Virus record (IMG/VR): IMGVR_UViG_3300009314_000003 | Span: 83,989 to 147,988 of that record | Length of the DNA stretch: 64,000 bases | Strand: one strand, 5' to 3' | DNA from: a virus | Shown: piece by piece, positions 1 to 64,000 of the stretch | How positions within the stretch are numbered: the first letter of the stretch is position 1 | Layout of the letters: each line of letters opens with the position of its first letter | The notes under the pieces: model-generated | What the model was told of the DNA's origin: nothing | Database searches by the model: none | The model's input: only the letters and a program-made list of their open reading frames with translations | Program-made: the position numbers and the translations under genes

Positions 1-26
1 GTAACATAGGATTCCACTTCTCCCTT

Positions 27-575
27 ATGGCGGGGCTGGGGGCCTCGGCAAAGTGGGAGGACTTCGCCTCAGGTATATTTGGTAAGGACAATCTTGCCTA
101 CAGCCTAAGTGAATTTCAGCGGGGTATGCCGATGTCCGGCCGCCGCACAATATTAGAATCCATTAAGACAGGTATACGTGAGCATGTAGGTGAAGAGGGT
201 TACAGATCCCTAGGTAAGAGTGTGAAATGGGCAGGCCTCGCAGCCTTAGCCCTAATGGCCCTTGATCCTAATGCTAATAGTAAACTCCTAGGACCTACCC
301 CCGGTGAGGGAGGTGAAAAATATGATCTCCCAACCATCCAATCCATCTTGGATGTGTATAAGCAGAAGAAGCCAAGGCTGCTCGAGCCCAGTGCTACTAT
401 GATGGATAAGTTGGCTACACTGACAGGGCTGCCAATAGAGTCCTTGCCACAACTAAAACAAGGGAGGAATCTTCCTCCACGACCGAGTATACGCTACAAT
501 AATAGAAGGAAGAAATACAGCCGTCATAATATCGGACAATACATCCGTGATGGAAACGGAGTACTACTGACCTAA
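27..575 (+). CDS. C-terminal part of a large virion (possibly tape-measure-associated) protein, probably 5'-truncated
   Basis: Frame is open back to the window edge; contains a hydrophobic stretch (WAGLAALALMAL); lies directly upstream of the tail/baseplate module. Confidence 0.4.
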   Translation: MAGLGASAKWEDFASGIFGKDNLAYSLSEFQRGMPMSGRRTILESIKTGIREHVGEEGYRSLGKSVKWAGLAALALMALDPNANSKLLGPTPGEGGEKYDLPTIQSILDVYKQKKPRLLEPSATMMDKLATLTGLPIESLPQLKQGRNLPPRPSIRYNNRRKKYSRHNIGQYIRDGNGVLLT

Positions 576-577
576 TT

Positions 578-763
578 ATGCATATTACTATAGAGGTTGA
601 CCTAAATAATATTCCCTATGATGTTGATGTCACTGAGATTATTGGCTATCTACAATCATATCTTCAAGAGACATACCAGGTTGATGTGAATATGATGGTG
701 GATGACTACGACTTCGTCAATAAGATTGACCTGGGCCGGCAGATGAAGGCTATGAAGCGTTAA
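578..763 (+). CDS. small hypothetical protein
   Basis: 61-aa ORF coupled to both neighbours (TAATTATG upstream, TAATG overlap downstream). Confidence 0.6.
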   Translation: MHITIEVDLNNIPYDVDVTEIIGYLQSYLQETYQVDVNMMVDDYDFVNKIDLGRQMKAMKR

Positions 764-3700
764 TGTCTATTTACAACACCACTGACAGAATCAACTATCT
801 CTCAACCGTTGAGCGCATCTCCAAGGAAAACGGCATTGATCCTGACTTTGTAGATGCCATGATAGGTGCAGAGTGCTCCTGGGACCTCAATTTGGCTGGC
901 GGGACAGGCGCACTTGGATTAATGCAACTTATTTCGGACAGCAGTATTGTGGAGATTATACAATGGCGGGAATCTCAATTCCATGGACAAGATCTGAAGG
1001 AATTAACAACCAAAGCAGGAGAAGATCCAGAAATCAATATTCGGATTGGTATTGACTATTTGAGGTATATTGACCTTCACCCCAGCACTTATGTCAGACC
1101 GAATGCTGCTCTCCTCGCCGCATCATATAATCAGGGTTGGCCCACTGTGGGGGACGCCGGCTGGACGGTCCCTACAGATGCTCAGGTCTACGTAAATAAT
1201 ATTCAAAAGCAGATGCGTGTCTTGAAGAATAACAGTAGCTTCCTGCTGGCTGAGTATTATCCCATCGAGCTTGAGGACACCTCCGCCGACGATCTCGAGA
1301 AGAAGAAGCTATACTACAAGATGAGCGACCCCAAGGAGTTGGGCCTCCTGGTTATTGGTGACCTGCAATTCACCGTCCCACCCACAGCCATTAACTTCTC
1401 CTCAGACAGTCAGGCCATCTCTATTCCCACCCTTCGCTCCTCAGGTGATCCAGTCATTACCAGCAACACAGCAGTACCAAGGGCCCAGGTGGTTCTTTAC
1501 TTCACAGGTGTGAATGCAATTAATAGGGAACTGAGACCCCTTTACGCTATGTTCCATAAGGCACCCTTCACCACGGTGCAGAACAACACCCTCCACAAAC
1601 TTATGGTAGGTAAGAAGCAGGAGCAGTTGATGAATACATCTACTAAAGATTTTTCCCCTATCCCTATTATGCTGGAAGGAATTACCCTACACACCGTTCC
1701 AGGATTTCCTGGTACGATACAGGCCAATGTCTCCCTGGCATTTATAAATCACTTCCCCCATGTATCGGAGATGAAGTTCTTCAAAAAGACAGAAGACGCC
1801 AAGGCCCAAGCCAGGTATATGACTTACCGAAGTAGTAAGGCCTACAACACCATCAACCTTAGGGAGGATGGTAACCTCACATACATTACAGCGGAGGGAA
1901 CCCCTGGTACCGCAGGTAAACCAGCGGGTGGTAAAACTACTCTCTATCCCGGGGGTAGTTGGCCCTTCATACGTCACTACAGGGGTCTCCTAAGGGAGTT
2001 TAAGGAGTCATACTTTGCTGATATGTCTAATAGGGTAGAACCTTGGTGTGAATATAATGCAACTTCTGCGCAAGGTATAAAAATCCAATACAATAGCATC
2101 TTAGTCTACGACACAATGGAGCAAAACCTACTACGCAACCTGCGAGGAATAAGTGACATGTTGCACCGCCTCAAGGTAATGAGGGCATTGGCCACCAAGG
2201 ACATTGCCATTAACGCGGCCACGGGAGGTGGGCCTAAGAGCGTACTTATTGATGGTAAAGAAGTAGACGTTCAACCGACTGATATTGGAATGTTTACCTT
2301 TGAAGGTAGAGGAGCAGAAATATTAGAAAAGTATTTTAGTTTCTGGGAGCATTATATCGATGCCTTCGCGGGTATAAGATATACACTTAATGAGCTGAGG
2401 ACAGAGATTACACAGGCTTATAACCAATTTAAAACGATAACGGAGGAAAAGGCAGAAGGCATCGAGGTTGATTTCACCTTCCTAAGTGATGACGACCAAC
2501 TCACAAATAACAGTGAGGTGATTAAGAAGAGCCTGTTACAATATGTTTATCTCCTACGTAAGAGAAAAGAACTCGCCAGTGAGACGGGAATGGATGAGGA
2601 GAAAAGTAAGCTAAATATTGCAATAGATAAGTATCATAAACTCTATGAAGCTATGGGACAGCACTTTAATGATTCCGTTGAGGACTGGGCAAAGGAGGAA
2701 AAGGTTAATCCTAAGATAGTCCATCCCATCGAATTTACTCTGGGGTGGGATGATACACTTAGTCCCAAATACAATGAGAATGCACTAAAGGAGGCACTAG
2801 AGAAACAGAAGGATACGGCGGTTCAGAAGGCTAAACTACGATATAATACTGTCGTCAACTCTATAGGTGTTTCGTATCAGAATAATATTACTCCTATTCC
2901 TATTCTCGCCTTCGAGAACCCAACTTTCCAACATATGGGAATATCTAACGCAGTGGTCACTATCAATCTCAAGACAAAAGACGAAGATCTCCTTGCCCGT
3001 TTGACTGATGTAAGGCAAAGTATAGCTCATATCTCACGTGCTGTTGCGTCCGGCGGCAATAACGACCTGGCTGATCTGGAGCTATCAAAAATCACCATCA
3101 CTGATGGCCTATTGAACTCCCTCGGCCTGAACGAATTTGCCCTCAGGGACCTGGATGTACGGAGTATCTCCGGCTCTCCGGGATGGTACGAGATTACTTT
3201 GGAGCTTGTACAAAATGAAATGGATCTTACTAAGTTTGAACAGTTAAGCAGTATTCCCTCCTACCAACTTCCGAGGGATGCAGTGGCAACCCTCTTTCCA
3301 TCCAAGGATTTTGAGCCGTATGACTTTTTTGACTCGCTTAAGGAGGAATATAATAAGAAAAACAAAGCACTTCGTGAGCGTATAATGGATTACAGATTCT
3401 ATACGTCAGAAGTATGCAGGAGGGTGATAAAGAAACATTATGCAAGGCCTACAGCGAAAGACGCATTTGGGGAATATGTACTTGGCTCGGAGTATGGAGT
3501 AAGTGTCGAGCTAATTAGAGAACTGCCGGGGGGTAACCCATATTACGAATTCATTATCGAGGTGTATAATATCGATACCGGGGTGAAAGATACCTCCAGG
3601 ACAAAATTCTACAGGAGTATGGTTGGGCCATTACTCAGACGAGCAACCATTATCTGCCAAATGGCCCGTGCCTTTGAGAATGAAAAGAATTACGAACTAG

Positions 3701-6700
3701 GTGTCGGGTCCTTAACTGTTCAACTTGAAGCTCATTACCTAAGATATATTAGCAGGGTTGCTAATGGTATTGATACCCTCCTAAAGCTTGATCCAGAGGT
3801 AGTATCCTTACCTGCTACTATTTTTGGAACGGAAGTTGCCGGGGTCGGTGATATTGAAATTAAGTTACAACAACCGGGGATAATAGACACTACCCTCGAT
3901 CAGATGAGATTAAAGAGCCTTTACATTCTCTTAAGCCGAAAGGACTTCCGCGATTTCCTTGATTCCTGTGAGGATTTGAATATAAGTAGCTTCGATACAC
4001 CAGGTTATTTTACAAGCAGTACACCAGTAAGTAGCTTCGATACACCAGGTTATTTTAGTTATCTTACAAGCAGTATATTGGGGTTTGGACAACAATACCT
4101 TGTTGGACCAGAGCCTCCCACCACATATGATAAATACCTTACCAACGAGGAGGAAGATCATCTCACCAAGCTCGCGAAGAGTATAGGCAAATATTTCGAA
4201 GAGGCACACAAAATGATCAAGGGTAATTACCCTGACCTGGATTTACCTCCGGACGTGCTTGAGGAGAATGGCCATTATATCTTTGGCCCGTCCTTCTATT
4301 TGAAGGCTAAAGGCAGTCTGCAAGAGGATGCTATGAAGAAGACGAGTGAGCTTTTATCAGGTTATCGCTTGTCTGTGGCTTTACAGCTTGCCATTATCCA
4401 GGGTCAGATTACCAATAAAATGTTTATTGATAAACACAACAAGATAGGGGAACGTATAAATGACCTTCTCACTAAACTAAAGGTAGATGAGAAGGTGAAA
4501 GATATACTTAAGCTAGAGAATGTTAGGGATGAGTATGAGCAAATCAATAATGTGATTGGCGTTGAAACGGACACAGGTGGCAATATAACAAATGAAACTG
4601 TATTAGCCTATAAATCGCTAATAGATGCTGATTTACTAAAGGATATAGGTGTAATGGCCGCCGGACGTGTATTTGTTGATGAGAATGGGGTGGAGCGTGA
4701 TATAACACCACAAATGACAAGTAGGCAATTCAGAAGACTTATAATACGCTCCGCGTGTTTTGAGTACGCTTACTTTATGAGTATACTTGAGGAAGCCTTG
4801 AACGAGAAGATAGGACTTAACGGATTGAAGATAGTATATTTTAATGCGGAGGGGGAAACAACCGAGGCTGGTAATGCGGTTAGTGCTGCAATCGGAGGGT
4901 CCGGTGTTAATACAGAAATAAGTCTTGTCAAATTACTTGACAATACACTAAACTTCCAGAACAAGGGCCTCGCAAAAGGCGCCGGTGAATTACAGCGATA
5001 TATAAGGATCACCTCCGCTACCGATACCGATGGGGTTGATTTTGAAGGGGAAGCTATACAGAATATACTCATCAAACTTTATAATGATGCTGTACGCCTT
5101 ATCAAGAATGAAAATCCTGAAGCGTTGATGAATTACTTTGGCTTCAGCGACCTCGGTTCTGCGAAGGAGCGTTATGAATTAGATAAGAAGTTAGCTAAGA
5201 TTGTAGATACATCCACCAACGGTACTATGGATAGGGCATTCCCAACATTTAAGCTTTTCTTCATTGAGGAGGATACACCGAACTGGCTCTTGTTTGATGA
5301 TTTCTATACTTATGACGCTGTTAACTCCATAGATGTTGTCGAGTCAAAGCACGCTGCTAGCTCGACCGCTGTTATTAAACTTTCTAACGTCACAAACAAA
5401 CTCACGGGGGATCCTTTTCAGGATATGTGGAAGGATTCTGATGTTCCCGCCACCTTGCCACGTATTCGCCTCAGGCCTGGCACACCAATCCTGCTTCGAC
5501 TTGGCTACGGCCCTGATTATCGTCATCTTCCTGTTGTTTTTATGGGCACAATCACAGAGGTGAAGCCGGGGCCTGTGCTTGAGTTCACTGCCCAAAGCTG
5601 GGGAGCAGAACTAACAAATTCCGTTGGCTCTAATAAGGGAATGAAATTTGGTGCTTTGTCTCCTGAGAAAACTATTGGTAGTGTTGTGGTCAGTGTTTTA
5701 GACCAACTACCGGGGATGCATCACTTTGGCCGCTGGACAATGAAGGCGCTTGATGATGCAGACCCTAATATGATACCAAATTCCTTTTACAAGATGGCTC
5801 ACTTTGCTAAGAGTGGACCGGCAAAGTGGTTAGCCGGCTGGGGATTGGATTTTGCTGGTGTAGATACGGATATGTATAAGAAACTAATCGGCGATATAAC
5901 TTCTTCCCAGAAGGATTTAGAGAATCTTCTCTCAGGCAGAAGACCAGACCACCTAATGCTAAATATAGGTAATGAACTATATGATAATGTGTACCTGAAC
6001 GGGATAAGGTCTTCGGGGTACGGATGGGCCAATTTCTTGGGAATAGGAAATTTAGATCACCTAAACAACAGAGGTAATTTTGACTGGGTTATATATAACC
6101 AGACAGGCTGGGATGCTCTCTGGGAAGCTTGTCTACATCTGGGGGATTATATTGTACGGCCACTCCCTTATAATGAAGGAACTAATATGCTTCAACAACC
6201 CCCGAGGATGACCCTTTACATTGGCCCGCGTGAGGGATACTACCAACACTCTGACCAGATGTTGTCAAACATGTCTTTAACTGACCAAATTACTGAGGCG
6301 ATGGAGAAGGAACTTAAGGAATTGTTAGATGGGAGTAATAATGGCCCTACTACTACTACAGTTGAACAATTATTTAAGGAGGAACTCCTTGCCCACGCGG
6401 CTGAATTATTTGAGGGGTATACCAGCCCAGGTATTATGGTAGGCATCTACTGGTTAGCAAAACAAGTGCTTTTGGATATGCACCCCGTAGCTCCATGTAT
6501 TACCACAAGAGCTCTTGACATACTGGAAGAGATATTTCCATCTATGCGTAGGGGGCAGCATGCAGGTGTAAAAGTAGGAGGTTTTACAACGTCTGATAGG
6601 GCCGGAGTTTGGCGAATCCTTTGTGTTCTCTTAACGGGTAATCTTGAGGAAACTACTTTTACTGGTATGATTAACAAATACCGACCACAGTCTTTGAAGA

Positions 6701-7899
6701 AGTTTACTCAGAGGAACTCAAGTTCCTTTCTTGACTCTGTAAATAAGGAGAAGGCTGAGGTGTATTTCAGTAATTACACAGATTACTACGAATCTGACTT
6801 GACCGCTAGTATTTCCGATCTCTTTACAACCAACTACTCATCTCAAGATACAACCGACTCCCTTATAAATCGTGTTATGAGGAGGGCTAATGTCGAAAAG
6901 TTTGCGGCGAATAAACACTTTACCCCTGTCGTTGAACATCATTTCGTTAATAGCTGGGAAGATATTATGTCTAATGACATTATTGCCACGTCTGATTCCA
7001 TGTACAACCACGTCAGGTTATTATTCAGTGGTGAGCCAACAGCCCATAAATCTTTAGAGGATCAGGATAAGCTTAAATCTTATGACACCTTCATTGGTTA
7101 TGATATTGATCCTAACCATATCCGAACCTATGTTAGTTATCAGAAGAATGTTGATCCTAACATAATATTCAACTTTTTGGAGGCCAAGAACTTCACGAAG
7201 TATGAAAATGAGGTCATTCTTCCTAACTACATGAATATTGCTAACCAGATATTATCTAATGTGGTCAAGCCTATGTATCAGGGCAGCCTTACATTGGTAG
7301 GTAATCCACATATCCGGCCCTGGCATATTGTTCATATGTATGACGACATAACTAATATGGATGGGCCGGTGGAGGTAGAAGAGGTGGTTCATTCCTTCTC
7401 CTCAGAGCGTGGATATACCACAACCATAGTTCCAAACCTGGTTATCTATGATAGAGATATTAATACCCAGGCCGACCTTCTCTATCTTGAGATGCTTGGT
7501 AGGTACCGGAGTCATCGCCTTGGTTGGGATATAGTAATTGGTGGAGGTAAAGCACTAGGTAAGACGGCAATAGTAGCAGCCACAGCTGCTCTGTTTTCAT
7601 TGGCCGTCCCAGCGGCTATACTAGGAGGGACCTACTTCATAATCAAAGGGGGTTGGAATATATTCGAGAATTATGCAAATCAAACAATAGGCATGGCCGG
7701 CATTATTGCAGGGAATAATCCCCTTACCTTTGCCTATCTTAATTATAATGGTAAACCTTACATAGCTGGAATGGAAGGTATTTACGATATGGGTCGCAGT
7801 ATATCCAGTATTGTGGTTGGTCAGTTACAAAAAGATGGTGAGAAGACTGGTATTTCTCCTTTTGTGTGGAATAGGCTCATGTCAAATATAACGGAGTGA
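763..7899 (+). CDS. giant tail/baseplate hub-like protein with N-terminal lytic transglycosylase (SLT) domain
   Basis: N-terminal SLT motifs AMIGAEC (catalytic Glu), GALGLMQL, NIRIGIDYL, AASYNQG. C-terminal part has hub-like segments (RLGYG...VFMGTITEV; GSLTLVGNPHIRP...VEEVVHSFS...GYTT). Lies upstream of gp25/J genes. Confidence 0.75.
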   Translation: MSIYNTTDRINYLSTVERISKENGIDPDFVDAMIGAECSWDLNLAGGTGALGLMQLISDSSIVEIIQWRESQFHGQDLKELTTKAGEDPEINIRIGIDYLRYIDLHPSTYVRPNAALLAASYNQGWPTVGDAGWTVPTDAQVYVNNIQKQMRVLKNNSSFLLAEYYPIELEDTSADDLEKKKLYYKMSDPKELGLLVIGDLQFTVPPTAINFSSDSQAISIPTLRSSGDPVITSNTAVPRAQVVLYFTGVNAINRELRPLYAMFHKAPFTTVQNNTLHKLMVGKKQEQLMNTSTKDFSPIPIMLEGITLHTVPGFPGTIQANVSLAFINHFPHVSEMKFFKKTEDAKAQARYMTYRSSKAYNTINLREDGNLTYITAEGTPGTAGKPAGGKTTLYPGGSWPFIRHYRGLLREFKESYFADMSNRVEPWCEYNATSAQGIKIQYNSILVYDTMEQNLLRNLRGISDMLHRLKVMRALATKDIAINAATGGGPKSVLIDGKEVDVQPTDIGMFTFEGRGAEILEKYFSFWEHYIDAFAGIRYTLNELRTEITQAYNQFKTITEEKAEGIEVDFTFLSDDDQLTNNSEVIKKSLLQYVYLLRKRKELASETGMDEEKSKLNIAIDKYHKLYEAMGQHFNDSVEDWAKEEKVNPKIVHPIEFTLGWDDTLSPKYNENALKEALEKQKDTAVQKAKLRYNTVVNSIGVSYQNNITPIPILAFENPTFQHMGISNAVVTINLKTKDEDLLARLTDVRQSIAHISRAVASGGNNDLADLELSKITITDGLLNSLGLNEFALRDLDVRSISGSPGWYEITLELVQNEMDLTKFEQLSSIPSYQLPRDAVATLFPSKDFEPYDFFDSLKEEYNKKNKALRERIMDYRFYTSEVCRRVIKKHYARPTAKDAFGEYVLGSEYGVSVELIRELPGGNPYYEFIIEVYNIDTGVKDTSRTKFYRSMVGPLLRRATIICQMARAFENEKNYELGVGSLTVQLEAHYLRYISRVANGIDTLLKLDPEVVSLPATIFGTEVAGVGDIEIKLQQPGIIDTTLDQMRLKSLYILLSRKDFRDFLDSCEDLNISSFDTPGYFTSSTPVSSFDTPGYFSYLTSSILGFGQQYLVGPEPPTTYDKYLTNEEEDHLTKLAKSIGKYFEEAHKMIKGNYPDLDLPPDVLEENGHYIFGPSFYLKAKGSLQEDAMKKTSELLSGYRLSVALQLAIIQGQITNKMFIDKHNKIGERINDLLTKLKVDEKVKDILKLENVRDEYEQINNVIGVETDTGGNITNETVLAYKSLIDADLLKDIGVMAAGRVFVDENGVERDITPQMTSRQFRRLIIRSACFEYAYFMSILEEALNEKIGLNGLKIVYFNAEGETTEAGNAVSAAIGGSGVNTEISLVKLLDNTLNFQNKGLAKGAGELQRYIRITSATDTDGVDFEGEAIQNILIKLYNDAVRLIKNENPEALMNYFGFSDLGSAKERYELDKKLAKIVDTSTNGTMDRAFPTFKLFFIEEDTPNWLLFDDFYTYDAVNSIDVVESKHAASSTAVIKLSNVTNKLTGDPFQDMWKDSDVPATLPRIRLRPGTPILLRLGYGPDYRHLPVVFMGTITEVKPGPVLEFTAQSWGAELTNSVGSNKGMKFGALSPEKTIGSVVVSVLDQLPGMHHFGRWTMKALDDADPNMIPNSFYKMAHFAKSGPAKWLAGWGLDFAGVDTDMYKKLIGDITSSQKDLENLLSGRRPDHLMLNIGNELYDNVYLNGIRSSGYGWANFLGIGNLDHLNNRGNFDWVIYNQTGWDALWEACLHLGDYIVRPLPYNEGTNMLQQPPRMTLYIGPREGYYQHSDQMLSNMSLTDQITEAMEKELKELLDGSNNGPTTTTVEQLFKEELLAHAAELFEGYTSPGIMVGIYWLAKQVLLDMHPVAPCITTRALDILEEIFPSMRRGQHAGVKVGGFTTSDRAGVWRILCVLLTGNLEETTFTGMINKYRPQSLKKFTQRNSSSFLDSVNKEKAEVYFSNYTDYYESDLTASISDLFTTNYSSQDTTDSLINRVMRRANVEKFAANKHFTPVVEHHFVNSWEDIMSNDIIATSDSMYNHVRLLFSGEPTAHKSLEDQDKLKSYDTFIGYDIDPNHIRTYVSYQKNVDPNIIFNFLEAKNFTKYENEVILPNYMNIANQILSNVVKPMYQGSLTLVGNPHIRPWHIVHMYDDITNMDGPVEVEEVVHSFSSERGYTTTIVPNLVIYDRDINTQADLLYLEMLGRYRSHRLGWDIVIGGGKALGKTAIVAATAALFSLAVPAAILGGTYFIIKGGWNIFENYANQTIGMAGIIAGNNPLTFAYLNYNGKPYIAGMEGIYDMGRSISSIVVGQLQKDGEKTGISPFVWNRLMSNITE
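3983..4075 (+). repeat. in-frame local duplication (SSFDTPGYF x2)
   Basis: Exact 30-bp copies at 3983-4012 and 4028-4057; TTACAAGCAGTA at 4010-4021 and 4064-4075. Confidence 0.9.
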
Positions 7900-7905
7900 T
7901 CCTTT

Positions 7906-8670
7906 ATGAGACGAAATCTAGATAGGTTACAGAAGGAAGTACAAGAGGGAACCACAGTAGATAGTGCTGCTGTGATTGTCTCGGAGATTATGCAGGAGAC
8001 AGAAGATGGAGGTCACTGGTCTGATTGGTATAGCCCCCGCACCAATATTGTTTCCGTAAAGGGTGAGCGAACCGGTGAGAGATACTTGATCTGGCTTATA
8101 AACAAACCGGAGAATGGTTACCCACACCCCCACAAGGATGTTGTGGAGTGGATGCCCTACAGCAACAGAAGTAAGGCAAAATTTACAACTCACAAAATGC
8201 CCGCTGCACAGATTGGTGTAGACGGAATAGGCTTCATACGGCAAAAGACAGACTATCGGGTGGATATTGTTAGCACCACCTCCTCCCTTCTGTATGGTGG
8301 AGATTCTAGCAGTCCCCCTCACGAGCAGAAAGTCATTTCAGGGCGACAGTCGACGGATATTAATGAACGTACAGGCATCTCTTTTGATCTAATTAATGGG
8401 AGTGTTTTAATTAAGGGGCATGACAGCGCAATTGAACTTAAAAGTGGTGGAAGTGTGTATGTGCAAGGACCTATCAACACAGAGGAAATGAATTCAACAG
8501 GACCACTGACAGAAAACTGGCTCGGCAAATTACTCCCCGAGTGTCTCCCTATCTTTCCAGCATCTCTAACAATGCTTCCAGATCCTAATAAACTACTTAA
8601 CATAGCTGGGAAGGTTGCAACAATAATTGAAGGTCTGAAGACAATGCAGAAACTAGCAGAGGAAATGTAG
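7906..8670 (+). CDS. putative baseplate spike (gpV/gp5-like)
   Basis: Position between hub and gp25-like gene; C-terminal short beta-strand repeats (ISFDLINGSVLIKGHDSAIELKSGGSVYVQG). Confidence 0.5.
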   Translation: MRRNLDRLQKEVQEGTTVDSAAVIVSEIMQETEDGGHWSDWYSPRTNIVSVKGERTGERYLIWLINKPENGYPHPHKDVVEWMPYSNRSKAKFTTHKMPAAQIGVDGIGFIRQKTDYRVDIVSTTSSLLYGGDSSSPPHEQKVISGRQSTDINERTGISFDLINGSVLIKGHDSAIELKSGGSVYVQGPINTEEMNSTGPLTENWLGKLLPECLPIFPASLTMLPDPNKLLNIAGKVATIIEGLKTMQKLAEEM

Positions 8671-8674
8671 CTCT

Positions 8675-9172
8675 GTGTTTAATATAGCGGACAAAACCCT
8701 AGGCTGGACAGAAGATGGTGATCTCCTAATACACAAACCAAGTGATAGGCTCGCTTCTGTCGTAGGTTTTGATAGTTTGAAACGGAGAATCATGTTCTAT
8801 TTAAGGACCCAACCTGGTGATTACGGCTATGATGTTGGGGCGGGAATAGGTCTAGAGAACTTTGCCGGCCGTCCTAATACAGACGAAAATAGAGAAATGA
8901 TATACCAAAATATCTTTGACAATTTGTATGACGACAGCGTTACGTATCCATACCATTTTAGTGTTGATGTGAAGAAGGCTGAACGCCATGATGTAAGTAT
9001 TACTATAAATGTAACAGGACCAACAGGCACAACAGAGGTGGCGCTCATCTTTGATTTGGAACGTGGATACATAAGAACGAAGGAGGAATTTATAAGCGAC
9101 ATAGAAGAAATTACCCTACCCTATGGGCAAGAGGAAAATGAGAATATATATCTTAAGAGGAAGAATAGCTAA
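8675..9172 (+). CDS. baseplate wedge protein, gp25/gpW-like
   Basis: W-EDGDL start and LRTQPGDY..DVGAGIGLENFAGRPN pattern; immediately precedes baseplate J. Confidence 0.75.
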   Translation: MFNIADKTLGWTEDGDLLIHKPSDRLASVVGFDSLKRRIMFYLRTQPGDYGYDVGAGIGLENFAGRPNTDENREMIYQNIFDNLYDDSVTYPYHFSVDVKKAERHDVSITINVTGPTGTTEVALIFDLERGYIRTKEEFISDIEEITLPYGQEENENIYLKRKNS

Positions 9173-10378
9173 ATGCCACTTGTAACACGAACGAGGAGTG
9201 AGGTCTTAACCAGGCTCCGTAAACACTTTGAGAATGCCGGGCTCAATGCCTTTAATGAGTCTGGAACACCGGAACACGCCATCTTAAACATGATTGCTGA
9301 TGAGATGTCGAGTATTTATTCGTTTGTAGAGCTGAGTTACAATGGTCTGCAGATATCAACAGCAATAGGTATAGATTTGGATAACCTGGCTGCTATTTTT
9401 GGTATCACAAGGAATATATCCCAACCGGCTATGGATAATAGTGACTCCAATTTCAAATTCTATATTGACCCCATCCTGGGAATTGACGCGAGTACTCTAG
9501 CAGCACAACATGGCCTCAGCTCCATAATTATACCGGAGGGGACAATTGTGTCCAATGCGGGTACAAAACAGTACCGCACTACAGCGTCGGTCTCTATGTC
9601 CGGAAGTGATACACAGGTATTTGCCCCTATAGTCGCAATGTCTGTCGGATCACAATACAATGTTGAGGCGGGTATACTAACTGCGCATAATTTAGGGTCT
9701 ATGCCAACACTTAGAAATATTGCTACCAGTATTAGATGTACTAACCTCCTTCCTATTACTTCGGGGGAAAGTACTGAAACAGATGCCGATCTGAGAGTAA
9801 GAGTAACCAGTGCGTATTCCATAGGAGCCACCAGCAACCTCCTGGCAATTTTGGAAGCGGCTCGGGGAGTCGCGGGAGTAGCTGATGCAAGTATTGTGCC
9901 TTATGTCTATGGCTCTGGTACACTTGCTGTCTTTGTAGAGAGTACTGCCCCTGTTGTTGCTGTTGGTACAGTACGTGCTGTGCAAGAGGCGGTCGATAAT
10001 GTTGTGGCCGTCGGCAACCGTGCTTTTGTTAGGTATCCAGATTATAAGGCCTTGAAGATTAGGGCTGAGGTAACTCTTGTTGCTGGTACTGATGGAGACT
10101 CTTACATACAAAGTACCAGGACACAGATCACAAACTTTATAAACAACCTCCCCCGGGGGACAGCATTTAACCCTGACCATCTATTATCCATCCTAGAAGG
10201 TCCTAATGTTATTAATGCTACTATCCTGCGGGTTCAGTATGGTGATTTTGATATTTACACCAGGAAGATACTGAATTTACAAACCTTCCTACCAGTTACA
10301 CAGGAACTTGGACAGACAGAGAAATGGTACACTAATTCTACAATGATAGATATTTGTTTCCCTGGAGCGAATGAGTAA
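9173..10378 (+). CDS. baseplate J-like protein
   Basis: STAIGIDLDNLAAIFGITR, IPEGTIV, GSQYNVEAG and GESTETDADLRVRV motifs typical of Baseplate_J. Confidence 0.9.
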   Translation: MPLVTRTRSEVLTRLRKHFENAGLNAFNESGTPEHAILNMIADEMSSIYSFVELSYNGLQISTAIGIDLDNLAAIFGITRNISQPAMDNSDSNFKFYIDPILGIDASTLAAQHGLSSIIIPEGTIVSNAGTKQYRTTASVSMSGSDTQVFAPIVAMSVGSQYNVEAGILTAHNLGSMPTLRNIATSIRCTNLLPITSGESTETDADLRVRVTSAYSIGATSNLLAILEAARGVAGVADASIVPYVYGSGTLAVFVESTAPVVAVGTVRAVQEAVDNVVAVGNRAFVRYPDYKALKIRAEVTLVAGTDGDSYIQSTRTQITNFINNLPRGTAFNPDHLLSILEGPNVINATILRVQYGDFDIYTRKILNLQTFLPVTQELGQTEKWYTNSTMIDICFPGANE

Positions 10379-12536
10379 GCTTAATAACAGAGATAACCAC
10401 AACTCCTCTAGAACACCCTTACGTCTGTCACGCCTTCCAGAGTGGATCAAGAAGGGCACAGATTCAACTATCTGGTCAGTAATTAATCCTGCCTGCCTAT
10501 CTGTAGAAGATGCTATTGAGTACATTGGGTATGCTTTTGGGGACGCCACACCAGCCGCATTTGACCCACATAACCAGAATCCTACCTACGTTGCTGGCCC
10601 CCTAACTGGAGATATTAACGCTACTTACCATGTTAGTGGGGATATAGATATTATTAAGACACAGGAATTAGAGGAATTCTTCTTTGGACCACCTACGCAG
10701 GTAGTTGCGGAGGATGTTATAAGGCCAATCCCGTATGCAAAGCGTATACCTACCGATATTCATTATATACACAATTGGCAGATGGACGGGACTGGTGAGT
10801 CATTAAGTGCTTTTGCTTTATTACAAGAGAATGCTTATACCGATAGGGATGCCTTTCTCTTTTATGATACCAACTGGACCCCTGTGGGAATGAGTAATGT
10901 TGACAAGAAAACACAGAATTATAATAACACCGGCGCGGATGAGTGGTTAGGTCTCTCCACAGATGGTTTACAAGCAACACTTAATCATATACCTATATCT
11001 GGTACCATTCAGGTGTTAAATATTATGGATCTGGACGATGGTGGACAAGCACAGCCAATCAACACCAATTTCTCTGTTCAAGGGTGTGATATAGTGTTTG
11101 ATAACCCCATCATAGGATCTGGTATGTATATAGTTGAATATGACTATGTACCCAATTACACACTTCGTTGTTTTACCCCATACGCCTGGGTAAGTGATAG
11201 TTACATGCAAGAGTCTCCAAGCTTCAAAGCTAGTTACCGCGGAGTTTCTTCAGACGATATAATACTTGATCCCGATGTCTCAACCTATTTAGCTAGTGGA
11301 GACTTACACAGCCTCGTTAAGCTGAGAGGTACAACTACCACAATTCATCCGAGGGAAATACTTTTTAAGGACAGTATGCCCTACCTACGCAGCCATGCTA
11401 GTGTTCTACGCCCTGGAATGTCGGCCCTGGTAAATTATTCAGGGACACGATACTGTGTTGAGGAGTGGACGAACCCAACCTCAGGCGATTTTCTGTACGA
11501 GGTGGGAATTTTAGATGACTTTGTGAGTACAAATGTTAATATGGTGAGCGTCTTTAATACTGGCGGGGCCGATATTACTTCAGACAATGCGATAAGTATT
11601 TCGGGTGATTGGGTAGTTATTGACTCAAATGATACCCTTTTGGAGCCGGTTAATGTAAGAATCAATTATGAGTATAGTAGTAGTGGTTGGTACACGGCAG
11701 AGACTTTACCGGGGGCTTATGATATTTACGAGGGCTCCTTAGCAATATCAGGTAATTTTGAGGGCGCTGTGATGCCGGCAGTTGGAGTACCTGTTGGAGA
11801 GGTTGTATCGGGAGCTATATCTGATCTTCAGGTGCCCAGATTCACACTAGAGAAACATCAGGACATAGTTAGTACATCCTATGGGAAAGAACCTATGCTG
11901 ATAGAGGATATATCCGCCGAGATACCTGTTTATACCCTGGACCGTGTTGGTCAATATCTGAAAAGGACTGCACCCCTTAGTATGAGGGAAGAAAATTATA
12001 TGGCAGCGGTAGATATAGAACCGTTCCCAGGCCCCTTATCTGGCTTACTATACCTAGATTATCCAGAGGTGTATGAACAGCTTGAGAAATGTAATAACTA
12101 CCTCGACCCAACACTGAGGAACAGGGAATTCCTTTCAGTTCGAAAATGGAGGAAGTGGTTGGTCCTACTCTCAAAACAAGGCCTTCCAGAGCCAGAGACT
12201 AATTACTGGACCACCAGTAGTACTGATACTTGTTACCTAAACTTTATTAATATGGATACCAACCAAACGGATAGGCTGAGTAATGGAGACAAAATGGAAT
12301 ATGAAATATCAGTCCCGAACCTTGAGATAACTTCCTTCACCTTTGACTGGGATGGCAATATATGGATTGTTGGTTTCAAAGTAGGAGAGGGGGGTAATTA
12401 TACTTCCCACTATGTAAAATTACAGCCAAGATATGATTACTGCATTAGTGTCCCAGAGGAGGACGATGCAATGATGGAACGGGTATACTTCCGCGAGTAT
12501 TATCCAGAGGGCGTGGAGAGAACATCAGATGTCTAA
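10371..12536 (+). CDS. putative baseplate wedge/structural protein
   Basis: 721 aa, follows J; N-terminal LSRLPEW resembles wedge subunits; acidic and beta-rich. Confidence 0.55.
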   Translation: MSKLNNRDNHNSSRTPLRLSRLPEWIKKGTDSTIWSVINPACLSVEDAIEYIGYAFGDATPAAFDPHNQNPTYVAGPLTGDINATYHVSGDIDIIKTQELEEFFFGPPTQVVAEDVIRPIPYAKRIPTDIHYIHNWQMDGTGESLSAFALLQENAYTDRDAFLFYDTNWTPVGMSNVDKKTQNYNNTGADEWLGLSTDGLQATLNHIPISGTIQVLNIMDLDDGGQAQPINTNFSVQGCDIVFDNPIIGSGMYIVEYDYVPNYTLRCFTPYAWVSDSYMQESPSFKASYRGVSSDDIILDPDVSTYLASGDLHSLVKLRGTTTTIHPREILFKDSMPYLRSHASVLRPGMSALVNYSGTRYCVEEWTNPTSGDFLYEVGILDDFVSTNVNMVSVFNTGGADITSDNAISISGDWVVIDSNDTLLEPVNVRINYEYSSSGWYTAETLPGAYDIYEGSLAISGNFEGAVMPAVGVPVGEVVSGAISDLQVPRFTLEKHQDIVSTSYGKEPMLIEDISAEIPVYTLDRVGQYLKRTAPLSMREENYMAAVDIEPFPGPLSGLLYLDYPEVYEQLEKCNNYLDPTLRNREFLSVRKWRKWLVLLSKQGLPEPETNYWTTSSTDTCYLNFINMDTNQTDRLSNGDKMEYEISVPNLEITSFTFDWDGNIWIVGFKVGEGGNYTSHYVKLQPRYDYCISVPEEDDAMMERVYFREYYPEGVERTSDV
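11148..11186 (+). repeat. 39-bp segment with an exact inverted copy at 27020-27058
   Basis: GTACCCAATTACACACTTCGTTGTTTTACCCCATACGCC is the reverse complement of 27020-27058. Confidence 0.95.
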
Positions 12537-15039
12537 CCAGGAAACTATCCAACCTAAAGAATCACAGGTATGGAATTCTCTCGATGATTGGGGACTTGCC
12601 TTTGGTATTGAACGCTTACCCGCCGAGGAAAATAAGGAATTTAGGGAGAGACTGTACAAAGTAGCCGGGGCCCATGGAAATGCTAGTCTCCAGGGTATTG
12701 TGGATGGAATTTCAGCCAGTCTTGGATTGGAAAGTTGGAAAACATCTGGTAAGAAGCATTTTTACTTACGATTTACCCCTGTAGAGAGGGACGACGATAG
12801 TAACACCTTCCCCATCACCGTAACTATTGATGGAGTTCCGCAGACACAACTCATTGAGTATCTGGAGCCTCCACGGGATTGGATGGCGGGCTCATATATG
12901 TATACAGCCCCCGCGGGGTTCATTGTCTGGCGCGATGATGAGGGATACTACACCAGACACCTGGAGTTTCTGGAGGCACCAAAAACAGGAACTGATATTA
13001 CAGTTACCTATTATACCAGAACAGAGTCTGACGAAATTGTAAAGGTAGTAGAGACTGAGGCCGAGAATAAAGATATTATACCGGAAGGTGTGGAACTACC
13101 TGCCGACAATCAAATTAAGGTGGACATACTCAGTGATTTTGATTTTCAGTCCAGACATATGGCTATGAATAATATGATCAGCAATGATCTGATGAGTTAT
13201 GTGGACGAGGTTAATTCTCCTTACCCCTTTCAGTGGGGTACCTTTGAGTGGGATAACTTCCGCTGGGAGGTGGGCGGAGATACTTCTGTTATACCGTCTT
13301 ATTTCGATTGTGTATCCGCCTCTGGAGATCTAACCTCCGGAACCGGGTACGGCAATGATCTTAAGGTTGTAGGAATAGATGACTTTACCCAACAACCACA
13401 CATTATGCCGGGCTTTGTATACTACAGGGATAGAGAATACTATTTCTACAACTCCCTACAGATGCAGGATATTCCATCCGGGGATATTAGTATAGTCCTA
13501 TCTGGTAGTATTAATGCCTCAGGAGCGTATGGCCCGCCAATCGATCCGGCTCCTGTTGTCTGTACTGCCGGACTAAGTACCGAAGGGCTTATAATCGGCC
13601 ATCCCAGTCACTACATAGATGGAGATAGTCAGACATTTAATGCGTCAGGAGAGTATATCTTCGGACTTGATTCAATACCTTCTGATATGTCCACCATAAG
13701 AGCACAGCGCACCACTCCGGGAAGTGGTGGTGAGCTGGACACTACTAAGCCGGAGCCTGCTGCCTACTTTCCCTGGAATAATAGTGTCATAATAAGATCG
13801 CCCCTGACAGCCGGACAAACACTGAAGGTTACTTGGGCTACTGAAAAAACAAGGCTATTCCTTAATGATGTTCTCGATGGTGCGGTGGGTGGCTATAACC
13901 TGGCAATGAACTACCGCTATGATCATCGTATCCCATCTGAATCTCTTACCACATTAGATACTGTGGTAAATCCTGGGGATGGTTCTCTCGGCTGGCCGGC
14001 GAGTGGCGCACACCACCATACTGTGATCTTTAGTAATACTAAACTACTGAGAGGTCGTTTACTTCCTACCATTTTGGTAACTGAGGATGAATACGATCAA
14101 ATCTTCGACTATGCTGACGAAGAATTCACCTCCGGCCTAATGTCCGAATATATGGCCCTCGGTGGATTCGATCATGAACACAAAATAACTGATGGTGGTT
14201 ATATTAGTTACGAGGTCGTTGCTTTACCTGATGGCACAGAACTCCAACATACACACACCATAGTTGTGCCGGGAGATTATGGTTGGTATGACCCCACACC
14301 AAACAAGCTCCGCAGACGTTCGGACTTAACCACAATCGACCTGGGTACAAAGGCTGCAGAGACTTACTTAGGGCACATAAAGGATCAGGCTAATGCTATA
14401 CCCAGAGTTGAGGCAGATTATTTCACCACCTACCCAACCTCCGGGGGATTACAGGTATCTTTTGACAAAGAAATTATTGAAGGCACAATACAGTATGAGG
14501 GAGCTGAAGAAGCAACACCCATACCAGTCCCACCTAACCATTGTCCACCGATAGATGAAAGTGCCGTTGGTAAAATACTTGCCATAGGTGGAACCCTAGC
14601 AGCTACCCGACTTGATTTGTATCCCAGTACCTCAGCCGTAGCATCAGGTGATTTCGCCCTTACTATACGGGCCACGGATTATGAGAGTGGTGGGGTACCA
14701 GATGCTCAAGTTACATTATCCTGTCCCACTAACAGTTCTGGGAATTATTGGGTAATGGATTCAGATGACGGCTCCCCCATAGAAGGAGAGAATGTTCCAA
14801 AGACAAACACCGCCGGCCTACTTCATAGGAGGCTGGTACTCAATCCTTCTGATCCAGCCATAACTAAGGGGGAGATATTACCTATTAAAGCAACAGCAAT
14901 ATCTAGGACTCCTTACGAGATAAGACCACTACCAAGTGGCATTAACGAAACCGGGACTACACTTAATGAAGCTGAAAATATTACATATTATATTTATGAG
15001 GTCTCTAAGACCATACCAATTTACTACGTAGGAGATTAA
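12529..15039 (+). CDS. putative baseplate wedge/structural protein
   Basis: N-terminal WNSLDDWGLAFGIERLPAEENKEFRERL resembles gpI/J-type wedge N-termini; HxH motifs (HEH, HTH); Ig-like C-terminus. Confidence 0.6.
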   Translation: MSNQETIQPKESQVWNSLDDWGLAFGIERLPAEENKEFRERLYKVAGAHGNASLQGIVDGISASLGLESWKTSGKKHFYLRFTPVERDDDSNTFPITVTIDGVPQTQLIEYLEPPRDWMAGSYMYTAPAGFIVWRDDEGYYTRHLEFLEAPKTGTDITVTYYTRTESDEIVKVVETEAENKDIIPEGVELPADNQIKVDILSDFDFQSRHMAMNNMISNDLMSYVDEVNSPYPFQWGTFEWDNFRWEVGGDTSVIPSYFDCVSASGDLTSGTGYGNDLKVVGIDDFTQQPHIMPGFVYYRDREYYFYNSLQMQDIPSGDISIVLSGSINASGAYGPPIDPAPVVCTAGLSTEGLIIGHPSHYIDGDSQTFNASGEYIFGLDSIPSDMSTIRAQRTTPGSGGELDTTKPEPAAYFPWNNSVIIRSPLTAGQTLKVTWATEKTRLFLNDVLDGAVGGYNLAMNYRYDHRIPSESLTTLDTVVNPGDGSLGWPASGAHHHTVIFSNTKLLRGRLLPTILVTEDEYDQIFDYADEEFTSGLMSEYMALGGFDHEHKITDGGYISYEVVALPDGTELQHTHTIVVPGDYGWYDPTPNKLRRRSDLTTIDLGTKAAETYLGHIKDQANAIPRVEADYFTTYPTSGGLQVSFDKEIIEGTIQYEGAEEATPIPVPPNHCPPIDESAVGKILAIGGTLAATRLDLYPSTSAVASGDFALTIRATDYESGGVPDAQVTLSCPTNSSGNYWVMDSDDGSPIEGENVPKTNTAGLLHRRLVLNPSDPAITKGEILPIKATAISRTPYEIRPLPSGINETGTTLNEAENITYYIYEVSKTIPIYYVGD

Positions 15040-15041
15040 CA

Positions 15042-17426
15042 ATGGATAACATCCAACTTATTAGTTCAGGACAGTATTTCAAAGAAGATGGCACAGAACT
15101 AGCTACACCGGGGCGCTTCAATTCCATCTTTGATGAAATTAATACTAATGCGACTAAACAATTTACTCCTAACCCAAGTTGCGATGCGCAGTCCGACCTC
15201 GTGACTTATATTGAAGACACACTTTCACCTACAACTTACCCAAGTTCGGTGGTAATAAGAGATGTAACTACCTGGCCCATACGCATGCTTAATAATGTTA
15301 ATATCCAATTCAGTCTCGCCGACGGCCCAGGCCGGTTAGAAGTACCAGCGGGTAATAATGGCCCCGGAGCATACGTCGAATGGGATATAGGAACATACAC
15401 AGGGGACCTGGGTAGCCATGGTGTTCGGGCAGTGACCGTCCAGATGACAGCTACCTGGGATGATAAAACTAAGGTGTCCTACACAACATTCAACCTGGTA
15501 AGCCCTCCTGAGAAAGGCGATCCGGCACTTACGCAAATTCATACTATGTGTCATGTTAATGATACTGATATACCTCTTAATTCTCCAGTCTCAGGGGAAG
15601 CAGAATTCACCTTTCAGGATATATCTTTATACCCATTTGGTGATACCATAGAAAGAGCATGGCAATTATACCGTGCTGATGACTTTTCCACCGAGCTCTT
15701 AAGTACTGCCCCTAATTCCTATGTCGGGACACTAACAGGTACACCAGGCGACCCAAATTTCTCGGGGGGTGTCAATGGTACTCCAACTTTACGGGTTCCT
15801 GTAAAGATACCAGGGGCATACAGGCTTCGGCAGGCAGTAAAGGGAAATTTTGATGAATCCTCAGGGGATCCATTCACTACAACTATGCCGGTTGAGTCAC
15901 TTACTGGCGTTAATGTTCATCCCTACGCAGCATTTACCTTAACAAATGTAGGCGGTCAACCTATATCTCCCACGCGGTTGTATATAAACCAATCCAAGGG
16001 CAGCTCCACCATTGAACACCCAGACTATACAAACGCAAAATCCCTTTTTCAATCTAGTGACCAATACCATTACATCGAGGTTAGATGGGGCAGAGACTCC
16101 GATCAGGCAGGTAATAATAGTGATGCCCGGCTTTTTTCAATGTCGGTATTAGACCTTGGGGACCTCAATATAATTCCCGAGGATAACACTGATTACTTTC
16201 TGGTAAATCTTAACGACGGCGGCAGTGGTTCGGATTGGTGGAACGGTAACTATTTCTGGATCCTGGGTCTGAATATTTCTGGCTACTCCATAATTGATAC
16301 GCTTACTTATAGTGAGGTTCCTGCTGGCGGCGGTAAAGTTGGAAGCTACTATCAAAGTAGTATACGTAGTGATAGTTTCTTCAGTAACCTGGTCATAAAA
16401 GTCCCAGCGGGTACCTTACCCGCCACAACTATAAACAACATACACTCTATCTCTACATGGCAGATAGGCCCCGGAGCTGAGAAATATAAGGTGGAACTAA
16501 AGGTAATCTCCTCGGAGGGTGGGACTTCGACTATTATTGAACCATGGAAACAAGTTTCTTTTCTAGGCCTGGATGGGTTACGACCCGCCCCAATTAGGTA
16601 CCGCTTCCTCAATATACCTGAGGGACTAGAGTTATTCGCCTCGGTAACTAGTATTAATGGTTCAGTTGCTTCTACTCCAAATACCACAGAGTCCCTTATT
16701 GTAGGATATTCCACCGATTGGCTACCAGAGGCTCCTACTAATCTCTCTTTCACACCCCATACCTTTGGGGTACAGCTCTCCTTCGATCCTGTTGCTGGTG
16801 ACCCAGTTGCTGGTGTCGATTATTATGAGATTGCTTATGGAGATAATGCTAATATACAGTTTGATAGTAGTAACATGGTGATCTGCACACGTAGTACTAT
16901 GGTCAACCTAAATGCTGAGGCAGGCTCCAATGTGTATGTTAAGGTTCGAGCAGTTTGCAGTTCAGGACTAGCAGGCCCATCAACTTCTGGTATGCACAGT
17001 GTTGCTGCGGGGTATATGGATACTCCCGCAGTTCAAATGAATACAGGTTCCCGGGTAATAGATTCATCCAAGACATCAAGGGAGGAAAGGACAATTAGCT
17101 ATCATGCAAATAAAAATCCCGGGACCATAATAAGTATGGGCGTCTATGTTTATAGTATGACTAACAACACAGGGCTCGATGATTTTGTCACTATCTATAA
17201 TGGAGATAAAACCTCTTACTATTCCATTCCTATCTCCGGAGTCGGATATTATACGGATGATAACTTCCCCGAAATGTCTATAGGAACAAATGAGAACGTA
17301 TGTATTGCCAACTGGCATACCTCATGGGACAATACTGTACCTCAACAGTTCAATGATATTGAGGTGAGTGTTGATTACACAATTAAACCCCTAACCCCTC
17401 CCACTGTTATTAAACAGTCCAGGTAA
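15042..17426 (+). CDS. virion structural protein with PKD-like and FN3-like domains
   Basis: FTFQDISL...RAWQ...PGAYRLR (PKD-like); PEAPTNLSFT...LSFDPV...YYEIAY...VKVRAVCSSG (FN3-like). Confidence 0.6.
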   Translation: MDNIQLISSGQYFKEDGTELATPGRFNSIFDEINTNATKQFTPNPSCDAQSDLVTYIEDTLSPTTYPSSVVIRDVTTWPIRMLNNVNIQFSLADGPGRLEVPAGNNGPGAYVEWDIGTYTGDLGSHGVRAVTVQMTATWDDKTKVSYTTFNLVSPPEKGDPALTQIHTMCHVNDTDIPLNSPVSGEAEFTFQDISLYPFGDTIERAWQLYRADDFSTELLSTAPNSYVGTLTGTPGDPNFSGGVNGTPTLRVPVKIPGAYRLRQAVKGNFDESSGDPFTTTMPVESLTGVNVHPYAAFTLTNVGGQPISPTRLYINQSKGSSTIEHPDYTNAKSLFQSSDQYHYIEVRWGRDSDQAGNNSDARLFSMSVLDLGDLNIIPEDNTDYFLVNLNDGGSGSDWWNGNYFWILGLNISGYSIIDTLTYSEVPAGGGKVGSYYQSSIRSDSFFSNLVIKVPAGTLPATTINNIHSISTWQIGPGAEKYKVELKVISSEGGTSTIIEPWKQVSFLGLDGLRPAPIRYRFLNIPEGLELFASVTSINGSVASTPNTTESLIVGYSTDWLPEAPTNLSFTPHTFGVQLSFDPVAGDPVAGVDYYEIAYGDNANIQFDSSNMVICTRSTMVNLNAEAGSNVYVKVRAVCSSGLAGPSTSGMHSVAAGYMDTPAVQMNTGSRVIDSSKTSREERTISYHANKNPGTIISMGVYVYSMTNNTGLDDFVTIYNGDKTSYYSIPISGVGYYTDDNFPEMSIGTNENVCIANWHTSWDNTVPQQFNDIEVSVDYTIKPLTPPTVIKQSR

Positions 17427-19532
17427 ATGAGCCAACTACGTTTCAAATTGGTTGATAATGTAACCTCAACAGCTTCACTTGCTGCTATTTACTCAACGGC
17501 GGGACAGGGCAGTTACTCCCTAAAATTAGAGCCCGGAGTGGCGGCTAAACTACGAGCCGCACAGAGTTATAATGCTTCCTCGGGGGAAAGCGACTACGGA
17601 CATTTTGAGTTCGGGAATAATCAACCGGCGAGTGGTTACTACAGTCTTCCCTTTCCCTGGCCAGTTCCAAACTCAGATAGTTATGATGATGTTAAGTCAG
17701 ATATGTTGGTGGGGCCACGAGACCAAAACGTTTGTTGGGTTATTTCTGAACCTAATGGTACCCATATAAAGTGCGGAGATATTAGTAATATACGGGTAAA
17801 TAATCTTAGAACAGGGGGTTATCTACCAATAACAGAGACACAATACCGAGGAACTCAAGAGGATCTATGGGATAGTACCCCTCTCAATACTACCTCTGGT
17901 CAATATGTCAGATTGGTAATGGGCGCTGATCAAGTTGTTGATGCTGTACCGATGGCTTCCTTCACCGAATATGTTGTAGAGGATAGTTCTCTCGTAGATA
18001 GACAGCGCCTCTTTCAACCCATACCAACCTTCACCGACTGGAGTCTCGAGAATGTAGAAGGCACTTGTGTTATGAAGGTAGAGGAAAATTATGTAGACGA
18101 GTTTAGTATATCAGGACAACTGAGAGATATTACATGGCAAAACGATCCATTTAATCTTATAGAGGTTAGAGTCCCACGCAGGAACTGGTATCAGCCATGG
18201 TTCGCACAGGTTAAAAAGGCATCCGAATTCTTTAAAGGCACATTCATCTCTACAGAGGATATTAACCAATCACCAAGACCTCCACTCGTTGTGGACGAAG
18301 TTCCATCCTTTGTTAATCGTTCCCTTCTCGCCCTCTGTCAGGGTAACGTCAATATCTTGGGCAATGGGAACGATATTATAGATCTTGAGGGGGATGGTAA
18401 TTGGGCCGCGGGAATTGTGTTAAAGATAAATGGTGTAAAGAGGAATGACCTCATCAAAGATGTTCTCGAAGAAACAGGACACGTACTTCTCAGGCGGCCA
18501 ATTGGAAGGGCCAGCCGAGTTACTACATCCTACGCGGTCGATCCAGACTCCTGGGTCGAGATATCCTCCGTGGACCTAAATCCCAGACCTAACCACCTAA
18601 AACCACAATGGATGGATGGTTTCACCATTAAGGATAGTACTCTCACACTTTATGTTCAGTCTGGAGAGACAGGGCAACTTCTTATAGGGGCCTCAATTAA
18701 GCCCGGCAGCCTTTACTACTACGACGCCGATTCTGGTGATCCCAGTGACTACCTGCAAGAGGACAAACATATCTCAATCGCAAAGATATTTATACCTCAA
18801 AACTCCAAGCCTATCCTAATCGATGTACGCCAACAAGGCGGCGGTTTAAGACCTGAAGATCAACTACAGAATCACCTTTATGATATTAAAAGCCATACCA
18901 AACTCGGTTTCTATTACGGGTACCCCATTAAGGGTAATGCTGTTATTATAACTCTTCCACAACTGTTATTCGAATCCTTTTACCGTCGCTTCCTGGATAA
19001 GAAGGTAAATACCGTAGATAACAAAACAGACACCAGCAATAGACCCCTGGAGGTGTTCGCCCTTACCGAAGAGCCTTACCTCGATTATTCCCAATACAAC
19101 TGGGTAAGAAGAACATGGACTACCCAACCATTTACAGTTACCATAACAAAAGAAGGTACAAATCACATAGCCCTTGATACTACTGACTATTCCAACCGTA
19201 CCCAATTACCTACCCTCGACCCTTATGCAAACACAGAAGAGTATCTCTTTTACTATAGAGACGGAAAGATATATATAAATAATAGTGACTACGATAGTTT
19301 GGCTGTCGACTATACCTATCTATCCGAGGAGGAAGAGATTATTGAGGATGCATACGTAACAACCAGGAACTTCATAGCCGAGGCAATTAGTAGGATGTTT
19401 CCAGCTGGCACATATTTAGTACTACGTTACGAAGAGGAAAAGGATTTTGGCCCGCAAGCTAAGGCTCGTATGCAACAATATGTATATACCACCGATGACT
19501 CCGGCAACCTTATAGATGTAGGTAAGATATAA
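17427..19532 (+). CDS. virion structural protein
   Basis: 701-aa ORF in the coupled operon; VDLNPRPNH and IDVRQQGGGL segments; C-terminal ISRMFPAGT resembles wedge-protein ends. Confidence 0.55.
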   Translation: MSQLRFKLVDNVTSTASLAAIYSTAGQGSYSLKLEPGVAAKLRAAQSYNASSGESDYGHFEFGNNQPASGYYSLPFPWPVPNSDSYDDVKSDMLVGPRDQNVCWVISEPNGTHIKCGDISNIRVNNLRTGGYLPITETQYRGTQEDLWDSTPLNTTSGQYVRLVMGADQVVDAVPMASFTEYVVEDSSLVDRQRLFQPIPTFTDWSLENVEGTCVMKVEENYVDEFSISGQLRDITWQNDPFNLIEVRVPRRNWYQPWFAQVKKASEFFKGTFISTEDINQSPRPPLVVDEVPSFVNRSLLALCQGNVNILGNGNDIIDLEGDGNWAAGIVLKINGVKRNDLIKDVLEETGHVLLRRPIGRASRVTTSYAVDPDSWVEISSVDLNPRPNHLKPQWMDGFTIKDSTLTLYVQSGETGQLLIGASIKPGSLYYYDADSGDPSDYLQEDKHISIAKIFIPQNSKPILIDVRQQGGGLRPEDQLQNHLYDIKSHTKLGFYYGYPIKGNAVIITLPQLLFESFYRRFLDKKVNTVDNKTDTSNRPLEVFALTEEPYLDYSQYNWVRRTWTTQPFTVTITKEGTNHIALDTTDYSNRTQLPTLDPYANTEEYLFYYRDGKIYINNSDYDSLAVDYTYLSEEEEIIEDAYVTTRNFIAEAISRMFPAGTYLVLRYEEEKDFGPQAKARMQQYVYTTDDSGNLIDVGKI

Positions 19533-19538
19533 TAGCTT

Positions 19539-20729
19539 ATGCCTGTTAGCAACAAATTAAAACAAGTCCGGGATGAGGAGATTCTACGCCTGGCCAGTAG
19601 CATGGCTCGGCAATTTGGGGTTACAGACCCGCTGGAGATACAAGAGGTAACAGAAGCCGTTCAGTTATCCTTTGACACAACAGGGCCCCTATTAAAGTAT
19701 TCACCCTCCACCATGGCCGACAGTGGGAAGTTTCGTAACGATACACGTAATGCACTGATTAATATTATAGCCTTCCTCATACAAATAGAGGAGATAGAAA
19801 GAGGCAGGACAGAGCTTGAGAGTAACAGTCGTAAATCCTTAGATAGTAACGAGACACAGGTCAAATTATTAGAAGACTCCTACATACAAACTGACAGAGA
19901 CTTGCTTCAGATAGAATCCTTCTCCATTAGAAAAGCACGAGGTAGTTATCAGGGCGTCCAGGTTGATGGAGGTGTCCTTAAGATAATCTCCCACGATGAT
20001 GCAGCTGCAAGGCGGGTAAAAGGTATTGAGGCGGCAATCTACCCAACAGCGGCAAGTAATCAATTTATAGTACACGAAACCGTGGGTGACATTAATTCTG
20101 TTCTTAATACCGAACCTGGTTCAGGAATCTGGGGAGTTAATGTGTATACACCTGCTCAAGAATTAACCACGTACTGGAGCCAACCCCTCTCCAGATCTAG
20201 TATGTCAGAGGGAGCGATGCGTGCTTACCATGGAATATTAATTGATCTAACACTAAAACTAAAGGACCCAATAGACGTAAATTACCTCGGAGCTAAATTT
20301 CTTACGCCTAGTAAATTAATAAGAGTATATACATACAGCGGACAGGGGAGCGACGACACCCCCTCATGGCAACCAGCGGTAGACGCCGGGAACCGATTTG
20401 TGCAGTCTGAGGGGTATGAATATGATATGGAACTTTACAATTTCGGGGAAGTGTCTGGGGTCACTGATGTTCGTATGGTATTTAATGTGGCCCGGCCGGA
20501 GGACACGGTTCCTCAACTATATTTACTGGAGAAAATGTATACTCGCGGAGAAGTATTCCGTGGTATAGCTACAGATGACTTGAATTTTGAGGAGTATATA
20601 CGCATGGAGGATAACTTTCTTTACCATTTTGGCCTACACAACATTAAAGTCCGTAATCGCAAATTGGGTGCAATAACCTCACAACCAGCTCCGACTCCGA
20701 GCCTGAAGAAGTACCCGAGGATGATATAA
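19539..20729 (+). CDS. virion structural protein, N-terminal part of a probably split gene
   Basis: Coiled-coil N-terminus then beta domain; ends shortly after YHFGLHNIKV, a motif that is internal in its paralogues. Confidence 0.6.
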   Translation: MPVSNKLKQVRDEEILRLASSMARQFGVTDPLEIQEVTEAVQLSFDTTGPLLKYSPSTMADSGKFRNDTRNALINIIAFLIQIEEIERGRTELESNSRKSLDSNETQVKLLEDSYIQTDRDLLQIESFSIRKARGSYQGVQVDGGVLKIISHDDAAARRVKGIEAAIYPTAASNQFIVHETVGDINSVLNTEPGSGIWGVNVYTPAQELTTYWSQPLSRSSMSEGAMRAYHGILIDLTLKLKDPIDVNYLGAKFLTPSKLIRVYTYSGQGSDDTPSWQPAVDAGNRFVQSEGYEYDMELYNFGEVSGVTDVRMVFNVARPEDTVPQLYLLEKMYTRGEVFRGIATDDLNFEEYIRMEDNFLYHFGLHNIKVRNRKLGAITSQPAPTPSLKKYPRMI

Positions 20730-20734
20730 TAGCG

Positions 20735-21727
20735 ATGAGCGGTGGAGGTACAGGAGCGGGGTATAGCTCAGGTACTACCTACATATCCCCGGGCCATAAA
20801 GTAGAGGGGAAAGCTATAATAGGCGCTGGAATCATAAATGTACAGGAAAGCAACCAGGATATATACGGTGCGCAAAACTATACAACCCTCTTCCAGACAG
20901 AAGAGGGGGTAACTATATCCTCAATGCCTTTACTACCTGAAGGACGAAGTGTGGATAAGATACAAGAGAAGATATGGGTACGGGGTGATGGGTCTTTTGA
21001 AACCCTTTTCCCGGTGCTCACACTTAATCAAGGCGAGTCAGACTTAACCACTCTAACCGGTCGTTTTTCACAAGGAAGCATTTCTACGAGGACAACATTT
21101 CAGGCTCCCCCTGTTCACAAAAACACCTATATTACCCTGGTATACAGTACTTACCTAGTGTCTAGTTTTGCCTGTTGGGATCAAGATGATGATGAGATTG
21201 TGGCGCCGTCTGATGTAATGTTATCTGATCATACATATAAGGTAATTAGAATTACCGCAGGGTATGCTGATGTTGTTTATGACGAAAGCGGACCCGCGGT
21301 TTCCGTTTATGACGCCGCTGCGCCTATATCCACAGAGGTACAGGAGACTTTTGAGTCCTCAGGTTCAACCGTTTTAGAACTTAGAACAACACCATGGATA
21401 GACTTCCAGAGGTACTGGAGTGGTGGTGACAGTTATACCCCCATAGAGGTTTTCCTTACTCCCTCCGGAGGAGGCGACCCAATTTCTCTCCCGGATAGAA
21501 CTTTCTACTCCAACCGATTACTACAGCCTACTCTCTCAGGTATTGACCTGGAATTCTTTCTCCGGGGTAATTTAGTCTTCTTAAACACGGCAGATTTCGC
21601 AGGAGCTCAGGTCATCTACCACACGAAGTGTGAGAAGGCCAAGGTCCAAATTGATATGCATCCTAAGGGCGACATGACACCATGGGTTAGTGAATATACC
21701 ATTAAATTCAGAGCACAAATTGACTAA
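20735..21727 (+). CDS. virion structural protein, C-terminal part of a probably split gene
   Basis: Frame is open back to about 20657; ends with KVQIDM...DMTPWVSEY, a motif shared with paralogue C-termini. Confidence 0.6.
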   Translation: MSGGGTGAGYSSGTTYISPGHKVEGKAIIGAGIINVQESNQDIYGAQNYTTLFQTEEGVTISSMPLLPEGRSVDKIQEKIWVRGDGSFETLFPVLTLNQGESDLTTLTGRFSQGSISTRTTFQAPPVHKNTYITLVYSTYLVSSFACWDQDDDEIVAPSDVMLSDHTYKVIRITAGYADVVYDESGPAVSVYDAAAPISTEVQETFESSGSTVLELRTTPWIDFQRYWSGGDSYTPIEVFLTPSGGGDPISLPDRTFYSNRLLQPTLSGIDLEFFLRGNLVFLNTADFAGAQVIYHTKCEKAKVQIDMHPKGDMTPWVSEYTIKFRAQID

Positions 21728-22835
21728 GCAGATCATAAAAGCACGTGAGCTATACCTGGAGAAGCTGGGAGAGTTCCTGGCTGAGAATAAAAACCAGAGT
21801 GAGGAGGGTAAGTACTTCCAGGCCCTACGCCTATTAGTTGAGGCATTTAGGGATAGGCCTTATATTCACCTCCCCGTAGAGGGAGAGCGGGCTACCAGCA
21901 AGCCCTTGGATGATGTCTTCCAACTTCTTGAATCAGAGCACGGCGATATTGAGGGTAGTGTCGACAGCATTATAAACAGTTTGGAGGAGGTAGAGAGTTC
22001 CTTGGGGCTGCAAGTTGATGAGGTTCAAGCCCTCGTAACCAGTCTTGAAATGGATATAAATAGCCGCCGTCTTAAATCAGGGGCCGGAGAAGAGGAAACG
22101 GACTATATAGAGCTGGAGGAAAACTTTGCAAGGTATGGCCTTACTCTGGAGGAAATTAGTTCATTGGATCAGACTTCCTTCATTGATTCTGTCGAGTGGA
22201 TACCAGCAACAGGGATGGGAGGTTATCTTTGGTTCGGTGATGTCTCAACTAATCATACCTCACCAACAACACAGGGACTCATTGATATTAACAATGAGGT
22301 CGTAACAATTCAACATTTATGGATGACTGGTACTCTAAGTACTTCTCCACTAGAGCAAGAGCTTATAGCAATTATAGGAGACGATACCGGGCTTGGACCG
22401 GAAGATGATATGGAGTTTAGTACAGATGCCACAGAGTCAGAAAACCCACCCCCATTTGCGGAGGGTGTTTTGGAAGTCAACCTAACAATCCCCAAACAAA
22501 TTAGTACTGTATCTCTAGGTACTGACCCGACGGATATGGTAGAGAAGGTTATCATCACTGATTTTCAAGGAGCGGAACAGGTTTATCCAATGAACAATGG
22601 TACTGTGACCCTCCCTTCTACAACAACCTCTAAAATTGCGTTTCATATTAGTCGTAGTAATAGCCTATCTCCAATGCCCTTCTGGCTTAGAGCCCTTATT
22701 ATTTCCATCAGTGACTCTGATGGAAACTCTTCCCTCTATGCTCAATTTCACGATGCCACAGGGGATCTAGTGACATCTAGTGGCACGAACAGGAGTATAC
22801 CAAACAAGAAAATAATACTCCCGGGGCTGGGATAA
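21690..22835 (+). CDS. virion structural protein, truncated at a 59-bp repeat (start may be TTG 21720)
   Basis: Coiled-coil plus beta architecture like 19539 and 27669; last codons (PGLG*) are supplied by the repeat copy. Confidence 0.6.
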   Translation: MNIPLNSEHKLTKQIIKARELYLEKLGEFLAENKNQSEEGKYFQALRLLVEAFRDRPYIHLPVEGERATSKPLDDVFQLLESEHGDIEGSVDSIINSLEEVESSLGLQVDEVQALVTSLEMDINSRRLKSGAGEEETDYIELEENFARYGLTLEEISSLDQTSFIDSVEWIPATGMGGYLWFGDVSTNHTSPTTQGLIDINNEVVTIQHLWMTGTLSTSPLEQELIAIIGDDTGLGPEDDMEFSTDATESENPPPFAEGVLEVNLTIPKQISTVSLGTDPTDMVEKVIITDFQGAEQVYPMNNGTVTLPSTTTSKIAFHISRSNSLSPMPFWLRALIISISDSDGNSSLYAQFHDATGDLVTSSGTNRSIPNKKIILPGLG

Positions 22836-22879
22836 TATATGAAGCAAGGACCTACATATCAACGATATAATATACCGCC
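22821..22879 (+). repeat. 59-bp direct repeat, copy 1
   Basis: CCGGGGCTGGGATAATATATGAAGCAAGGACCTACATATCAACGATATAATATACCGCC is identical to 29796-29854. Confidence 0.95.
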
Positions 22880-22979
22880 AGATGGAAGTTTCACTGAGAA
22901 TTCTGGTTATGGTGCAAAATGTAAAGTAGAATTTATTTCAAAATCAGATCTCTTGAGAGCTCGCGGTTATAAAACTTGA
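22839..22979 (+). CDS. 46-aa chimeric mini-ORF
   Basis: MKQGPTYQRYNIPPD is identical to the start of ORF 29814 and is fused to unrelated AT-rich sequence (GSFTENSGYGAKCKVEF...). Confidence 0.45.
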   Translation: MKQGPTYQRYNIPPDGSFTENSGYGAKCKVEFISKSDLLRARGYKT

Positions 22980-23002
22980 AAAATCAATGAGAAATTATTG
23001 CG

Positions 23003-26000
23003 ATGCCTATTTTTAATTGTCCAGATAATAATTGTAATCATTGTGGAACAGATTTATGTATTTGTTGTCCAAATGGATATGAATCTTTTGATGCTGGTGA
23101 TACAATTGAAGTAAAATGGCAAGCTCCATATAATTCTACTGATTATGTTGTAAATGTCACACTTTATAAAGGAAATGAATTTGCAGCAATAATAGCAGAA
23201 TATTTTAATGCCCATCCAACAAGCTATTATCGTAAAAGCTCAATTCCTTGGACAATTCCAACATTTCTTGAACAGCGAGATGATTATAGAATTAAGGTAA
23301 CTATTATTGCTGGAGACAATCTTGGTCAATCGGATTTTAGTGATAATTATTTTGAAATCGTTAATACTATAAATCAACCTCCTGTAGCTGATGCTGGAGA
23401 TGATCAAACTGTTGTGGAAAATAGTATTGTACAACTTGATGCTTCAGGTTCATACGATCCAGATGGTGATACAATAACATATGCTTGGAGTGCTCCTGTT
23501 GGAATTACACTTACCAATGCAAATAGTGTGAATCCAATTTTTACAGCTCCAGAAGTTACTGAAGATACAGAATATCAATTCATACTTGTTGTTAATGATG
23601 GGGAATTTGATTCAAGTCAAGATGCTGTAACTATTACAGTAGAAAACTTCATTCCTAATCAGGCTCCAACTGCAGATGCAGGGGAAGACCAGGATATCAA
23701 TGAAGGTATGTTTGTTACTCTTGATGGTACAGGTTCATTTGACCCTGAAGGTAGTAATCTAACTTATACTTGGACTGCTCCGGTAGGAATTACATTAAGT
23801 AATGTTAATGCTGTTTCTCCAACATTTACTGCACCAAATGTAGATGATGATACTCCTTACTCGTTTACTTTAGAAGTATCAGATGGAGATTTAACAGATA
23901 CAGATGATGTAACAATAACTGTTCTCAATGTAGCAGTACCGCAGCCTCCTGTAGCGGATGCCGGGGATAACCAGACAGTTGATGAAGGAGATTTAGTTAC
24001 GCTAGATGGGTCTGGTTCATATGATCCTGAAGGTGAAGATGTGACATATATGTGGACTGCTCCAGATGGAATTACTTTATCAGATCAATCAATTGTAAAT
24101 CCTACATTTACAGCTCCGGAAGTCATTAGTGTTACTGATTATATATTTACTCTAACTGTAGAAGATCCACACGGATTGTCAGATACAGATAATGTTACAA
24201 TAACTGTAAATCCAGTTGCTGATCCACCAGTTCTTGGTGGACAATATAATTATAATAATGACGACTATTATACTGCTGTTAGCCTAATTCGGACTAATAG
24301 TGGTGTATATAACTTTACGCCTGAATACTTTTTAGGTCCTGGTAATCCATGCAGCCATTGGCGCATTTGCCCTGATGGCCATGAAGGTGCTAACTACGAT
24401 ATTAGCGGTTCTTTCCCTTTCCCTGAATGGGAAGATGTTATCTACTTCAATCATACATATACCGACATTCCAAGTGGTGACTTACTTGGAACGTGGCGCT
24501 CATATGTAAAATATATAGGTGATGACTCCTGGACGGAATTCCTTGGAGGCTTGGAGATTACCCAGGATATGTTACCTCAAGCTCTCCCCGCGGAGCTAAC
24601 TATTGAGGCATCATCTATCCAAAACCACGTTAATATCACTCTTGGAGATGATTTTACCTGGATGTATACCGCCGGGGGTGTATGGAGTGATATTACACAC
24701 TGTATATACCCCGAGGAGTACTCTAGTCCTTACCTCCTTGCTGATATAGTCCCTGATCAAAGTAATTGTGTTAATTATAGTGATGGGGGTCTATGTCATA
24801 ATCCTAACGATCTGATGGCAGGTAGTGTAATATCTCAGTATAACTTGTCTACGACGGCGTATGGGCCTTACAACTTAGAACTAACAATAAGGGGAATGAC
24901 ACAAGGATCAATAACATGCCGGCTTGGGTTGGAATCTCCAAGTGCAACATTTAATTCTAACGGAACACACTCAGGAAACATAGAAGCATCCTCTTTGTCC
25001 CCAAACACCTTCTATATCTACCCTACTCCCGACTTTAACGGGATAATTGATAATGTCTCTCTCAAACTTTCTGGAGGAGGAGATGAATTAATAAGTAACG
25101 GTGATTTTTCCAACAGTCTCCAAGATTGGAGTGGAACTACTTGTTGGGAACATGCCTATTTTCCTTTCCCGATCCCGAAAAATACTGTATCACAGGAAGA
25201 TTGGTGTGTGAATACCCATGGTCTATGTTTACACACATTTTCCGACGATGTAACGACATGGCACGTTCCCACTTATTATGCCCGGGGGTATTTAGCGGGG
25301 GCCTTTTCTGTCTTCCTCGGAACCTCCTCCTATTCTTCGTCAATAAACTATGAAAACTATCCCTTAAACCCTTATGAACTCACAATAACCTGTGATGTTA
25401 GTGATATACTTACTGTATACTCAAACGCCCAATTCTATATCTATAATAATACTTACCAGAGCGAGGCACTTACACCTGGTAATGGTATTATCACCTACAC
25501 AGTAACTGCAACTGCAGGTAATTCAGCTAACTTGGAGGGTAATTGGACAATAGAATGGCAGGATGGTAGTGGTTCTACACTAGAATCTATTACCCAATCT
25601 GTTCCAGCCGACACCTTCTCACCACCACCCGATTTCGGGAATGTAGATTATTCACTTGAGCATCCAAATGATTGGAACCTCACAATTACCTGTGATGTTA
25701 GTGATATACTTACTGAACACTCAGACGCCTTATTCTATATCTATAAAGAGGGTTCCACAGGTACATCTATACAACCCAATGATAATAACACGATCACCTA
25801 CACAGAAACTGCAGGTAATTCAACGGACTTGGAAGGTAATTGGATAATAAAATGGCAGAACGGTGGAGGTGAGGTAATAAATTCCACCACTTGCACGGTT
25901 TCAAGTCTTCCACAGTTTGAGGATGTAACAGATAACCTCTCAATAGATTATAACAATTGGCCCGCCACCCCCTTTGAACTCACCATAGAATGTAATGTTG

Positions 26001-27676
26001 CGGCTATAATTAATGATTCCCAATACCTAGGGACTGATGAGTTCTATATCTCTAATAGTAACTACTCAAGTGATCCGCTTCCACCTGATAATAATGATAT
26101 TATCACCTACACAGCTGCAGGCGACGAGGGAGGTTTAGAAGGGATCTGGACAATAGAATGGCAGGATAGTGAGGGTGGTTTAATAAATTCCACTGACTAT
26201 CCTATCACTATCAACCACACCCTACCTAATTTTGTATCAGATGAACATTATACATCAATAAACTATGAGGACTGGAGTGGAAATCCCTATGAACTCGCCA
26301 TAACCTGTGATGTTAGTGATATACTTACTGAACACTCAGACGCCTTATTCTATATCTATAAAGAGGGTTCCACAGGTACATCTATACAACCCAATGATAA
26401 TAATATTATCACCTACACAGTAACTGCAAGTGATTCAGCGGATTTGGAAGGTAATTGGATAATAAAATGGGGAAATAGTAATGATTATTCAATACGTTCT
26501 ATTAGTCACCAAGTAACTGAATTCCCCTCTCCCCTCGTCTTAAATACTCCTACATCCGATTGGCAGGTAGATTATAATAACTATTCCTCAAACCCTTATG
26601 GGCTCACAATTACCTGTGATGTTAGTGATATACTTACTGCGCACTCATACGCCCAATTCTATATCTATAAAGAGGGTTCCACAGGTACATCTATACAACC
26701 CAATGATAATAATATTATCACCTACACAGTAACTGCAACTGCAGGTAATTCAGCTAACTTGGAGGGTGATTGGACAATAGAATGGCAGGACAGTGGGGGT
26801 AATGTAATAAATTCTGCTACCTGCTCAGTCAGCACCTCCCCGTCCCTTCCCACCTTTGGGGAGGTAGAATACACCATCATACCAGATCTTAGCGTGTCAC
26901 CGGTACGATATGATTTTAGTATAGAGTGTGATGTTGATGATATACTTACTGAACACTCAGACGCCCAATTCTATATCTATAATAATACTTACCAGAGCGG
27001 GGCACTTACGCCTGGTAGTGGCGTATGGGGTAAAACAACGAAGTGTGTAATTGGGTACCTTGCGGAGAACGAGTTAGAAGGGACCTGGACAATAGAATGG
27101 CGGAACAGTGGGGGTGAGGTAATAAATTTTCATAATGAAGAAATAGATCAGGACGTTATTCAAGGAGTAACGCTTGATGGTACTACATACAACACACCCC
27201 AGGGCAACTCATTTTACATTCAAATACCAGGAGGTTCCTCTCCATACAAACAAAATACTACTGATATTGGCCCAATACAACTACAATTAACTCAGTATGA
27301 AACTACCAAGACCTGGACTTCTCCACAGCCGTACAACTCTGATACTGGTGTATCAATGCTCTCCCTGCACTCCTATGACCTGGTTCCATTTACAACAGGA
27401 GATAGAGAAACCTGGCTCAAATATGAGATAGTAACAGAAGGAGGAGATACCTACCCAATAACCCCCGTAAATAGGCCCGGGCAATACCCGGTCATATATA
27501 ATGTGAATAGTACCCTACCGGAGGAGCTTAGAAGTGATAGGCAACAAAACTTTAATGAGGGGTTCATAGACCAGAAGGTGTTTTCCTGGAAAGTTAGAAT
27601 TACAATGCTCCGCCCGGGGAATGAGGTTAATAGAACCCCTATAGTTTATACATACCGGATGAGATATTATGAGTGA
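23003..27676 (+). CDS. mosaic adhesin/structural protein: Cys-rich N-terminus, 3 PKD-like domains, 6 Ig-like repeats, baseplate-paralogue C-terminus
   Basis: PPVADAGDDQTV...LDASGSYDPDGD..TYAW x3; YELTITCDVSDIL...FYIY...ITYT...LEGNW x6; C-terminal KVRITMLRPGNEVNRTPIV. Confidence 0.8.
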   Translation: MPIFNCPDNNCNHCGTDLCICCPNGYESFDAGDTIEVKWQAPYNSTDYVVNVTLYKGNEFAAIIAEYFNAHPTSYYRKSSIPWTIPTFLEQRDDYRIKVTIIAGDNLGQSDFSDNYFEIVNTINQPPVADAGDDQTVVENSIVQLDASGSYDPDGDTITYAWSAPVGITLTNANSVNPIFTAPEVTEDTEYQFILVVNDGEFDSSQDAVTITVENFIPNQAPTADAGEDQDINEGMFVTLDGTGSFDPEGSNLTYTWTAPVGITLSNVNAVSPTFTAPNVDDDTPYSFTLEVSDGDLTDTDDVTITVLNVAVPQPPVADAGDNQTVDEGDLVTLDGSGSYDPEGEDVTYMWTAPDGITLSDQSIVNPTFTAPEVISVTDYIFTLTVEDPHGLSDTDNVTITVNPVADPPVLGGQYNYNNDDYYTAVSLIRTNSGVYNFTPEYFLGPGNPCSHWRICPDGHEGANYDISGSFPFPEWEDVIYFNHTYTDIPSGDLLGTWRSYVKYIGDDSWTEFLGGLEITQDMLPQALPAELTIEASSIQNHVNITLGDDFTWMYTAGGVWSDITHCIYPEEYSSPYLLADIVPDQSNCVNYSDGGLCHNPNDLMAGSVISQYNLSTTAYGPYNLELTIRGMTQGSITCRLGLESPSATFNSNGTHSGNIEASSLSPNTFYIYPTPDFNGIIDNVSLKLSGGGDELISNGDFSNSLQDWSGTTCWEHAYFPFPIPKNTVSQEDWCVNTHGLCLHTFSDDVTTWHVPTYYARGYLAGAFSVFLGTSSYSSSINYENYPLNPYELTITCDVSDILTVYSNAQFYIYNNTYQSEALTPGNGIITYTVTATAGNSANLEGNWTIEWQDGSGSTLESITQSVPADTFSPPPDFGNVDYSLEHPNDWNLTITCDVSDILTEHSDALFYIYKEGSTGTSIQPNDNNTITYTETAGNSTDLEGNWIIKWQNGGGEVINSTTCTVSSLPQFEDVTDNLSIDYNNWPATPFELTIECNVAAIINDSQYLGTDEFYISNSNYSSDPLPPDNNDIITYTAAGDEGGLEGIWTIEWQDSEGGLINSTDYPITINHTLPNFVSDEHYTSINYEDWSGNPYELAITCDVSDILTEHSDALFYIYKEGSTGTSIQPNDNNIITYTVTASDSADLEGNWIIKWGNSNDYSIRSISHQVTEFPSPLVLNTPTSDWQVDYNNYSSNPYGLTITCDVSDILTAHSYAQFYIYKEGSTGTSIQPNDNNIITYTVTATAGNSANLEGDWTIEWQDSGGNVINSATCSVSTSPSLPTFGEVEYTIIPDLSVSPVRYDFSIECDVDDILTEHSDAQFYIYNNTYQSGALTPGSGVWGKTTKCVIGYLAENELEGTWTIEWRNSGGEVINFHNEEIDQDVIQGVTLDGTTYNTPQGNSFYIQIPGGSSPYKQNTTDIGPIQLQLTQYETTKTWTSPQPYNSDTGVSMLSLHSYDLVPFTTGDRETWLKYEIVTEGGDTYPITPVNRPGQYPVIYNVNSTLPEELRSDRQQNFNEGFIDQKVFSWKVRITMLRPGNEVNRTPIVYTYRMRYYE
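23372..24215 (+). repeat. three tandem PKD-like domains (about 95-aa period)
   Basis: Units start near 23372, 23657 and 23942; visibly AT-rich codons compared with flanking genes. Confidence 0.85.
25341..27140 (+). repeat. six tandem ~100-aa Ig-like repeats with patchwork nucleotide identity
   Basis: Exact shared blocks, e.g. 25688-25788 = 26303-26403 (101 bp) and 26347-26429 = 26656-26738 (83 bp). Confidence 0.9.
27020..27058 (-). repeat. 39-bp inverted copy of 11148-11186 inside repeat 6
   Basis: Encodes GVWGKTTKCVIGY in place of the usual IITYTVTA strand. Confidence 0.95.
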
Positions 27677-29810
27677 AAATAGAAGAAAACAGGTGTATAC
27701 CACTCTGGTAAAAGAATTTGTAAGACGTTGGGGCCGAGTTCCAACCCAGGCAGAGCTATATCGTTCAATTCAGGACTCATTCTACAAACCACTGGCTAAA
27801 CCTCTGGTACCGAAGAACAAGGCAAGAAGTAGTGCAGAGTATTTTGGGCAAACAATGAAAGGCCTGCTCGGGGACACTAAAGACGTCCTGGAGATACTTA
27901 AGGGAACTGAAGATGCCAATCTGCAATTGAGGGTCGGTGTTGAAGACGGGGCAAGAGACGTGGCTAATCAAGCTCGTGCTGCAATAAAACGTATTCGGCA
28001 TCAAGACACAATACACAAAAGCAAGGTAGCGCTTGTTGATGTTCTACCGGAACCTATTAAGCGTCTATCCCCTTATACTCGCTATGGTACCAGTGTTACC
28101 CTTCTACAGGATTCACTAGCGCCGATCTCCTATATCCCCACCGTTATCCCAACCTCTGATAAAACAATTGATAGATACGAGCTAAATGAATTCTCCCTTC
28201 CTTACTCAGCCTTTGTAAGGGCTAAGGAAGATGCCTCGTACTCCGGATTCACTCTGGAACTGTTAATACAGGATGATGGAACAGATATACAGGGCCCTAT
28301 AAATATTACTCGCCTCTATTATGACGGTTCACCAGTTATGATGACTATTGAAGTATCCGGGGATGATGGTGAATGGACTACAGTAACCACAGTAAATCCA
28401 ATTGGCCGTACGGAATATATTATCAATGAATCTACCACAAAACTCCGGCTCACATTTACTCAATCGGGAAATTACAGTAAGATATACATCAAAGACCTAC
28501 AGGTGTACCGAGAAAGGTATCAGCCCGAGGGAATTTATGTCTCCGGGCCATATGATCTTAGTAAGGCCGCCGGGCGGCTCAAGGTTGAACCAAATCAATA
28601 CATACCCAGTGATACGTCAGTGATATGGGAATATGGATTGGACTATCCCCTATCCGGGAGGTATGTTAGTACTTCAGGAGATATAGTTCATCCGGATAGT
28701 CCACTATTTACAAACAATACCACCTATGATACCTCAGTGGAAAGTGGGTCTTTACACTATTCAGATATAGTTCCTTTTGATGCTTTGTCAGAGAACTTTC
28801 ACTCTCCGGGTTGGAAAAGTATCCCCACCCGAGGAACCCTCTTTAATGCTGAGCTGGATGAAAGTAATAGCACCTCACTATATAATGGTGCTGGCGGGTC
28901 ATACAATAACTCCATACGCCATATCGCCACCTTAGATAGTAAGGTAATAGATGAATCAATTAAGATCACCTATGGTAAGGATTGCTGGAAGTTTAGTGAG
29001 ACAGATGCCCCGGTAATAATACTGAATGAGGATGGAACACAAACCCAAATTTCAACCCCCTTTCATCACTGGATGACACACTTAATTGTCAGAGGACAAA
29101 CGTCTTCAGTGAGATTCAACAATCCGGCCCACCCAAGGGACGCTGCTAAAAGCGCCATCAAAGAAATAATCCTACAAAACACATCCACAGGGGAAATTAT
29201 TATAGACCAACTCTTCGACGACCCCATTACTATCGTTAAGGGAATATGGAAATGTATTCTGGTCTATAATCTTCTAGATAGTGAAAGCCCACCAGAGAGC
29301 TTCCCCCTTGATCCCAGAGCCGCCGCCTGGACCGGTATAGATCCCTTCCAGGTAGTTACACCCGGTGACGATATATCTTTCATGATTCAGCCTTTTCCTG
29401 CCACACGGGTCAGTATTGAAAATATAATAGATGCCGCATCTCTTTGTACAAACATAAACCGATTTGCCATTGAAGTACAAGATGGGGGTCAGAAGAAGAT
29501 CCTTATGCCACAGGCATATACTTTAGGCCTTACTGATATACTTGGTAGCGAGCCGTGGTTTATATACTCGACCGAAGATACCCTAGCAGGCTTCTATGAC
29601 ATATCTTATATGAAGGAAGTTGATGAGCCCATAGATAATATATTTCTCAGGGCAAGGTTAGAGACAGAAGATCCAAACAAGACACCAATCATTCGCGGGG
29701 TTACTTTGTCTGTTGATGAACATCTATGGGACACAGTGCAGCAGGAAGAAGCAGGCATAACTGATTACACAGAAGGAGAGGAGCCGGAACAACAGCCGGG
29801 GCTGGGATAA
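27669..29810 (+). CDS. virion structural protein (paralogue family)
   Basis: IYIKDLQVYRERYQPEGIYVSGPY and C-terminal LRARLETEDPNKTPII motifs. Confidence 0.65.
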   Translation: MSENRRKQVYTTLVKEFVRRWGRVPTQAELYRSIQDSFYKPLAKPLVPKNKARSSAEYFGQTMKGLLGDTKDVLEILKGTEDANLQLRVGVEDGARDVANQARAAIKRIRHQDTIHKSKVALVDVLPEPIKRLSPYTRYGTSVTLLQDSLAPISYIPTVIPTSDKTIDRYELNEFSLPYSAFVRAKEDASYSGFTLELLIQDDGTDIQGPINITRLYYDGSPVMMTIEVSGDDGEWTTVTTVNPIGRTEYIINESTTKLRLTFTQSGNYSKIYIKDLQVYRERYQPEGIYVSGPYDLSKAAGRLKVEPNQYIPSDTSVIWEYGLDYPLSGRYVSTSGDIVHPDSPLFTNNTTYDTSVESGSLHYSDIVPFDALSENFHSPGWKSIPTRGTLFNAELDESNSTSLYNGAGGSYNNSIRHIATLDSKVIDESIKITYGKDCWKFSETDAPVIILNEDGTQTQISTPFHHWMTHLIVRGQTSSVRFNNPAHPRDAAKSAIKEIILQNTSTGEIIIDQLFDDPITIVKGIWKCILVYNLLDSESPPESFPLDPRAAAWTGIDPFQVVTPGDDISFMIQPFPATRVSIENIIDAASLCTNINRFAIEVQDGGQKKILMPQAYTLGLTDILGSEPWFIYSTEDTLAGFYDISYMKEVDEPIDNIFLRARLETEDPNKTPIIRGVTLSVDEHLWDTVQQEEAGITDYTEGEEPEQQPGLG

Positions 29811-29854
29811 TATATGAAGCAAGGACCTACATATCAACGATATAATATACCGCC
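29796..29854 (+). repeat. 59-bp direct repeat, copy 2 (likely native gene junction)
   Basis: Spans the stop of 27669..29810 and the start of 29814..30080. Confidence 0.95.
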
Positions 29855-30080
29855 CGATGCGCCACTCTCCAGCCAGATGCTTAATGATATATTTGATGGG
29901 TGGTTGGTTGGTTTTGCTGTTATATTTAATACACCTCTGCAGAATATGACTGACCTCAGAGAAATTTGTGGGGACATAGCCAAAAACCTGGCCACGTTTG
30001 ATAAGCAGGATGCAATGGCCCGTGGAATATTAGGCGACATTGACCAAGATGATCATACCAGTAACTGGAGACATGTATAA
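29814..30080 (+). CDS. small virion-associated hypothetical protein
   Basis: 88-aa ORF coupled to both neighbours. Confidence 0.6.
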   Translation: MKQGPTYQRYNIPPDAPLSSQMLNDIFDGWLVGFAVIFNTPLQNMTDLREICGDIAKNLATFDKQDAMARGILGDIDQDDHTSNWRHV

Positions 30081-31220
30081 GTGAAGAAATTTGATTATGG
30101 CGAGAATATAGATCCTGTAGAACTTAATAACAATCTACGGGATGTGGAGACCCTCCTCTCCCAGGCATACAAATACAATAATGAACTAAAAGTCCGGCAG
30201 AATATGCTCGATATGGCCCTGGGGCACATTCTTAACGCCGCTGATTCTTATGTGGATACGGCTCAACCAGATGCAACTATGTATAATGCTGCTACCACAA
30301 ACAATGGCCCCTACAATACCTTCTGGGCAGGTAATCCCCCCAGACTGGTTACACCAATTACCTTTGATGGTACAGAAACCATGAACAATCTGGATGTGGT
30401 TAGGGGTAAATTAGTTCTTAAGTCCAAGGCCTCCCACTCTAAAATTCCTCTTGTCAAGAATGACTATAATGAAGACCGCCCAGCGGCGGGGACAACTATT
30501 CTTATGGAAGCTGGCTCTGAAAAGATTGAATTGGGCGACCAGGAACTTGCCTGGGCCATTCTCTCACCAGATCTCATCTGGTGTTATAGATCGAGTACCT
30601 CTTCCATAACCTTGAGTATATCCACACCGCCCAGTAGTTCCCCTGTTGTTAATCACATATCCACAGATGCTATCTTCCCAAATAAAGAACACACCATAAA
30701 ATATGTAAACGCCGCCGGTCGCACAGTACCCCTAGGATCCCAAAGGGGTAGCAGTGACTTCTATTTCCCAGGAGACAAATTTGGCGGCAGAATTGTACTT
30801 ATCCTCAATGGTATTAGCGTTGGTAGTAATACCTATGTCTACGGCCTCTCCCAGGTAAGAGCATCTGAAGAGGTATTTCAACCCTCAGGGTACCTTCTCA
30901 AGGAAATTAGTCTTTATAACAATGCAACCTACCTGGGGGATAAGTCTCTTTTCCTTGATGCTATTAATTATAATGGCACCATTCCAGCTTCCAGATTCAG
31001 TGACGCAGTAAGAATTCAATTAGGACATGGGTTGAACGAGGAGCGGCAGGATCTTGTTAGTGTGCTCTTTGACTCGGACATTCACCCTCTTGAGAACCCA
31101 TCCGGCATCGATTTAGGAATCGGAGGTACGATATGGGCCAAAATTACACTTAACCTGGTAAATAAGGATACAACACCCTCCTTATCAGGCCTCTTGATGG
31201 AGTACTCAGTAGGTGTCTAA
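30081..31220 (+). CDS. virion structural protein (paralogue family)
   Basis: YVYGLSQVRASEEVFQPSG and C-terminal AKITLNLVNKDTTPSL motifs; GTG start abuts upstream stop. Confidence 0.65.
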   Translation: MKKFDYGENIDPVELNNNLRDVETLLSQAYKYNNELKVRQNMLDMALGHILNAADSYVDTAQPDATMYNAATTNNGPYNTFWAGNPPRLVTPITFDGTETMNNLDVVRGKLVLKSKASHSKIPLVKNDYNEDRPAAGTTILMEAGSEKIELGDQELAWAILSPDLIWCYRSSTSSITLSISTPPSSSPVVNHISTDAIFPNKEHTIKYVNAAGRTVPLGSQRGSSDFYFPGDKFGGRIVLILNGISVGSNTYVYGLSQVRASEEVFQPSGYLLKEISLYNNATYLGDKSLFLDAINYNGTIPASRFSDAVRIQLGHGLNEERQDLVSVLFDSDIHPLENPSGIDLGIGGTIWAKITLNLVNKDTTPSLSGLLMEYSVGV

Positions 31221-31275
31221 AGAGATGAATAAATTAAGTGAGTTGGCTGGCGCGTTAAACAAGTAAGGAGATGAT

Positions 31276-31632
31276 ATGTCAGTAAGTGATACAAGTTTCA
31301 TGGCTTTAGAATATAAGGTGGACACACTAACAAGAGAACTGCAGCAGCTTAAGACAGATCTCACAAACTATCAAACACAGTCTGCGGCCAGTGCAGAAGC
31401 ACATGACCTCTCAAGTAGGATTAACATTATAGCCGATGACCTAAGCAATATGGACGCGAAGCTGGCCCTTGTTAAATTACCCTCGGAGACACAGTACTAC
31501 CTCAAAGAAAATGATATACGTGGACTTAAGAGTGTAGTAGACCAAGCAAGAGCCCTAAAGGCTTATGTCGATAGCACCCTCAAGGGTATTTTAGCTGTGG
31601 TAACTAAGATGGAACAGGATAGGAACAGTTAG
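31276..31632 (+). CDS. coiled-coil hypothetical protein
   Basis: AAGGAG RBS; heptad pattern. Confidence 0.65.
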   Translation: MSVSDTSFMALEYKVDTLTRELQQLKTDLTNYQTQSAASAEAHDLSSRINIIADDLSNMDAKLALVKLPSETQYYLKENDIRGLKSVVDQARALKAYVDSTLKGILAVVTKMEQDRNS

Positions 31633-31633
31633 A

Positions 31634-32029
31634 ATGTCCGCGGTAAGATATGCAACAACTATTCCCTTCCCTCGTGCCACGGTAAGTATAACCAGACAGG
31701 GCACACTCATCCGGTACTTCCGGGCCTCCGATGAGGACGGACAAGTTGAATTCTATGACTATGAACTCCCTTATGGTTATAAGTGGGATGTGAAGTATCG
31801 CCCATCAGGACAGAGTTATTGGAACTTTCACGAGGCTGTAGAATTACTGGAAGGTTTTGATGAGGGAGGTGTTGATATAGCACCCCCAGATGGCTCCACA
31901 TATAGCACTACTTACACTGGTCTTGATGATGAAGGAGGTAATGGTATAGCACCCCCAGGTGGCCCCACATATAACATAACACCCCCAGATGGCTCCACAT
32001 ATAGCACTACTTACACTGGTCTTGACTAA
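31634..32029 (+). CDS. structural protein, N-terminal part of a possibly split FN3 protein
   Basis: Ends in duplicated PPDGSTYSTTYTGLD. Confidence 0.55.
   Translation: MSAVRYATTIPFPRATVSITRQGTLIRYFRASDEDGQVEFYDYELPYGYKWDVKYRPSGQSYWNFHEAVELLEGFDEGGVDIAPPDGSTYSTTYTGLDDEGGNGIAPPGGPTYNITPPDGSTYSTTYTGLD
31859..32025 (+). repeat. local tandem duplication
   Basis: Exact 46-bp copies at 31881-31926 and 31980-32025 with a diverged partial copy between them. Confidence 0.9.
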
Positions 32030-32031
32030 AT

Positions 32032-33336
32032 ATGTCACAAGAGGTTCACGAAAAGGCCTACAGTATTGCATGCACGGGAGCTGTCGACAATATCGGTGGA
32101 ACAAATGTAGACACATACAAGATATTCGCCGAGGAGATTATTGGTAATCCAGGCGATCCCGCCGTAGGAGATTTCAACTCTGCCTCCTTCATTGGGGAAA
32201 TAAATAACCTTCCCTACCTCCCTTGTTACTATAAATTTCCCACCCAACCCGATTATAATCAACTTAAGCTTAGGAATTCAAACGGAGAATCTATTTCCCC
32301 CGGCGAGGCTCCTGTCTACGGCCCTGACAATGTTTACATCTTCAAATGGCGCACCTGGGAACATGGTAAGTGGTATAGAGTATGGATCCTAGCCGTTGAC
32401 CAAACAGGGAATATGGAGAGCCTTAACGCCTCTGGTATTCCCAATAGCCTGGATAAAGCCCTCTTCACCACACCTATCCTGGAGGAAGATGAACTCATTT
32501 TCAATGCAGCTCCAATCCTATCTGTTCTAGAAGGTGTATCTGGGGAGGATGAGGCTGATGCTGATGTAAATAAAGCAGAAACTTCAACAGCAATCTTCAC
32601 CTTCGATAACCTAACTACGTTCCTGGGAAAGTTGTCTAAGATTGTCATCCATTATAAGAAGTCCGTGGATACTATCTATCACCCATTTTCTGAGTTTAAA
32701 TACCATACAGATATGGATGATGTAACCTCCTCCACAGCCACATACCGTAAATCATTCACAATAGAGGATAAGCCTACAAACTACGACTTCAGGGCTATAT
32801 TTCTTAATCCATATGATATTCCAGCCAAGGTTGGTGGGGATATTTTACAGGTAAACGATTCTTCAGTCACTTTCAATGGTGTACCAGACTTCTCTGAGTT
32901 TGCGGGAGTTACAAACCTTGAGGTGAGAATTGGTGATAACTGGAGTGAAGCAGGGGGCCATCTGCCAGGCCTCACAGCCTATTTACGATGGGATAATATG
33001 TACAATCATTCTGATATACAGGGCCATCCCCACGCAGATGGAATTGATAGAGATACCACACAAGCACAATGGGATTCTATTTCCCATTACATAATCTTCA
33101 TGTATAAGGCAGGGGCCGCAGGCCTTACTCCTGCTAATACATATCCTGATCCTGATGAGGTTAATGGAGAGTGGTTCGTAGTTGGTGAGATCCCAAGTCC
33201 ACACGACCTATCTATTGGTAGTATAGAATATCCTGTCAAGTGCCCAGCCGGCGCCTCATTGGCCTTCTGGGTAGGCGCCGCAACAAACACTACAAAAACT
33301 ACGACAGAACAAATTACAAGGGGTATAGTAGAATAA
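32032..33336 (+). CDS. FN3-like domain structural/tail protein
   Basis: AVDNIGG..DTYKIF ... YRVWILAVDQTGNMES is an FN3-type pattern. Confidence 0.6.
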   Translation: MSQEVHEKAYSIACTGAVDNIGGTNVDTYKIFAEEIIGNPGDPAVGDFNSASFIGEINNLPYLPCYYKFPTQPDYNQLKLRNSNGESISPGEAPVYGPDNVYIFKWRTWEHGKWYRVWILAVDQTGNMESLNASGIPNSLDKALFTTPILEEDELIFNAAPILSVLEGVSGEDEADADVNKAETSTAIFTFDNLTTFLGKLSKIVIHYKKSVDTIYHPFSEFKYHTDMDDVTSSTATYRKSFTIEDKPTNYDFRAIFLNPYDIPAKVGGDILQVNDSSVTFNGVPDFSEFAGVTNLEVRIGDNWSEAGGHLPGLTAYLRWDNMYNHSDIQGHPHADGIDRDTTQAQWDSISHYIIFMYKAGAAGLTPANTYPDPDEVNGEWFVVGEIPSPHDLSIGSIEYPVKCPAGASLAFWVGAATNTTKTTTEQITRGIVE

Positions 33337-33339
33337 ATT

Positions 33340-34311
33340 ATGCCTAGTGGTAATAACACCAGCTTCATAAGTAATATAACCACCGACACGGGTCTATTTA
33401 AGGATGACCGGGTTGTTAAATTGATTGATACATCTTCCGGAGTAATAAAGCCTGACCTGGGAGATGGGGATGATAAAGCTCTTACAGACACACTTCTAAA
33501 CGCCAGAAGCACGTCAAACAATATAGCAGGGGCGAGTATTGAGGGGTTCCTTGTTACCTTCGACAACGAGACATACGCCGCCAGAACAGGCTCGAATATA
33601 GGTAATGATACCAGGCCCATCGAAGGACAAGACATACGTAGCAGGATCCCCGCAGAAGGTATCCGTATAGGCAACGTAGGTCGGTTAGAAGATTTAGTAG
33701 AACACGATGGCACATACGCCAAAGTTAAAAATACGGCCAGGATAGGTAATACCCCCGTCACCTCGGTTGAGGTGGGTACCGACCGTTCAACTACCCACCT
33801 AAACACAGACGGGCTTAACCCAGAAAGCGCCATCGGGCGAGCGGTGATGCAAACAGTTATCTGGTCTGACAACTCAGTCGCCCGTACGAGTGGAGTTGAG
33901 GCATCCGCAAATAGTGCAATAGAGGAAGGCAGTTCATCCTGGAAGGTAAAGGCCGTAATCCCGTACACATATGACCCAGAGGATAAGGCTCTGGCTCTGA
34001 CCTCTCAAATGGGATCGGACAATCTTGACTGGGGTGGATATATGCGCTTATCAATACATGAAATGAACTCAGATGGTACATTAGGAAATAATAAAGGGGA
34101 TTCGCCGTACGCAACCGGTGGTGGCACTAATTACTCTGAGAAAAACACCGTCCTCAATCTTACCGGCCTCGGTCTGGTAGAAGGTACTATGTACTATCTA
34201 ACGATAAAGGCTATGAGTTACGCGGGTAAAATCCTCCTCTTAAACCCAGTTATAAAGACATCGGGCATAACTGATTATTGGCAACCTGCAGACCAAAATT
34301 CCTCCTCATAA
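33340..34311 (+). CDS. putative tail fibre-associated protein
   Basis: 323-aa ORF in the coupled operon; beta-rich C-terminus. Confidence 0.5.
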   Translation: MPSGNNTSFISNITTDTGLFKDDRVVKLIDTSSGVIKPDLGDGDDKALTDTLLNARSTSNNIAGASIEGFLVTFDNETYAARTGSNIGNDTRPIEGQDIRSRIPAEGIRIGNVGRLEDLVEHDGTYAKVKNTARIGNTPVTSVEVGTDRSTTHLNTDGLNPESAIGRAVMQTVIWSDNSVARTSGVEASANSAIEEGSSSWKVKAVIPYTYDPEDKALALTSQMGSDNLDWGGYMRLSIHEMNSDGTLGNNKGDSPYATGGGTNYSEKNTVLNLTGLGLVEGTMYYLTIKAMSYAGKILLLNPVIKTSGITDYWQPADQNSSS

Positions 34312-35108
34312 TGCCTTTCACTAGACACAGTAAAAGACCTAATAACACGAATGGAGAAGTGTCCTCCTATCACTCCCAACTGTTTCGACGCGGAATTGGA
34401 GGCCACTCTGCAGGACAAATAAATCAAGCCGGAAAGAATTACTATAACCCACAGGACAATAGTCTGGTTGGGTGTTGGTTGTTTGACGGCGGTGTTGGTA
34501 CAATAGTAAATGATGAAAGTCTGTACAATAGTACTGCATACCCAGGGACAATAGGGAATTGGGTTAATGATGGTATGCAGTTTGATGCTAGTCAAGAGCA
34601 ATACCTATCCGTTCTCCCAGACAGCCACCTGGATCAGGACAGCTCCCTATCAATACTCAGCTGGATAAAGCTGGATACAATTACAACATCTATGTGCGTT
34701 CTATGTAAGAGTTCACAAAACAACACCTCCGTGGACTATTACCTGGAGGTAACAACAACTGGCAAGTTAATTATGGGTTGTTATGATGGTGTATGGCATC
34801 CAACGGAGGGAGCAACTTCACTCACAACGGACCGGTGGTACTTAGTTGGTGGTACCTTCGATGGTTCTATTTTTAGGATTTACCTTGATGGGGTTATGGA
34901 TAATAATACCACAGAAAGTGTTTCTAAACTACCAATGGGCGGAACGTTGGAGTTTGGCCGGTTTAATAATGGTATACCGGGCAACTATTTTAATGGTACA
35001 ATACACAGTATCTTCATCTGTGCACGTAATCTTTCAGCTCAAGAAATCGAGAATATATATGACGCAGGGCCTTACTACTCTACAGAGACTCTCTCCTATG
35101 AGTTATAA
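34311..35108 (+). CDS. LamG/concanavalin-A-like domain protein
   Basis: LVGCWLFD, LSILSWIK, WYLVGGTFDGSIFRIYLDG, YFNGTI...LSAQEI; TAATG-coupled start at 34311. Confidence 0.85.
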   Translation: MPFTRHSKRPNNTNGEVSSYHSQLFRRGIGGHSAGQINQAGKNYYNPQDNSLVGCWLFDGGVGTIVNDESLYNSTAYPGTIGNWVNDGMQFDASQEQYLSVLPDSHLDQDSSLSILSWIKLDTITTSMCVLCKSSQNNTSVDYYLEVTTTGKLIMGCYDGVWHPTEGATSLTTDRWYLVGGTFDGSIFRIYLDGVMDNNTTESVSKLPMGGTLEFGRFNNGIPGNYFNGTIHSIFICARNLSAQEIENIYDAGPYYSTETLSYEL

Positions 35109-35146
35109 CACAGAAGACAGGAAAACTAGGAGATAGAAAGTACATA

Positions 35147-36817
35147 ATGCCATATTCAAAGGCAAAAGGAAGTATCATAGTCAAACCCTCCTTCATCAGA
35201 GATGCGCCGCGTATTAAGGTTGGGGCATCACCCATTATCACACTACAAGATACTGAAACAGGAGATCAATGCATGTTAGGTTATAATCCCCCCTGCATAG
35301 TCCCCGGCTGCATTGGATTATGGGATTTTAGTGATGCCAGCAGTGCGGGTTTGTATGATAAGAGCAGAGCAGGTAATAATCTCTTGCTCTATAACACATG
35401 GACCCCAGAACAATATAAGGACTCAATATTTGGTGCTTCTTACACCTTTAATAGCAATAATTACACAGGCATAGTTGATAACTTCTCTGTAGGAGGTGCC
35501 TTTACTATCGAGGTCCTTCTAAGAATTATAACCGATGGCTCAGATAAGTGGATCATTGATTTTGATCAGGGTGGACAGTATGGCTGCTATCTAATGCAGG
35601 TCGGAGGTAATGATTTTCGATTTAGTGCCTACGGAACGGAAATTAGTTCGGGTTTTATAGTTGGAGATCAAATAGATAAGTGGGTACACCTGGCTGGTAC
35701 TTATGATGGTACATCACTGTATCTATATATCAACGGAAAGAAATGGAATAGTGGAACTGCATCTTCTCAAGACCTAGTAAATAAAACCCTAACAATAGCC
35801 GCAAGGAATGATGGGTCTTCCCCAGCAGACTATGAAATAGCAGCAGTACGTATATGCCTTAGGGCTCTAAGACCCTACGAATTTATACATCATTGGTATT
35901 TTAACTCGATAGTTGGTGGGTATATAAGTTCAAATGGCGCAGTGTTATTCAATGATCAGATATCAACCTTCAGAAGCGGAAAGGTGTTTACCGTACAAGC
36001 TGATTGGAATAGCGAAAACAGTTTTAAATCAAGTAATATAATAGTTAACGGCATCAGAGGTATCCCTGATGAGGGTTTTGTACAAAGTCAAAAGGATTTC
36101 TCCAAACTTGTAGTTGGCGGAACACCATACAGTAACAGCAAGACAGTGGGTATGTGGGTTTTCGATGGTAGTCTTACTTCCGAGGGAAAAGTAGTTGATT
36201 GGTCCGCAAATAGTAACCCCGCCGACCTTATCGGATTAACTGAAGAGGACCTGGTAAATACTTACTACGGAAGGTATTATGAAACAGACACCTCCAAGTA
36301 TGTAAGTATTCCTAACAATAATATGTCCCTTGACTTCCTATCAGGGGATGCAACAATAGACATACTGGTATCAATACCGGACACATCTCTGGATACTGTA
36401 TTACTATCTAGATTTGAGGATGAAAATAACTTTCTCATTCTCAAATACAATTCCACAGCCGAGGAATTAGAAGCATCCATCAAACTTGGCGGGGCCTATA
36501 TACACCAAGCCATCGCTGGTTGGTCTCCTATTCAGGAGAATTGGTATCACATTGCGTGGGCCATTGAAAATGGGTTAGCTAATCACTTATTCGTTGATGG
36601 GGTTGAAGCAGCACTAACAACCGATATACACACCGGGGGAAATATATTAATCTCTGCTCCAATTGAGATAGCCAAGTATGATACTTCATTTAGCGGACTG
36701 AGAATGGCATTCCTTAGAGTCTCTTCCTGTGTCATGACCTCTGACGAAGCTTCTGTACATGGCCAGTGTTTGTTCAAGGGTGACATATCCGTGCAGGACT
36801 TACTACTACCGAGTTAA
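35147..36817 (+). CDS. tandem LamG domain protein
   Basis: Two LamG units: WVHLAGTYDGTSLYLYING and WYHIAWAI...LFVDG. Confidence 0.85.
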   Translation: MPYSKAKGSIIVKPSFIRDAPRIKVGASPIITLQDTETGDQCMLGYNPPCIVPGCIGLWDFSDASSAGLYDKSRAGNNLLLYNTWTPEQYKDSIFGASYTFNSNNYTGIVDNFSVGGAFTIEVLLRIITDGSDKWIIDFDQGGQYGCYLMQVGGNDFRFSAYGTEISSGFIVGDQIDKWVHLAGTYDGTSLYLYINGKKWNSGTASSQDLVNKTLTIAARNDGSSPADYEIAAVRICLRALRPYEFIHHWYFNSIVGGYISSNGAVLFNDQISTFRSGKVFTVQADWNSENSFKSSNIIVNGIRGIPDEGFVQSQKDFSKLVVGGTPYSNSKTVGMWVFDGSLTSEGKVVDWSANSNPADLIGLTEEDLVNTYYGRYYETDTSKYVSIPNNNMSLDFLSGDATIDILVSIPDTSLDTVLLSRFEDENNFLILKYNSTAEELEASIKLGGAYIHQAIAGWSPIQENWYHIAWAIENGLANHLFVDGVEAALTTDIHTGGNILISAPIEIAKYDTSFSGLRMAFLRVSSCVMTSDEASVHGQCLFKGDISVQDLLLPS

Positions 36818-36827
36818 ATATATCTAT

Positions 36828-37586
36828 ATGGGCAAAATACTCACACGTAACCAGATAGCAACAATTACCCGGGCTGAGAAACCACTTAGTATGTTGGGGA
36901 CGGCGGACTACTTCGCTCCTACCCAACACCTTGGGTACCACCCGGAAGAGTTCTCGGTGGAGGCTGGTACTTTACTATGTATGAATTTCACACAGGAAAG
37001 TAGTGATGGGGGAACAACACTGTATGATCTATCAACAGGTAACCATCACGGGACAATAACTGGAGCTACATGGTCAACAAATTCTGTGTGGCGTGAGAGT
37101 TTAGAATTTAATGGAGTTGATAACTACATTGATCTAGGTAGTTATGAAAATATGCAGAGTGCTGCGCTCAATATAACCCTCGAGGCCTGGGTAAAGATTA
37201 ACCTAATCCAGACGGGGGGAGTAATTACTTTTATAGATACCAGCTTGATACCAACCTTCTCGCTCTCCATCTTAGTTTCGGGGTCAACTACCTACCCAAG
37301 TTTTGAAATTAATAATACGACTACATACAGCGACACCTACGATATAAACGATGGTAACTGGCATTATCTCGCTGCTACTTACAATGGTACCGCTATAGCA
37401 CTCTATGATCAAGGGGAGAGGATTAGCTCAACCAATCTACACGGGGCCATAAATTACAATGGCGATGAAAATATGTATATAGGTAAGACAGGTACGGACA
37501 TATTTGGTGGAAACATCGCGGGGGTTCGCATAACCAGAAGATATAAGCCGACGCTCGCCTTACATAAGTACTACCATGGAGGATAA
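36828..37586 (+). CDS. LamG domain protein
   Basis: HGTITGATW, LEFNGVDNYIDLG, ITLEAWVK, DGNWHYLAATYNG. Confidence 0.85.
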   Translation: MGKILTRNQIATITRAEKPLSMLGTADYFAPTQHLGYHPEEFSVEAGTLLCMNFTQESSDGGTTLYDLSTGNHHGTITGATWSTNSVWRESLEFNGVDNYIDLGSYENMQSAALNITLEAWVKINLIQTGGVITFIDTSLIPTFSLSILVSGSTTYPSFEINNTTTYSDTYDINDGNWHYLAATYNGTAIALYDQGERISSTNLHGAINYNGDENMYIGKTGTDIFGGNIAGVRITRRYKPTLALHKYYHGG

Positions 37587-38908
37587 TGGCCATGCCTGAA
37601 CAATGTATGTGTTACATACCCTTTGATAACAGTAATGCTGGCGGGCGGGTAGTATCAGAATGGTATAACCAGAATCTACCCATAGAAGGAAAACCACCCC
37701 TACTGAGAGGTAAGCCCTGGGCCCATTCAGGTAGACATGGAATGATGCTGGCGGAGGCTACCACTAACCTGAAGAGCCTTGGTGATTTCTCAGATGGTTC
37801 CCTTGGCAGCTTAACGGCCGGGGGAAATAATTCATTGGAAATAGCCACAGAGTTAGCTCTCTTTGGAAATTACTCCGCCAAGGTAGAGTACCAAAACTCC
37901 AACGAATTATGCACCGATAGTCTAACCCTATCAGGCAATATTACTTACCACGTTAGTTGCTATATTTGGGTTCCCCCCACCTGGGACTCCAATGATACAA
38001 TTCGCATTGAGCCAGATACATCCGCATTTAATGGATATTACTCGGTCAAGAGTAATTGGGCCGGAAACGCTCCAGAGATGTATGGAACCTGGCACAGACT
38101 TGTAACAGAGGTAACAACTCAAGATTTAGTCGGTAGCCCTGTAGCTGCCTACTTCAAACTTCAAACATATTCAGGGCCTACGCCGGGTAGGTTTCTTTAT
38201 TTAGATGGAATACAACTTGAAGAGAAAGCATATGCCACACCCTTTGATGTTACTAACAAGGATGGAATCACACCTAGAAAGACGCAACATCTTCGTATTC
38301 CAACTGCTGGAAACTTTCCCGGGCCTGGAGGAGGTTCAATATCAATCAACCTCCGGCCCTGTTGGAATAATAATACAACCGGTAAAGACAGAGTTCTATT
38401 TTCCATGGAGGATTCCCTTACGGATAGCTGGCTTATATTTTACGATAACATGAACGAACAATTTGTCTTTAGGATGCAGAGTGGAGACAACTTTACAGAT
38501 ATAAGAAGCCCAACGCAAACCATTTCCACGGGGGAACTTGTTACACTCATTACCACGTGGAATGGTACGGAGGGACAATTGTATGTCAATGGACTAGAAG
38601 CTAAAACTGATAGTAGAATACAATGCAGCATAAGAACACCGAGTACCATAGTACTTGGAGATCGTCAGGCAGAACTTGGTAGTTGGACGGCTAATGCCTC
38701 CTTCAATGAGGTGGGTATATTTAACTTCCCCCTCACGCATAGACAGGTGTTAGACATCAACCATATAGCAGAGGCCGGTTACTTGCTTAGCAACCATGGC
38801 AATATCGCGAGGGACCCCAAGTACCACCCTACAATCACTGATCCGGAGAGTGGAATGATTTTCATAGGCACGGACTACAACATTAATGGTACTAATGTGG
38901 CCTACTAG
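37586..38908 (+). CDS. carbohydrate-binding-like plus LamG domain fibre protein
   Basis: EATTNL...YLDGIQLEEKAYATPF (common phage fibre/CBM segment) followed by LamG (TTWNGTEGQLYVNG). Confidence 0.8.
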   Translation: MAMPEQCMCYIPFDNSNAGGRVVSEWYNQNLPIEGKPPLLRGKPWAHSGRHGMMLAEATTNLKSLGDFSDGSLGSLTAGGNNSLEIATELALFGNYSAKVEYQNSNELCTDSLTLSGNITYHVSCYIWVPPTWDSNDTIRIEPDTSAFNGYYSVKSNWAGNAPEMYGTWHRLVTEVTTQDLVGSPVAAYFKLQTYSGPTPGRFLYLDGIQLEEKAYATPFDVTNKDGITPRKTQHLRIPTAGNFPGPGGGSISINLRPCWNNNTTGKDRVLFSMEDSLTDSWLIFYDNMNEQFVFRMQSGDNFTDIRSPTQTISTGELVTLITTWNGTEGQLYVNGLEAKTDSRIQCSIRTPSTIVLGDRQAELGSWTANASFNEVGIFNFPLTHRQVLDINHIAEAGYLLSNHGNIARDPKYHPTITDPESGMIFIGTDYNINGTNVAY

Positions 38909-39037
38909 CGGCAGTGCAGGGCCATACACGTTTCTCGGTATATACCATTGACATATCTATAGTAGAGAAACAATTTTAACACAACTTCCTCGAGGAGATT
39001 GTTGTTAAACTCATACAAAATAGGATAACTAATAATA

Positions 39038-39706
39038 ATGCCAGATGTAAACACAGTAACTATTTACGGCGGGGCGCTGGCGGGCACCGTGATCGGCGAG
39101 GCAACATATAATGCTGCAGCACAAACCTGGACCTATAGTGCCTCGGGTCTCAGTGGTTTTAACATGCTTAAGGCAGTATCCGAGGATTTAGCCGGTAACA
39201 TAGCCGCTAGTAGTGTAATCAAAGCATATTTCGGGGCTACACAGATACCAAGTGCGGATCTAATTGATGATAGTGGAGCAAGTGATACTGATAACATCAC
39301 TAATGACAATAGCCCCCGGATCAACTTTGCTCTTGATCTATCCTCCTGTGTAACTGCTATGGGTGTAAATATGTCTGCTTCCTCTATAACAACAGTATAC
39401 CTGGAACGAAAACCTAATAGCGATGCCGATTGGGCTGACGCAGTAGAAATGTCTACCGACGCACCAACTATAACTGTGGCAACCGGAGCTGTTTCACACG
39501 ACTTCACCCAGGCAACTCTTGCTGATGATGATTATGACGTTCGGCTCCGATGGAAAGATGCATTGGGTACTTACTCAAGTTATAGTGACATACTTACCTT
39601 CAGAGTAGATACCTCAGTCCCCGCACCAACTATAACCACACCGGGATGGGGTGATGGGGTGATATATATTGGTAGTACCATCAATATGGCAGGTACCGCT
39701 ACTTAA
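39038..39706 (+). CDS. bacterial Ig-like domain protein
   Basis: DLAGN and DSGASDTDNITNDNSP motifs typical of Big-type Ig-like repeats. Confidence 0.7.
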   Translation: MPDVNTVTIYGGALAGTVIGEATYNAAAQTWTYSASGLSGFNMLKAVSEDLAGNIAASSVIKAYFGATQIPSADLIDDSGASDTDNITNDNSPRINFALDLSSCVTAMGVNMSASSITTVYLERKPNSDADWADAVEMSTDAPTITVATGAVSHDFTQATLADDDYDVRLRWKDALGTYSSYSDILTFRVDTSVPAPTITTPGWGDGVIYIGSTINMAGTAT

Positions 39707-39742
39707 ATAGTAATAACACACACACATGCATAGGTAGTATAT

Positions 39743-39768
39743 GAGGGTCCGGATAACCCTGGGCCCTC
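39743..39768 (+). other. GC-rich hairpin in intergenic spacer
   Basis: GAGGGTCCGG/CTGGGCCCTC 10-bp stem with two G-U pairs on the + strand; no U-tract. Confidence 0.4.
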
Positions 39769-39817
39769 TCTACCTTGATTTAAATAACATAATAACAATG
39801 GAGGAGAGACACCAATT

Positions 39818-40174
39818 ATGAAACTTAGTGAACTAATTAATTCAGCAGACGCCCTTGGACGTCTCATGGAACAACCCATAAAAGCCAAGGGTTCCTTTAG
39901 ACTTGCCAAGGCAGTAAAACAGGTACAGCCGCTAGTTGCGTCGTATGAAGAGACACGATACAGGCTTATAAAGAAGTATGGAGAAAAGGGCGAAGAGGGT
40001 GAATACTCCGTAGAGCCCGGCTCTAAGAACTGGGACAAGTTTGTGACTGAGCTAGATAAGCTCTTGAATGAGGATGTAGAGGTCAAGCTCAACAAAGTTA
40101 CATTATCGAGTATAGTTCAGGCTGAATTAACCGCGGCTGACGCAATGCAATTAAGGTGGTTGGTAAAGGAATAA
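39818..40174 (+). CDS. small helical phage protein (possible fibre assembly chaperone)
   Basis: GGAGG RBS; LIKKYGEK...LDKLLNEDVEV pattern common in tail-region small proteins. Confidence 0.6.
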   Translation: MKLSELINSADALGRLMEQPIKAKGSFRLAKAVKQVQPLVASYEETRYRLIKKYGEKGEEGEYSVEPGSKNWDKFVTELDKLLNEDVEVKLNKVTLSSIVQAELTAADAMQLRWLVKE

Positions 40175-40177
40175 GTT

Positions 40178-40483
40178 ATGCCAATGGATACCACAGAGGT
40201 TAAGCTATATAATCAGATTGGAGGATCGCCCGACCCAAATACTGATACCTACCTGGGTAATGATGTTACCTTTGATCAGTCCGGCGGATGGGAAATAAAT
40301 GTGACCTCTCTTGGAGAGGGGCGATATACAATATATGCTGAGTCACAAGATATGGCAGGGAATAAAGCTTTATCCGATGCTTGTGCTATTAACAAAGTAC
40401 CTGATCCTATGAAAGTTTCCGGACTTGTGTCGTGGACAGTAGGTGAGTTTGACGGGGTTCAGATTGGAAGCTTTTTCTCTTAA
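40178..40483 (+). CDS. single Ig-like domain protein
   Basis: LGEGRYTIYAESQDMAGN motif. Confidence 0.6.
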   Translation: MPMDTTEVKLYNQIGGSPDPNTDTYLGNDVTFDQSGGWEINVTSLGEGRYTIYAESQDMAGNKALSDACAINKVPDPMKVSGLVSWTVGEFDGVQIGSFFS

Positions 40484-40521
40484 CAGCTAGAACAACATAA
40501 AAAGGAGAATATATATAACTG

Positions 40522-41175
40522 ATGGCTATTACATCTATAAACCTTGGAACCGCGGGGACACAATCGGGTGACACTATTCGCGCCGCTTTTGGTATATGTA
40601 ATTCTAACTTCTCAGATTTAGACACTGGGAAGATGTCAACATCTCACGCTGCTAACTCCATCACAGGTTTTGGCACAAGTGGAGCTGCTACAACTGTAGC
40701 AAGGTCTGACCACGCTCATAGTGGTTCAGATATATCATCTGGGACAATATCTGCAGACAGATTGAATGATGAGGCAAAGGGCTGGCATGGTTATGCTAAG
40801 ATTATGATTAAGCCTGCAGACTTCATTCCTAATGATGACGACGTTAATGCCAATGTCGCCATGGTAGATAACGGTGCAAAGATAAAAGTGACTAATGCCG
40901 CGCTTGAAGCTTATGCACAGTATACTATTCCAAAGGGCTACAAAGCAACAGAGATTATGTTGTACGGAAACACTGCTAACGCAGTAGATGTGGCAACCAG
41001 CGGCATAGACAGCTCAACCATAACACTTGTTTCGCCCGCCGAGTCAGTAGTAGGTACAGCTATCAATATTACAGATGTCACTGGTACTGATGCAGGATAT
41101 TTGATTGTTAAGTGGTCACCAACAGCAACAACCCACTATCTCTATGGTGGTTATATACAGTTGGTAGCCGTGTAG
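40522..41175 (+). CDS. short fibre/decoration-like protein
   Basis: INLGT...GDTIRAAF..CNSNF N-terminal fibre motif; GTSGAATTVARSDHAH fibre repeat; AAAGGAG RBS. Confidence 0.65.
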   Translation: MAITSINLGTAGTQSGDTIRAAFGICNSNFSDLDTGKMSTSHAANSITGFGTSGAATTVARSDHAHSGSDISSGTISADRLNDEAKGWHGYAKIMIKPADFIPNDDDVNANVAMVDNGAKIKVTNAALEAYAQYTIPKGYKATEIMLYGNTANAVDVATSGIDSSTITLVSPAESVVGTAINITDVTGTDAGYLIVKWSPTATTHYLYGGYIQLVAV

Positions 41176-41311
41176 TTATTACATAACAATTCCTACCCAT
41201 TACCCTTTCTCTCCTCACTTATAACCTACTCCAAACCTAGCTGATTAGCTAAGCCTACTTCTTATATGACATAACTAAAATAAGACAGGAAAAGGAGAAT
41301 ACTATATACAT

Positions 41312-41611
41312 ATGACTATACTAGATGATAAGGGTTTACCGGCCCAACAAGGAAATATCTGTGATATTAATAATAAGAAATCATTAATTGTTATCTCTGA
41401 AGTATCATTAGAGAAAGGGAAAAAAGCTTTGGCCCTGGATGTTATGGAAAAGGAACTTACTCCTATAGACATACTGCAAATTATAAAGATCGTTGCAGAT
41501 CAAGTAGGCCCGGCGGCTATGAAACAGATGCAGGAACAGGGTTCAGCTATACAAACTGTACCTGCAAGTACCCTGGAGGATGTTAAGAGGCGGGTCAAAT
41601 TAGATAGATGA
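41312..41611 (+). CDS. hypothetical protein
   Basis: AAAGGAG RBS; ATGA overlap with the next gene. Confidence 0.65.
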   Translation: MTILDDKGLPAQQGNICDINNKKSLIVISEVSLEKGKKALALDVMEKELTPIDILQIIKIVADQVGPAAMKQMQEQGSAIQTVPASTLEDVKRRVKLDR

Positions 41612-42213
41612 CAGAGAAGCTCCTCAAATCTATCCACATTTTTTTCACCGTGGCCCTGGTATTTGTGGTACTTTACTACTATTCCCGCGGGCCTGTCAAG
41701 GAGATACTTATTGAGAGGGAAGTAGAAACAATAATTGATACCGTTACCATCACAGAGATTGAAGAGCGTTGGCAGGAAATTGTAACCATGGTTCACGACA
41801 CGGTAATTACTACCCAACCGGATACTATTCTAGTAACCCAGGAAGTCCCGCTTTGGTCCATTAAACAATTAATATATCGCCTTTACTATTCCCCACCTAA
41901 GTTAGAGTATTCCATTATTCAGAGGTATGATAGTACTCAACAACTAATTCACTACCAGTATTCAGATGTCCCATGGGGCTTCGCTTTGTCCCCCCAAGAA
42001 ACAGGCCCACCACAACTAACAAGCTTTAATCTCCCAGAACCACCGGCCCTGGCCTATGGCCCCCGTTGGGGCCTGGGAATATCTCTGACTCAGGAAGGTA
42101 TTTCACCGGCAGGCTTTGCCGAGTACTATCTCCGCTGGAAGAGATGGACCCTTACAGGCCGTAGTAATATTACTCTTCAAGGTGTAACAGCAGATATCTA
42201 CCTAAGTTGGTAG
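41608..42213 (+). CDS. membrane-anchored spanin-like lysis accessory protein
   Basis: N-terminal TM helix, DTV-rich stalk (IIDTVTI, VHDTVI, PDTIL) and C-terminal amphipathic beta strands ending in W. Confidence 0.5.
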   Translation: MTEKLLKSIHIFFTVALVFVVLYYYSRGPVKEILIEREVETIIDTVTITEIEERWQEIVTMVHDTVITTQPDTILVTQEVPLWSIKQLIYRLYYSPPKLEYSIIQRYDSTQQLIHYQYSDVPWGFALSPQETGPPQLTSFNLPEPPALAYGPRWGLGISLTQEGISPAGFAEYYLRWKRWTLTGRSNITLQGVTADIYLSW

Positions 42214-42441
42214 GTATGCACATAGCAAACAAACTCTCTCTCTCTGCCGTTATTACTGTTCTTATGTCTCTTCTCATTAACTTGCACGCAAGACGTAGGA
42301 ATACCCGATGATCCGTCTTGCAGTCAAACAGTTTGACACTCCGCATACACTCTATAGACTGGAACACATAATCGAGTCAAATAAAGATTTTGAGTGTTGG
42401 GGCATATAAAACAACAGTACCATCCTAATTCAAAGTAGTTT

Positions 42442-43005
42442 ATGAACAAGCTATGGTCTAGTCCGCGTACAAACAAGACTAATAGTACTACTATTAAATA
42501 TGCCGGGGGAAAGAAGAGTAGGGATAAGTTCAGGAAGGCCAGGAAACGTAGAAAGCCGAAAGGATCAAAGTTACAAACTAAGCTTGCACATCTAGCTAAA
42601 GCTATATTAAAAGGACACCCTAAATACCACCAGGAAGCTACTTGGCCCTGGTTATTGTCACCTAAACAAGCACCGATGTTTGTTGATATATATTTCCCAT
42701 CACTTAAACTCTGCATCGAGCTGAATGGCCCACAGCATTATAATTGGCCTAACAGATTTCACCGAACTAAGAAAGCCTTTGAGGAACAACTAAAGAGGGA
42801 TAAACTTAAGAAAAAGCTCTTGAAGGAGCATGGCTACACAGTAATAGTCTGGCCCCATACAACATTTCTGTCGAAGAGAGCTGTCTATCTACAGTTGAAG
42901 GAGTTGGGGTATGAAGTGGAGATACCGCCGCGAGCTAAGCCTGGGACCAGGAAGAAGAAGAAGAGAAAGGGATCAAGGAAGCACAAGCTTCTCCGTATGT
43001 CCTAA
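42442..43005 (+). CDS. PD-(D/E)XK (Vsr/DUF559-like) endonuclease
   Basis: FVDIYFPSLKLCIELNGPQHY ... RDKLKKKLLKEHGYTVIVW; very basic termini. Confidence 0.75.
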   Translation: MNKLWSSPRTNKTNSTTIKYAGGKKSRDKFRKARKRRKPKGSKLQTKLAHLAKAILKGHPKYHQEATWPWLLSPKQAPMFVDIYFPSLKLCIELNGPQHYNWPNRFHRTKKAFEEQLKRDKLKKKLLKEHGYTVIVWPHTTFLSKRAVYLQLKELGYEVEIPPRAKPGTRKKKKRKGSRKHKLLRMS

Positions 43006-43072
43006 CCTCCCCAGGAAGTTCTTTTAACTGCTGACCGGCTTCTTTCTGTAACCCACCAAAGGTATACCGAGT

Positions 43073-43230
43073 TCAATCTCTTCCTGGAGTACCGTGAACT
43101 ACCCACCCGCGCAACAGGCAACACCGCAGGGACTGGAGATGGTAGTCAATGGCCTCTGGATAGTTCCCCTGCTTAAAATGGAGGTAGGCTAAGTTCTGGA
43201 GGGCTGGGACATCTGATTGATATTCAGAAG
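43073..43230 (-). pseudogene. TPR-repeat gene relic
   Basis: Start-less frame reads DVPALQNLAYLHFKQGNYPEAIDYHLQSLR, a canonical TPR pattern. Confidence 0.55.
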
Positions 43231-43308
43231 TGGTAGCGGGAACCGGATTCGAACCTGCGGCCCCCTGCTCCCAAAGCAGGTGCGCTGCCCGGGCTGCGCC
43301 ACTATCCG
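43231..43308 (-). tRNA. chimeric pseudo-tRNA: tRNA-Pro(UGG) body with tRNA-fMet-like 3' end
   Basis: CGGATAG TG GCGC AGCCCGGGCA GCGC A CCTGC TT TGG GA GCAGG GGGCC GCAGG TTCGAAT CCGGT TCCCGCT A CCA. D and anticodon arms pair; acceptor stem does not and the T stem is disrupted. Confidence 0.8.
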
Positions 43309-43329
43309 ATATTGCTATGTAGGTAAGCT

Positions 43330-43365
43330 GGGTATGAAGCTTTTTACACTACATACCCAGCACAA
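43330..43365 (-). repeat. 36-bp hairpin-forming intergenic repeat, copy 1
   Basis: Identical to 44033-44068; stem GCTGGGTATG/CATACCCAGC. Confidence 0.9.
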
Positions 43366-43409
43366 CTCTACCTGCCCGGCAGACTAGAGCGGTTAAAAGC
43401 TCTGCCGAT

Positions 43410-43610
43410 TTACTTCTTCTTTGGTTCTTCTGGATTAAGAGCTAGGTACTTGCTTATAAAAGCAACCATGTTAGCCAGCCAAATATCATCCTTAGTTGAA
43501 GGAGTTATTTTGACTACTATACTGGCAACTGCAACGATATAGATATATATCTCTGCAATATTTGCCCAATTAACCTTAAACCAGGAAAGCAAATCAAATA
43601 TGAAACTCAT
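43410..43610 (-). CDS. putative holin
   Basis: 66 aa; TM helix followed by VKITPSTKDD and basic C-terminus; GGAGG RBS. Confidence 0.65.
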   Translation of the reverse strand: MSFIFDLLSWFKVNWANIAEIYIYIVAVASIVVKITPSTKDDIWLANMVAFISKYLALNPEEPKKK

Positions 43611-43699
43611 GAGATTAGTCCTCCTATATTAGTTTCGTGGAAACCCTTTAATGTTGGGGCCGTCTTTTCCCTCATTCTTTATCAGGGGCATCTGTTTAG

Positions 43700-44005
43700 T
43701 TATGTCATGTTAGTTTTCATTCCTATGTTGTTCTCGGCCTCTAGTAACCGGCGGGCCTTCTTGGTAGTTCTGCTTTTCCTTTTCTCCTTTTTATCATTCC
43801 CTGGTACATAGATAACTTCACAGTCTGCACATACCTCCTCATTGGGAATAGGCGTATACAATTCATTGTGTGAAGAGGAATAAGCTCCGGGATTCTCTAT
43901 AGCGGTCTCAACCATATCAATAAACCTATCAAACAAAGAATTAATATAGTTAGCGTACCTTGTGTACTCCCTTAAAACCTTTGTTATTATAGTAGGTTCA
44001 AGCAT
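43700..44005 (-). CDS. hypothetical protein
   Basis: AAGGAGGT RBS. Confidence 0.65.
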   Translation of the reverse strand: MLEPTIITKVLREYTRYANYINSLFDRFIDMVETAIENPGAYSSSHNELYTPIPNEEVCADCEVIYVPGNDKKEKRKSRTTKKARRLLEAENNIGMKTNMT

Positions 44006-44032
44006 AATCTTACCTCCTTACGTAGGTGGGCC

Positions 44033-44068
44033 GGGTATGAAGCTTTTTACACTACATACCCAGCACAA
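44033..44068 (-). repeat. 36-bp hairpin-forming intergenic repeat, copy 2
   Basis: Identical to 43330-43365; flanking difference gives a U-G pair on the - strand. Confidence 0.9.
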
Positions 44069-44101
44069 TTCTACTTACTTAGCCATGACACACAATCAGG
44101 A

Positions 44102-44545
44102 CTAGCTTATCTTAACCTTAATACCCTCAGGCTCGGTCTCTTCCTGTTTAGGCAAGGTAATGGTAAGAACACCATTACAATAAGAGGCCGAAACCTTCTC
44201 ACCGTTTACAGTCGTTGGTAGAGTTACCCTGCGCATGAAGGTACCGGTACTGCGCTCCTGGCGGAAGTGTTCTACCTCTTCCTCGGTGCGCTCACCGGCG
44301 ATGGTTAGGGTACCATCATCTATAGAGATGTCAATATCTTTCTTCTTCATCCCTGGTAGCTCTACAGCTATCTGGTAAGCGTCACCCTGTTCCGTTATGT
44401 CCAGGGCAGGACGCCACGAGTTTCCAAACTTTCTGCGAAGGAAGAAGTCGTCACTCATGACCTCTTCCATCATCCTTTCAAATGTATTCGTCACACGAAA
44501 GGGGAAGATTGAAAATGGACTGTGTTGTTTAACTAGCTGTATCAT
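44102..44545 (-). CDS. small heat-shock protein, Hsp20/alpha-crystallin family
   Basis: PALDITE...ELPGMKKKDIDISI...LTIAGER...ERSTGTFMRRVTLP...ASYCNGVLTITLPK. Confidence 0.95.
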   Translation of the reverse strand: MIQLVKQHSPFSIFPFRVTNTFERMMEEVMSDDFFLRRKFGNSWRPALDITEQGDAYQIAVELPGMKKKDIDISIDDGTLTIAGERTEEEVEHFRQERSTGTFMRRVTLPTTVNGEKVSASYCNGVLTITLPKQEETEPEGIKVKIS

Positions 44546-44613
44546 TTCTGTTCTTTCTCCTTTTATTGTTGGGTTAGTAAGATGTAATCTATATGTTAGC
44601 TGCTTTATAGTAG

Positions 44614-44629
44614 AGCAACTTCTGTGCCA
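44614..44629 (-). promoter_or_regulatory. sigma54 (RpoN) -24/-12 promoter of hsp20
   Basis: TGGCAC AGAAG TTGCT matches TGGCAC-N5-TTGCW exactly, 68 bp upstream of the start codon. Confidence 0.75.
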
Positions 44630-44722
44630 CTGAATCTAATTATGTCACTTTATCAGGCCGGAGGGCCCAACTATATCACCTTGTCGGGCCGGTTGTGTCA
44701 GTGTGGCGAGCCTTTCACCCCA

Positions 44723-44888
44723 CTACTCTACCCATTGACGGGTTTCCTTCAAGATGCTCATCCGCCGAACGCCCTTACCCCCGTCTTGCCGTAACCACAG
44801 CTCAACGCGAGCTTCGTCAAGGGAATCAAATTTCAAGGGTTCACTATCCTGATTAGTCAGATAGATAAAGCCTTACCCTCCCTGCCAT
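44723..44888 (-). pseudogene. small frameshifted ORF
   Basis: Removing one copy of a TATC tandem (44860-44867) restores a 53-aa ORF, MAGRVRLYLTNQDSEPLKFDSLDEARVE..., coupled by TAATG to the upstream gene. Confidence 0.4.
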
Positions 44889-45367
44889 TACTTATACTCC
44901 TTCGATAGTTCCGCCGCCAGGTACAGGTAGTCCTCCAGGCGACAGATGATTACTTCGCCCTTCCGGGCTCTCTTCTTAATAGCCAGGACAGGAAGCTTAT
45001 CCTCTTCCCTTGCCTTCTTCATCACATCCTTCTGAAAGAATCGCCAGATACTCCATCGCCTCTGGTGTGGAGTCATAGTAATAGGTTCGAAGGTAGTGGC
45101 GTCACAGTTATGATAATAAGTATGGAAAATTACATAGACTTCCTTTCGGCTGATTGTCCAGCTCAATGGGATATTGCTCTTCCGGACCAGATTATAGATT
45201 GGCCGGAAGGGACTATCATCCCGGCTGAAATATTTTGCCTCTATGTAATAATCCTTGTGAAGGGTATCGCTCTGGGTATGACGAGAATTGCTACCGGAGA
45301 GAGGCGTACGATAGGTACCCAGCCTTCTGCCTAATTCCCGCTCAAATGCTTTCCATGCCTTACTCAT
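44888..45367 (-). CDS. Holliday junction resolvase-like PD-(D/E)XK nuclease
   Basis: WKAFEREL...RTPLSGS...DTL...IEAKY. Confidence 0.7.
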   Translation of the reverse strand: MSKAWKAFERELGRRLGTYRTPLSGSNSRHTQSDTLHKDYYIEAKYFSRDDSPFRPIYNLVRKSNIPLSWTISRKEVYVIFHTYYHNCDATTFEPITMTPHQRRWSIWRFFQKDVMKKAREEDKLPVLAIKKRARKGEVIICRLEDYLYLAAELSKEYK

Positions 45368-45727
45368 TTAATAGTACTCCTCATCATCATCTTCATATCT
45401 GCTATATGTTACAGACTCCTCAAAATAGCCATCCAGATTAGGGTCTGTTATTCCTTTACCGCCTGGCCCAATTTGCCCTCCCAGCTTATGCCATTGCCTA
45501 TGTATATCAGTCTTAATTTTAGCCAGCCAGTATTCTACATCCCGAGATTCCATTCCTAACATCTCAGCTACTTTATAGATTGGATGGTTATAATAGTAAT
45601 GCGCGAAAAAGGCAATGACACATATTGTTTTGTGCTGCTCTAGTACATCAGCGATCACCTCCCAGATATCAAGGCTCTTCATATACTTCCTTCCTATTTT
45701 GGTAGTGTTATAGCACATTTGGTACAT
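45368..45727 (-). CDS. sigma70 region 4-like HTH protein (start may be at MKSLD)
   Basis: YYYNHPIYKVAEMLGMESRDVEYWLAKIK. Confidence 0.55.
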   Translation of the reverse strand: MYQMCYNTTKIGRKYMKSLDIWEVIADVLEQHKTICVIAFFAHYYYNHPIYKVAEMLGMESRDVEYWLAKIKTDIHRQWHKLGGQIGPGGKGITDPNLDGYFEESVTYSRYEDDDEEYY

Positions 45728-46392
45728 TCATTACAAAGGGAGGAGGGTGTACCATAGTAAGCACCACGATTAATTAACTCCGCAATAACTTCATAACCAC
45801 ACTCAGGGTTATAAATAAAACTATCCACGTAGTTTAATAATGGATAAAATACATCAAGCTGAGTTGGTTTTGTATTGGTAGTTAGATGGTATGCTCGGGC
45901 ATGGTAGTTCGTATATTGCATCATAATACTTCTTTCCTTAGCATCCGGCAGCTCCGTAGTATAGCGGAGCCATGTTAAATTCAGATAACTAAGTTCCTCC
46001 CCCGTTCGTTTAAAGCGGACCAAGTCAACATGGGCGTCCATATTATTCGGGCCAAGGAATTCTTTTCTCCGAGGATGAATGAAATCATCCTCTCTTATAC
46101 CTTTGGAACTCCGCCAGATATCAGCACACCAAAAAGCGCTGTTAATCAGGTTGATAGTTGTAGAGTGAGTATCTTGAAATCCAATCCTTATCCGACGCTT
46201 TCGAGTCCGATTAGCAAAAGTTTGCATACAGAGAGGCACACCTATCCTACCAGCCATGATTCCTAGCACAAGATCGTGGACCATCTTCCTCACCTGACGA
46301 CAGTCAGCGTCTTCTTTTACCACCGGCAGCACAACTCTACGTAGCGGACATGTATTGGTATACCAGTATACCTGATCAAAGGTGATCGGCAT
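45694..46392 (-). CDS. degenerate Cas4/AddB-like nuclease-fold protein
   Basis: N-terminal CP plus C-terminal CxxC cysteines, AHVDLV and QY..Y..AY; catalytic ExK not recognisable. Confidence 0.4.
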   Translation of the reverse strand: MPITFDQVYWYTNTCPLRRVVLPVVKEDADCRQVRKMVHDLVLGIMAGRIGVPLCMQTFANRTRKRRIRIGFQDTHSTTINLINSAFWCADIWRSSKGIREDDFIHPRRKEFLGPNNMDAHVDLVRFKRTGEELSYLNLTWLRYTTELPDAKERSIMMQYTNYHARAYHLTTNTKPTQLDVFYPLLNYVDSFIYNPECGYEVIAELINRGAYYGTPSSLCNECTKCAITLPK

Positions 46393-46694
46393 TAGTCTGC
46401 TACTGTATACTCCTTCGGCTCCGGAGTGGGCCCAGGATCCATTGAGAACCCCTCCACAGCGTCCTGCCAGGCATCTTCAGGTGTATCTCCTGTGCCGGCC
46501 AGTGTCACGGAGAAGTGATAAGTCTGCTCCTCAAACAGATCAACCATAAAAGGCTCCCCTGTCTTTGTGTTGATCACACTAAAGACAGTTGCTGTAGACT
46601 TTAGGTCTCTCTGAATGACCCGGGCCTGTTTGGCTGCCCCCCGTGGAGATTCAGCGTCCAGGTCTATTTTCCAGGTAACTCTATACTCTTTCAT
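46392..46694 (-). CDS. hypothetical phage protein
   Basis: YRVTWKIDLDAESPRGAAKQA; GGAGG RBS; coupled to neighbours. Confidence 0.7.
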   Translation of the reverse strand: MKEYRVTWKIDLDAESPRGAAKQARVIQRDLKSTATVFSVINTKTGEPFMVDLFEEQTYHFSVTLAGTGDTPEDAWQDAVEGFSMDPGPTPEPKEYTVAD

Positions 46695-47200
46695 TCTACC
46701 TCCTTTAGTGCTTTGACCAGCACTTCCTTTACCTCTTCACACAACCCGGGCCGGGATGACTCCCTATGCCCCGCTATGTTGAGGACCTTAACCTTATTTC
46801 GCTCCACGAAGTTCCGGATCCTACCGGCGGTAGAATCGGTTATCTCTCGTACTACTAGCACGGGCCGGTGACCAACATCACTGCTCAGTGGTGTTTCGTA
46901 ATACCACTTACCATTGCGGGCATAGGCAATAGTCATATCCGTTCCTGCCGACCTCATCAGACGAAAGGCAACGGTACCATCAGATTCATCTACGTTCCTC
47001 ATAGTTCGTGGTGGGTAAGCCGGGTTAGAATGCTCCAACAGACCAAAATAGGCCAGGGAGTTGTCTCGACCCCGCTCAGTTCTATAGCCCAGGGGAGCAG
47101 TTCCACCCGTCTCCAGTCCAAGTTCCCTGCCCGCCTCCAAACCGCCGCGATCAGCCCCTGTCTGTCCCCCAGATATAATCTTCTCTAGATATAGTTTCAT
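46691..47200 (-). CDS. SLOG-superfamily protein (putative molybdenum-carrier/YpsA-like)
   Basis: KIISGGQTGADRGGL, RTMRNVDESDGT, VLNIAGHRES. Confidence 0.9.
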   Translation of the reverse strand: MKLYLEKIISGGQTGADRGGLEAGRELGLETGGTAPLGYRTERGRDNSLAYFGLLEHSNPAYPPRTMRNVDESDGTVAFRLMRSAGTDMTIAYARNGKWYYETPLSSDVGHRPVLVVREITDSTAGRIRNFVERNKVKVLNIAGHRESSRPGLCEEVKEVLVKALKEVE

Positions 47201-47466
47201 ACCTTATACATCTTCCATTTTGGTTTAGTACCATAATTGACACCGGCAGCAACATGAGCCAATATCTCATCAAGAATAGCCTGGCCTTCCTCCTTCTTCA
47301 CAAATCGGAGAGGGAGGGATTGTTCTGCCGCGTTGCGCTCATTAACTCTAGGATCCTTGTATACCCAGGAAGTACAAATATTACCCTCCTTGGCATCATC
47401 AGTAACATATTCATACAATATCCGATCTAAATGGGATCCTACATAGTAGTTTCTTATCTCATACAT
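47197..47466 (-). CDS. hypothetical protein
   Basis: AAGGAGG RBS; ATGA overlap. Confidence 0.65.
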   Translation of the reverse strand: MYEIRNYYVGSHLDRILYEYVTDDAKEGNICTSWVYKDPRVNERNAAEQSLPLRFVKKEEGQAILDEILAHVAAGVNYGTKPKWKMYKV

Positions 47467-47487
47467 TATATGTATATCCTCCTTAAT

Positions 47488-47913
47488 TTATCCTAGTGAG
47501 ACCCACTCCCAGCGTCCGGGCTCCATATCCTTATCTCTCAGAACCTTCATCACACGGGTTTCCTTATACAAATCATCTTCATAGAACCTCAGGTAAACAG
47601 TATCCGCAGAGCCTGGATACATATCACAGAAATTTTCATCAGGTATATAGATTTCACAATCAATCTCAATACAATCGATGGTTAGAGTAACCATGTAGTC
47701 ATCCTGTGCCATTTCTTGAAGTATCCTCATAAATTCATCGTTCCGGGCATCTTCATCAAGGACAGTGTAGGCCAGTAAAGAGCCACACCCTGAGTATAAT
47801 TCCCAACCATCTTCATCTATACTATCAATGATAAATGGTTCAACTTGTTTGATCTTCGATACCTCATCAAGGCAGACCGTGTAGGTTGAGGTGGGATAAT
47901 ATCTCACCCCCAT
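47488..47913 (-). CDS. acidic hypothetical protein
   Basis: GGAGGT RBS; 141 aa. Confidence 0.65.
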   Translation of the reverse strand: MGVRYYPTSTYTVCLDEVSKIKQVEPFIIDSIDEDGWELYSGCGSLLAYTVLDEDARNDEFMRILQEMAQDDYMVTLTIDCIEIDCEIYIPDENFCDMYPGSADTVYLRFYEDDLYKETRVMKVLRDKDMEPGRWEWVSLG

Positions 47914-47915
47914 AA

Positions 47916-49721
47916 TTAGAACCTCCTAAGTACTACTCTACTAAACTCCTGGGGAAGTTTAGTGATATTATCTACACTCACTAGATTATCAAAGGCGGCG
48001 CGCTCATACATACCACCTCCTCCTATAACAATACAGATTACCTGCACCTTCTGACGCTCTGCCATTTGCTTCAGATCCCGAATATTATAGCTACCACTTG
48101 TATCCCCATCAGTAAGAATAACTAGCAACTTTCGCTCCGCTTGATTATGCTCCAGCATCTTTAATCCCACACGATACGCAAGAGGTAGATTTGTACCTCC
48201 ATCGGCGCTGAGAGCACGATCAATCTCTGCATATATATCCCGTTTCCCATTTCTGATTGGGTACACCTCACAACCAAAGCCGAACATATCAAGCCGCAGT
48301 TCTGGTATGGTAGCTATGGCTTTGTGAAAAGTCGCCATAATCTTCTTACATATAGCAGATCGAGACCCAGCCATTGAACCAGAACGATCAAACATAAAGA
48401 CAGCGTGTGTACGACTTATAGCAGTCTTTACTCCCGTAATGTTTTGCATTATTCGTGCCTTCTCTAGGGGCATAGTTTTCACCTGATAGAAGTTTGGGGC
48501 GTGTAATTTGCGCCCCTCCACATCTATATATCGGCCCTTATATGCCCGGGCAAACATAAGGCGTTTAAAATATCGTCTAAGTTTAAAAGCTGCACTCTTA
48601 TTAGGCAGGGCTATTCCTGTATGATTTGAGGCTGGAGGTATAGAGGTATATCCATGCCCACCGTCATTCTCATCCTCTGGAATATATTGCTCTATATTGA
48701 GTCTCTTATCAAGTTTAGTTACAGCCCTACAGAGCTCCTCCTCGGACTGCCTTTCCTCGCGTAATTGATCATAACGTGCTGAGGCCTGGGAGGACTCAAA
48801 TTCCTCCTTAATTTTACTCTTAGCAAGTTTGTCAGCTGCCTGACCAACTATACTTTTCAGCTCCTCTGGAGATAATTTACCATCACCTCCAGCCCACCTT
48901 TGTAAAGGCTCTCCGGGGCCAACACCCCTGGACATTTCCTCTAGAGTAGGAATACTTTGACCCTGCACCAAATTCTTCTTCTCTTCCTCATACCACTTTC
49001 GAAAAATGGCTGCAAGATCATTTGTAAGAGTTGATCTCTGTTGGAAGAAGGTGTGTCTGTTGGGAGAGAAAAGACGACGGCAATCATGCATTACCTTTTT
49101 AATGTCTTCAAAGGTGTCGTGTAGGGGATGATCATCCGGGAGCTCTCGTATCACACCTCCACCAAATACTATGCCCAACATAGGCCGATAAATAGCGGCC
49201 ATTCTCACGAGAAGCTGGTATCTTTCCTTTACTGTGCCGTCCGGCAGGTCTTTTAAATCACCATGTAACGCCGTAGCAAACTCGTTGGATATCTGTAAGT
49301 ACCGCGTAGCACCAAACCACTCCGCCGGGATTACGTTATTCTCATTGGCATCATTTACTAGATTAGACATGAGCCGACGAAACTTACTTAACTCTATAGG
49401 TTCGCCAGAGATAATATGGCCCAACTCATGAAAGAGAGATGCCACCAGAATAGTCCACCACAATTCATCTTGCAATTCACCGGAGGTTCGTACACCCCAA
49501 AGAGCAATTACGGAGTCTTCTGTCAACGGAAGAGTTATCTGATACTTACCTTTAACCAGCTTCAGAAGGCGGGATTTTGGCTCTAATTCCACACCCATGA
49601 ACGGACCATCACATAGGTTAACATTAAGCACACCAAGCACCCGCTCCAAGTAATGCCTCACGGCGTAGTACATATTACCTTTCATAGTAACTCCTCTGTT
49701 TTTCTGCTTCGCATTTTCCAC
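47916..49721 (-). CDS. metallopeptidase-like plus vWA domain protein (CobT-like; start probably at MKGNM)
   Basis: HELGH (HEXXH) in the N-domain; MIDAS motifs DRSGSM, GGTN and LTDG. Confidence 0.85.
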   Translation of the reverse strand: MENAKQKNRGVTMKGNMYYAVRHYLERVLGVLNVNLCDGPFMGVELEPKSRLLKLVKGKYQITLPLTEDSVIALWGVRTSGELQDELWWTILVASLFHELGHIISGEPIELSKFRRLMSNLVNDANENNVIPAEWFGATRYLQISNEFATALHGDLKDLPDGTVKERYQLLVRMAAIYRPMLGIVFGGGVIRELPDDHPLHDTFEDIKKVMHDCRRLFSPNRHTFFQQRSTLTNDLAAIFRKWYEEEKKNLVQGQSIPTLEEMSRGVGPGEPLQRWAGGDGKLSPEELKSIVGQAADKLAKSKIKEEFESSQASARYDQLREERQSEEELCRAVTKLDKRLNIEQYIPEDENDGGHGYTSIPPASNHTGIALPNKSAAFKLRRYFKRLMFARAYKGRYIDVEGRKLHAPNFYQVKTMPLEKARIMQNITGVKTAISRTHAVFMFDRSGSMAGSRSAICKKIMATFHKAIATIPELRLDMFGFGCEVYPIRNGKRDIYAEIDRALSADGGTNLPLAYRVGLKMLEHNQAERKLLVILTDGDTSGSYNIRDLKQMAERQKVQVICIVIGGGGMYERAAFDNLVSVDNITKLPQEFSRVVLRRF

Positions 49722-49854
49722 ACCTAAGGTCTACCCGGACCACAGTACTATCAGCCTGGACAATTTTGTAGGCCTGCTCTACAACCCGAGCATCAACCTT
49801 AGTATCACATACGATACAAAGTGGACTGATTATAACAGTAGTATCCTTACGCAT
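49675..49854 (-). CDS. small CxxC-CxxC zinc-binding protein
   Basis: CIVC ... CGKC; overlaps both the AAA and vWA genes. Confidence 0.55.
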   Translation of the reverse strand: MRKDTTVIISPLCIVCDTKVDARVVEQAYKIVQADSTVVRVDLRCGKCEAEKQRSYYER

Positions 49855-51307
49855 CCCTGTAGACAACCGAAGCTGGGATACGAATCCCGAACTTAGTCTC
49901 CAAACGATTAGCCACATCATCTCTGACATGGGGATCGGGGATAGGATTAATCAGATGATCAATGGATGATTCCATCCATGCCGAAGAGGTGTTACCGTAG
50001 ATACAAGCAGTCCATATCCAATTAGCCACGGCGGTGTAACCAAAGTCGAAACCAAGTCCGTTACCATCTTTAGATGGCTTATTCAGTAACTTAAAACACT
50101 GAACACCCCGGTCCAGGTTAATTGCCTTTGGAAGCTCTGGATACTCCCCCAGAAGCTTACTGTACACCGGTTTCTTCTTTATAATAGCATGGAACACCTT
50201 CTTAATAAAGCCTACCTTATCGGAGTAATCATGATACACCATGGTTACCCGACGGGCCTCAGCATTACTAAGTCGCTTTAAATCATCAACCAAGTAACGG
50301 TCTGAAGTAATTGGGTTTGCCGTCATCAGAAATTGAATATGGCTGAAATCTACCTGATTCATTACCTCTCCATTCTTGGAGGATTCTATGCGGTAGTAAC
50401 GATCCTCATCAGAGAAGAGCCTGTAGAACTCTCTCCGCGTTTCATCTGAGAATGCATTATACTCCTCTAACACGACGATACCCTTGAGACCAAGTTCCTT
50501 GGTTTTGCGAGCAAATGTGGTAAGAGTTCCCTCCAGGACAAAAGTACCATCGGCGTCGAAATCATCACGATCAAAGAGACGATCTCCTTCAGTCCTAGCA
50601 TTGGCATCAATTATAAGCCCAGCCATCCCTCTATCTTGCGCACGAGATAGAATATAACGGGCCAGGTATGATTTACCTACCCCCGTTGGGCCAACCATAG
50701 CAACACAAGGTGTTCCTTCGGCCAGATAACCAAACACCTTAGCTAGAACAGGTTTCTCGGGCACAATTGATTTTGGTGGGACAACCCTGTATTCCTCCGG
50801 GATATCAGCCTTTGTTTTATTCATTGATTGCGCCATTATCTGAATAACCTTCTCAGTCATATCCTCGCCATGAAGAGTCATATCCTGTGGAACATAATCC
50901 TCCATACTTACTCTTTTTTCCAGGAACTCACTTGAAAGCCGTGAGCGGTCTATGTCCTCTACCTGATTGAGAATAGTATCTGAGGCTGCGCATTGAGCGT
51001 ACTTAATCTCTGAGGAGATACAAAGTTCGTCCAGGGAGATAACTCCTTCCATATACCGTTTTATAGTATCACCATTTATATCAATAGTGAAGTCACAATC
51101 ATCAGGCTCAGAGCGCCCCATCAAAACGAAGGGAGCGTCCTCTCTAACATTATTATCATCATTACCATCGGTATCAGCTTGTTTAAATCGGTATTGAATA
51201 GTCACATCCCGTGTTCCACTTCCATCCGCCAAAGGCAAATCACGTATATGAACTGAAGGAAGAGAAGCGCTCAACAATGCTTTCTTCATTTTGTCTTTCT
51301 TTGTCAT
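49847..51307 (-). CDS. MoxR/CbbQ-like AAA+ ATPase
   Basis: Walker A GPTGVGKS, Walker B VVLEEYN, sensor MTANP, LSNAEARR; adjacent to the vWA gene. Confidence 0.85.
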   Translation of the reverse strand: MTKKDKMKKALLSASLPSVHIRDLPLADGSGTRDVTIQYRFKQADTDGNDDNNVREDAPFVLMGRSEPDDCDFTIDINGDTIKRYMEGVISLDELCISSEIKYAQCAASDTILNQVEDIDRSRLSSEFLEKRVSMEDYVPQDMTLHGEDMTEKVIQIMAQSMNKTKADIPEEYRVVPPKSIVPEKPVLAKVFGYLAEGTPCVAMVGPTGVGKSYLARYILSRAQDRGMAGLIIDANARTEGDRLFDRDDFDADGTFVLEGTLTTFARKTKELGLKGIVVLEEYNAFSDETRREFYRLFSDEDRYYRIESSKNGEVMNQVDFSHIQFLMTANPITSDRYLVDDLKRLSNAEARRVTMVYHDYSDKVGFIKKVFHAIIKKKPVYSKLLGEYPELPKAINLDRGVQCFKLLNKPSKDGNGLGFDFGYTAVANWIWTACIYGNTSSAWMESSIDHLINPIPDPHVRDDVANRLETKFGIRIPASVVYRDA

Positions 51308-51308
51308 T

Positions 51309-52508
51309 TTATACCTTTATGTATCCACCGGCTTCCAGGGCAGCAAAAGTAGCTGCTGTAAGTGCTGAATAGGGATCTGCATCTCTACCCCAGAAGCCGT
51401 CATTAAATGCCTTGAGCTGTCTCATATAACGATAAGCTCTTTTCGTGTTTCTGTTGCGTATTTCCTTGTATACCTGACGGCGCAGAAACTTTACAGCCGC
51501 CATAGCTATTGAACGTGCGTCTACGCCCTGTTTGCGATCAAACTCCTTGTCAAGAATATTAAAGGCCGCCAAAGCCTTACCGTCTACAAGAGCCCACATG
51601 TACTTAGTGAAGGTTGTGGTATCCCCAACAGGACCGGCTACAATATCCTTCATGGCGGTAGCAGTAATGCAGCCCTCCTTGCTTGGTTTAATACTTTCCA
51701 TCACCAAGTTTAAATTGGACAAGGCTACCCTAACGTCATATTCTGCTGCTCGCATAATGAATTTCAAGCCCTCTAGCTCCACATACGGAAAGCCATTCTT
51801 ATGTTCATTCCATGCAATATCTTTCATCACATGAAGTAGATCCTCGCTCTGCCAGGTACTAATCTGCAAATGTGAAACTCTACCCCTGAGGGCCATACTG
51901 TCTGCCAGTTTTCCAGGCTCTGCAGTTAAGAACATGACAAATACTCTGCTAAGGGTATTTTCCACGGGTTTCAGAAGAGCCTCACGTTGTTGTTTTGTTA
52001 GATTATGTGCCTCCTCAAAGACAATAAACTTGTATCGGCCTTCAAGGCTACTACTGGTGGTCATATCCTCCTTAATCACGTTTACAATGTCCTCCTTTCT
52101 CATAGAGGCAACATCATAATACAGGAAGGCGAAATGTTTGGAGATTAAACCTCTCCTCATAATACTCCTACAACTTCTACATTGAAGACAGGGTTCGATA
52201 TCCCCGCCATATCTCTTAGATGGTTGTGGATCAAGACAATTCATACTCATTGCTATTATCATAGCAAGTGAGGTCTTACCTGTACCCGGTTGACCTGATA
52301 TCAACCAAACGCGCTGTGCAAGAACACCATCATGTCGTACCAATTGTCTGGCAATGGCATCACCGGCTATCATATTGGGCCCATGTAACTCAGCAAACCT
52401 CATAGGTCTATACACCTGAGCCAGAGAGCCTTCTCCACGCCTAACAACCTTGGGTGTGTAATCCTTGTATCGTTTTATACCTGTCTTGTTCTTCTGTGTC
52501 ACACTCAC
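51309..52508 (-). CDS. dnaX: DNA polymerase III gamma/tau-like clamp loader subunit
   Basis: LAQVYRPMRFAEL, GQPGTGKTSLA, Zn module (MNC...PCLQCRSC), EEAHNLT..Q.EALLKPVE. Confidence 0.85.
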   Translation of the reverse strand: MSVTQKNKTGIKRYKDYTPKVVRRGEGSLAQVYRPMRFAELHGPNMIAGDAIARQLVRHDGVLAQRVWLISGQPGTGKTSLAMIIAMSMNCLDPQPSKRYGGDIEPCLQCRSCRSIMRRGLISKHFAFLYYDVASMRKEDIVNVIKEDMTTSSSLEGRYKFIVFEEAHNLTKQQREALLKPVENTLSRVFVMFLTAEPGKLADSMALRGRVSHLQISTWQSEDLLHVMKDIAWNEHKNGFPYVELEGLKFIMRAAEYDVRVALSNLNLVMESIKPSKEGCITATAMKDIVAGPVGDTTTFTKYMWALVDGKALAAFNILDKEFDRKQGVDARSIAMAAVKFLRRQVYKEIRNRNTKRAYRYMRQLKAFNDGFWGRDADPYSALTAATFAALEAGGYIKV

Positions 52509-52852
52509 TTTCCTTTCATTAAAATACCTGCCACAGTTCCTGGGGGTACTGTGTATTGTGTTTTGGATGTTGACTGAGTGAAAGATGAATCCGTTACGGT
52601 ACTATACCCATTAGCCTCTTTTGCCCGTCGCTTGCTCTCCAGAATATCTTTAGCATTGCTTAGTAAGGATCCTTTATACAGTGGTTGAGATCTACCCTGA
52701 GCACCAATGCGACCCCAAATAGCATAAACTTCATAAGGGTGGGGGTCACTTCCTCTCTCCAGAAGCTTAAGTTCGTAAAACTTATTATGATTTTTGCTGC
52801 TATCTACCAAGTGACCACGCCACTTAACCAGCAGAGATATTACAGCTGTCAT
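52505..52852 (-). CDS. stand-alone WGR domain protein
   Basis: NHNKFYEL...VYAIWGRIGAQG...K.ANGY. Confidence 0.9.
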   Translation of the reverse strand: MTAVISLLVKWRGHLVDSSKNHNKFYELKLLERGSDPHPYEVYAIWGRIGAQGRSQPLYKGSLLSNAKDILESKRRAKEANGYSTVTDSSFTQSTSKTQYTVPPGTVAGILMKGK

Positions 52853-55064
52853 ATACCTTGTTCCTCTTCTTTCTAAAAGCTTCTTCCAGACGCGTGGCTA
52901 GAAGAGTCTTACGCTCCTTTACGGTGTTATTTTGTACAGCACGGGTTACTACTTTTCTCGGAGCCATCAGAATACAAATCTTTTTCCCTCGAGTTAGGGC
53001 AGTGTAAAGCAGGTTACGGCTCATCAACCGCATAGCGGCCCATTCATCAGGCATGACAATAATAATAGCATCAAATTCTGAGCCTTGAACTTTATGGACT
53101 GACGATCCATAGGCCAGGCGTAGCTGATCAACATCCTTCAAGTCATAAAGTACTACCTGACTATCATAGGCAACATTAAAGTACCCCTTATCCATAGTAC
53201 TTCCCTTCTCAACGGACGTAATCCGGCCAATGTCTCCATTGAAAACGTTCTTGTCATAATCATTAACTATTTGCATGACGCGGTCACCAACCCGGAATTG
53301 TACCCTGCTGGAAGGAATTAACTTACCACCAGGATTAATTAGGTCCTGTAAAACCCTATTTAAGTTGGTGGCATTAAACTGTCCCAAGTCCTTTCGTAGG
53401 GGAGAGACAACAAATATATTGTCTGGCCCCGTGTTGTAGTGAGTTGGTATAAAGTCCATTATTGTCTTCTTGATAACCCGCATGTTGAGAGTCTCGGTCC
53501 ATATAAAATCCTTATCTCGACCTCCCTTGTCCAACTGAGGATCTCCAGTGTTTACCCGTTGTGCGTTTCTGACAATCAGGCTCTTTCGCCCCTGTCTATA
53601 TAGTTCTACCAACTTAGTATATGGAATAAAACTTGATTCCAACATATCATTGAGGACGTTACCCATACCGATGGACGGTAATTGATCAGGATCACCAATT
53701 ATAACCAGCTTCATGTCATAAGTCATGGCAGATAAAAGGGATCTCATAAGCCTACAAGTCACCATAGAAGATTCATCAAGTATAACCACATCGGTCTCTA
53801 GTGGGTTCTTGGCATTTCTCTTAAACATTCCTTCCCCCGAGGGGGAAAACTCCAGAAGGCGGTGTATAGTCTTAGCCTCCATCCCCGTGGCTTCTGTCAT
53901 CCTCTTAGCAGCGCGCCCTGTGGGAGCACAAAGTAATAGCCGCTGGCCCATTTTCTTATATACATGAATAATAGCTCCCACCACCGTGGTCTTACCAGTT
54001 CCCGGCTGGCCGGTAATAATACTGGTACCGCTTAATAAGGCCCTACGCACGGCTTTCCGCTGATCACGGTTGAACACCACTCCCATTTTGGATTCGTAAT
54101 CACTAACATACTTATCAATATCTTTAACGGTAAGATTATCATTCCCCTGTTGTTCATTGAACAGTAGTAGATCAATCAATTTATTAGCTATCTCCAGCTC
54201 AGCCATATACAAATCAGTTAAATGAATACCATATACACTCGTTACAATATGATTAGCATCACTGAGGTATTTAATGGTCTTCTCAATCCTGTCCTCATCC
54301 ATCTGGAGATCTATATCCAGTATGGACTCAGTAACTGCAACAAGATCCTCCCGGCTCATATAGGTATGCCCGGCATTATCATCCTCGAGACAGTATAAAA
54401 ACCCCGCTGCTATACGACGTACTGAATCCTTATCAATTCCTACGAACCGCGCAAACGCGTCGGCCCTCCTAAAACCAATTCCTCTGATATTTATCAGAAG
54501 ATATGGATTCTCCCTTAACTTATTAACTGAATCATCCGGAAACTGGTTTGCGATCCGCTCTACCATATAAGCCGAGAAACCAGAATCTACAAGCCACCCA
54601 ATTATATCCATGCGGCCCATATAGGTAGACATTGTACTCCAGAGTAGTTCTGCCTTGCCCTTCCCAATACCAGGAACATCCAGTAGTATGGGGGACTTCC
54701 TTTCCAGGACTGTAAGGGTGTTCTTCCCAAAGGTGTTCACTAGCTTATCCGCAATATGCGGGCCAATACCGTGAAAAACCCCTCCAGAAAGTAACCTCCG
54801 TATGGTTGCCTTGTCCGTGGGTAATGCTTTACGATGCTTGCGCACCATAAACTGCTTCCCGTACTTTTGACTATAGTCGAAGTCTCCTTCGAGATGAAGA
54901 AATTCGCCTACTTTGATAGAGTGAAAATGGCCCACAATTCTAGCTAAAGTGGATCTGTTAGACCTCCCACTGCCGCTACAATAACGAAGCGCACCTGTTG
55001 TCCAGCCATTAATTTCATTTCGAAAGGTTATACTCTCTACTGTTCCCTCAATAGATGTTACCAC
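52824..55064 (-). CDS. recD2: RecD2 (RecD/TraA family) SF1B helicase
   Basis: HhH (GIGPHIA, PGIGKGKA), ITGQPGTGKTT, APTGRAAKR, DESSM, GDPDQLPSIG, LAYGSSVHKVQGSEF, LLYTALTRGK. Confidence 0.95.
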   Translation of the reverse strand: MVTSIEGTVESITFRNEINGWTTGALRYCSGSGRSNRSTLARIVGHFHSIKVGEFLHLEGDFDYSQKYGKQFMVRKHRKALPTDKATIRRLLSGGVFHGIGPHIADKLVNTFGKNTLTVLERKSPILLDVPGIGKGKAELLWSTMSTYMGRMDIIGWLVDSGFSAYMVERIANQFPDDSVNKLRENPYLLINIRGIGFRRADAFARFVGIDKDSVRRIAAGFLYCLEDDNAGHTYMSREDLVAVTESILDIDLQMDEDRIEKTIKYLSDANHIVTSVYGIHLTDLYMAELEIANKLIDLLLFNEQQGNDNLTVKDIDKYVSDYESKMGVVFNRDQRKAVRRALLSGTSIITGQPGTGKTTVVGAIIHVYKKMGQRLLLCAPTGRAAKRMTEATGMEAKTIHRLLEFSPSGEGMFKRNAKNPLETDVVILDESSMVTCRLMRSLLSAMTYDMKLVIIGDPDQLPSIGMGNVLNDMLESSFIPYTKLVELYRQGRKSLIVRNAQRVNTGDPQLDKGGRDKDFIWTETLNMRVIKKTIMDFIPTHYNTGPDNIFVVSPLRKDLGQFNATNLNRVLQDLINPGGKLIPSSRVQFRVGDRVMQIVNDYDKNVFNGDIGRITSVEKGSTMDKGYFNVAYDSQVVLYDLKDVDQLRLAYGSSVHKVQGSEFDAIIIVMPDEWAAMRLMSRNLLYTALTRGKKICILMAPRKVVTRAVQNNTVKERKTLLATRLEEAFRKKRNKVYDSCNISAG

Positions 55065-55516
55065 GGTAGGTCATCACCAGGATGGGAAGGGACCTTCTTT
55101 ACACTACTATGGTCATTACCATCCTCATGGTCCTCAGCATCACAAGTGATCTTCAGTTGACCATTATCACTATCTGCTAAGGCTGACGGAAGTAATACAG
55201 AGGGCGAAACCTCTAATATCTCCGCGGCAGCAAACAGATTAGAGAGGAGAGGATGTTTCTTGTTCCCATTCTCATAATGACGAACCGTACTCTCTGACAA
55301 CCCCATACTATCTGCTAGCTCTCTTACGGTATAACCACGATCCTCACGAAACGCCCGCAGGCGCTCACCAAATGGAGCCGAGGGAGATACCAGAGCACTG
55401 TTGTCCACAGTTTTCACCATCTGTGAAAGCGTTCCAAGTGAGATGGTAATAGACACATCATTCTCAAGAACGTTATCCGGTAACTGCTGTAGCAGTTCTC
55501 GTATTTTACTCATCAT
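55058..55516 (-). CDS. XRE-family HTH regulator
   Basis: FGERLRAFREDRGYTVRELADSMGLSESTVRHYENG; AAGGAGG RBS. Confidence 0.9.
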   Translation of the reverse strand: MMSKIRELLQQLPDNVLENDVSITISLGTLSQMVKTVDNSALVSPSAPFGERLRAFREDRGYTVRELADSMGLSESTVRHYENGNKKHPLLSNLFAAAEILEVSPSVLLPSALADSDNGQLKITCDAEDHEDGNDHSSVKKVPSHPGDDLPW

Positions 55517-55703
55517 GTTTCCTCCTTGTTATGAATTTGTAAGGTACCCTAACAGCGGTCTTAACTGGGAAAACAGAACTCTGACTGTCTTTCCATAACG
55601 GGTGTTCCGACCGGTCTAGCGAACGAATCAGATAGGAGAAATGATAAAAATAATGATCGGCCGGGCAGGGATTCTGGTTTGGTACCTACCTACTACAATC
55701 CCT

Positions 55704-55778
55704 TGTTCGGTAATTAACTTCTAGATTATATAAGTATTTCTACCTCAGAATTTATTTATCTCAGCACAAATGTTCGGT
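55704..55778 (-). promoter_or_regulatory. putative promoter (-10 TATAAT) bracketed by ACCGAACA direct repeats
   Basis: TATAAT at 55725-55730 (-); TGTTCGGT at 55704-55711 and 55771-55778 (+); no clear -35. Confidence 0.35.
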
Positions 55779-55794
55779 CAGTTACCTCTGCAAC

Positions 55795-58700
55795 TTATAT
55801 CTCACAGGCATCTCCATCGCAAAACTTATCTGGGATTATCTCATGGTCCTTCATCCTACCAAATCGCAGTGGTTTTAACTTGCTTATCATATTATTGTAT
55901 GTGTCCTCATCTATCTCTTCATAAGGCATCTGTTTATAGGCCCCACCTGGTATACGGGGCAGAAACGTAACAGCCTTCAACTGATACTGAAAGTACTCAA
56001 GTGCCTGCTTTAAACATGGCCCCTCTGTAACAGGGTCAAATTGAACAGTTGCACTGACACTTTGATCAGCCCAATATCTCTGCGCCAACGCTGCGAGGCT
56101 AAGCTGTTCCCACATAGAAACATCGCGGCCAGTACGAACACTCTTACCAGCGTCAACTGGAAACTCTACAACAACAGTCGTGTCTCCACCATCAGTTGCT
56201 TTCTCAACTTTATAACCAGCTGCTCTTATGGGCCCTAATAAATCACTATCCTTAGCCATTCTTACTCTACGTACATAAAAGCGCGACATTGGGAAATGGA
56301 TTCCTGGTGTACTTCCGGCCAATAGAGAAACCGATCCAGAGGGCTTGACGACGGTTGATTTAATAGACCTGGGAACTGCTAGCCAGTCCGAGTAAACCTT
56401 GTCATAATACTGAATTGTCTCATACCCGGTGGACATCCATTCCTTTAATTCATTAACGCTATGCTTAGCAAGAAACTGGGCCAGTCCGCTAATACTACAT
56501 CCTATACGCCTATTTCTAAGCATGACTCTATTACTCATTGGCCAGTGTGTGTTAACAAGCGTGACGGTTTTGGAATATAGATAAGCATACTTCAATGTTC
56601 GTTTCATATCCTCTATATCATCGTGTCTTGAAGGAAACACCTCTACAAGATTGCATAATTCTCCACCTCCTTCCAGAGTTGCCTCTCCACAGTTATGAAC
56701 AACGAAACCGTTAGCGTCAAAGGCATGTGCCTTGTTTACAACAGCATCGTACACACGTTCCATATTGTCTGGCTCAATCGAAGCCACCCTAACCACGAAT
56801 CGGCTCCGATTTAGTCTGCGTTTGTAACCAACCAGCAATTTGCGAAGTCGGTTGGCCTTGTCGGTGTGATTAAACCCCACATTCTGTTCAAAGAGGGCCA
56901 AATTATCACCTGATATAACCAGTTCGTGATTGGTCCTTGTCCAATATTTCTTCAACTCGCCATTACCATCAGGAAGGTATTTGTATCCCTCTTCTCTACG
57001 ATCCTGGTAGATAGTTGACATTATACCTATCCGAAGCAACATCCTCTGGATGACATTCAAGGTAACAAGATCAGATTGGCTAAGCCTTATGCTCACACCC
57101 TTACTATGAGTTCCCTGCACTGATCCAGCCACATCAAACATCCCTCTTATAAAACCGATATGGAATTTGCTGCTGGTATACTCTACGCCTTGGTCAAGAT
57201 GCTTATGCCCTTTGTGAATTCCAAATTGACCGGCTAGTGAACACAGAGAGGTCATACGAATTTTATTGGTCAGATAACCATTACCTACCCGAAGGCCCAG
57301 CAAGTAACCTTCCCCCTCTGTTCCTCTTCCTTCCCACTCATTCCGATCACGGTGGTTATTCATTACCAACATGTCACCAGGCCTCAACCTGCCTGCCCTT
57401 ACCCACTCAGAATATACTTTCTTCTGTGTGACTTTATTGGCCCTTAGAACTTTATGGTTATCAGTTACTCTGAGATGATACCCCTCTTTTGTCTCTATTC
57501 GCAGCACGTTTCTAACACCAGTGCTGAAGAAACCAGTTTGGCACTCATACTGCTCGGAGTTAACTATAGCCCTAAATGGCTTGCCGATTAACTCCGATAC
57601 TTGTTTTGGTCCGGCTTCTGTGCTAATCAGAGTATCTCCGGTGACGCAAGGATTGCAGCCCATCACACGGGAGTCCTCACGAGTACGGCCATTATTCATT
57701 AAACCATAATCACGCATATTATCCAACCAGACAAGCCCAGGTTCACCATTTCTCCGTATCCTATCACAAATTGGTCCATAATCAATACCAGGCCTAACTA
57801 CAACAGAATTATTACTACTCCACCCAAACGACTCCCTGTAGGGGTTAATATCGTAGTTCTTCAAATCTAGGTACTCGTCCTTATTACATGGGCCGAGGCT
57901 GAGAAGCGCACTGTTATGAACTAATAGACCGTCTTGAATAATAAATTCATTTGCTCCGGGAACACTAATATCGTATGTCGGTAATACTTTTCCTGTTAAT
58001 TCTATCTTAATTACTTCAATAGGAATTAGAGTTGTTGTTTCGTCTGAATAATGATCATAGGCAGAAGTTACAATTTGTTTACACGAGAGAGTCCCTGAAC
58101 GAGATCTAAACCCCTTCATTAGCTGTTTATCTTGCTTTAACCACTCAGTAGGATACCCGTAATCGTGTTGAGAACACTTCAAGCCCTTAGTTTGAATTCT
58201 ATATTTAATAGCGTACTCTGCCACCTTATCTTCAAACACTGATTCAGCAATTGGGCCTACTACATTTAAATTAAATATATCTTGCCACGAGTCATTGCGG
58301 GATGGGAACGTACCATCTTTAAGGCGGGTTGGAATACCCAAACTAGCATACACCGACTGTACTTCTCTCAAGAATACATGATAAACACTTGTTACCGCAT
58401 TTAATGGACGTGTTTTACAACCCCCATCGGCATCAAACAGGCCGGCTAAGTACGCTGCACGAATTTTAGGACGCCCTTGCATAATAAAATCAGGCACACG
58501 CATGGGCTCATTAGGCTTCTTAATTTGGCTCAAGTATAGGGCCAATTGTTTAGACTGGGATCTAATCTTTATAGACCCATCTTTAGATGATGGCTTAACT
58601 TCGTTAATCTTAGTACCAAAGCGTAGTATTTGCGATCTCACTTTATGGTGCATTCCATACTCATCACCTGGACAAGCAATTGAAATGTGTGCATTAAATC

Positions 58701-59964
58701 CATTCTTAGGCTCATTTGTATATACATAGCCGTCACCTTGTAGGTAACCGATGAACCAAGCCATGTCTGTATCAAGTTCTGGAATAGCAATATCAACGCA
58801 CGTTGTAGAGTTAGTTGGTTTTTGATAAGACCAAGACGGAAGTTTGGTCAAATGTCCTTCTACTTCATGTTTTGGAAATACCAACCTATCTCCGGATGAA
58901 ATATTCGCAGCGCACTTCCAGGTATATTTACCCGGAGCTTCCAATACAGCTAATTTATGGGCCCCAGTACAAGATAATATTCCCAGTTGGGTGTGAATAT
59001 CAATTAATTTCTGGTCACCTTGTTCTATAAGTTCCGATACAGTGGCAACTCCATCTGAAGTATAAACAGTTGTACCGGGGATTACATCTTGGATAGGAAT
59101 TAATCCATTCTTACAATGAACTAATGTATCTTTAGGCAAACAGCGTCTAATATTCCCACTTACAACGCAGCGACCAATAAGATTCATAATATCAACAATC
59201 GTAGTAATCGAAATAAGGTTGCCGGTGTTTCTTTCTAGCACGCCAATAATAGATTTGTGCAACTCAGTTAGTGGAGCAGAGCCAGAACTAACGCCACCAA
59301 AACCCTTAATGGCCTCGCCGGCAGGTCTGATCTCACTGTAATCAAAGTTCCAACTGCGTGTATTATCAAAGTATGACTCTAGCAAAAGCCTGACAGATTT
59401 TACCCAACCCTCACGGGTGTCTGGGATAATGTATGTCTCCGACTCTAAATCTTTGTTTGGGCCTTTGATAACAACCTTACCTGCACCCAATGTGTCAAAT
59501 CCTACACCAATGCCAATCATAGAGGCATCCATAGTAAAGCAGAATGGATATACAGGGTCTTCCTTTAAAGCTTCGGTTGAAATGAAGGCACAGTTGAAGA
59601 GACAACCAAAAAGGCCTTTCTCCTCAGTTAAGATACTACCCATATGTTGGAGTCCCCTGCCGGGCGGTAGAAACTTCATCTGAAATATCCGATTATACAT
59701 GTCCTGGGCCGACCACTGCGCCTTTTGTGGATTCCAGCCCAAGTTGTATTTCTCGATGTGTCTCTTCTGCATATTGTAAATACCATTTACCACGCGGGCC
59801 GCCGTCTCCCACCAACGCTCATTCTCTTTATTTTCCTTTAGCCTGCTGTATGTTCTTAAGTAAACAACCTCACCGAGACCATTAAATCCCCACCCGGGGC
59901 TCTTCCACTTATACTTCTGCAAGAAGTTATCACTTAGCCTAAATGTTTTATCATCCTTCGTCAT
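55795..59964 (-). CDS. nrdJ: class II (B12-dependent, RTPR-like) ribonucleotide reductase with two inteins
   Basis: YLRTYSR, FLPPGRGL, FNC, NP|CGE, ELCNLVE, VKPSGSVSLLAG, C-terminal CDGDAC; 660 aa after removing the inteins. Confidence 0.95.
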   Translation of the reverse strand: MTKDDKTFRLSDNFLQKYKWKSPGWGFNGLGEVVYLRTYSRLKENKENERWWETAARVVNGIYNMQKRHIEKYNLGWNPQKAQWSAQDMYNRIFQMKFLPPGRGLQHMGSILTEEKGLFGCLFNCAFISTEALKEDPVYPFCFTMDASMIGIGVGFDTLGAGKVVIKGPNKDLESETYIIPDTREGWVKSVRLLLESYFDNTRSWNFDYSEIRPAGEAIKGFGGVSSGSAPLTELHKSIIGVLERNTGNLISITTIVDIMNLIGRCVVSGNIRRCLPKDTLVHCKNGLIPIQDVIPGTTVYTSDGVATVSELIEQGDQKLIDIHTQLGILSCTGAHKLAVLEAPGKYTWKCAANISSGDRLVFPKHEVEGHLTKLPSWSYQKPTNSTTCVDIAIPELDTDMAWFIGYLQGDGYVYTNEPKNGFNAHISIACPGDEYGMHHKVRSQILRFGTKINEVKPSSKDGSIKIRSQSKQLALYLSQIKKPNEPMRVPDFIMQGRPKIRAAYLAGLFDADGGCKTRPLNAVTSVYHVFLREVQSVYASLGIPTRLKDGTFPSRNDSWQDIFNLNVVGPIAESVFEDKVAEYAIKYRIQTKGLKCSQHDYGYPTEWLKQDKQLMKGFRSRSGTLSCKQIVTSAYDHYSDETTTLIPIEVIKIELTGKVLPTYDISVPGANEFIIQDGLLVHNSALLSLGPCNKDEYLDLKNYDINPYRESFGWSSNNSVVVRPGIDYGPICDRIRRNGEPGLVWLDNMRDYGLMNNGRTREDSRVMGCNPCVTGDTLISTEAGPKQVSELIGKPFRAIVNSEQYECQTGFFSTGVRNVLRIETKEGYHLRVTDNHKVLRANKVTQKKVYSEWVRAGRLRPGDMLVMNNHRDRNEWEGRGTEGEGYLLGLRVGNGYLTNKIRMTSLCSLAGQFGIHKGHKHLDQGVEYTSSKFHIGFIRGMFDVAGSVQGTHSKGVSIRLSQSDLVTLNVIQRMLLRIGIMSTIYQDRREEGYKYLPDGNGELKKYWTRTNHELVISGDNLALFEQNVGFNHTDKANRLRKLLVGYKRRLNRSRFVVRVASIEPDNMERVYDAVVNKAHAFDANGFVVHNCGEATLEGGGELCNLVEVFPSRHDDIEDMKRTLKYAYLYSKTVTLVNTHWPMSNRVMLRNRRIGCSISGLAQFLAKHSVNELKEWMSTGYETIQYYDKVYSDWLAVPRSIKSTVVKPSGSVSLLAGSTPGIHFPMSRFYVRRVRMAKDSDLLGPIRAAGYKVEKATDGGDTTVVVEFPVDAGKSVRTGRDVSMWEQLSLAALAQRYWADQSVSATVQFDPVTEGPCLKQALEYFQYQLKAVTFLPRIPGGAYKQMPYEEIDEDTYNNMISKLKPLRFGRMKDHEIIPDKFCDGDACEI
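56692..57648 (-). mobile_element. intein 2 (319 aa) at the RNR active-site NP|C, degenerate LAGLIDADG domain
   Basis: Starts CVTGDTLI, block B VTDNHKV, ends FVVHN|C; LAGLIDADG-like motifs LLGLRVGNG and IRGMFDVAG. Confidence 0.9.
57913..59142 (-). mobile_element. intein 1 (410 aa) at GNIRR|S with LAGLIDADG homing endonuclease
   Basis: Starts CLPKDTLV, block B CTGAHKL, motifs FIGYLQGDG and YLAGLFDADG, ends LLVHN|S. Confidence 0.92.
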
Positions 59965-59995
59965 AATATCACATCTCCTCTTATCTTTTCACGCT

Positions 59996-60472
59996 CTACA
60001 CCCCATACTTATTCAACATAAGTTCCATTGCTACCTTGTCTCCTGTGTCCAACTTATCCACGACCTTAAGAAACCTATGGGCCAGAGAGCCAACTGGAAT
60101 GGAGAAAACCTCCCACGCGGTTATTTCGTAGCTTCCATTCGGTTGGAGAACACGTTTCCATTCCTCCACATCATCAGCATCATCACCAGAACGATGGAAA
60201 TAAGCTTCAGTTGGTTTGGTTTGGTTTATTAGTAGATCCAGAGCAAAATCTTGCTCGGGGTACCACTTCACAAAACCGCTTGCCCCAACCGTGTCGCCCT
60301 CTACCCGGGCACCCTCAGCATATACATAATGTTCGTAGCCATCACTGTCCACAACCGGCGCATGGCCACACAGGAGATTCACTATGTCATCTGGAACTCC
60401 GTCTTCATTGGGATAGGAAAGGGTAAGATTTATTGATGAATAATACCCCATATCTACATATCCTCCTTTCAT
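59996..60472 (-). CDS. hypothetical phage protein (start probably MGYYS)
   Basis: MGY.S ... KWY ... GDD..D pattern; GGAGG before the second Met. Confidence 0.65.
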   Translation of the reverse strand: MKGGYVDMGYYSSINLTLSYPNEDGVPDDIVNLLCGHAPVVDSDGYEHYVYAEGARVEGDTVGASGFVKWYPEQDFALDLLINQTKPTEAYFHRSGDDADDVEEWKRVLQPNGSYEITAWEVFSIPVGSLAHRFLKVVDKLDTGDKVAMELMLNKYGV

Positions 60473-61023
60473 ATTAGCCGCATCAACAAATATTGTGCTA
60501 GGCCCACAAAGAAACCAAGTGCAGCACCAGCATTAGTTATACTGGTCAAACTAGATGAGGCAACGTCTTTCACCCGAGTCTCTAGCTCTGAATTAGGTAT
60601 CTTCTTTGCACTTCTATGGACCAGTAACTTGACATCCCTGGGTGTAATAAACCCATCCAGAGAGTTTAGAACTCTATCCAACACGAAGTCGAAGACGACA
60701 CCCCTTACCACCATAGGAACAAGGCGAGAAATCGGATTGCTATCAAGTTCATTCTCGAAGCGGTGACGAAGACGCCTTCTTGTAGTCAGTAACTTTAAAT
60801 GGTGGCGAACTTCTTCTGCGTTGATGAGTTTTGTCATTGACTCGGCAATCTTCTTCTCTAAATCTTCTCTATAACGCGGAATCAAGCCAGGAGTCATCGG
60901 TATGCGCCAACCTAGTATGCTATATGCCCGACGGGGATGAAATAACATTTGGATGGCTACCCAATTAGTACTGTAGCCAATAGTAGCTCCAACCAATGGC
61001 ATTACCAGGATTCCAATGTTCAT
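60469..61023 (-). CDS. DUF445 family membrane protein
   Basis: PLVGATIGYSTNWVAIQMLFHP...PGLIPR and C-terminal ITNAGAALGFFVGLAQ. Confidence 0.85.
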   Translation of the reverse strand: MNIGILVMPLVGATIGYSTNWVAIQMLFHPRRAYSILGWRIPMTPGLIPRYREDLEKKIAESMTKLINAEEVRHHLKLLTTRRRLRHRFENELDSNPISRLVPMVVRGVVFDFVLDRVLNSLDGFITPRDVKLLVHRSAKKIPNSELETRVKDVASSSLTSITNAGAALGFFVGLAQYLLMRLI

Positions 61024-61296
61024 CTACATCTCCTCCTTATTCTCCCTGCGCTTTTCCGACGTAGCCTCGAGAACAGCATTTGCCAGGAGGCCCCGTCCAT
61101 AATAGAGCTTTATTGCATCCATCAAACAGCCAACTAAATCCGAGCGCTCCATATGCCTAAAATGCCGGCTCGCTTCCTCGAGGTGACCTCTTCTACACTT
61201 AAACATTTCTGTTTCTGGATCATAATGCATCTCCTCATAATAATCCCCGTCTATTTGATCACACTCATCACAACAAGCAAATACTACATCTTCCAT
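61024..61296 (-). CDS. hypothetical protein with Cys/His motif
   Basis: CDEC...C..GH; GAGGAG RBS. Confidence 0.6.
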   Translation of the reverse strand: MEDVVFACCDECDQIDGDYYEEMHYDPETEMFKCRRGHLEEASRHFRHMERSDLVGCLMDAIKLYYGRGLLANAVLEATSEKRRENKEEM

Positions 61297-61305
61297 AATA
61301 ATCTA

Positions 61306-61559
61306 TCACTCCTCCTCAAAGTATTCCTCGATCTCTTCCTTTACATCATTTATGTAGCATACAAGATTGTCCTTGGTATCAAGGGTTGTATTTGCAGCAA
61401 GTAATTCATCTTTAATACGCCTCAACAAACGTTCTGCTGGACTCTTCAATGCACTTACTGATGCAAAGTCTAGAGGACTGTCCACAAACTCTGGTAGGTC
61501 CTCTGCAAAACACTTCCCTGCTACATATTCTGCTGCAAGTTCAGGAGTATCAAAGTCAT
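61306..61559 (-). pseudogene. start-less ORF fragment abutting the IS end
   Basis: Open frame DFDTPELAAEYV...EEYFEEE*; joins in frame to KYIESTERN beyond the other IS end. Confidence 0.45.
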
Positions 61560-61589
61560 AAAATTTTAGGCAGGATACCCACTAATTTA

Positions 61590-62087
61590 TTAGTGGGAGG
61601 AATGCCGTACCTCCTCTATTATTCCTATTGTGCAATGTTGTGCTCCTCCGTGAGCAAATACACATAACTTTTTTAATATCGCTTTTCTTTTTTTCCCTAA
61701 AAATGTACTGTGATAACCAAACGATATAACTACCCCATCTGTTTTTAGGATTTGCGGTACTAAGTCAGCAATTTGCTTAAACTTTGAAGTATAATTACCA
61801 TTATACATTTCCATTGCTTTTCTATAAGCATAAGGTGGGTCTAATATTATTGTATCAAAACACATCTTATTCTTTATTGCATATTTTACAAAATCTAAAG
61901 CATCCATCTGAAAATCCTTTAATGCAACATCATCAATATCGTTTCTAATTTCATCAATATTAAGTTTAGTCTTTCCTGCAAATAGATTTAAACACTTACC
62001 TTTACTATTTTCTTCTACCCACTTTTTAATCTTAGGGGATTGAAATGTATATCTCCTTAAATTAGTATTTAACAATTCTAATTCCAT
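61590..62087 (-). CDS. small amino (N6-A/N4-C) DNA methyltransferase
   Basis: Motif I CLNLFAG and motif IV ILDPPY in 165 aa. Confidence 0.8.
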   Translation of the reverse strand: MELELLNTNLRRYTFQSPKIKKWVEENSKGKCLNLFAGKTKLNIDEIRNDIDDVALKDFQMDALDFVKYAIKNKMCFDTIILDPPYAYRKAMEMYNGNYTSKFKQIADLVPQILKTDGVVISFGYHSTFLGKKRKAILKKLCVFAHGGAQHCTIGIIEEVRHSSH

Positions 62088-62645
62088 TTAGAAACCTCCT
62101 AACTTTGTTTGAACAAAGTTTCCTACTTTTTGTTGTGGACTTCCAAATACAGAATATTCAAAGACATCTTTCCCTTCTTGTTCAAGGATATATCTTTTTA
62201 CTGCATCTTGTGAAACGTGTCCTGCACTTCCACAATAATAACCTTTAGCCCAAAGGTTCTTGAATCCTGTTCCGAAGTGCTGTTTATATCCTAAATATTT
62301 GATGTCTTTGAAACATCTTCTTAATTGGATTGAAGTATTGCCTTTAAGTTGCTTAACTATCTTGAAAGGTGTGTGCTTTGGTTTAGCACCAACAAACAAA
62401 TGTATATGGTCTAGCATTACTTCTAACGCTAACATATCTAAATCCATCTGTTCGCATTGTCCTTGAATTATTGTTTTAAGCACTTCTGTCACCTTTCCAG
62501 TTAATACTTTCTTCCGATACTTCGGAATCCAAATGATGTGATAGTTGATGTTGAACTTGCAATGACTTCCAGTTCTGACAGTCGCTATCTTTACGTCTAA
62601 ATTGTATGTAGTTGGGTTGAAATGTGGATATTCGTGTTTTACCAT
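62088..62645 (-). CDS. tnpA: IS200/IS605 Y1 HUH transposase
   Basis: YHIIWIPKYRKKVL, HUH DHIHLFV, LKG, LWAKGYY, VKRYILEQ; GGAGGT RBS before ATG 62645. Confidence 0.95.
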   Translation of the reverse strand: MVKHEYPHFNPTTYNLDVKIATVRTGSHCKFNINYHIIWIPKYRKKVLTGKVTEVLKTIIQGQCEQMDLDMLALEVMLDHIHLFVGAKPKHTPFKIVKQLKGNTSIQLRRCFKDIKYLGYKQHFGTGFKNLWAKGYYCGSAGHVSQDAVKRYILEQEGKDVFEYSVFGSPQQKVGNFVQTKLGGF

Positions 62646-62779
62646 TGAGATTACCTCCACTTGGATAAGGTAATCTCTGGGAAAACCGATATACACTTTT
62701 CTGGAAACTACCGACTTTAGTCGGATTAGAGGATGTCATTTCTCTCCGTACTCTCAATATACTTTTCTTCCTTAGTTTT

Positions 62780-62810
62780 AAAAGCGACGGGGCCTGATAA
62801 GCCACGTCGC
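62780..62810 (-). terminator. intrinsic terminator after csp
   Basis: GCGACGTGGC TTATCAG GCCCCGTCGC followed by TTTT. Confidence 0.6.
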
Positions 62811-62835
62811 CTTCGCAACTACATGCAGGGCCTAA

Positions 62836-63048
62836 TTAGCCAGCTAATTCAACGTTAGTAGCCTGAGGTCCTTTTTCACCGTCGATGATTTCGAATTCAA
62901 CCGTTTCATTCTCTTCTAGGGTACGAAACCCATCACTATTGATTGACGAGAAATGTACGAATACATCGTCGCCGTTCTCTGCAGTGATGAACCCGAAACC
63001 CTTACGGTTATCAAACCATTTAACAGTTCCTGTTTGACGTTCTGACAT
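62836..63048 (-). CDS. cspA: cold-shock protein
   Basis: GTVKWF...KGFGFI...DVFVHFSSI...GPQATNV (RNP1/RNP2). Confidence 0.95.
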
Positions 63049-63124
63049 GTTTATTGTCTCCTTGTGTTGTTTGTTGTTTGCTCTTATATCCGGCTTTTTG
63101 TTAAATAAGTCTTTTTGAGATGGT

Positions 63125-63313
63125 CTATAAGGGAACAGACAGGTCCCCCAGCTCCATCTTCACAATTTTTGTTTTTTTCTTATAATATCCAGAATGTATC
63201 CGAATTTGTTCTACCGCATCTTCATGGCTTGTTAATGGATGTCCTAATCCTAAATTATGAACGACAGCCCACAAACCATACCACCGTTTTTTCTCTCCTA
63301 TTAGTTTACACAA
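63125..63313 (-). CDS. small hypothetical protein
   Basis: 62-aa ORF in the operon direction; weak support. Confidence 0.3.
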
Positions 63314-63519
63314 CAGTGTGTAACGTCAGTTGATTCTTCCTCTCCTATGAACCCGTCAAGTGTTAACTCTCCCAGTTCAGGACCTATATATAGTTCTTCA
63401 AAGTAGTTGCCTTCTGTGTCACTACTGAAGCACATTTTAATTTCCTCTGGGTTATCCACAGACAATGCTAAGTTCTTTATGTAGTTAGCATATTCCCTTA
63501 GTGTAATTACATTACTCAT
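63301..63519 (-). CDS. hypothetical phage protein
   Basis: AAGGAG RBS; SSDTEGNYF motif. Confidence 0.7.
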   Translation of the reverse strand: MSNVITLREYANYIKNLALSVDNPEEIKMCFSSDTEGNYFEELYIGPELGELTLDGFIGEEESTDVTHCCVN

Positions 63520-63668
63520 TTATTGCTCCTTTCTTCATCATTTAATTCTTTAATAATTTCATTTGCTTTTTCATCTGTCTTAACATTTGAAATTATAAAA
63601 TGCTTTTTTTCTTTGATATAAGTATGAAGATTATTGTTTTCATCAATATAATAACTATCTACTTTCAT
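63516..63668 (-). CDS. 50-aa hypothetical protein (not in ORF track)
   Basis: AAGGAG RBS; MKVDSYYIDENNNLHTYIK...; ATGA overlap with the next gene; very AT-rich. Confidence 0.55.
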   Translation of the reverse strand: MKVDSYYIDENNNLHTYIKEKKHFIISNVKTDEKANEIIKELNDEERSNK

Positions 63669-63738
63669 TCTGAATCTCCTTTTAATGCTTGAACTTGTTT
63701 AGATATATTTGTTGTGCCAATCATAATTTCACCTCTCC

Positions 63739-63999
63739 TCATATATGCTCATGTACAAACTCGGCTACCCATTCAGCCGTTTCACTTTCTACCATTGGGT
63801 GAAGCAGGTATGCTCCCACACTCTTCAGAATATCTGCTTTAAAATCCTCTAACATGTAGCTTGGGTCAATGGGCATAGGGTTCTCTTCGTTGTATCGGTC
63901 TATATCTTCTTCGGTAATATCCAGCCCAAAGTATTCGAGGTCGATAACACTCCAAGTAAAAGTATCCATTATAACCCACAACTTCTTTGCTCTGACCAT
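63739..63999 (-). CDS. hypothetical protein, possibly 5'-truncated
   Basis: Acidic 86-aa ORF reaching the window edge. Confidence 0.55.
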   Translation of the reverse strand: MVRAKKLWVIMDTFTWSVIDLEYFGLDITEEDIDRYNEENPMPIDPSYMLEDFKADILKSVGAYLLHPMVESETAEWVAEFVHEHI

Positions 64000-64000
64000 C

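Follow-up and report, generated by a model that had tools for sequence, protein, structure and literature searches.

How phages gain new sequence in their receptor-binding proteins matters, since these proteins set host range. The question is raised by the genome of a large marine myophage, available as a contig of 147,988 bp (about 77% complete; IMG/VR record IMGVR_UViG_3300009314_000003), in which short stretches of tail-gene sequence recur exactly at other sites. The 64,000 nt at positions 83,989 to 147,988 of the record are called here the window, and coordinates refer to it unless the contig is named. An earlier note on the window had read the exact patches as one system, a microhomology or template-switch mechanism that diversifies the virion adhesion genes. 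Do the patches share one origin, and does any of them call for dedicated machinery? As argued below, most come from ordinary repeat recombination and a few from long-range copying slips. We think it fairly probable that the patches are by-products of three ordinary processes acting in the tail module, so that a dedicated apparatus is unneeded, while a dedicated, adhesin-focused diversification system is not supported.

Exact repeats in the contig

In the whole 147,988-bp contig, exact pairs of at least 20 nt number 30 and fall into 11 families, with 19 of the 30 pairs held by the units of a single adhesin-like gene. Repeated 20-mers amounted to 328, against a mean of 0.05 and a maximum of 1 in 20 first-order Markov shuffles, thus none of the listed repeats is due to chance. 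Every patch listed in the earlier note was recovered in place, far above chance; that note had most of them leaving reading frames or gene junctions usable, and all coding patches do keep the frame. The patches do not form one system, however, but separate into tandem duplications, mosaic blocks of adhesin units, ectopic copies and a hairpin repeat (Table 1). Before short exact repeats are taken for a "system", their origins therefore need to be told apart. Composite matches of a weaker kind (clusters of 11-16 nt) were judged to be at about chance level and set aside; a borderline 20-nt match lies at contig positions 68607/90826.

Table 1. Positions of the repeats, patches and associated genes (window coordinates unless stated)
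Feature	Position	Strand	Description
Adhesin-like gene	23003..27676	+	1557 aa; three PKD domains, middle region, six ~100-aa tandem units, C-terminal domain
Adhesin units	25379..27223	+	Six tandem ~100-aa units bearing exact 28-101-nt blocks in a mosaic pattern
45-nt-period tandem duplication	3983..4057	+	30 nt exact (3983/4028), in frame, in a 2378-aa SLT-domain virion protein (763-7899)
99-nt-period tandem repeat	31877..32025	+	46 nt exact (31881/31980), at the 3' end of a 131-aa ORF (31634-32029)
Donor of 39-nt patch	11148..11186	+	Native in a 721-aa tail/baseplate-module gene (10371-12536); encodes VPNYTLRCFTPYA
Recipient of 39-nt patch	27020..27058	+	Reverse complement of the donor, exact and in frame, within adhesin unit 6 (GVWGKTTKCVIGY)
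Donor junction	29796..29859	+	Native end of 713-aa gene / start of 88-aa gene
Derived junction copy	22821..22884	+	Last 4 codons and stop of 381-aa gene, 3 nt, start and 15 codons of 46-aa ORF (22839-22979)
Third-patch donor	18593..18630	+	In a 701-aa tail gene (17427-19532): segment A (15-17 nt) then segment B (23 nt)
Third-patch recipient	contig 10284-10322 (outside the window)	-	Small ORF, ~92 kb from donor
tRNA-Pro(TGG)-like gene	43231..43310	-	Weak; degenerate acceptor stem
Hairpin copy 1	43316..43371	-	56 nt, 5 nt upstream of the tRNA-like gene; -25.5 kcal/mol, z -5.7
Hairpin copy 2	44019..44074	-	91% identity to copy 1; immediately precedes the ribosome-binding site of ORF 43700-44005(-); z -5.9

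Whether the repeats are enriched in tail genes, as a focus on adhesion would imply, is answered only in part. The tail region holds 5 of the 11 families (P 0.17), which is unconvincing alone, and 5 of the 7 families of at least 30 nt (P 0.021), a figure that is likewise unconvincing alone, the region having been drawn post hoc. The comparison with other phages is similarly divided. In four of five comparison genomes (177-235 kb) the sole exact repeat of at least 30 nt with copies at least 1 kb apart is the 6,479-nt terminal repeat of 0305phi8-36, and 35 kb of the sole relative contain none, so that the patch density here exceeds all of these; T4, however, has 10 such pairs, the 4 sites checked lying between genes or at their ends.

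The searches for relatives reached a single distant one, at 34-38% protein identity. Related loci were sought with the 721-aa protein and the adhesin C-terminus in viral_contigs and with the 713-aa protein in metagenome_contigs, without a match, as was the case for a 36-nt adhesin stretch in metagenome_contigs, for the exact 39-mer and a degenerate junction-peptide pattern in viral_contigs, and for 12 kb compared by megablast with a phage collection. Word-based protein searches returned solely the phage's own proteins. Further sequence of the phage itself came from public-run contigs (4 runs of 2 studies) assembled with 31-nt words.

Tandem duplications and probable exchange between adhesin units

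The repeats 3983/4028 and 31881/31980 are plain in-frame local tandem duplications, which slippage or unequal crossing-over may both create and delete. The 2378-aa protein occurs as two full-length alleles whose sole differing residue, D1078G (13 versus 3 contigs), lies within the first copy. The 131-aa ORF, present on 8 contigs, has a 98-aa allele on 5 contigs from which exactly 33 residues, that is one 99-nt period, are missing.

The adhesin-like protein matches the PKD/K319L-like Pfam family (5.6e-40), and the exact blocks among its units lie at 25373-27128. Unit 5 matches unit 4 at every position (100% identity) of alignment columns 71-125, but over columns 126-170 its 100% match is unit 1. 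In columns 71-125 units 1 and 6 share 75% identity with each other, and each of them has 33-56% identity to units 2, 4 and 5. Such a segment-wise switch of the nearest paralogue points to mosaicism of a gene-conversion-like kind, and homologous exchange among the six units, by gene conversion or unequal crossover, would produce the mosaic exact blocks. An AF2 model of one unit is a predicted beta-sandwich (pLDDT 77.7), for which Foldseek returned weak Ig-like matches only (best E 8.6e-3), hence the unit was given no family. The relative's version of the adhesin has 274 aa, with one unit and the C-terminal domain, and is 35% identical over aa 1353-1555.

The adhesin variants are distinguished solely by I1238T and V1243E, both in unit 5, and at the protein level unit 2 has both states. 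Moreover, public-run contigs carry a matching T>A at 25503 (V834E), within a 55-nt block common to unit 1. Unit exchange may thus toggle a strand-loop segment between states present in other adhesin units, although two point mutations or an assembly path choice could also account for I1238T/V1243E. Taken over all proteins compared, 3 of 9 variation events fall at exact repeats, which make up 355 of 18,128 residues (~2%; binomial P 5.8e-4, Poisson P 2.6e-4), and part of this repeat-site variation could reflect assembly error. The tail module of one phage also shows tandem-duplication and unit-exchange differences between its assembled variants.

Three ectopic patches and their direction

The 39-nt exact inverted pair (11148-11186/27020-27058) joins two genes of the tail module. 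HMMER with the 721-aa protein returned 8 proteins, query included, and in an alignment of 5 of these 8 the patch peptide falls on family-conserved columns, with R266 and P270 invariant and EYDY just before; the donor is therefore native at 10371-12536. In adhesin unit 6 the patch displaces the "ITYT" strand and loop core, which the remaining 5 units retain, as does the single unit of the relative, and the recipient flanks are unrelated to those of the donor. The 721-aa protein is found on 18 contigs, and the patch with both flanks in 4 of 4 adhesin protein records (7 contigs). For the 15 nt that follow the patch no second template was found, the rest of the contig having no match of at least 11 nt. 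Against the paralogous unit 1, the candidate microhomologies are GG at the left edge and GGTA at the right, every allele seen being already patched. It would appear that sequence of gene 10371-12536 was copied, inverted, into adhesin unit 6 by a template switch.

The second patch is simply direct. The pair 22821/29796 is exact over 59 nt and extends to 64 nt with 1 mismatch (C/A), beyond which there is no similarity, and the flanking proteins are unrelated. The donor end is again told by the distant relative, where a 92-aa protein, likewise placed after the homologue of the 713-aa protein, aligns with the 88-aa protein from residue 5. The copy stands at the junction of the 381-aa gene and the adhesin gene, extending 18 nt upstream and 41-46 nt downstream of the start codon and lying 24 nt ahead of the adhesin start. 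The resulting PGLG end of the 381-aa gene is present in 4 records and 26 contigs. The 713/88-aa junction was probably copied, in direct orientation, to the 381-aa/adhesin junction.

This junction repeat could instead have been left behind by an exchange of modules with co-infecting relatives, at a gene boundary that is conserved, rather than being an intragenomic copy. In fact, portions of the adhesin locus are found in other contexts: upstream of 23073 and downstream of 27691 the contigs of all 4 runs enter unlike sequence, as they do upstream of 22930 in one run; moreover, the GC content at 22-28 kb (0.39-0.42) is below that of the flanks. Yet these other contexts break at 22930, 23073 and 27691, away from the repeat, the identity stops sharply on both sides between unrelated flanking proteins, and the adhesin C-terminal domain, the 713-aa and the 88-aa genes are syntenic in the distant relative. 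Module exchange is for us an unlikely source of the patch. Insertion of a cassette via the 59-nt direct repeats was also considered and rejected, because the relative keeps this same gene order and the locus is therefore not an inserted cassette.

The third patch is composite. Its recipient consists of segment B followed by the reverse complement of segment A, 23 nt in direct orientation abutting 17 nt inverted with a 1-nt overlap, and there is no homology outside the patch. Segment B bears ATGG...CCAT ends, and ATT is a candidate microhomology at the internal switch. The distant relative conserves the donor peptide LKPQWMDGF, as LRPGWMD-F, and the recipient small ORF is invariant on 18 contigs. 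Sequence of gene 17427-19532 probably reached this ORF as a fold-back product.

The polarity of all three ectopic patches is thus given by donors that are conserved in distant homologues, and for the 39-nt patch also by the five paralogous units. Each recipient is identical to an ectopic donor without flanking homology, and two of the three have an inverted or composite structure. These sharp edges, the lack of flanking homology and the inverted or fold-back structure indicate template switching, an origin that the sequences support. While the phage replicated or repaired breaks, infrequent template switches over long distances would have copied tracts of 38-64 nt from native tail genes to unrelated sites, the enzymatic step presumably being polymerase switching with 2-4 nt of microhomology, as suggested by the paralogous units, and the patches would persist where selection tolerates or favours the change. 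Of the mechanism proposed in the earlier note, the template switch therefore suits the three ectopic patches, while the tandem and adhesin-block repeats fit other processes and the hairpin repeat stands apart. The three patches are a clean case from nature of templated copying over 7-92 kb with a donor that is distinguishable from its recipient, and one of them bears a fold-back signature.

Comparison with known systems

Templated mutagenesis from imperfect direct or inverted repeats reportedly occurs in phage T4 and at quasi-palindromes. Arm homogenisation and spacer inversion via inter- and intramolecular switching have been described (Abraham & Hazkani-Covo 2021, PMC8604942). The likeness is that a stretch is replaced by a copy, direct or inverted, with several bases changed together, and that strand switching yields inverted or fold-back products. 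Here, however, the donors are 7, 16 and 92 kb away, the tracts are 38-64 nt long and no prior imperfect repeat is visible, whereas the templated cases on record typically involve short nearby repeats and few bases.

Microhomology-mediated break-induced replication and fork stalling and template switching (MMBIR/FoSTeS), and templated "filler" insertions where breaks were repaired, which share long-range microhomology-primed copying, inverted or composite inserts and a return to the original template, come close as well. These processes are known mainly from eukaryotes and bacteria; in the present phage the microhomology is inferred and the events are read from sequence. The exchange among adhesin units resembles recombination of tail-fibre adhesin domains, where tandem receptor-binding units exchange or duplicate segments and variants coexist. 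Domain duplications in gp37 of T-even phages, for example, alter host range; the units here are predicted Ig-like sandwiches.

Diversity-generating retroelements (DGRs) also transfer a template to a variable region of a phage receptor-binding protein, but here there is no reverse transcriptase (RT), the copies are exact and not adenine-mutagenised (100% identical over 39 nt and over 23+17 nt, or with 1 C/A in 64 nt), every recipient carries one fixed copy, and one of the copies is in inverted orientation. With invertible segments and shufflons (Gin/Cin/Hin, Rci), tail genes likewise contain inverted repeats, but the contig has neither a serine nor a tyrosine recombinase, and its only inverted pair has each arm within a + strand ORF. 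As the arms lie inside same-sense ORFs 15.8 kb apart, an inversion would break both genes.

Profile searches agree with the earlier remark that neither DGR nor invertase machinery is visible. A six-frame search of the 147,988-bp contig with the RT profile PF00078 gave 0 matches, the control search having matched 3 of 14 genomes; serine (PF00239) and tyrosine (PF00589) recombinases gave 0 matches each, with no invertase or integrase, and the RecA profile had no match in the contig. An annealing protein was named neither by PHROGs (116 ORFs) nor by Pfam (127 ORFs). As the contig is ~77% complete, such machinery could sit in the missing part. Its break-making genes comprise 5 LAGLIDADG ORFs, 2 HNH matches, 3 inteins and a group I intron. 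As for RecD2, the resolvase-like gene, the WGR protein and the Cas4-like protein, put forward earlier as participants, no gene is tied to the patches by position or family.

Is the adhesin locus a target?

Two of the three ectopic recipients lie within ~5 kb at the adhesin locus, for which a post hoc hand estimate of chance is roughly 0.003, while the third, a small ORF, lies outside the structural module, so that the supposed focus on adhesion genes holds for two patches only. This clustering could reflect targeting, not selection. A dedicated RT-independent system might target the adhesin locus with tail genes as template, RecD2, WGR, a PD-(D/E)XK nuclease or a homing endonuclease driving the break or switch. 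Its two adhesin recipients lie in or directly before the gene, the 39-nt patch falls on the strand-loop segment that varies between units and variants, all three donors are tail genes, the patch density is above that of four comparators and the relative, and the genome is rich in break-making genes. Nevertheless, each site has one patch, identical in all assemblies seen (adhesin 7 contigs, small ORF 18), and no alternative patches occur at the site in contigs of the 4 runs. The non-structural third recipient, the absence of a repeated signal sequence beside the patches and the want of a linked gene also speak against such a system, which we hold to be very unlikely.

The dispersed exact copies may alternatively be kept by function, the 39-nt pair by forming a long-range RNA duplex in late transcripts, the junction copy by serving as a portable translation-initiation region. 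The 39-nt arms are on the same strand and their RNAs would therefore be complementary, and the junction patch brackets a start codon shortly ahead of the adhesin gene. Against this, only two copies of each exist and the relative has none, no simple motif explains the third patch, with its one direct and one inverted part, and function would account for the retention of copies, not for their origin; this explanation, too, we regard as quite improbable.

The number of ectopic coding patches, three, is higher than in the comparators and weighs against the view of the patches as by-products. Perhaps, then, this is a lineage with raised, possibly enzyme-assisted long-range template switching that writes tail-gene sequence into a ligand-facing strand-loop and into the junction upstream of the adhesin, an idea to which we give very little credence. 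If true, it would parallel targeted receptor-binding-protein diversification, but without an RT, and breaks by the many homing endonucleases might set it off. Likewise, the adhesin locus as a preferred recipient would point to a new route of targeted diversification, a preference that the present data do not show.

That the patches are metagenome assembly artefacts or amplification chimeras is hardly credible: the contig is a metagenome assembly and the 31-nt-word contigs break exactly at the 39- and 59-nt repeats (at 11157, 22850, 27029 and 29825), but an assembler cannot invent repeats, patch-flank words occur in 4 runs of 2 studies, and ORFs read through both patch edges on many contigs (JGI, ENA and Logan assemblies). 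The 31-nt-word contigs, unable to bridge these repeats, are blind to inversion of the arms or deletion between copies. The sole joint listed, from 23377 to 23942 with 564 nt skipped (side 29, 2 runs), is weak.

The hairpin repeat and the tRNA-like gene

The tRNA-like gene matches the Rfam tRNA model with 30.8 bits (gathering score 29) over model positions 8-63 of 71, and ARAGORN draws its tRNA-Pro(TGG) with several mismatches in the acceptor stem. The likeness to a tRNA thus stops after the T-loop, as the earlier note had observed, although the "fusion" that it saw there is not demonstrated. A Y1 transposase gene (PF01797, 1.3e-34) is found at 62088-62696(-). IS200/IS605 or REP/RAYT-type ssDNA transposition was considered and rejected, as the coding patches are not hairpin-ended and the sole hairpin repeat has 2 copies ~18 kb from the Y1 gene. 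No further copy of the 56-nt hairpin was found in the whole contig at up to 16 mismatches, giving two copies in total. This 56-nt repeat is a hairpin ahead of two transcription units, separate from the coding patches.

Kinds of repeat

All of the repeats described in the earlier note were recovered, and we have identified 30 exact pairs of at least 20 nt in the whole contig, belonging to 11 families, with 19 of the 30 lying within the adhesin repeat units. Repeated 20-mers number 328, against a mean of 0.05 in shuffled sequence (n = 20 shuffles), and the repeats are therefore all real copies. A single shuffling system had been proposed for them; instead they fall into different kinds, namely tandem duplications, unit exchange, ectopic patches (exact copies at unrelated sites, with sharp edges) and a hairpin element, and the best reading is one of three ordinary processes: slippage, unit exchange and rare long-range template switching. 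The suggested focus on tail genes is weak, both over all families (5 of 11 in the tail region, P 0.17) and, post hoc, in families of at least 30 nt (5/7, P 0.021).

The 3983/4028 and 31881/31980 pairs are head-to-tail duplications, in frame, each within one gene, with periods of 45 and 99 nt, respectively. By exact look-ups in a protein collection, this phage occurs on as many as 19 contigs and has a few variant alleles. The 131-aa ORF has a second allele of 98 aa lacking exactly 33 residues, equal to one period (8 contigs with the 131-aa form, 5 with the 98-aa form), and the 2378-aa protein has two full-length alleles, distinguished only by D1078G, within the first 30-nt copy. Such differences at tandem pairs are the expected outcome of slippage or of unequal crossing-over between direct repeats.

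Residues 793-1406 of the adhesin, a PKD protein, comprise six units of about 100 aa each. An AlphaFold model, with the six units and that of the relative (one distant 52-kb IMG/VR contig, 34-38% protein identity) as input, gave a beta-sandwich (pLDDT 77.7), for which Foldseek returned weak Ig-like matches only (best E 8.6e-3). The nearest paralogue shifts by segment; in alignment columns 71-125, unit 5 matches unit 4 at 100% identity, and in columns 126-170 it matches unit 1, likewise at 100%, and units 1 and 6 cluster together in columns 71-125. Such a segment mosaic is characteristic of exchange between tandem units. Variant adhesins differ from that of the window only by I1238T and V1243E, both in unit 5, and unit 2 carries both states. 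In addition, a T>A change (V834E), equivalent to a unit-5 variant, was found in contigs from public runs, within a 55-nt block common to units 1 and 5.

Some further observations concern this gene. Adhesin matches starting at 23073, or ending at 27691, run on into unlike sequence in contigs of 4/4 runs, and in run X6 unlike sequence also lies before 22930 and depth increases about 4-fold close to either end of the adhesin; a second, co-occurring phage seems to have these ends in common. A contig joint at 23377-23942 (2/4 runs, the shorter side being just 29 nt) skips 564 nt, equal to two PKD repeat periods, and may be due to variable numbers of PKD copies or to an artefact of the repeats. In 3/4 runs, ATA (3 nt) is inserted after 25442.

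Ectopic patches and their direction

In unit 6, the "ITYT" strand and the following loop are replaced by the 39-nt inverted patch; the core is retained in the five remaining units and, in the form AYSYEF, in the single unit of the relative. No flank similarity was detected between the two 39-nt copies, and no other template in the contig for the 15 nt after the patch. The 39-nt stretch of gene 10371-12536 codes for VPNYTLRCFTPYA. With the protein of this gene as query, a full HMMER scan gave 8 proteins, query counted, and in an alignment of 5 of them the peptide falls on conserved columns, with R266 and P270 invariant and EYDY immediately before. This conservation identifies the tail gene as donor and the adhesin as recipient. 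All 4 adhesin records, on 7 contigs (JGI and ENA), contain the patch peptide.

The 59/64-nt repeat takes in the final four codons of one gene with its stop, 3 intervening nt, and then the start and 15 codons of the next, beyond which neither the DNA nor the flanking proteins are related. The relative is syntenic, with, in this order, a short adhesin of 274 aa (one unit and a C-terminal domain), a homologue of the 713-aa protein and a 92-aa protein, to which the 88-aa ORF aligns from residue 5. Thus, the copy at 29796 is native and that at 22821 derived. That these repeats flank an inserted adhesin cassette was ruled out by gene order in the relative.

A further ectopic patch, beyond those of the earlier note, is marked by 23 nt common to contig 10284 and window 18608. 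After these 23 nt, contig 10284 carries the 17 nt preceding them at window 18608, in reverse complement; that is, the donor reads A-B and the recipient B plus the reverse complement of A, with an overlap of 1 nt, where B starts with ATGG and ends with CCAT(TA). Such a structure would be expected from a nascent strand folding back or switching strands. The 701-aa tail gene is the donor, its peptide LKPQWMDGF matching LRPGWMD-F in the relative. The recipient, a small ORF that lies outside the structural module, shows no variation on 18 contigs. The genes for the giant proteins of 4392 and 2378 aa have 20 nt in common, exact and in direct orientation (contig 68607 / window 6838). With 0.05 repeated 20-mers expected per genome, this match is borderline against chance; it could be a small fourth patch.

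Assembly error and comparison with other phages

In 3/4 runs, contigs built from 31-nt words stop exactly 30 nt inside both the 39-nt and the 59-nt repeat; both contexts of each repeat are therefore present in the reads, and these contigs bridge neither. ORF calls that run through each patch and both its flanks come from many JGI, ENA and Logan contigs, and the flank-patch-flank linkage rests on independent assemblies. In 27 proteins matched in the collection (18,128 aa in all), 9 variant events were counted after start-codon, length and fragment differences had been dropped, and 3 of the 9 lie within the 355 residues under exact repeats (binomial P 5.8e-4). Errors in assembling the repeats could add to this excess; they would hardly account for the 99-nt indel and D1078G.

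With the same script, exact pairs of at least 20 nt number 30 in this contig (148 kb), 47 in T4 (169 kb), 14 in ME3 (235 kb), 7 in KLEB27-3 (217 kb), 2 in 0305phi8-36 (219 kb; one is the 6,479-nt terminal repeat) and 1 in MTATph1 (177 kb). In T4, four sites checked from the longest pairs lie between genes or at gene ends, and in 35 kb of the relative the repeats amount to a single family, within a gene, with no ectopic patch. The three coding-to-coding ectopic patches exceed what is seen in these few, mostly unrelated comparators, a sample too small for an outlier call.

Possible mechanism

Slippage would give rise to the local tandem duplications, exchange between tandem units to the adhesin mosaic and rare long-range template switching to the ectopic patches, and selection on the receptor-binding protein would decide which changes survive. 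Comparison with paralogues suggests microhomology at the switch points. In agreement with the earlier note, which saw no DGR or invertase machinery, RT, serine recombinase and tyrosine recombinase profiles had no match in the ~77% complete contig, nor had a RecA profile, and no annealing protein or invertase was named by PHROGs (116 ORFs) or Pfam (127 ORFs). Break-making genes are abundant (five LAGLIDADG ORFs around a group I intron, two HNH matches and three inteins), and none adjoins a patch. RecD2, the WGR protein and the PD-(D/E)XK (Cas4-like) nuclease, put forward as participants, have no tie to the patches except presence in the genome.

Schultz and Drake reportedly described templated mutagenesis from direct or inverted repeats in 2008, and MMBIR-type events are a further parallel. 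Among described processes, those nearest to the patches are template switching at inverted repeats and mutagenesis templated by direct or inverted repeats (PMC8604942). Here, unlike in these two, donors lie 7-92 kb away and tracts measure 38-64 nt. Long-range templated patches in phage tail genes were not found in the literature by title, which does not prove their absence.

Genome context and other elements

The source contig is a single linear IMG/VR viral record of 147,988 bp (CheckV completeness ~77%), of which the window covers bases 83,989-147,988, and nearly the entire window was recovered in contigs from marine and seawater metagenome runs (2 studies). A tail module of the myovirus type occupies the plus strand between ~0.8 and 42 kb. 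The major capsid protein shares just 25-32% identity with the Bacillus phage 0305phi8-36 group, and no close cultured relative was present in the collection searched.

Features of the window and the rest of the contig (L003 and L004, further stretches of the same contig; L064, a stretch of the relative)
Feature	Size	Position	Strand
Tail module: SLT lysozyme domain protein (counterpart in the relative, 2443 aa)	2378 aa	window 763-7899	+
Tail module: Baseplate_J protein		window 9173-10378	+
Tail module: run of large proteins without family			+
Tail module: three-PKD-domain protein (adhesin)	1557 aa	window 23003-27676	+
Tail module: four Laminin_G_3 proteins			+
Giant ORFs in a row, upstream of baseplate genes	4392, 2634, 2378 aa	contig 63491-84563 and window 763-7899	
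Two genes, halves of a single 685-aa gene of the relative (L064:1945-4002)	396, 330 aa	window 19539-21727	
56-nt hairpin, two copies only	56 nt	window 43316-43371; 44019-44074	-
Minus-strand arm: RecD2			-
Minus-strand arm: clamp-loader-like ATPases			-
cpYpsA SLOG-family protein, among replication genes		window 46691-47200	-
vWA protein beside AAA_5 ATPase, among replication genes		window 47916-51307	-
Minus-strand arm: WGR-domain protein, among replication genes		window 52505-52852	-
Minus-strand arm: class II ribonucleotide reductase, two intein/homing-endonuclease insertions	1389 aa in total	window 55795-59964	-
Minus-strand arm: IS200-type Y1 transposase (PF01797, 1.3e-34)		window 62088-62696	-
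Large terminase with intein splicing domain		L003:145-2427	
Five LAGLIDADG endonuclease ORFs		contig 54372-60206 (L003:18372-19262, L004:1674-6206)	
Group I intron (Rfam 77.3 bits, E 9.7e-18)		L004:3593-3835	

The 56-nt repeat forms a strong hairpin (z -5.7 and -5.9), with one copy immediately upstream of the ribosome-binding site of ORF 43700-44005(-) and the other 5 nt before a tRNA-like gene; one arm change, U-A to U-G, preserves pairing. Our reading is of a common upstream RNA or DNA element, not of shuffling. The tRNA-Pro call itself is weak, without a good acceptor stem. The LAGLIDADG ORFs lie just downstream of the tail-sheath gene, with the group I intron amid them, and a 24-nt exact repeat at contig 55270/59060 probably reflects paralogous intron cores. 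Moreover, the IS200-type transposase adjoins a small methyltransferase-like ORF.

Follow-up and report, generated by a model that had tools for sequence, protein, structure and literature searches.

The window, as we call the whole stretch of DNA that was analyzed, is the final 64 kb of a 148-kb viral contig and contains what appears to be a 1180-bp insertion sequence at positions 61560-62739. The element sits between a cold-shock gene and a small orphan open reading frame (ORF), and the genes around it are on the minus strand. Its only ORFs are tnpA (62088-62645, minus strand) and a gene for a methyltransferase (61590-62087, minus strand). As predicted originally, the two genes are coupled (TAAATG) between two hairpins: the TAA stop codon of tnpA directly abuts the ATG of the methylase gene, leaving no room for a transposon end between them. 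GC content is ~43% in the flanks but only 36% in tnpA and 28-31% in the methylase gene (28-36% inside the element overall). The element has no terminal inverted repeats and has subterminal hairpins at both ends, thereby satisfying the criterion for the IS200/IS605 family. There is no tnpB or iscB with a guide RNA, either as an ORF inside the element or as an Rfam match, which fits the IS200 group with an added cargo gene and not the IS605 group.

The transposase is intact. TnpA is a Y1/HUH protein of 185 aa that likely starts at the ATG at 62645; the open frame (62088-62696) reaches a GTG at 62696. The protein matched Pfam Y1_Tnp (E = 1.3e-34) and, in the PDB, 2EC2 (2.6e-29), the ISHp608 transposase 2A6M (4e-17) and the ISDra2 transposase 2XM3 (1e-16). 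It is full length, and the HIH motif and the helix with the catalytic tyrosine align with the solved IS200/IS605 TnpA structures. An 87-codon frame (62476-62738, minus strand; also in another contig, L260:2407-2670) starts at the terminal ATG of the element (MTSSNPTKVGSF...) and runs out of frame over tnpA. It would be driven by a host ribosome-binding site ahead of the element and may be a by-product.

The second gene encodes a methyltransferase of the class I SAM type, 165 aa in length. Both motif I (LNLFAG) and motif IV (DPPY, residues 83-86) are invariant in 39 homologues, and the ~160 residues include no recognizable target-recognition domain. The protein matched the PHROG family phrog_11619, 'DNA methyltransferase' (E = 7e-29), and matches to Pfam N6_N4, Eco57I and Cons_hypoth95 were all below the cut-offs. 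An AlphaFold2 model (pLDDT 88.6) has a class I methylase fold, and the best Foldseek matches were the RsmD-like structures 2FHP, 2IFT and 2FPO. The nearest solved folds are thus RNA guanine-N2 (m2G) methylases of the RsmD and Trm11 types (TM 0.5-0.6); the PHROG and Atlas neighbors are phage proteins labeled as DNA or adenine methylases. The substrate is inferred, and by association with the sister cargoes described below, DNA is likelier than other substrates. A methylase that is 86% identical at the protein level lies elsewhere without insertion sequence ends (L321:730-1400), between copies of an ~80-nt direct repeat; this arrangement hints at another mode of acquisition.

The left, cargo-side end (LE; 61560-61610, plus strand) has a conserved two-helix structure. 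It consists of a 14-nt spacer, an outer helix (61569-61572 with 61603-61606), the guide GATA (61574-61577), a hairpin (CCCACTAA TTTA TTAGTGGG, 61578-61597) and a conserved AGGAA (61598-61602). The stop codon of the methylase gene (61590-61592) lies inside the hairpin, just as had been proposed. A DNA fold of the LE gives both helices, with an energy of -9.6 kcal/mol (z = -3.6). When 76 distinct copies were aligned without gaps, 90.7% of the cells were paired compared to 63.8% after shuffling, and the covariation score was 0.636, compared to 0.163 for shuffles and 0.04-0.12 for slid controls. There were compensatory changes in all six outer-helix pairs and in five of the eight hairpin pairs; the pattern used to select the copies fixed only conserved loop columns, not the covarying ones. 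With this pattern, 67 matching stretches were detected among viral contigs and more than 120 among contigs of cellular genomes, including many from DPANN archaea as well as Methanosarcina, Ktedonobacteria and Oligoflexus, so the motif is not confined to phages. Based on this recurrence (>60 viral and >120 cellular contigs) and the covariation, we conclude that the end motifs are beyond chance. Neither end of the element matches an Rfam family.

The same LE motif is found downstream of IscB (RRXRR+HNH) and IsrB-like genes in viral contigs. IscB genes (~420 aa) with the motif are present at L048/L082, L066/L095/L109 and other loci that match the pattern, and an IsrB-like gene is present at L108. 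The contigs are large (up to 394 kb), and some have two or three copies of the motif at different sites. One IMG/VR 'viral' contig with two copies shares its motif positions with a contig of nearly the same size that was binned as Candidatus Pacearchaeota (L097 and L144). In addition, a purine-rich, GGAGG-like run (sense strand) lies just ahead of the end motif in the window (61610-61618, plus-strand coordinates) and at the equivalent place in relatives. It is complementary to CCTCC in the motif and could give an alternative pairing in the mRNA.

The right, tnpA-side end (RE; 62704-62739, plus strand) is also conserved, with a weaker hairpin. The guide GAAA (62704-62707) is followed by an imperfect palindrome, CTA-CCGAC TTTA GTCGG-(AT)-TAG (62708-62729), then by the spacer AGGATG and the right cleavage site TCAT (62736-62739). 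The inner hairpin (CCGAC TTTA GTCGG, 62711-62724) has a 5-bp stem, and this is all that the minimum-energy fold of the window RE contains; the CTA/TAG extension is not predicted. Of the two guides noted originally as preceding the hairpins, GATA directly abuts the LE hairpin, and GAAA is 3 nt from the 5-bp stem and abuts the hairpin foot only if the CTA/TAG extension forms with an AT bulge. Among relatives, the inner stem covaries, the CTA/TAG extension is kept in ~50, and the foot, either CTA/TAG or CCC/GGG, is conserved. A 40-nt block of the RE is 92-97.5% identical in L029-31, L036, L041, L239 and L275, and ~68 distinct junctions have the tnpA-side end next to unrelated left flanks.

The positions of the guides and cleavage sites conform to the rule established for IS608. 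In that element, the cleavage sites are TTAC and TCAA, the guides AAAG and GAAT are each 5' of a hairpin foot, and the cuts are made 19 nt to the 5' side of the left hairpin and 10 nt to the 3' side of the right one (PMC5934647, PMC3201880). From PMC5934647, we worked out that cleavage-site and guide nucleotides pair as c1:g2, c2:g1 and c4:g4, and both ends of IS608 fit. Applied to GATA and GAAA, the rule gives TCxT in both cases, and TCAT is present at both cleavage sites, 62736-62739 within the element and 61556-61559 (plus strand) in the flank outside it. On the left, the plus strand reads TCAT, 14 nt, GATA and then the hairpin, a spacing of 18 nt compared to 19 nt in IS608. The repeated TCAT, the pairing and the left spacing had all been anticipated. 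The left TCAT is ATGA on the gene-sense strand. An N|ATGA target was mapped by means of empty sites for ISC1-1_MA and IS605B-1_MA (Kapitonov 2016, PMC4810608). N|ATGA is TCAT| on the opposite strand, so the window element agrees with the ISC/IS605B target group.

The active (top) strand is the plus strand of the window, antisense to both genes. Among the non-Watson-Crick positions in 31 distinct LE hairpins, 15 were G.T on the plus strand and 2 were G.T on the sense strand. We place the fold on the plus strand based on this asymmetry, the orientation of IscB relative to the motif, and the published N|ATGA target. Support for strand-specific, single-strand transposition is indirect only, coming from the wobbles. 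We considered the sense strand because AAATGA at the tnpA side is among the conserved positions. We rejected it: the guides would predict GAxA or TAxA, neither of which was found, the spacings would be reversed relative to those of IS608, the wobbles are on the other strand, and the orientation of IscB and the published target fit the plus strand.

Copies at other sites define the limits of the element. Finding further copies of tnpA and the methylase gene with the same ends had been proposed as a check, and two are present. One (L260) matches the window at 96.8% identity, starting exactly at 62739 and continuing inward; upstream, its flank is unrelated and has AGGAGG plus 7 nt just ahead of the ATGA. 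The other (L322), at a different site, has 83% identity over the region from inside tnpA, across the methylase gene and the end motif, to 61556, and a 265-aa host gene begins at its flanking ATGA. Three more loci have both ends around the methylase gene without tnpA (L028, 91% identical; L320, 90%; L058, 41% at the protein level). Similarity to other elements ends at 61556 and at 62739-62741. With no empty site in the data, we fixed the limits by these breaks, and they coincide with the boundaries 61560-62739 that had been assigned originally. A methylase gene at this locus without tnpA in relatives was to have refuted the prediction, but in the three loci that lack tnpA the methylase gene is still between the same ends. 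The methylase gene of the window lies within the ends as cargo and occupies the position of TnpB or IscB. The two copies and the ~68 distinct left junctions at the tnpA-side end satisfy the criterion for mobility, copies at different sites. Derivatives without tnpA retain its last 16-60 codons (L041:3010-3186, L044:4-126, L101 and L320:40-88), a stretch that includes the ribosome-binding site of the cargo gene.

We found no empty site. The 148-kb contig has only one copy of the element, and the contigs of the same phage that we examined, from five samples, have it at the same place. Empty-site alleles, which had been suggested as a check, were absent among those contigs that carry the flanking host gene, and a 24-mer of the predicted empty junction was absent from metagenome contigs. 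Relatives of the phage could not be used because the host ORF has no homologue anywhere, and a DNA search of the phage GenBank collection matched only the cold-shock gene. Without an empty site, and with TCAT at both ends, a 4-bp duplication is not excluded in the window. The tetranucleotides of L028 differ from each other (TTAT and TCAT), which argues against target duplication.

Whether the element interrupts a host gene is not established. The host frame downstream (61306-61555, minus strand) contains a predicted 59-aa gene (start GTG at 61485) and stays open over 83 codons as far as the junction; its only database match is itself, on 14 contigs. The upstream flank (62740-62822, minus strand) contains the terminator of the cold-shock gene (inverted repeat I3) and then GGAGAG-AA directly before the terminal ATGA, a position at which relatives often have a Shine-Dalgarno sequence. 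Deleting 61560-62739 in silico does produce one open frame (27 + 83 codons), as had been claimed. The 27 upstream codons contain no ATG or GTG, and the only TTG is within the terminator of the cold-shock gene. Since the joined frame lacks a normal start, a split host gene is possible and unproven. The frame that begins at the flanking ATG in the window is only 12 codons. Elsewhere in the window, a gene for a 1389-aa ribonucleotide reductase (55795-59964, minus strand) bears intein and homing-endonuclease domains, and this phage thus holds several kinds of selfish element.

Many related elements are found at the starts of genes or at start/stop junctions. ATGA was present 11-14 nt after the LE motif in 54 of 58 viral loci and after the motif in 48 of 52 TnpA loci. 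In 32 of 48 cases, the ATG of the flanking ATGA is the start codon of the ORF that follows. At the other end, the TGA of the terminal ATGA is the stop codon of an upstream ORF of 40 codons or more at 16 of 68 junctions; one control frame gave 3. Because ATGA also forms the beginning of the element, both neighbors keep their codons when insertion is at a gene start or at a start/stop overlap. It is not known whether this reflects targeting or merely the survival of harmless insertions. Two elements adjoin at one locus (L320:560-792), where the cargo-side end of the first and the tnpA-side end of the second meet at a common ATGA. The terminal TCAT of an element can thus itself act as a target and produce tandem arrays. 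About 120 nt further along is an inverted copy of the end motif.

The pairing of this type of transposase with a cargo gene is widespread. More than 504 metagenome stretches encode relatives of the window TnpA. In the best 80 of these (68-96% identity), wherever enough sequence was available, a cargo ORF nearly always began within a few bases of the tnpA stop codon, and the end motif was 430-1200 nt beyond. Pfam searches with 49 cargo proteins identified N6_N4_Mtase (14), C5 DNA_methylase (8) and MT-A70 (3) domains, and one each of Dam, N6_Mtase, D12 methylase, PAPS reductase, EcoRV endonuclease and GIY-YIG; most of the 49 have a DNA methyltransferase label in PHROGs. The picture is similar for viral loci, which also include short, transposase-less elements with a methylase gene only. 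The EcoRV-type restriction endonuclease (E = 2e-68) and the GIY-YIG nuclease in this cargo alignment (L238-L317) show that not every cargo is a protective methylase. Literature searches for IS200/IS605 elements with methylase cargo found nothing relevant. The window element belongs to a large and apparently undescribed group in which almost every transposase has an exchangeable gene for DNA modification as its partner.

Based on the intact Y1 transposase, the end structures, the agreement with the guide rule, and the copies elsewhere, all of which bear out the original assignment to the IS200/IS605 family, we believe (with a probability of roughly 0.8) that the window contains an autonomous, ISC-type insertion sequence of the TCAT/ATGA-target group that consists of a Y1/HUH transposase gene and one translationally coupled gene for a minimal DPPY methyltransferase. 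Neither transposition nor methylation has been observed. The methylase gene could instead be a resident phage gene beside which a tnpA-only IS200 element landed, and its family is in fact widespread in phage contigs without a nearby tnpA. We consider this very improbable: there is no space for an end between the two genes, the conserved LE comes after the methylase gene, L322 repeats the order tnpA, methylase and LE elsewhere, L028, L058 and L320 retain both ends around the methylase gene alone, and that gene has the lowest GC content of the region. We give still less credence, indeed hardly any, to the idea that the hairpins are terminators or translational controls of phage genes. Each is located at the boundary of a gene, and one includes a stop codon, but the wobble asymmetry indicates folding on the antisense strand, the motifs accompany IscB and TnpA in unrelated genomes, and there is no match to an Rfam family.

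Two other possibilities concern what the element does now. It might be a fixed relic that is no longer mobile, with the methylase kept as an ordinary phage gene and tnpA idle or decaying. The single copy at one site in contigs from five samples, the lack of an empty site and the weak RE hairpin are compatible with this. It seems improbable to us, but not negligible, given that TnpA has kept its HUH motif, tyrosine and full length, both guides and both TCAT sites are intact, and a 97% identical copy is present elsewhere (L260). Alternatively, the cargo might methylate RNA (guanine-N2 of rRNA or tRNA) or another substrate and serve host takeover and not anti-restriction. The best structural and profile matches are to RNA methylases of the RsmD, RlmI, TrmN and Trm11 types, and one source labels homologues 'tRNA G10 N-methylase Trm11'. 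This remains a serious possibility, if an unlikely one, because the PHROG and Atlas neighbors are labeled as phage DNA or adenine methylases, and the DNA methylases of sister elements are unambiguous and belong to several families.

If the element is a mobile insertion sequence with a DNA methylase as cargo, then by analogy with IS608, TnpA would bind the two subterminal hairpins on the single-stranded plus strand. The guides GATA and GAAA are predicted, on the same analogy, to pair with TCAT, and each end would be cut 3' of TCAT. This would release a single-strand circle that could be re-inserted 3' of another TCAT. The cargo, whose activity is inferred and has not been demonstrated, would methylate phage DNA. 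Methylation, if it occurs, may shield the phage from host restriction, and the element would be kept by selection and not by RNA-guided homing.

Elements of the IS200/IS605 family are regarded as minimal, cargo-free transposons in which TnpB or IscB is thought to secure persistence by RNA-guided homing. The elements described here would be a branch of the family in which the nuclease has been swapped for a methylase or another DNA-modification gene, with a suggested second route to persistence: paying the host phage with protection from restriction. We lean, with only a little more confidence than doubt, toward the broader view that there is a large IS200/IS605 clade with ISC-type ends and a TCAT target, found in phages and DPANN-binned contigs, in which a single, interchangeable gene for DNA modification is systematically coupled to the transposase gene (methylases of at least eight families, PAPS reductases, a radical-SAM protein and a few nucleases), insertion at ATGA starts or start/stop junctions is scarless, and persistence comes from the benefit of the cargo to the carrier genome as an alternative to homing by TnpB or IscB. 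Such small, self-contained elements (1.2-2 kb), with a 4-nt, DNA-guided target and insertion at start codons without breaking genes, would explain how orphan methylases move between unrelated phages.

The window element resembles IS608 (ISHp608) and ISDra2 in having a Y1/HUH TnpA, subterminal hairpins, a 4-nt guide 5' of each hairpin that is predicted to pair with the cleavage site, and what is inferred to be insertion 3' of a tetranucleotide without duplication. It differs from both in several respects: the target is TCAT and not TTAC or TTGAT, both genes are on the strand opposite the active one, the LE has an additional covarying outer helix, TnpA has N- and C-terminal extensions, and the second gene encodes a methylase and not TnpB. 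In addition, the RE spacing is 6 nt from the extended foot, compared to 10 nt in IS608.

There are also parallels in target and organization with the ISC and IS605B elements (Kapitonov 2016, PMC4810608), which share the target tetranucleotide and in which iscB has the same orientation relative to the ends; the LE motif of the window element also follows IscB and IsrB genes in viral contigs. In contrast, ISC and IS605B elements carry IscB or TnpB and are mostly non-autonomous, and methyltransferases are not mentioned in that work (PMC4810608). Like IS200, the window element is small and without an RNA-guided nuclease, whereas IS200 has tnpA alone. The methylase is a stand-alone phage gene like those for orphan phage DNA methyltransferases, and it shares the class I SAM fold and (D/N)PPY amino-methylase motif of RsmD-type enzymes. 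Unlike these, it has only ~160 residues, lacks a recognizable target-recognition domain, and is inside a transposon. In bearing a passenger gene, the element is similar to the cargo-carrying 'transporter' insertion sequences of other families.
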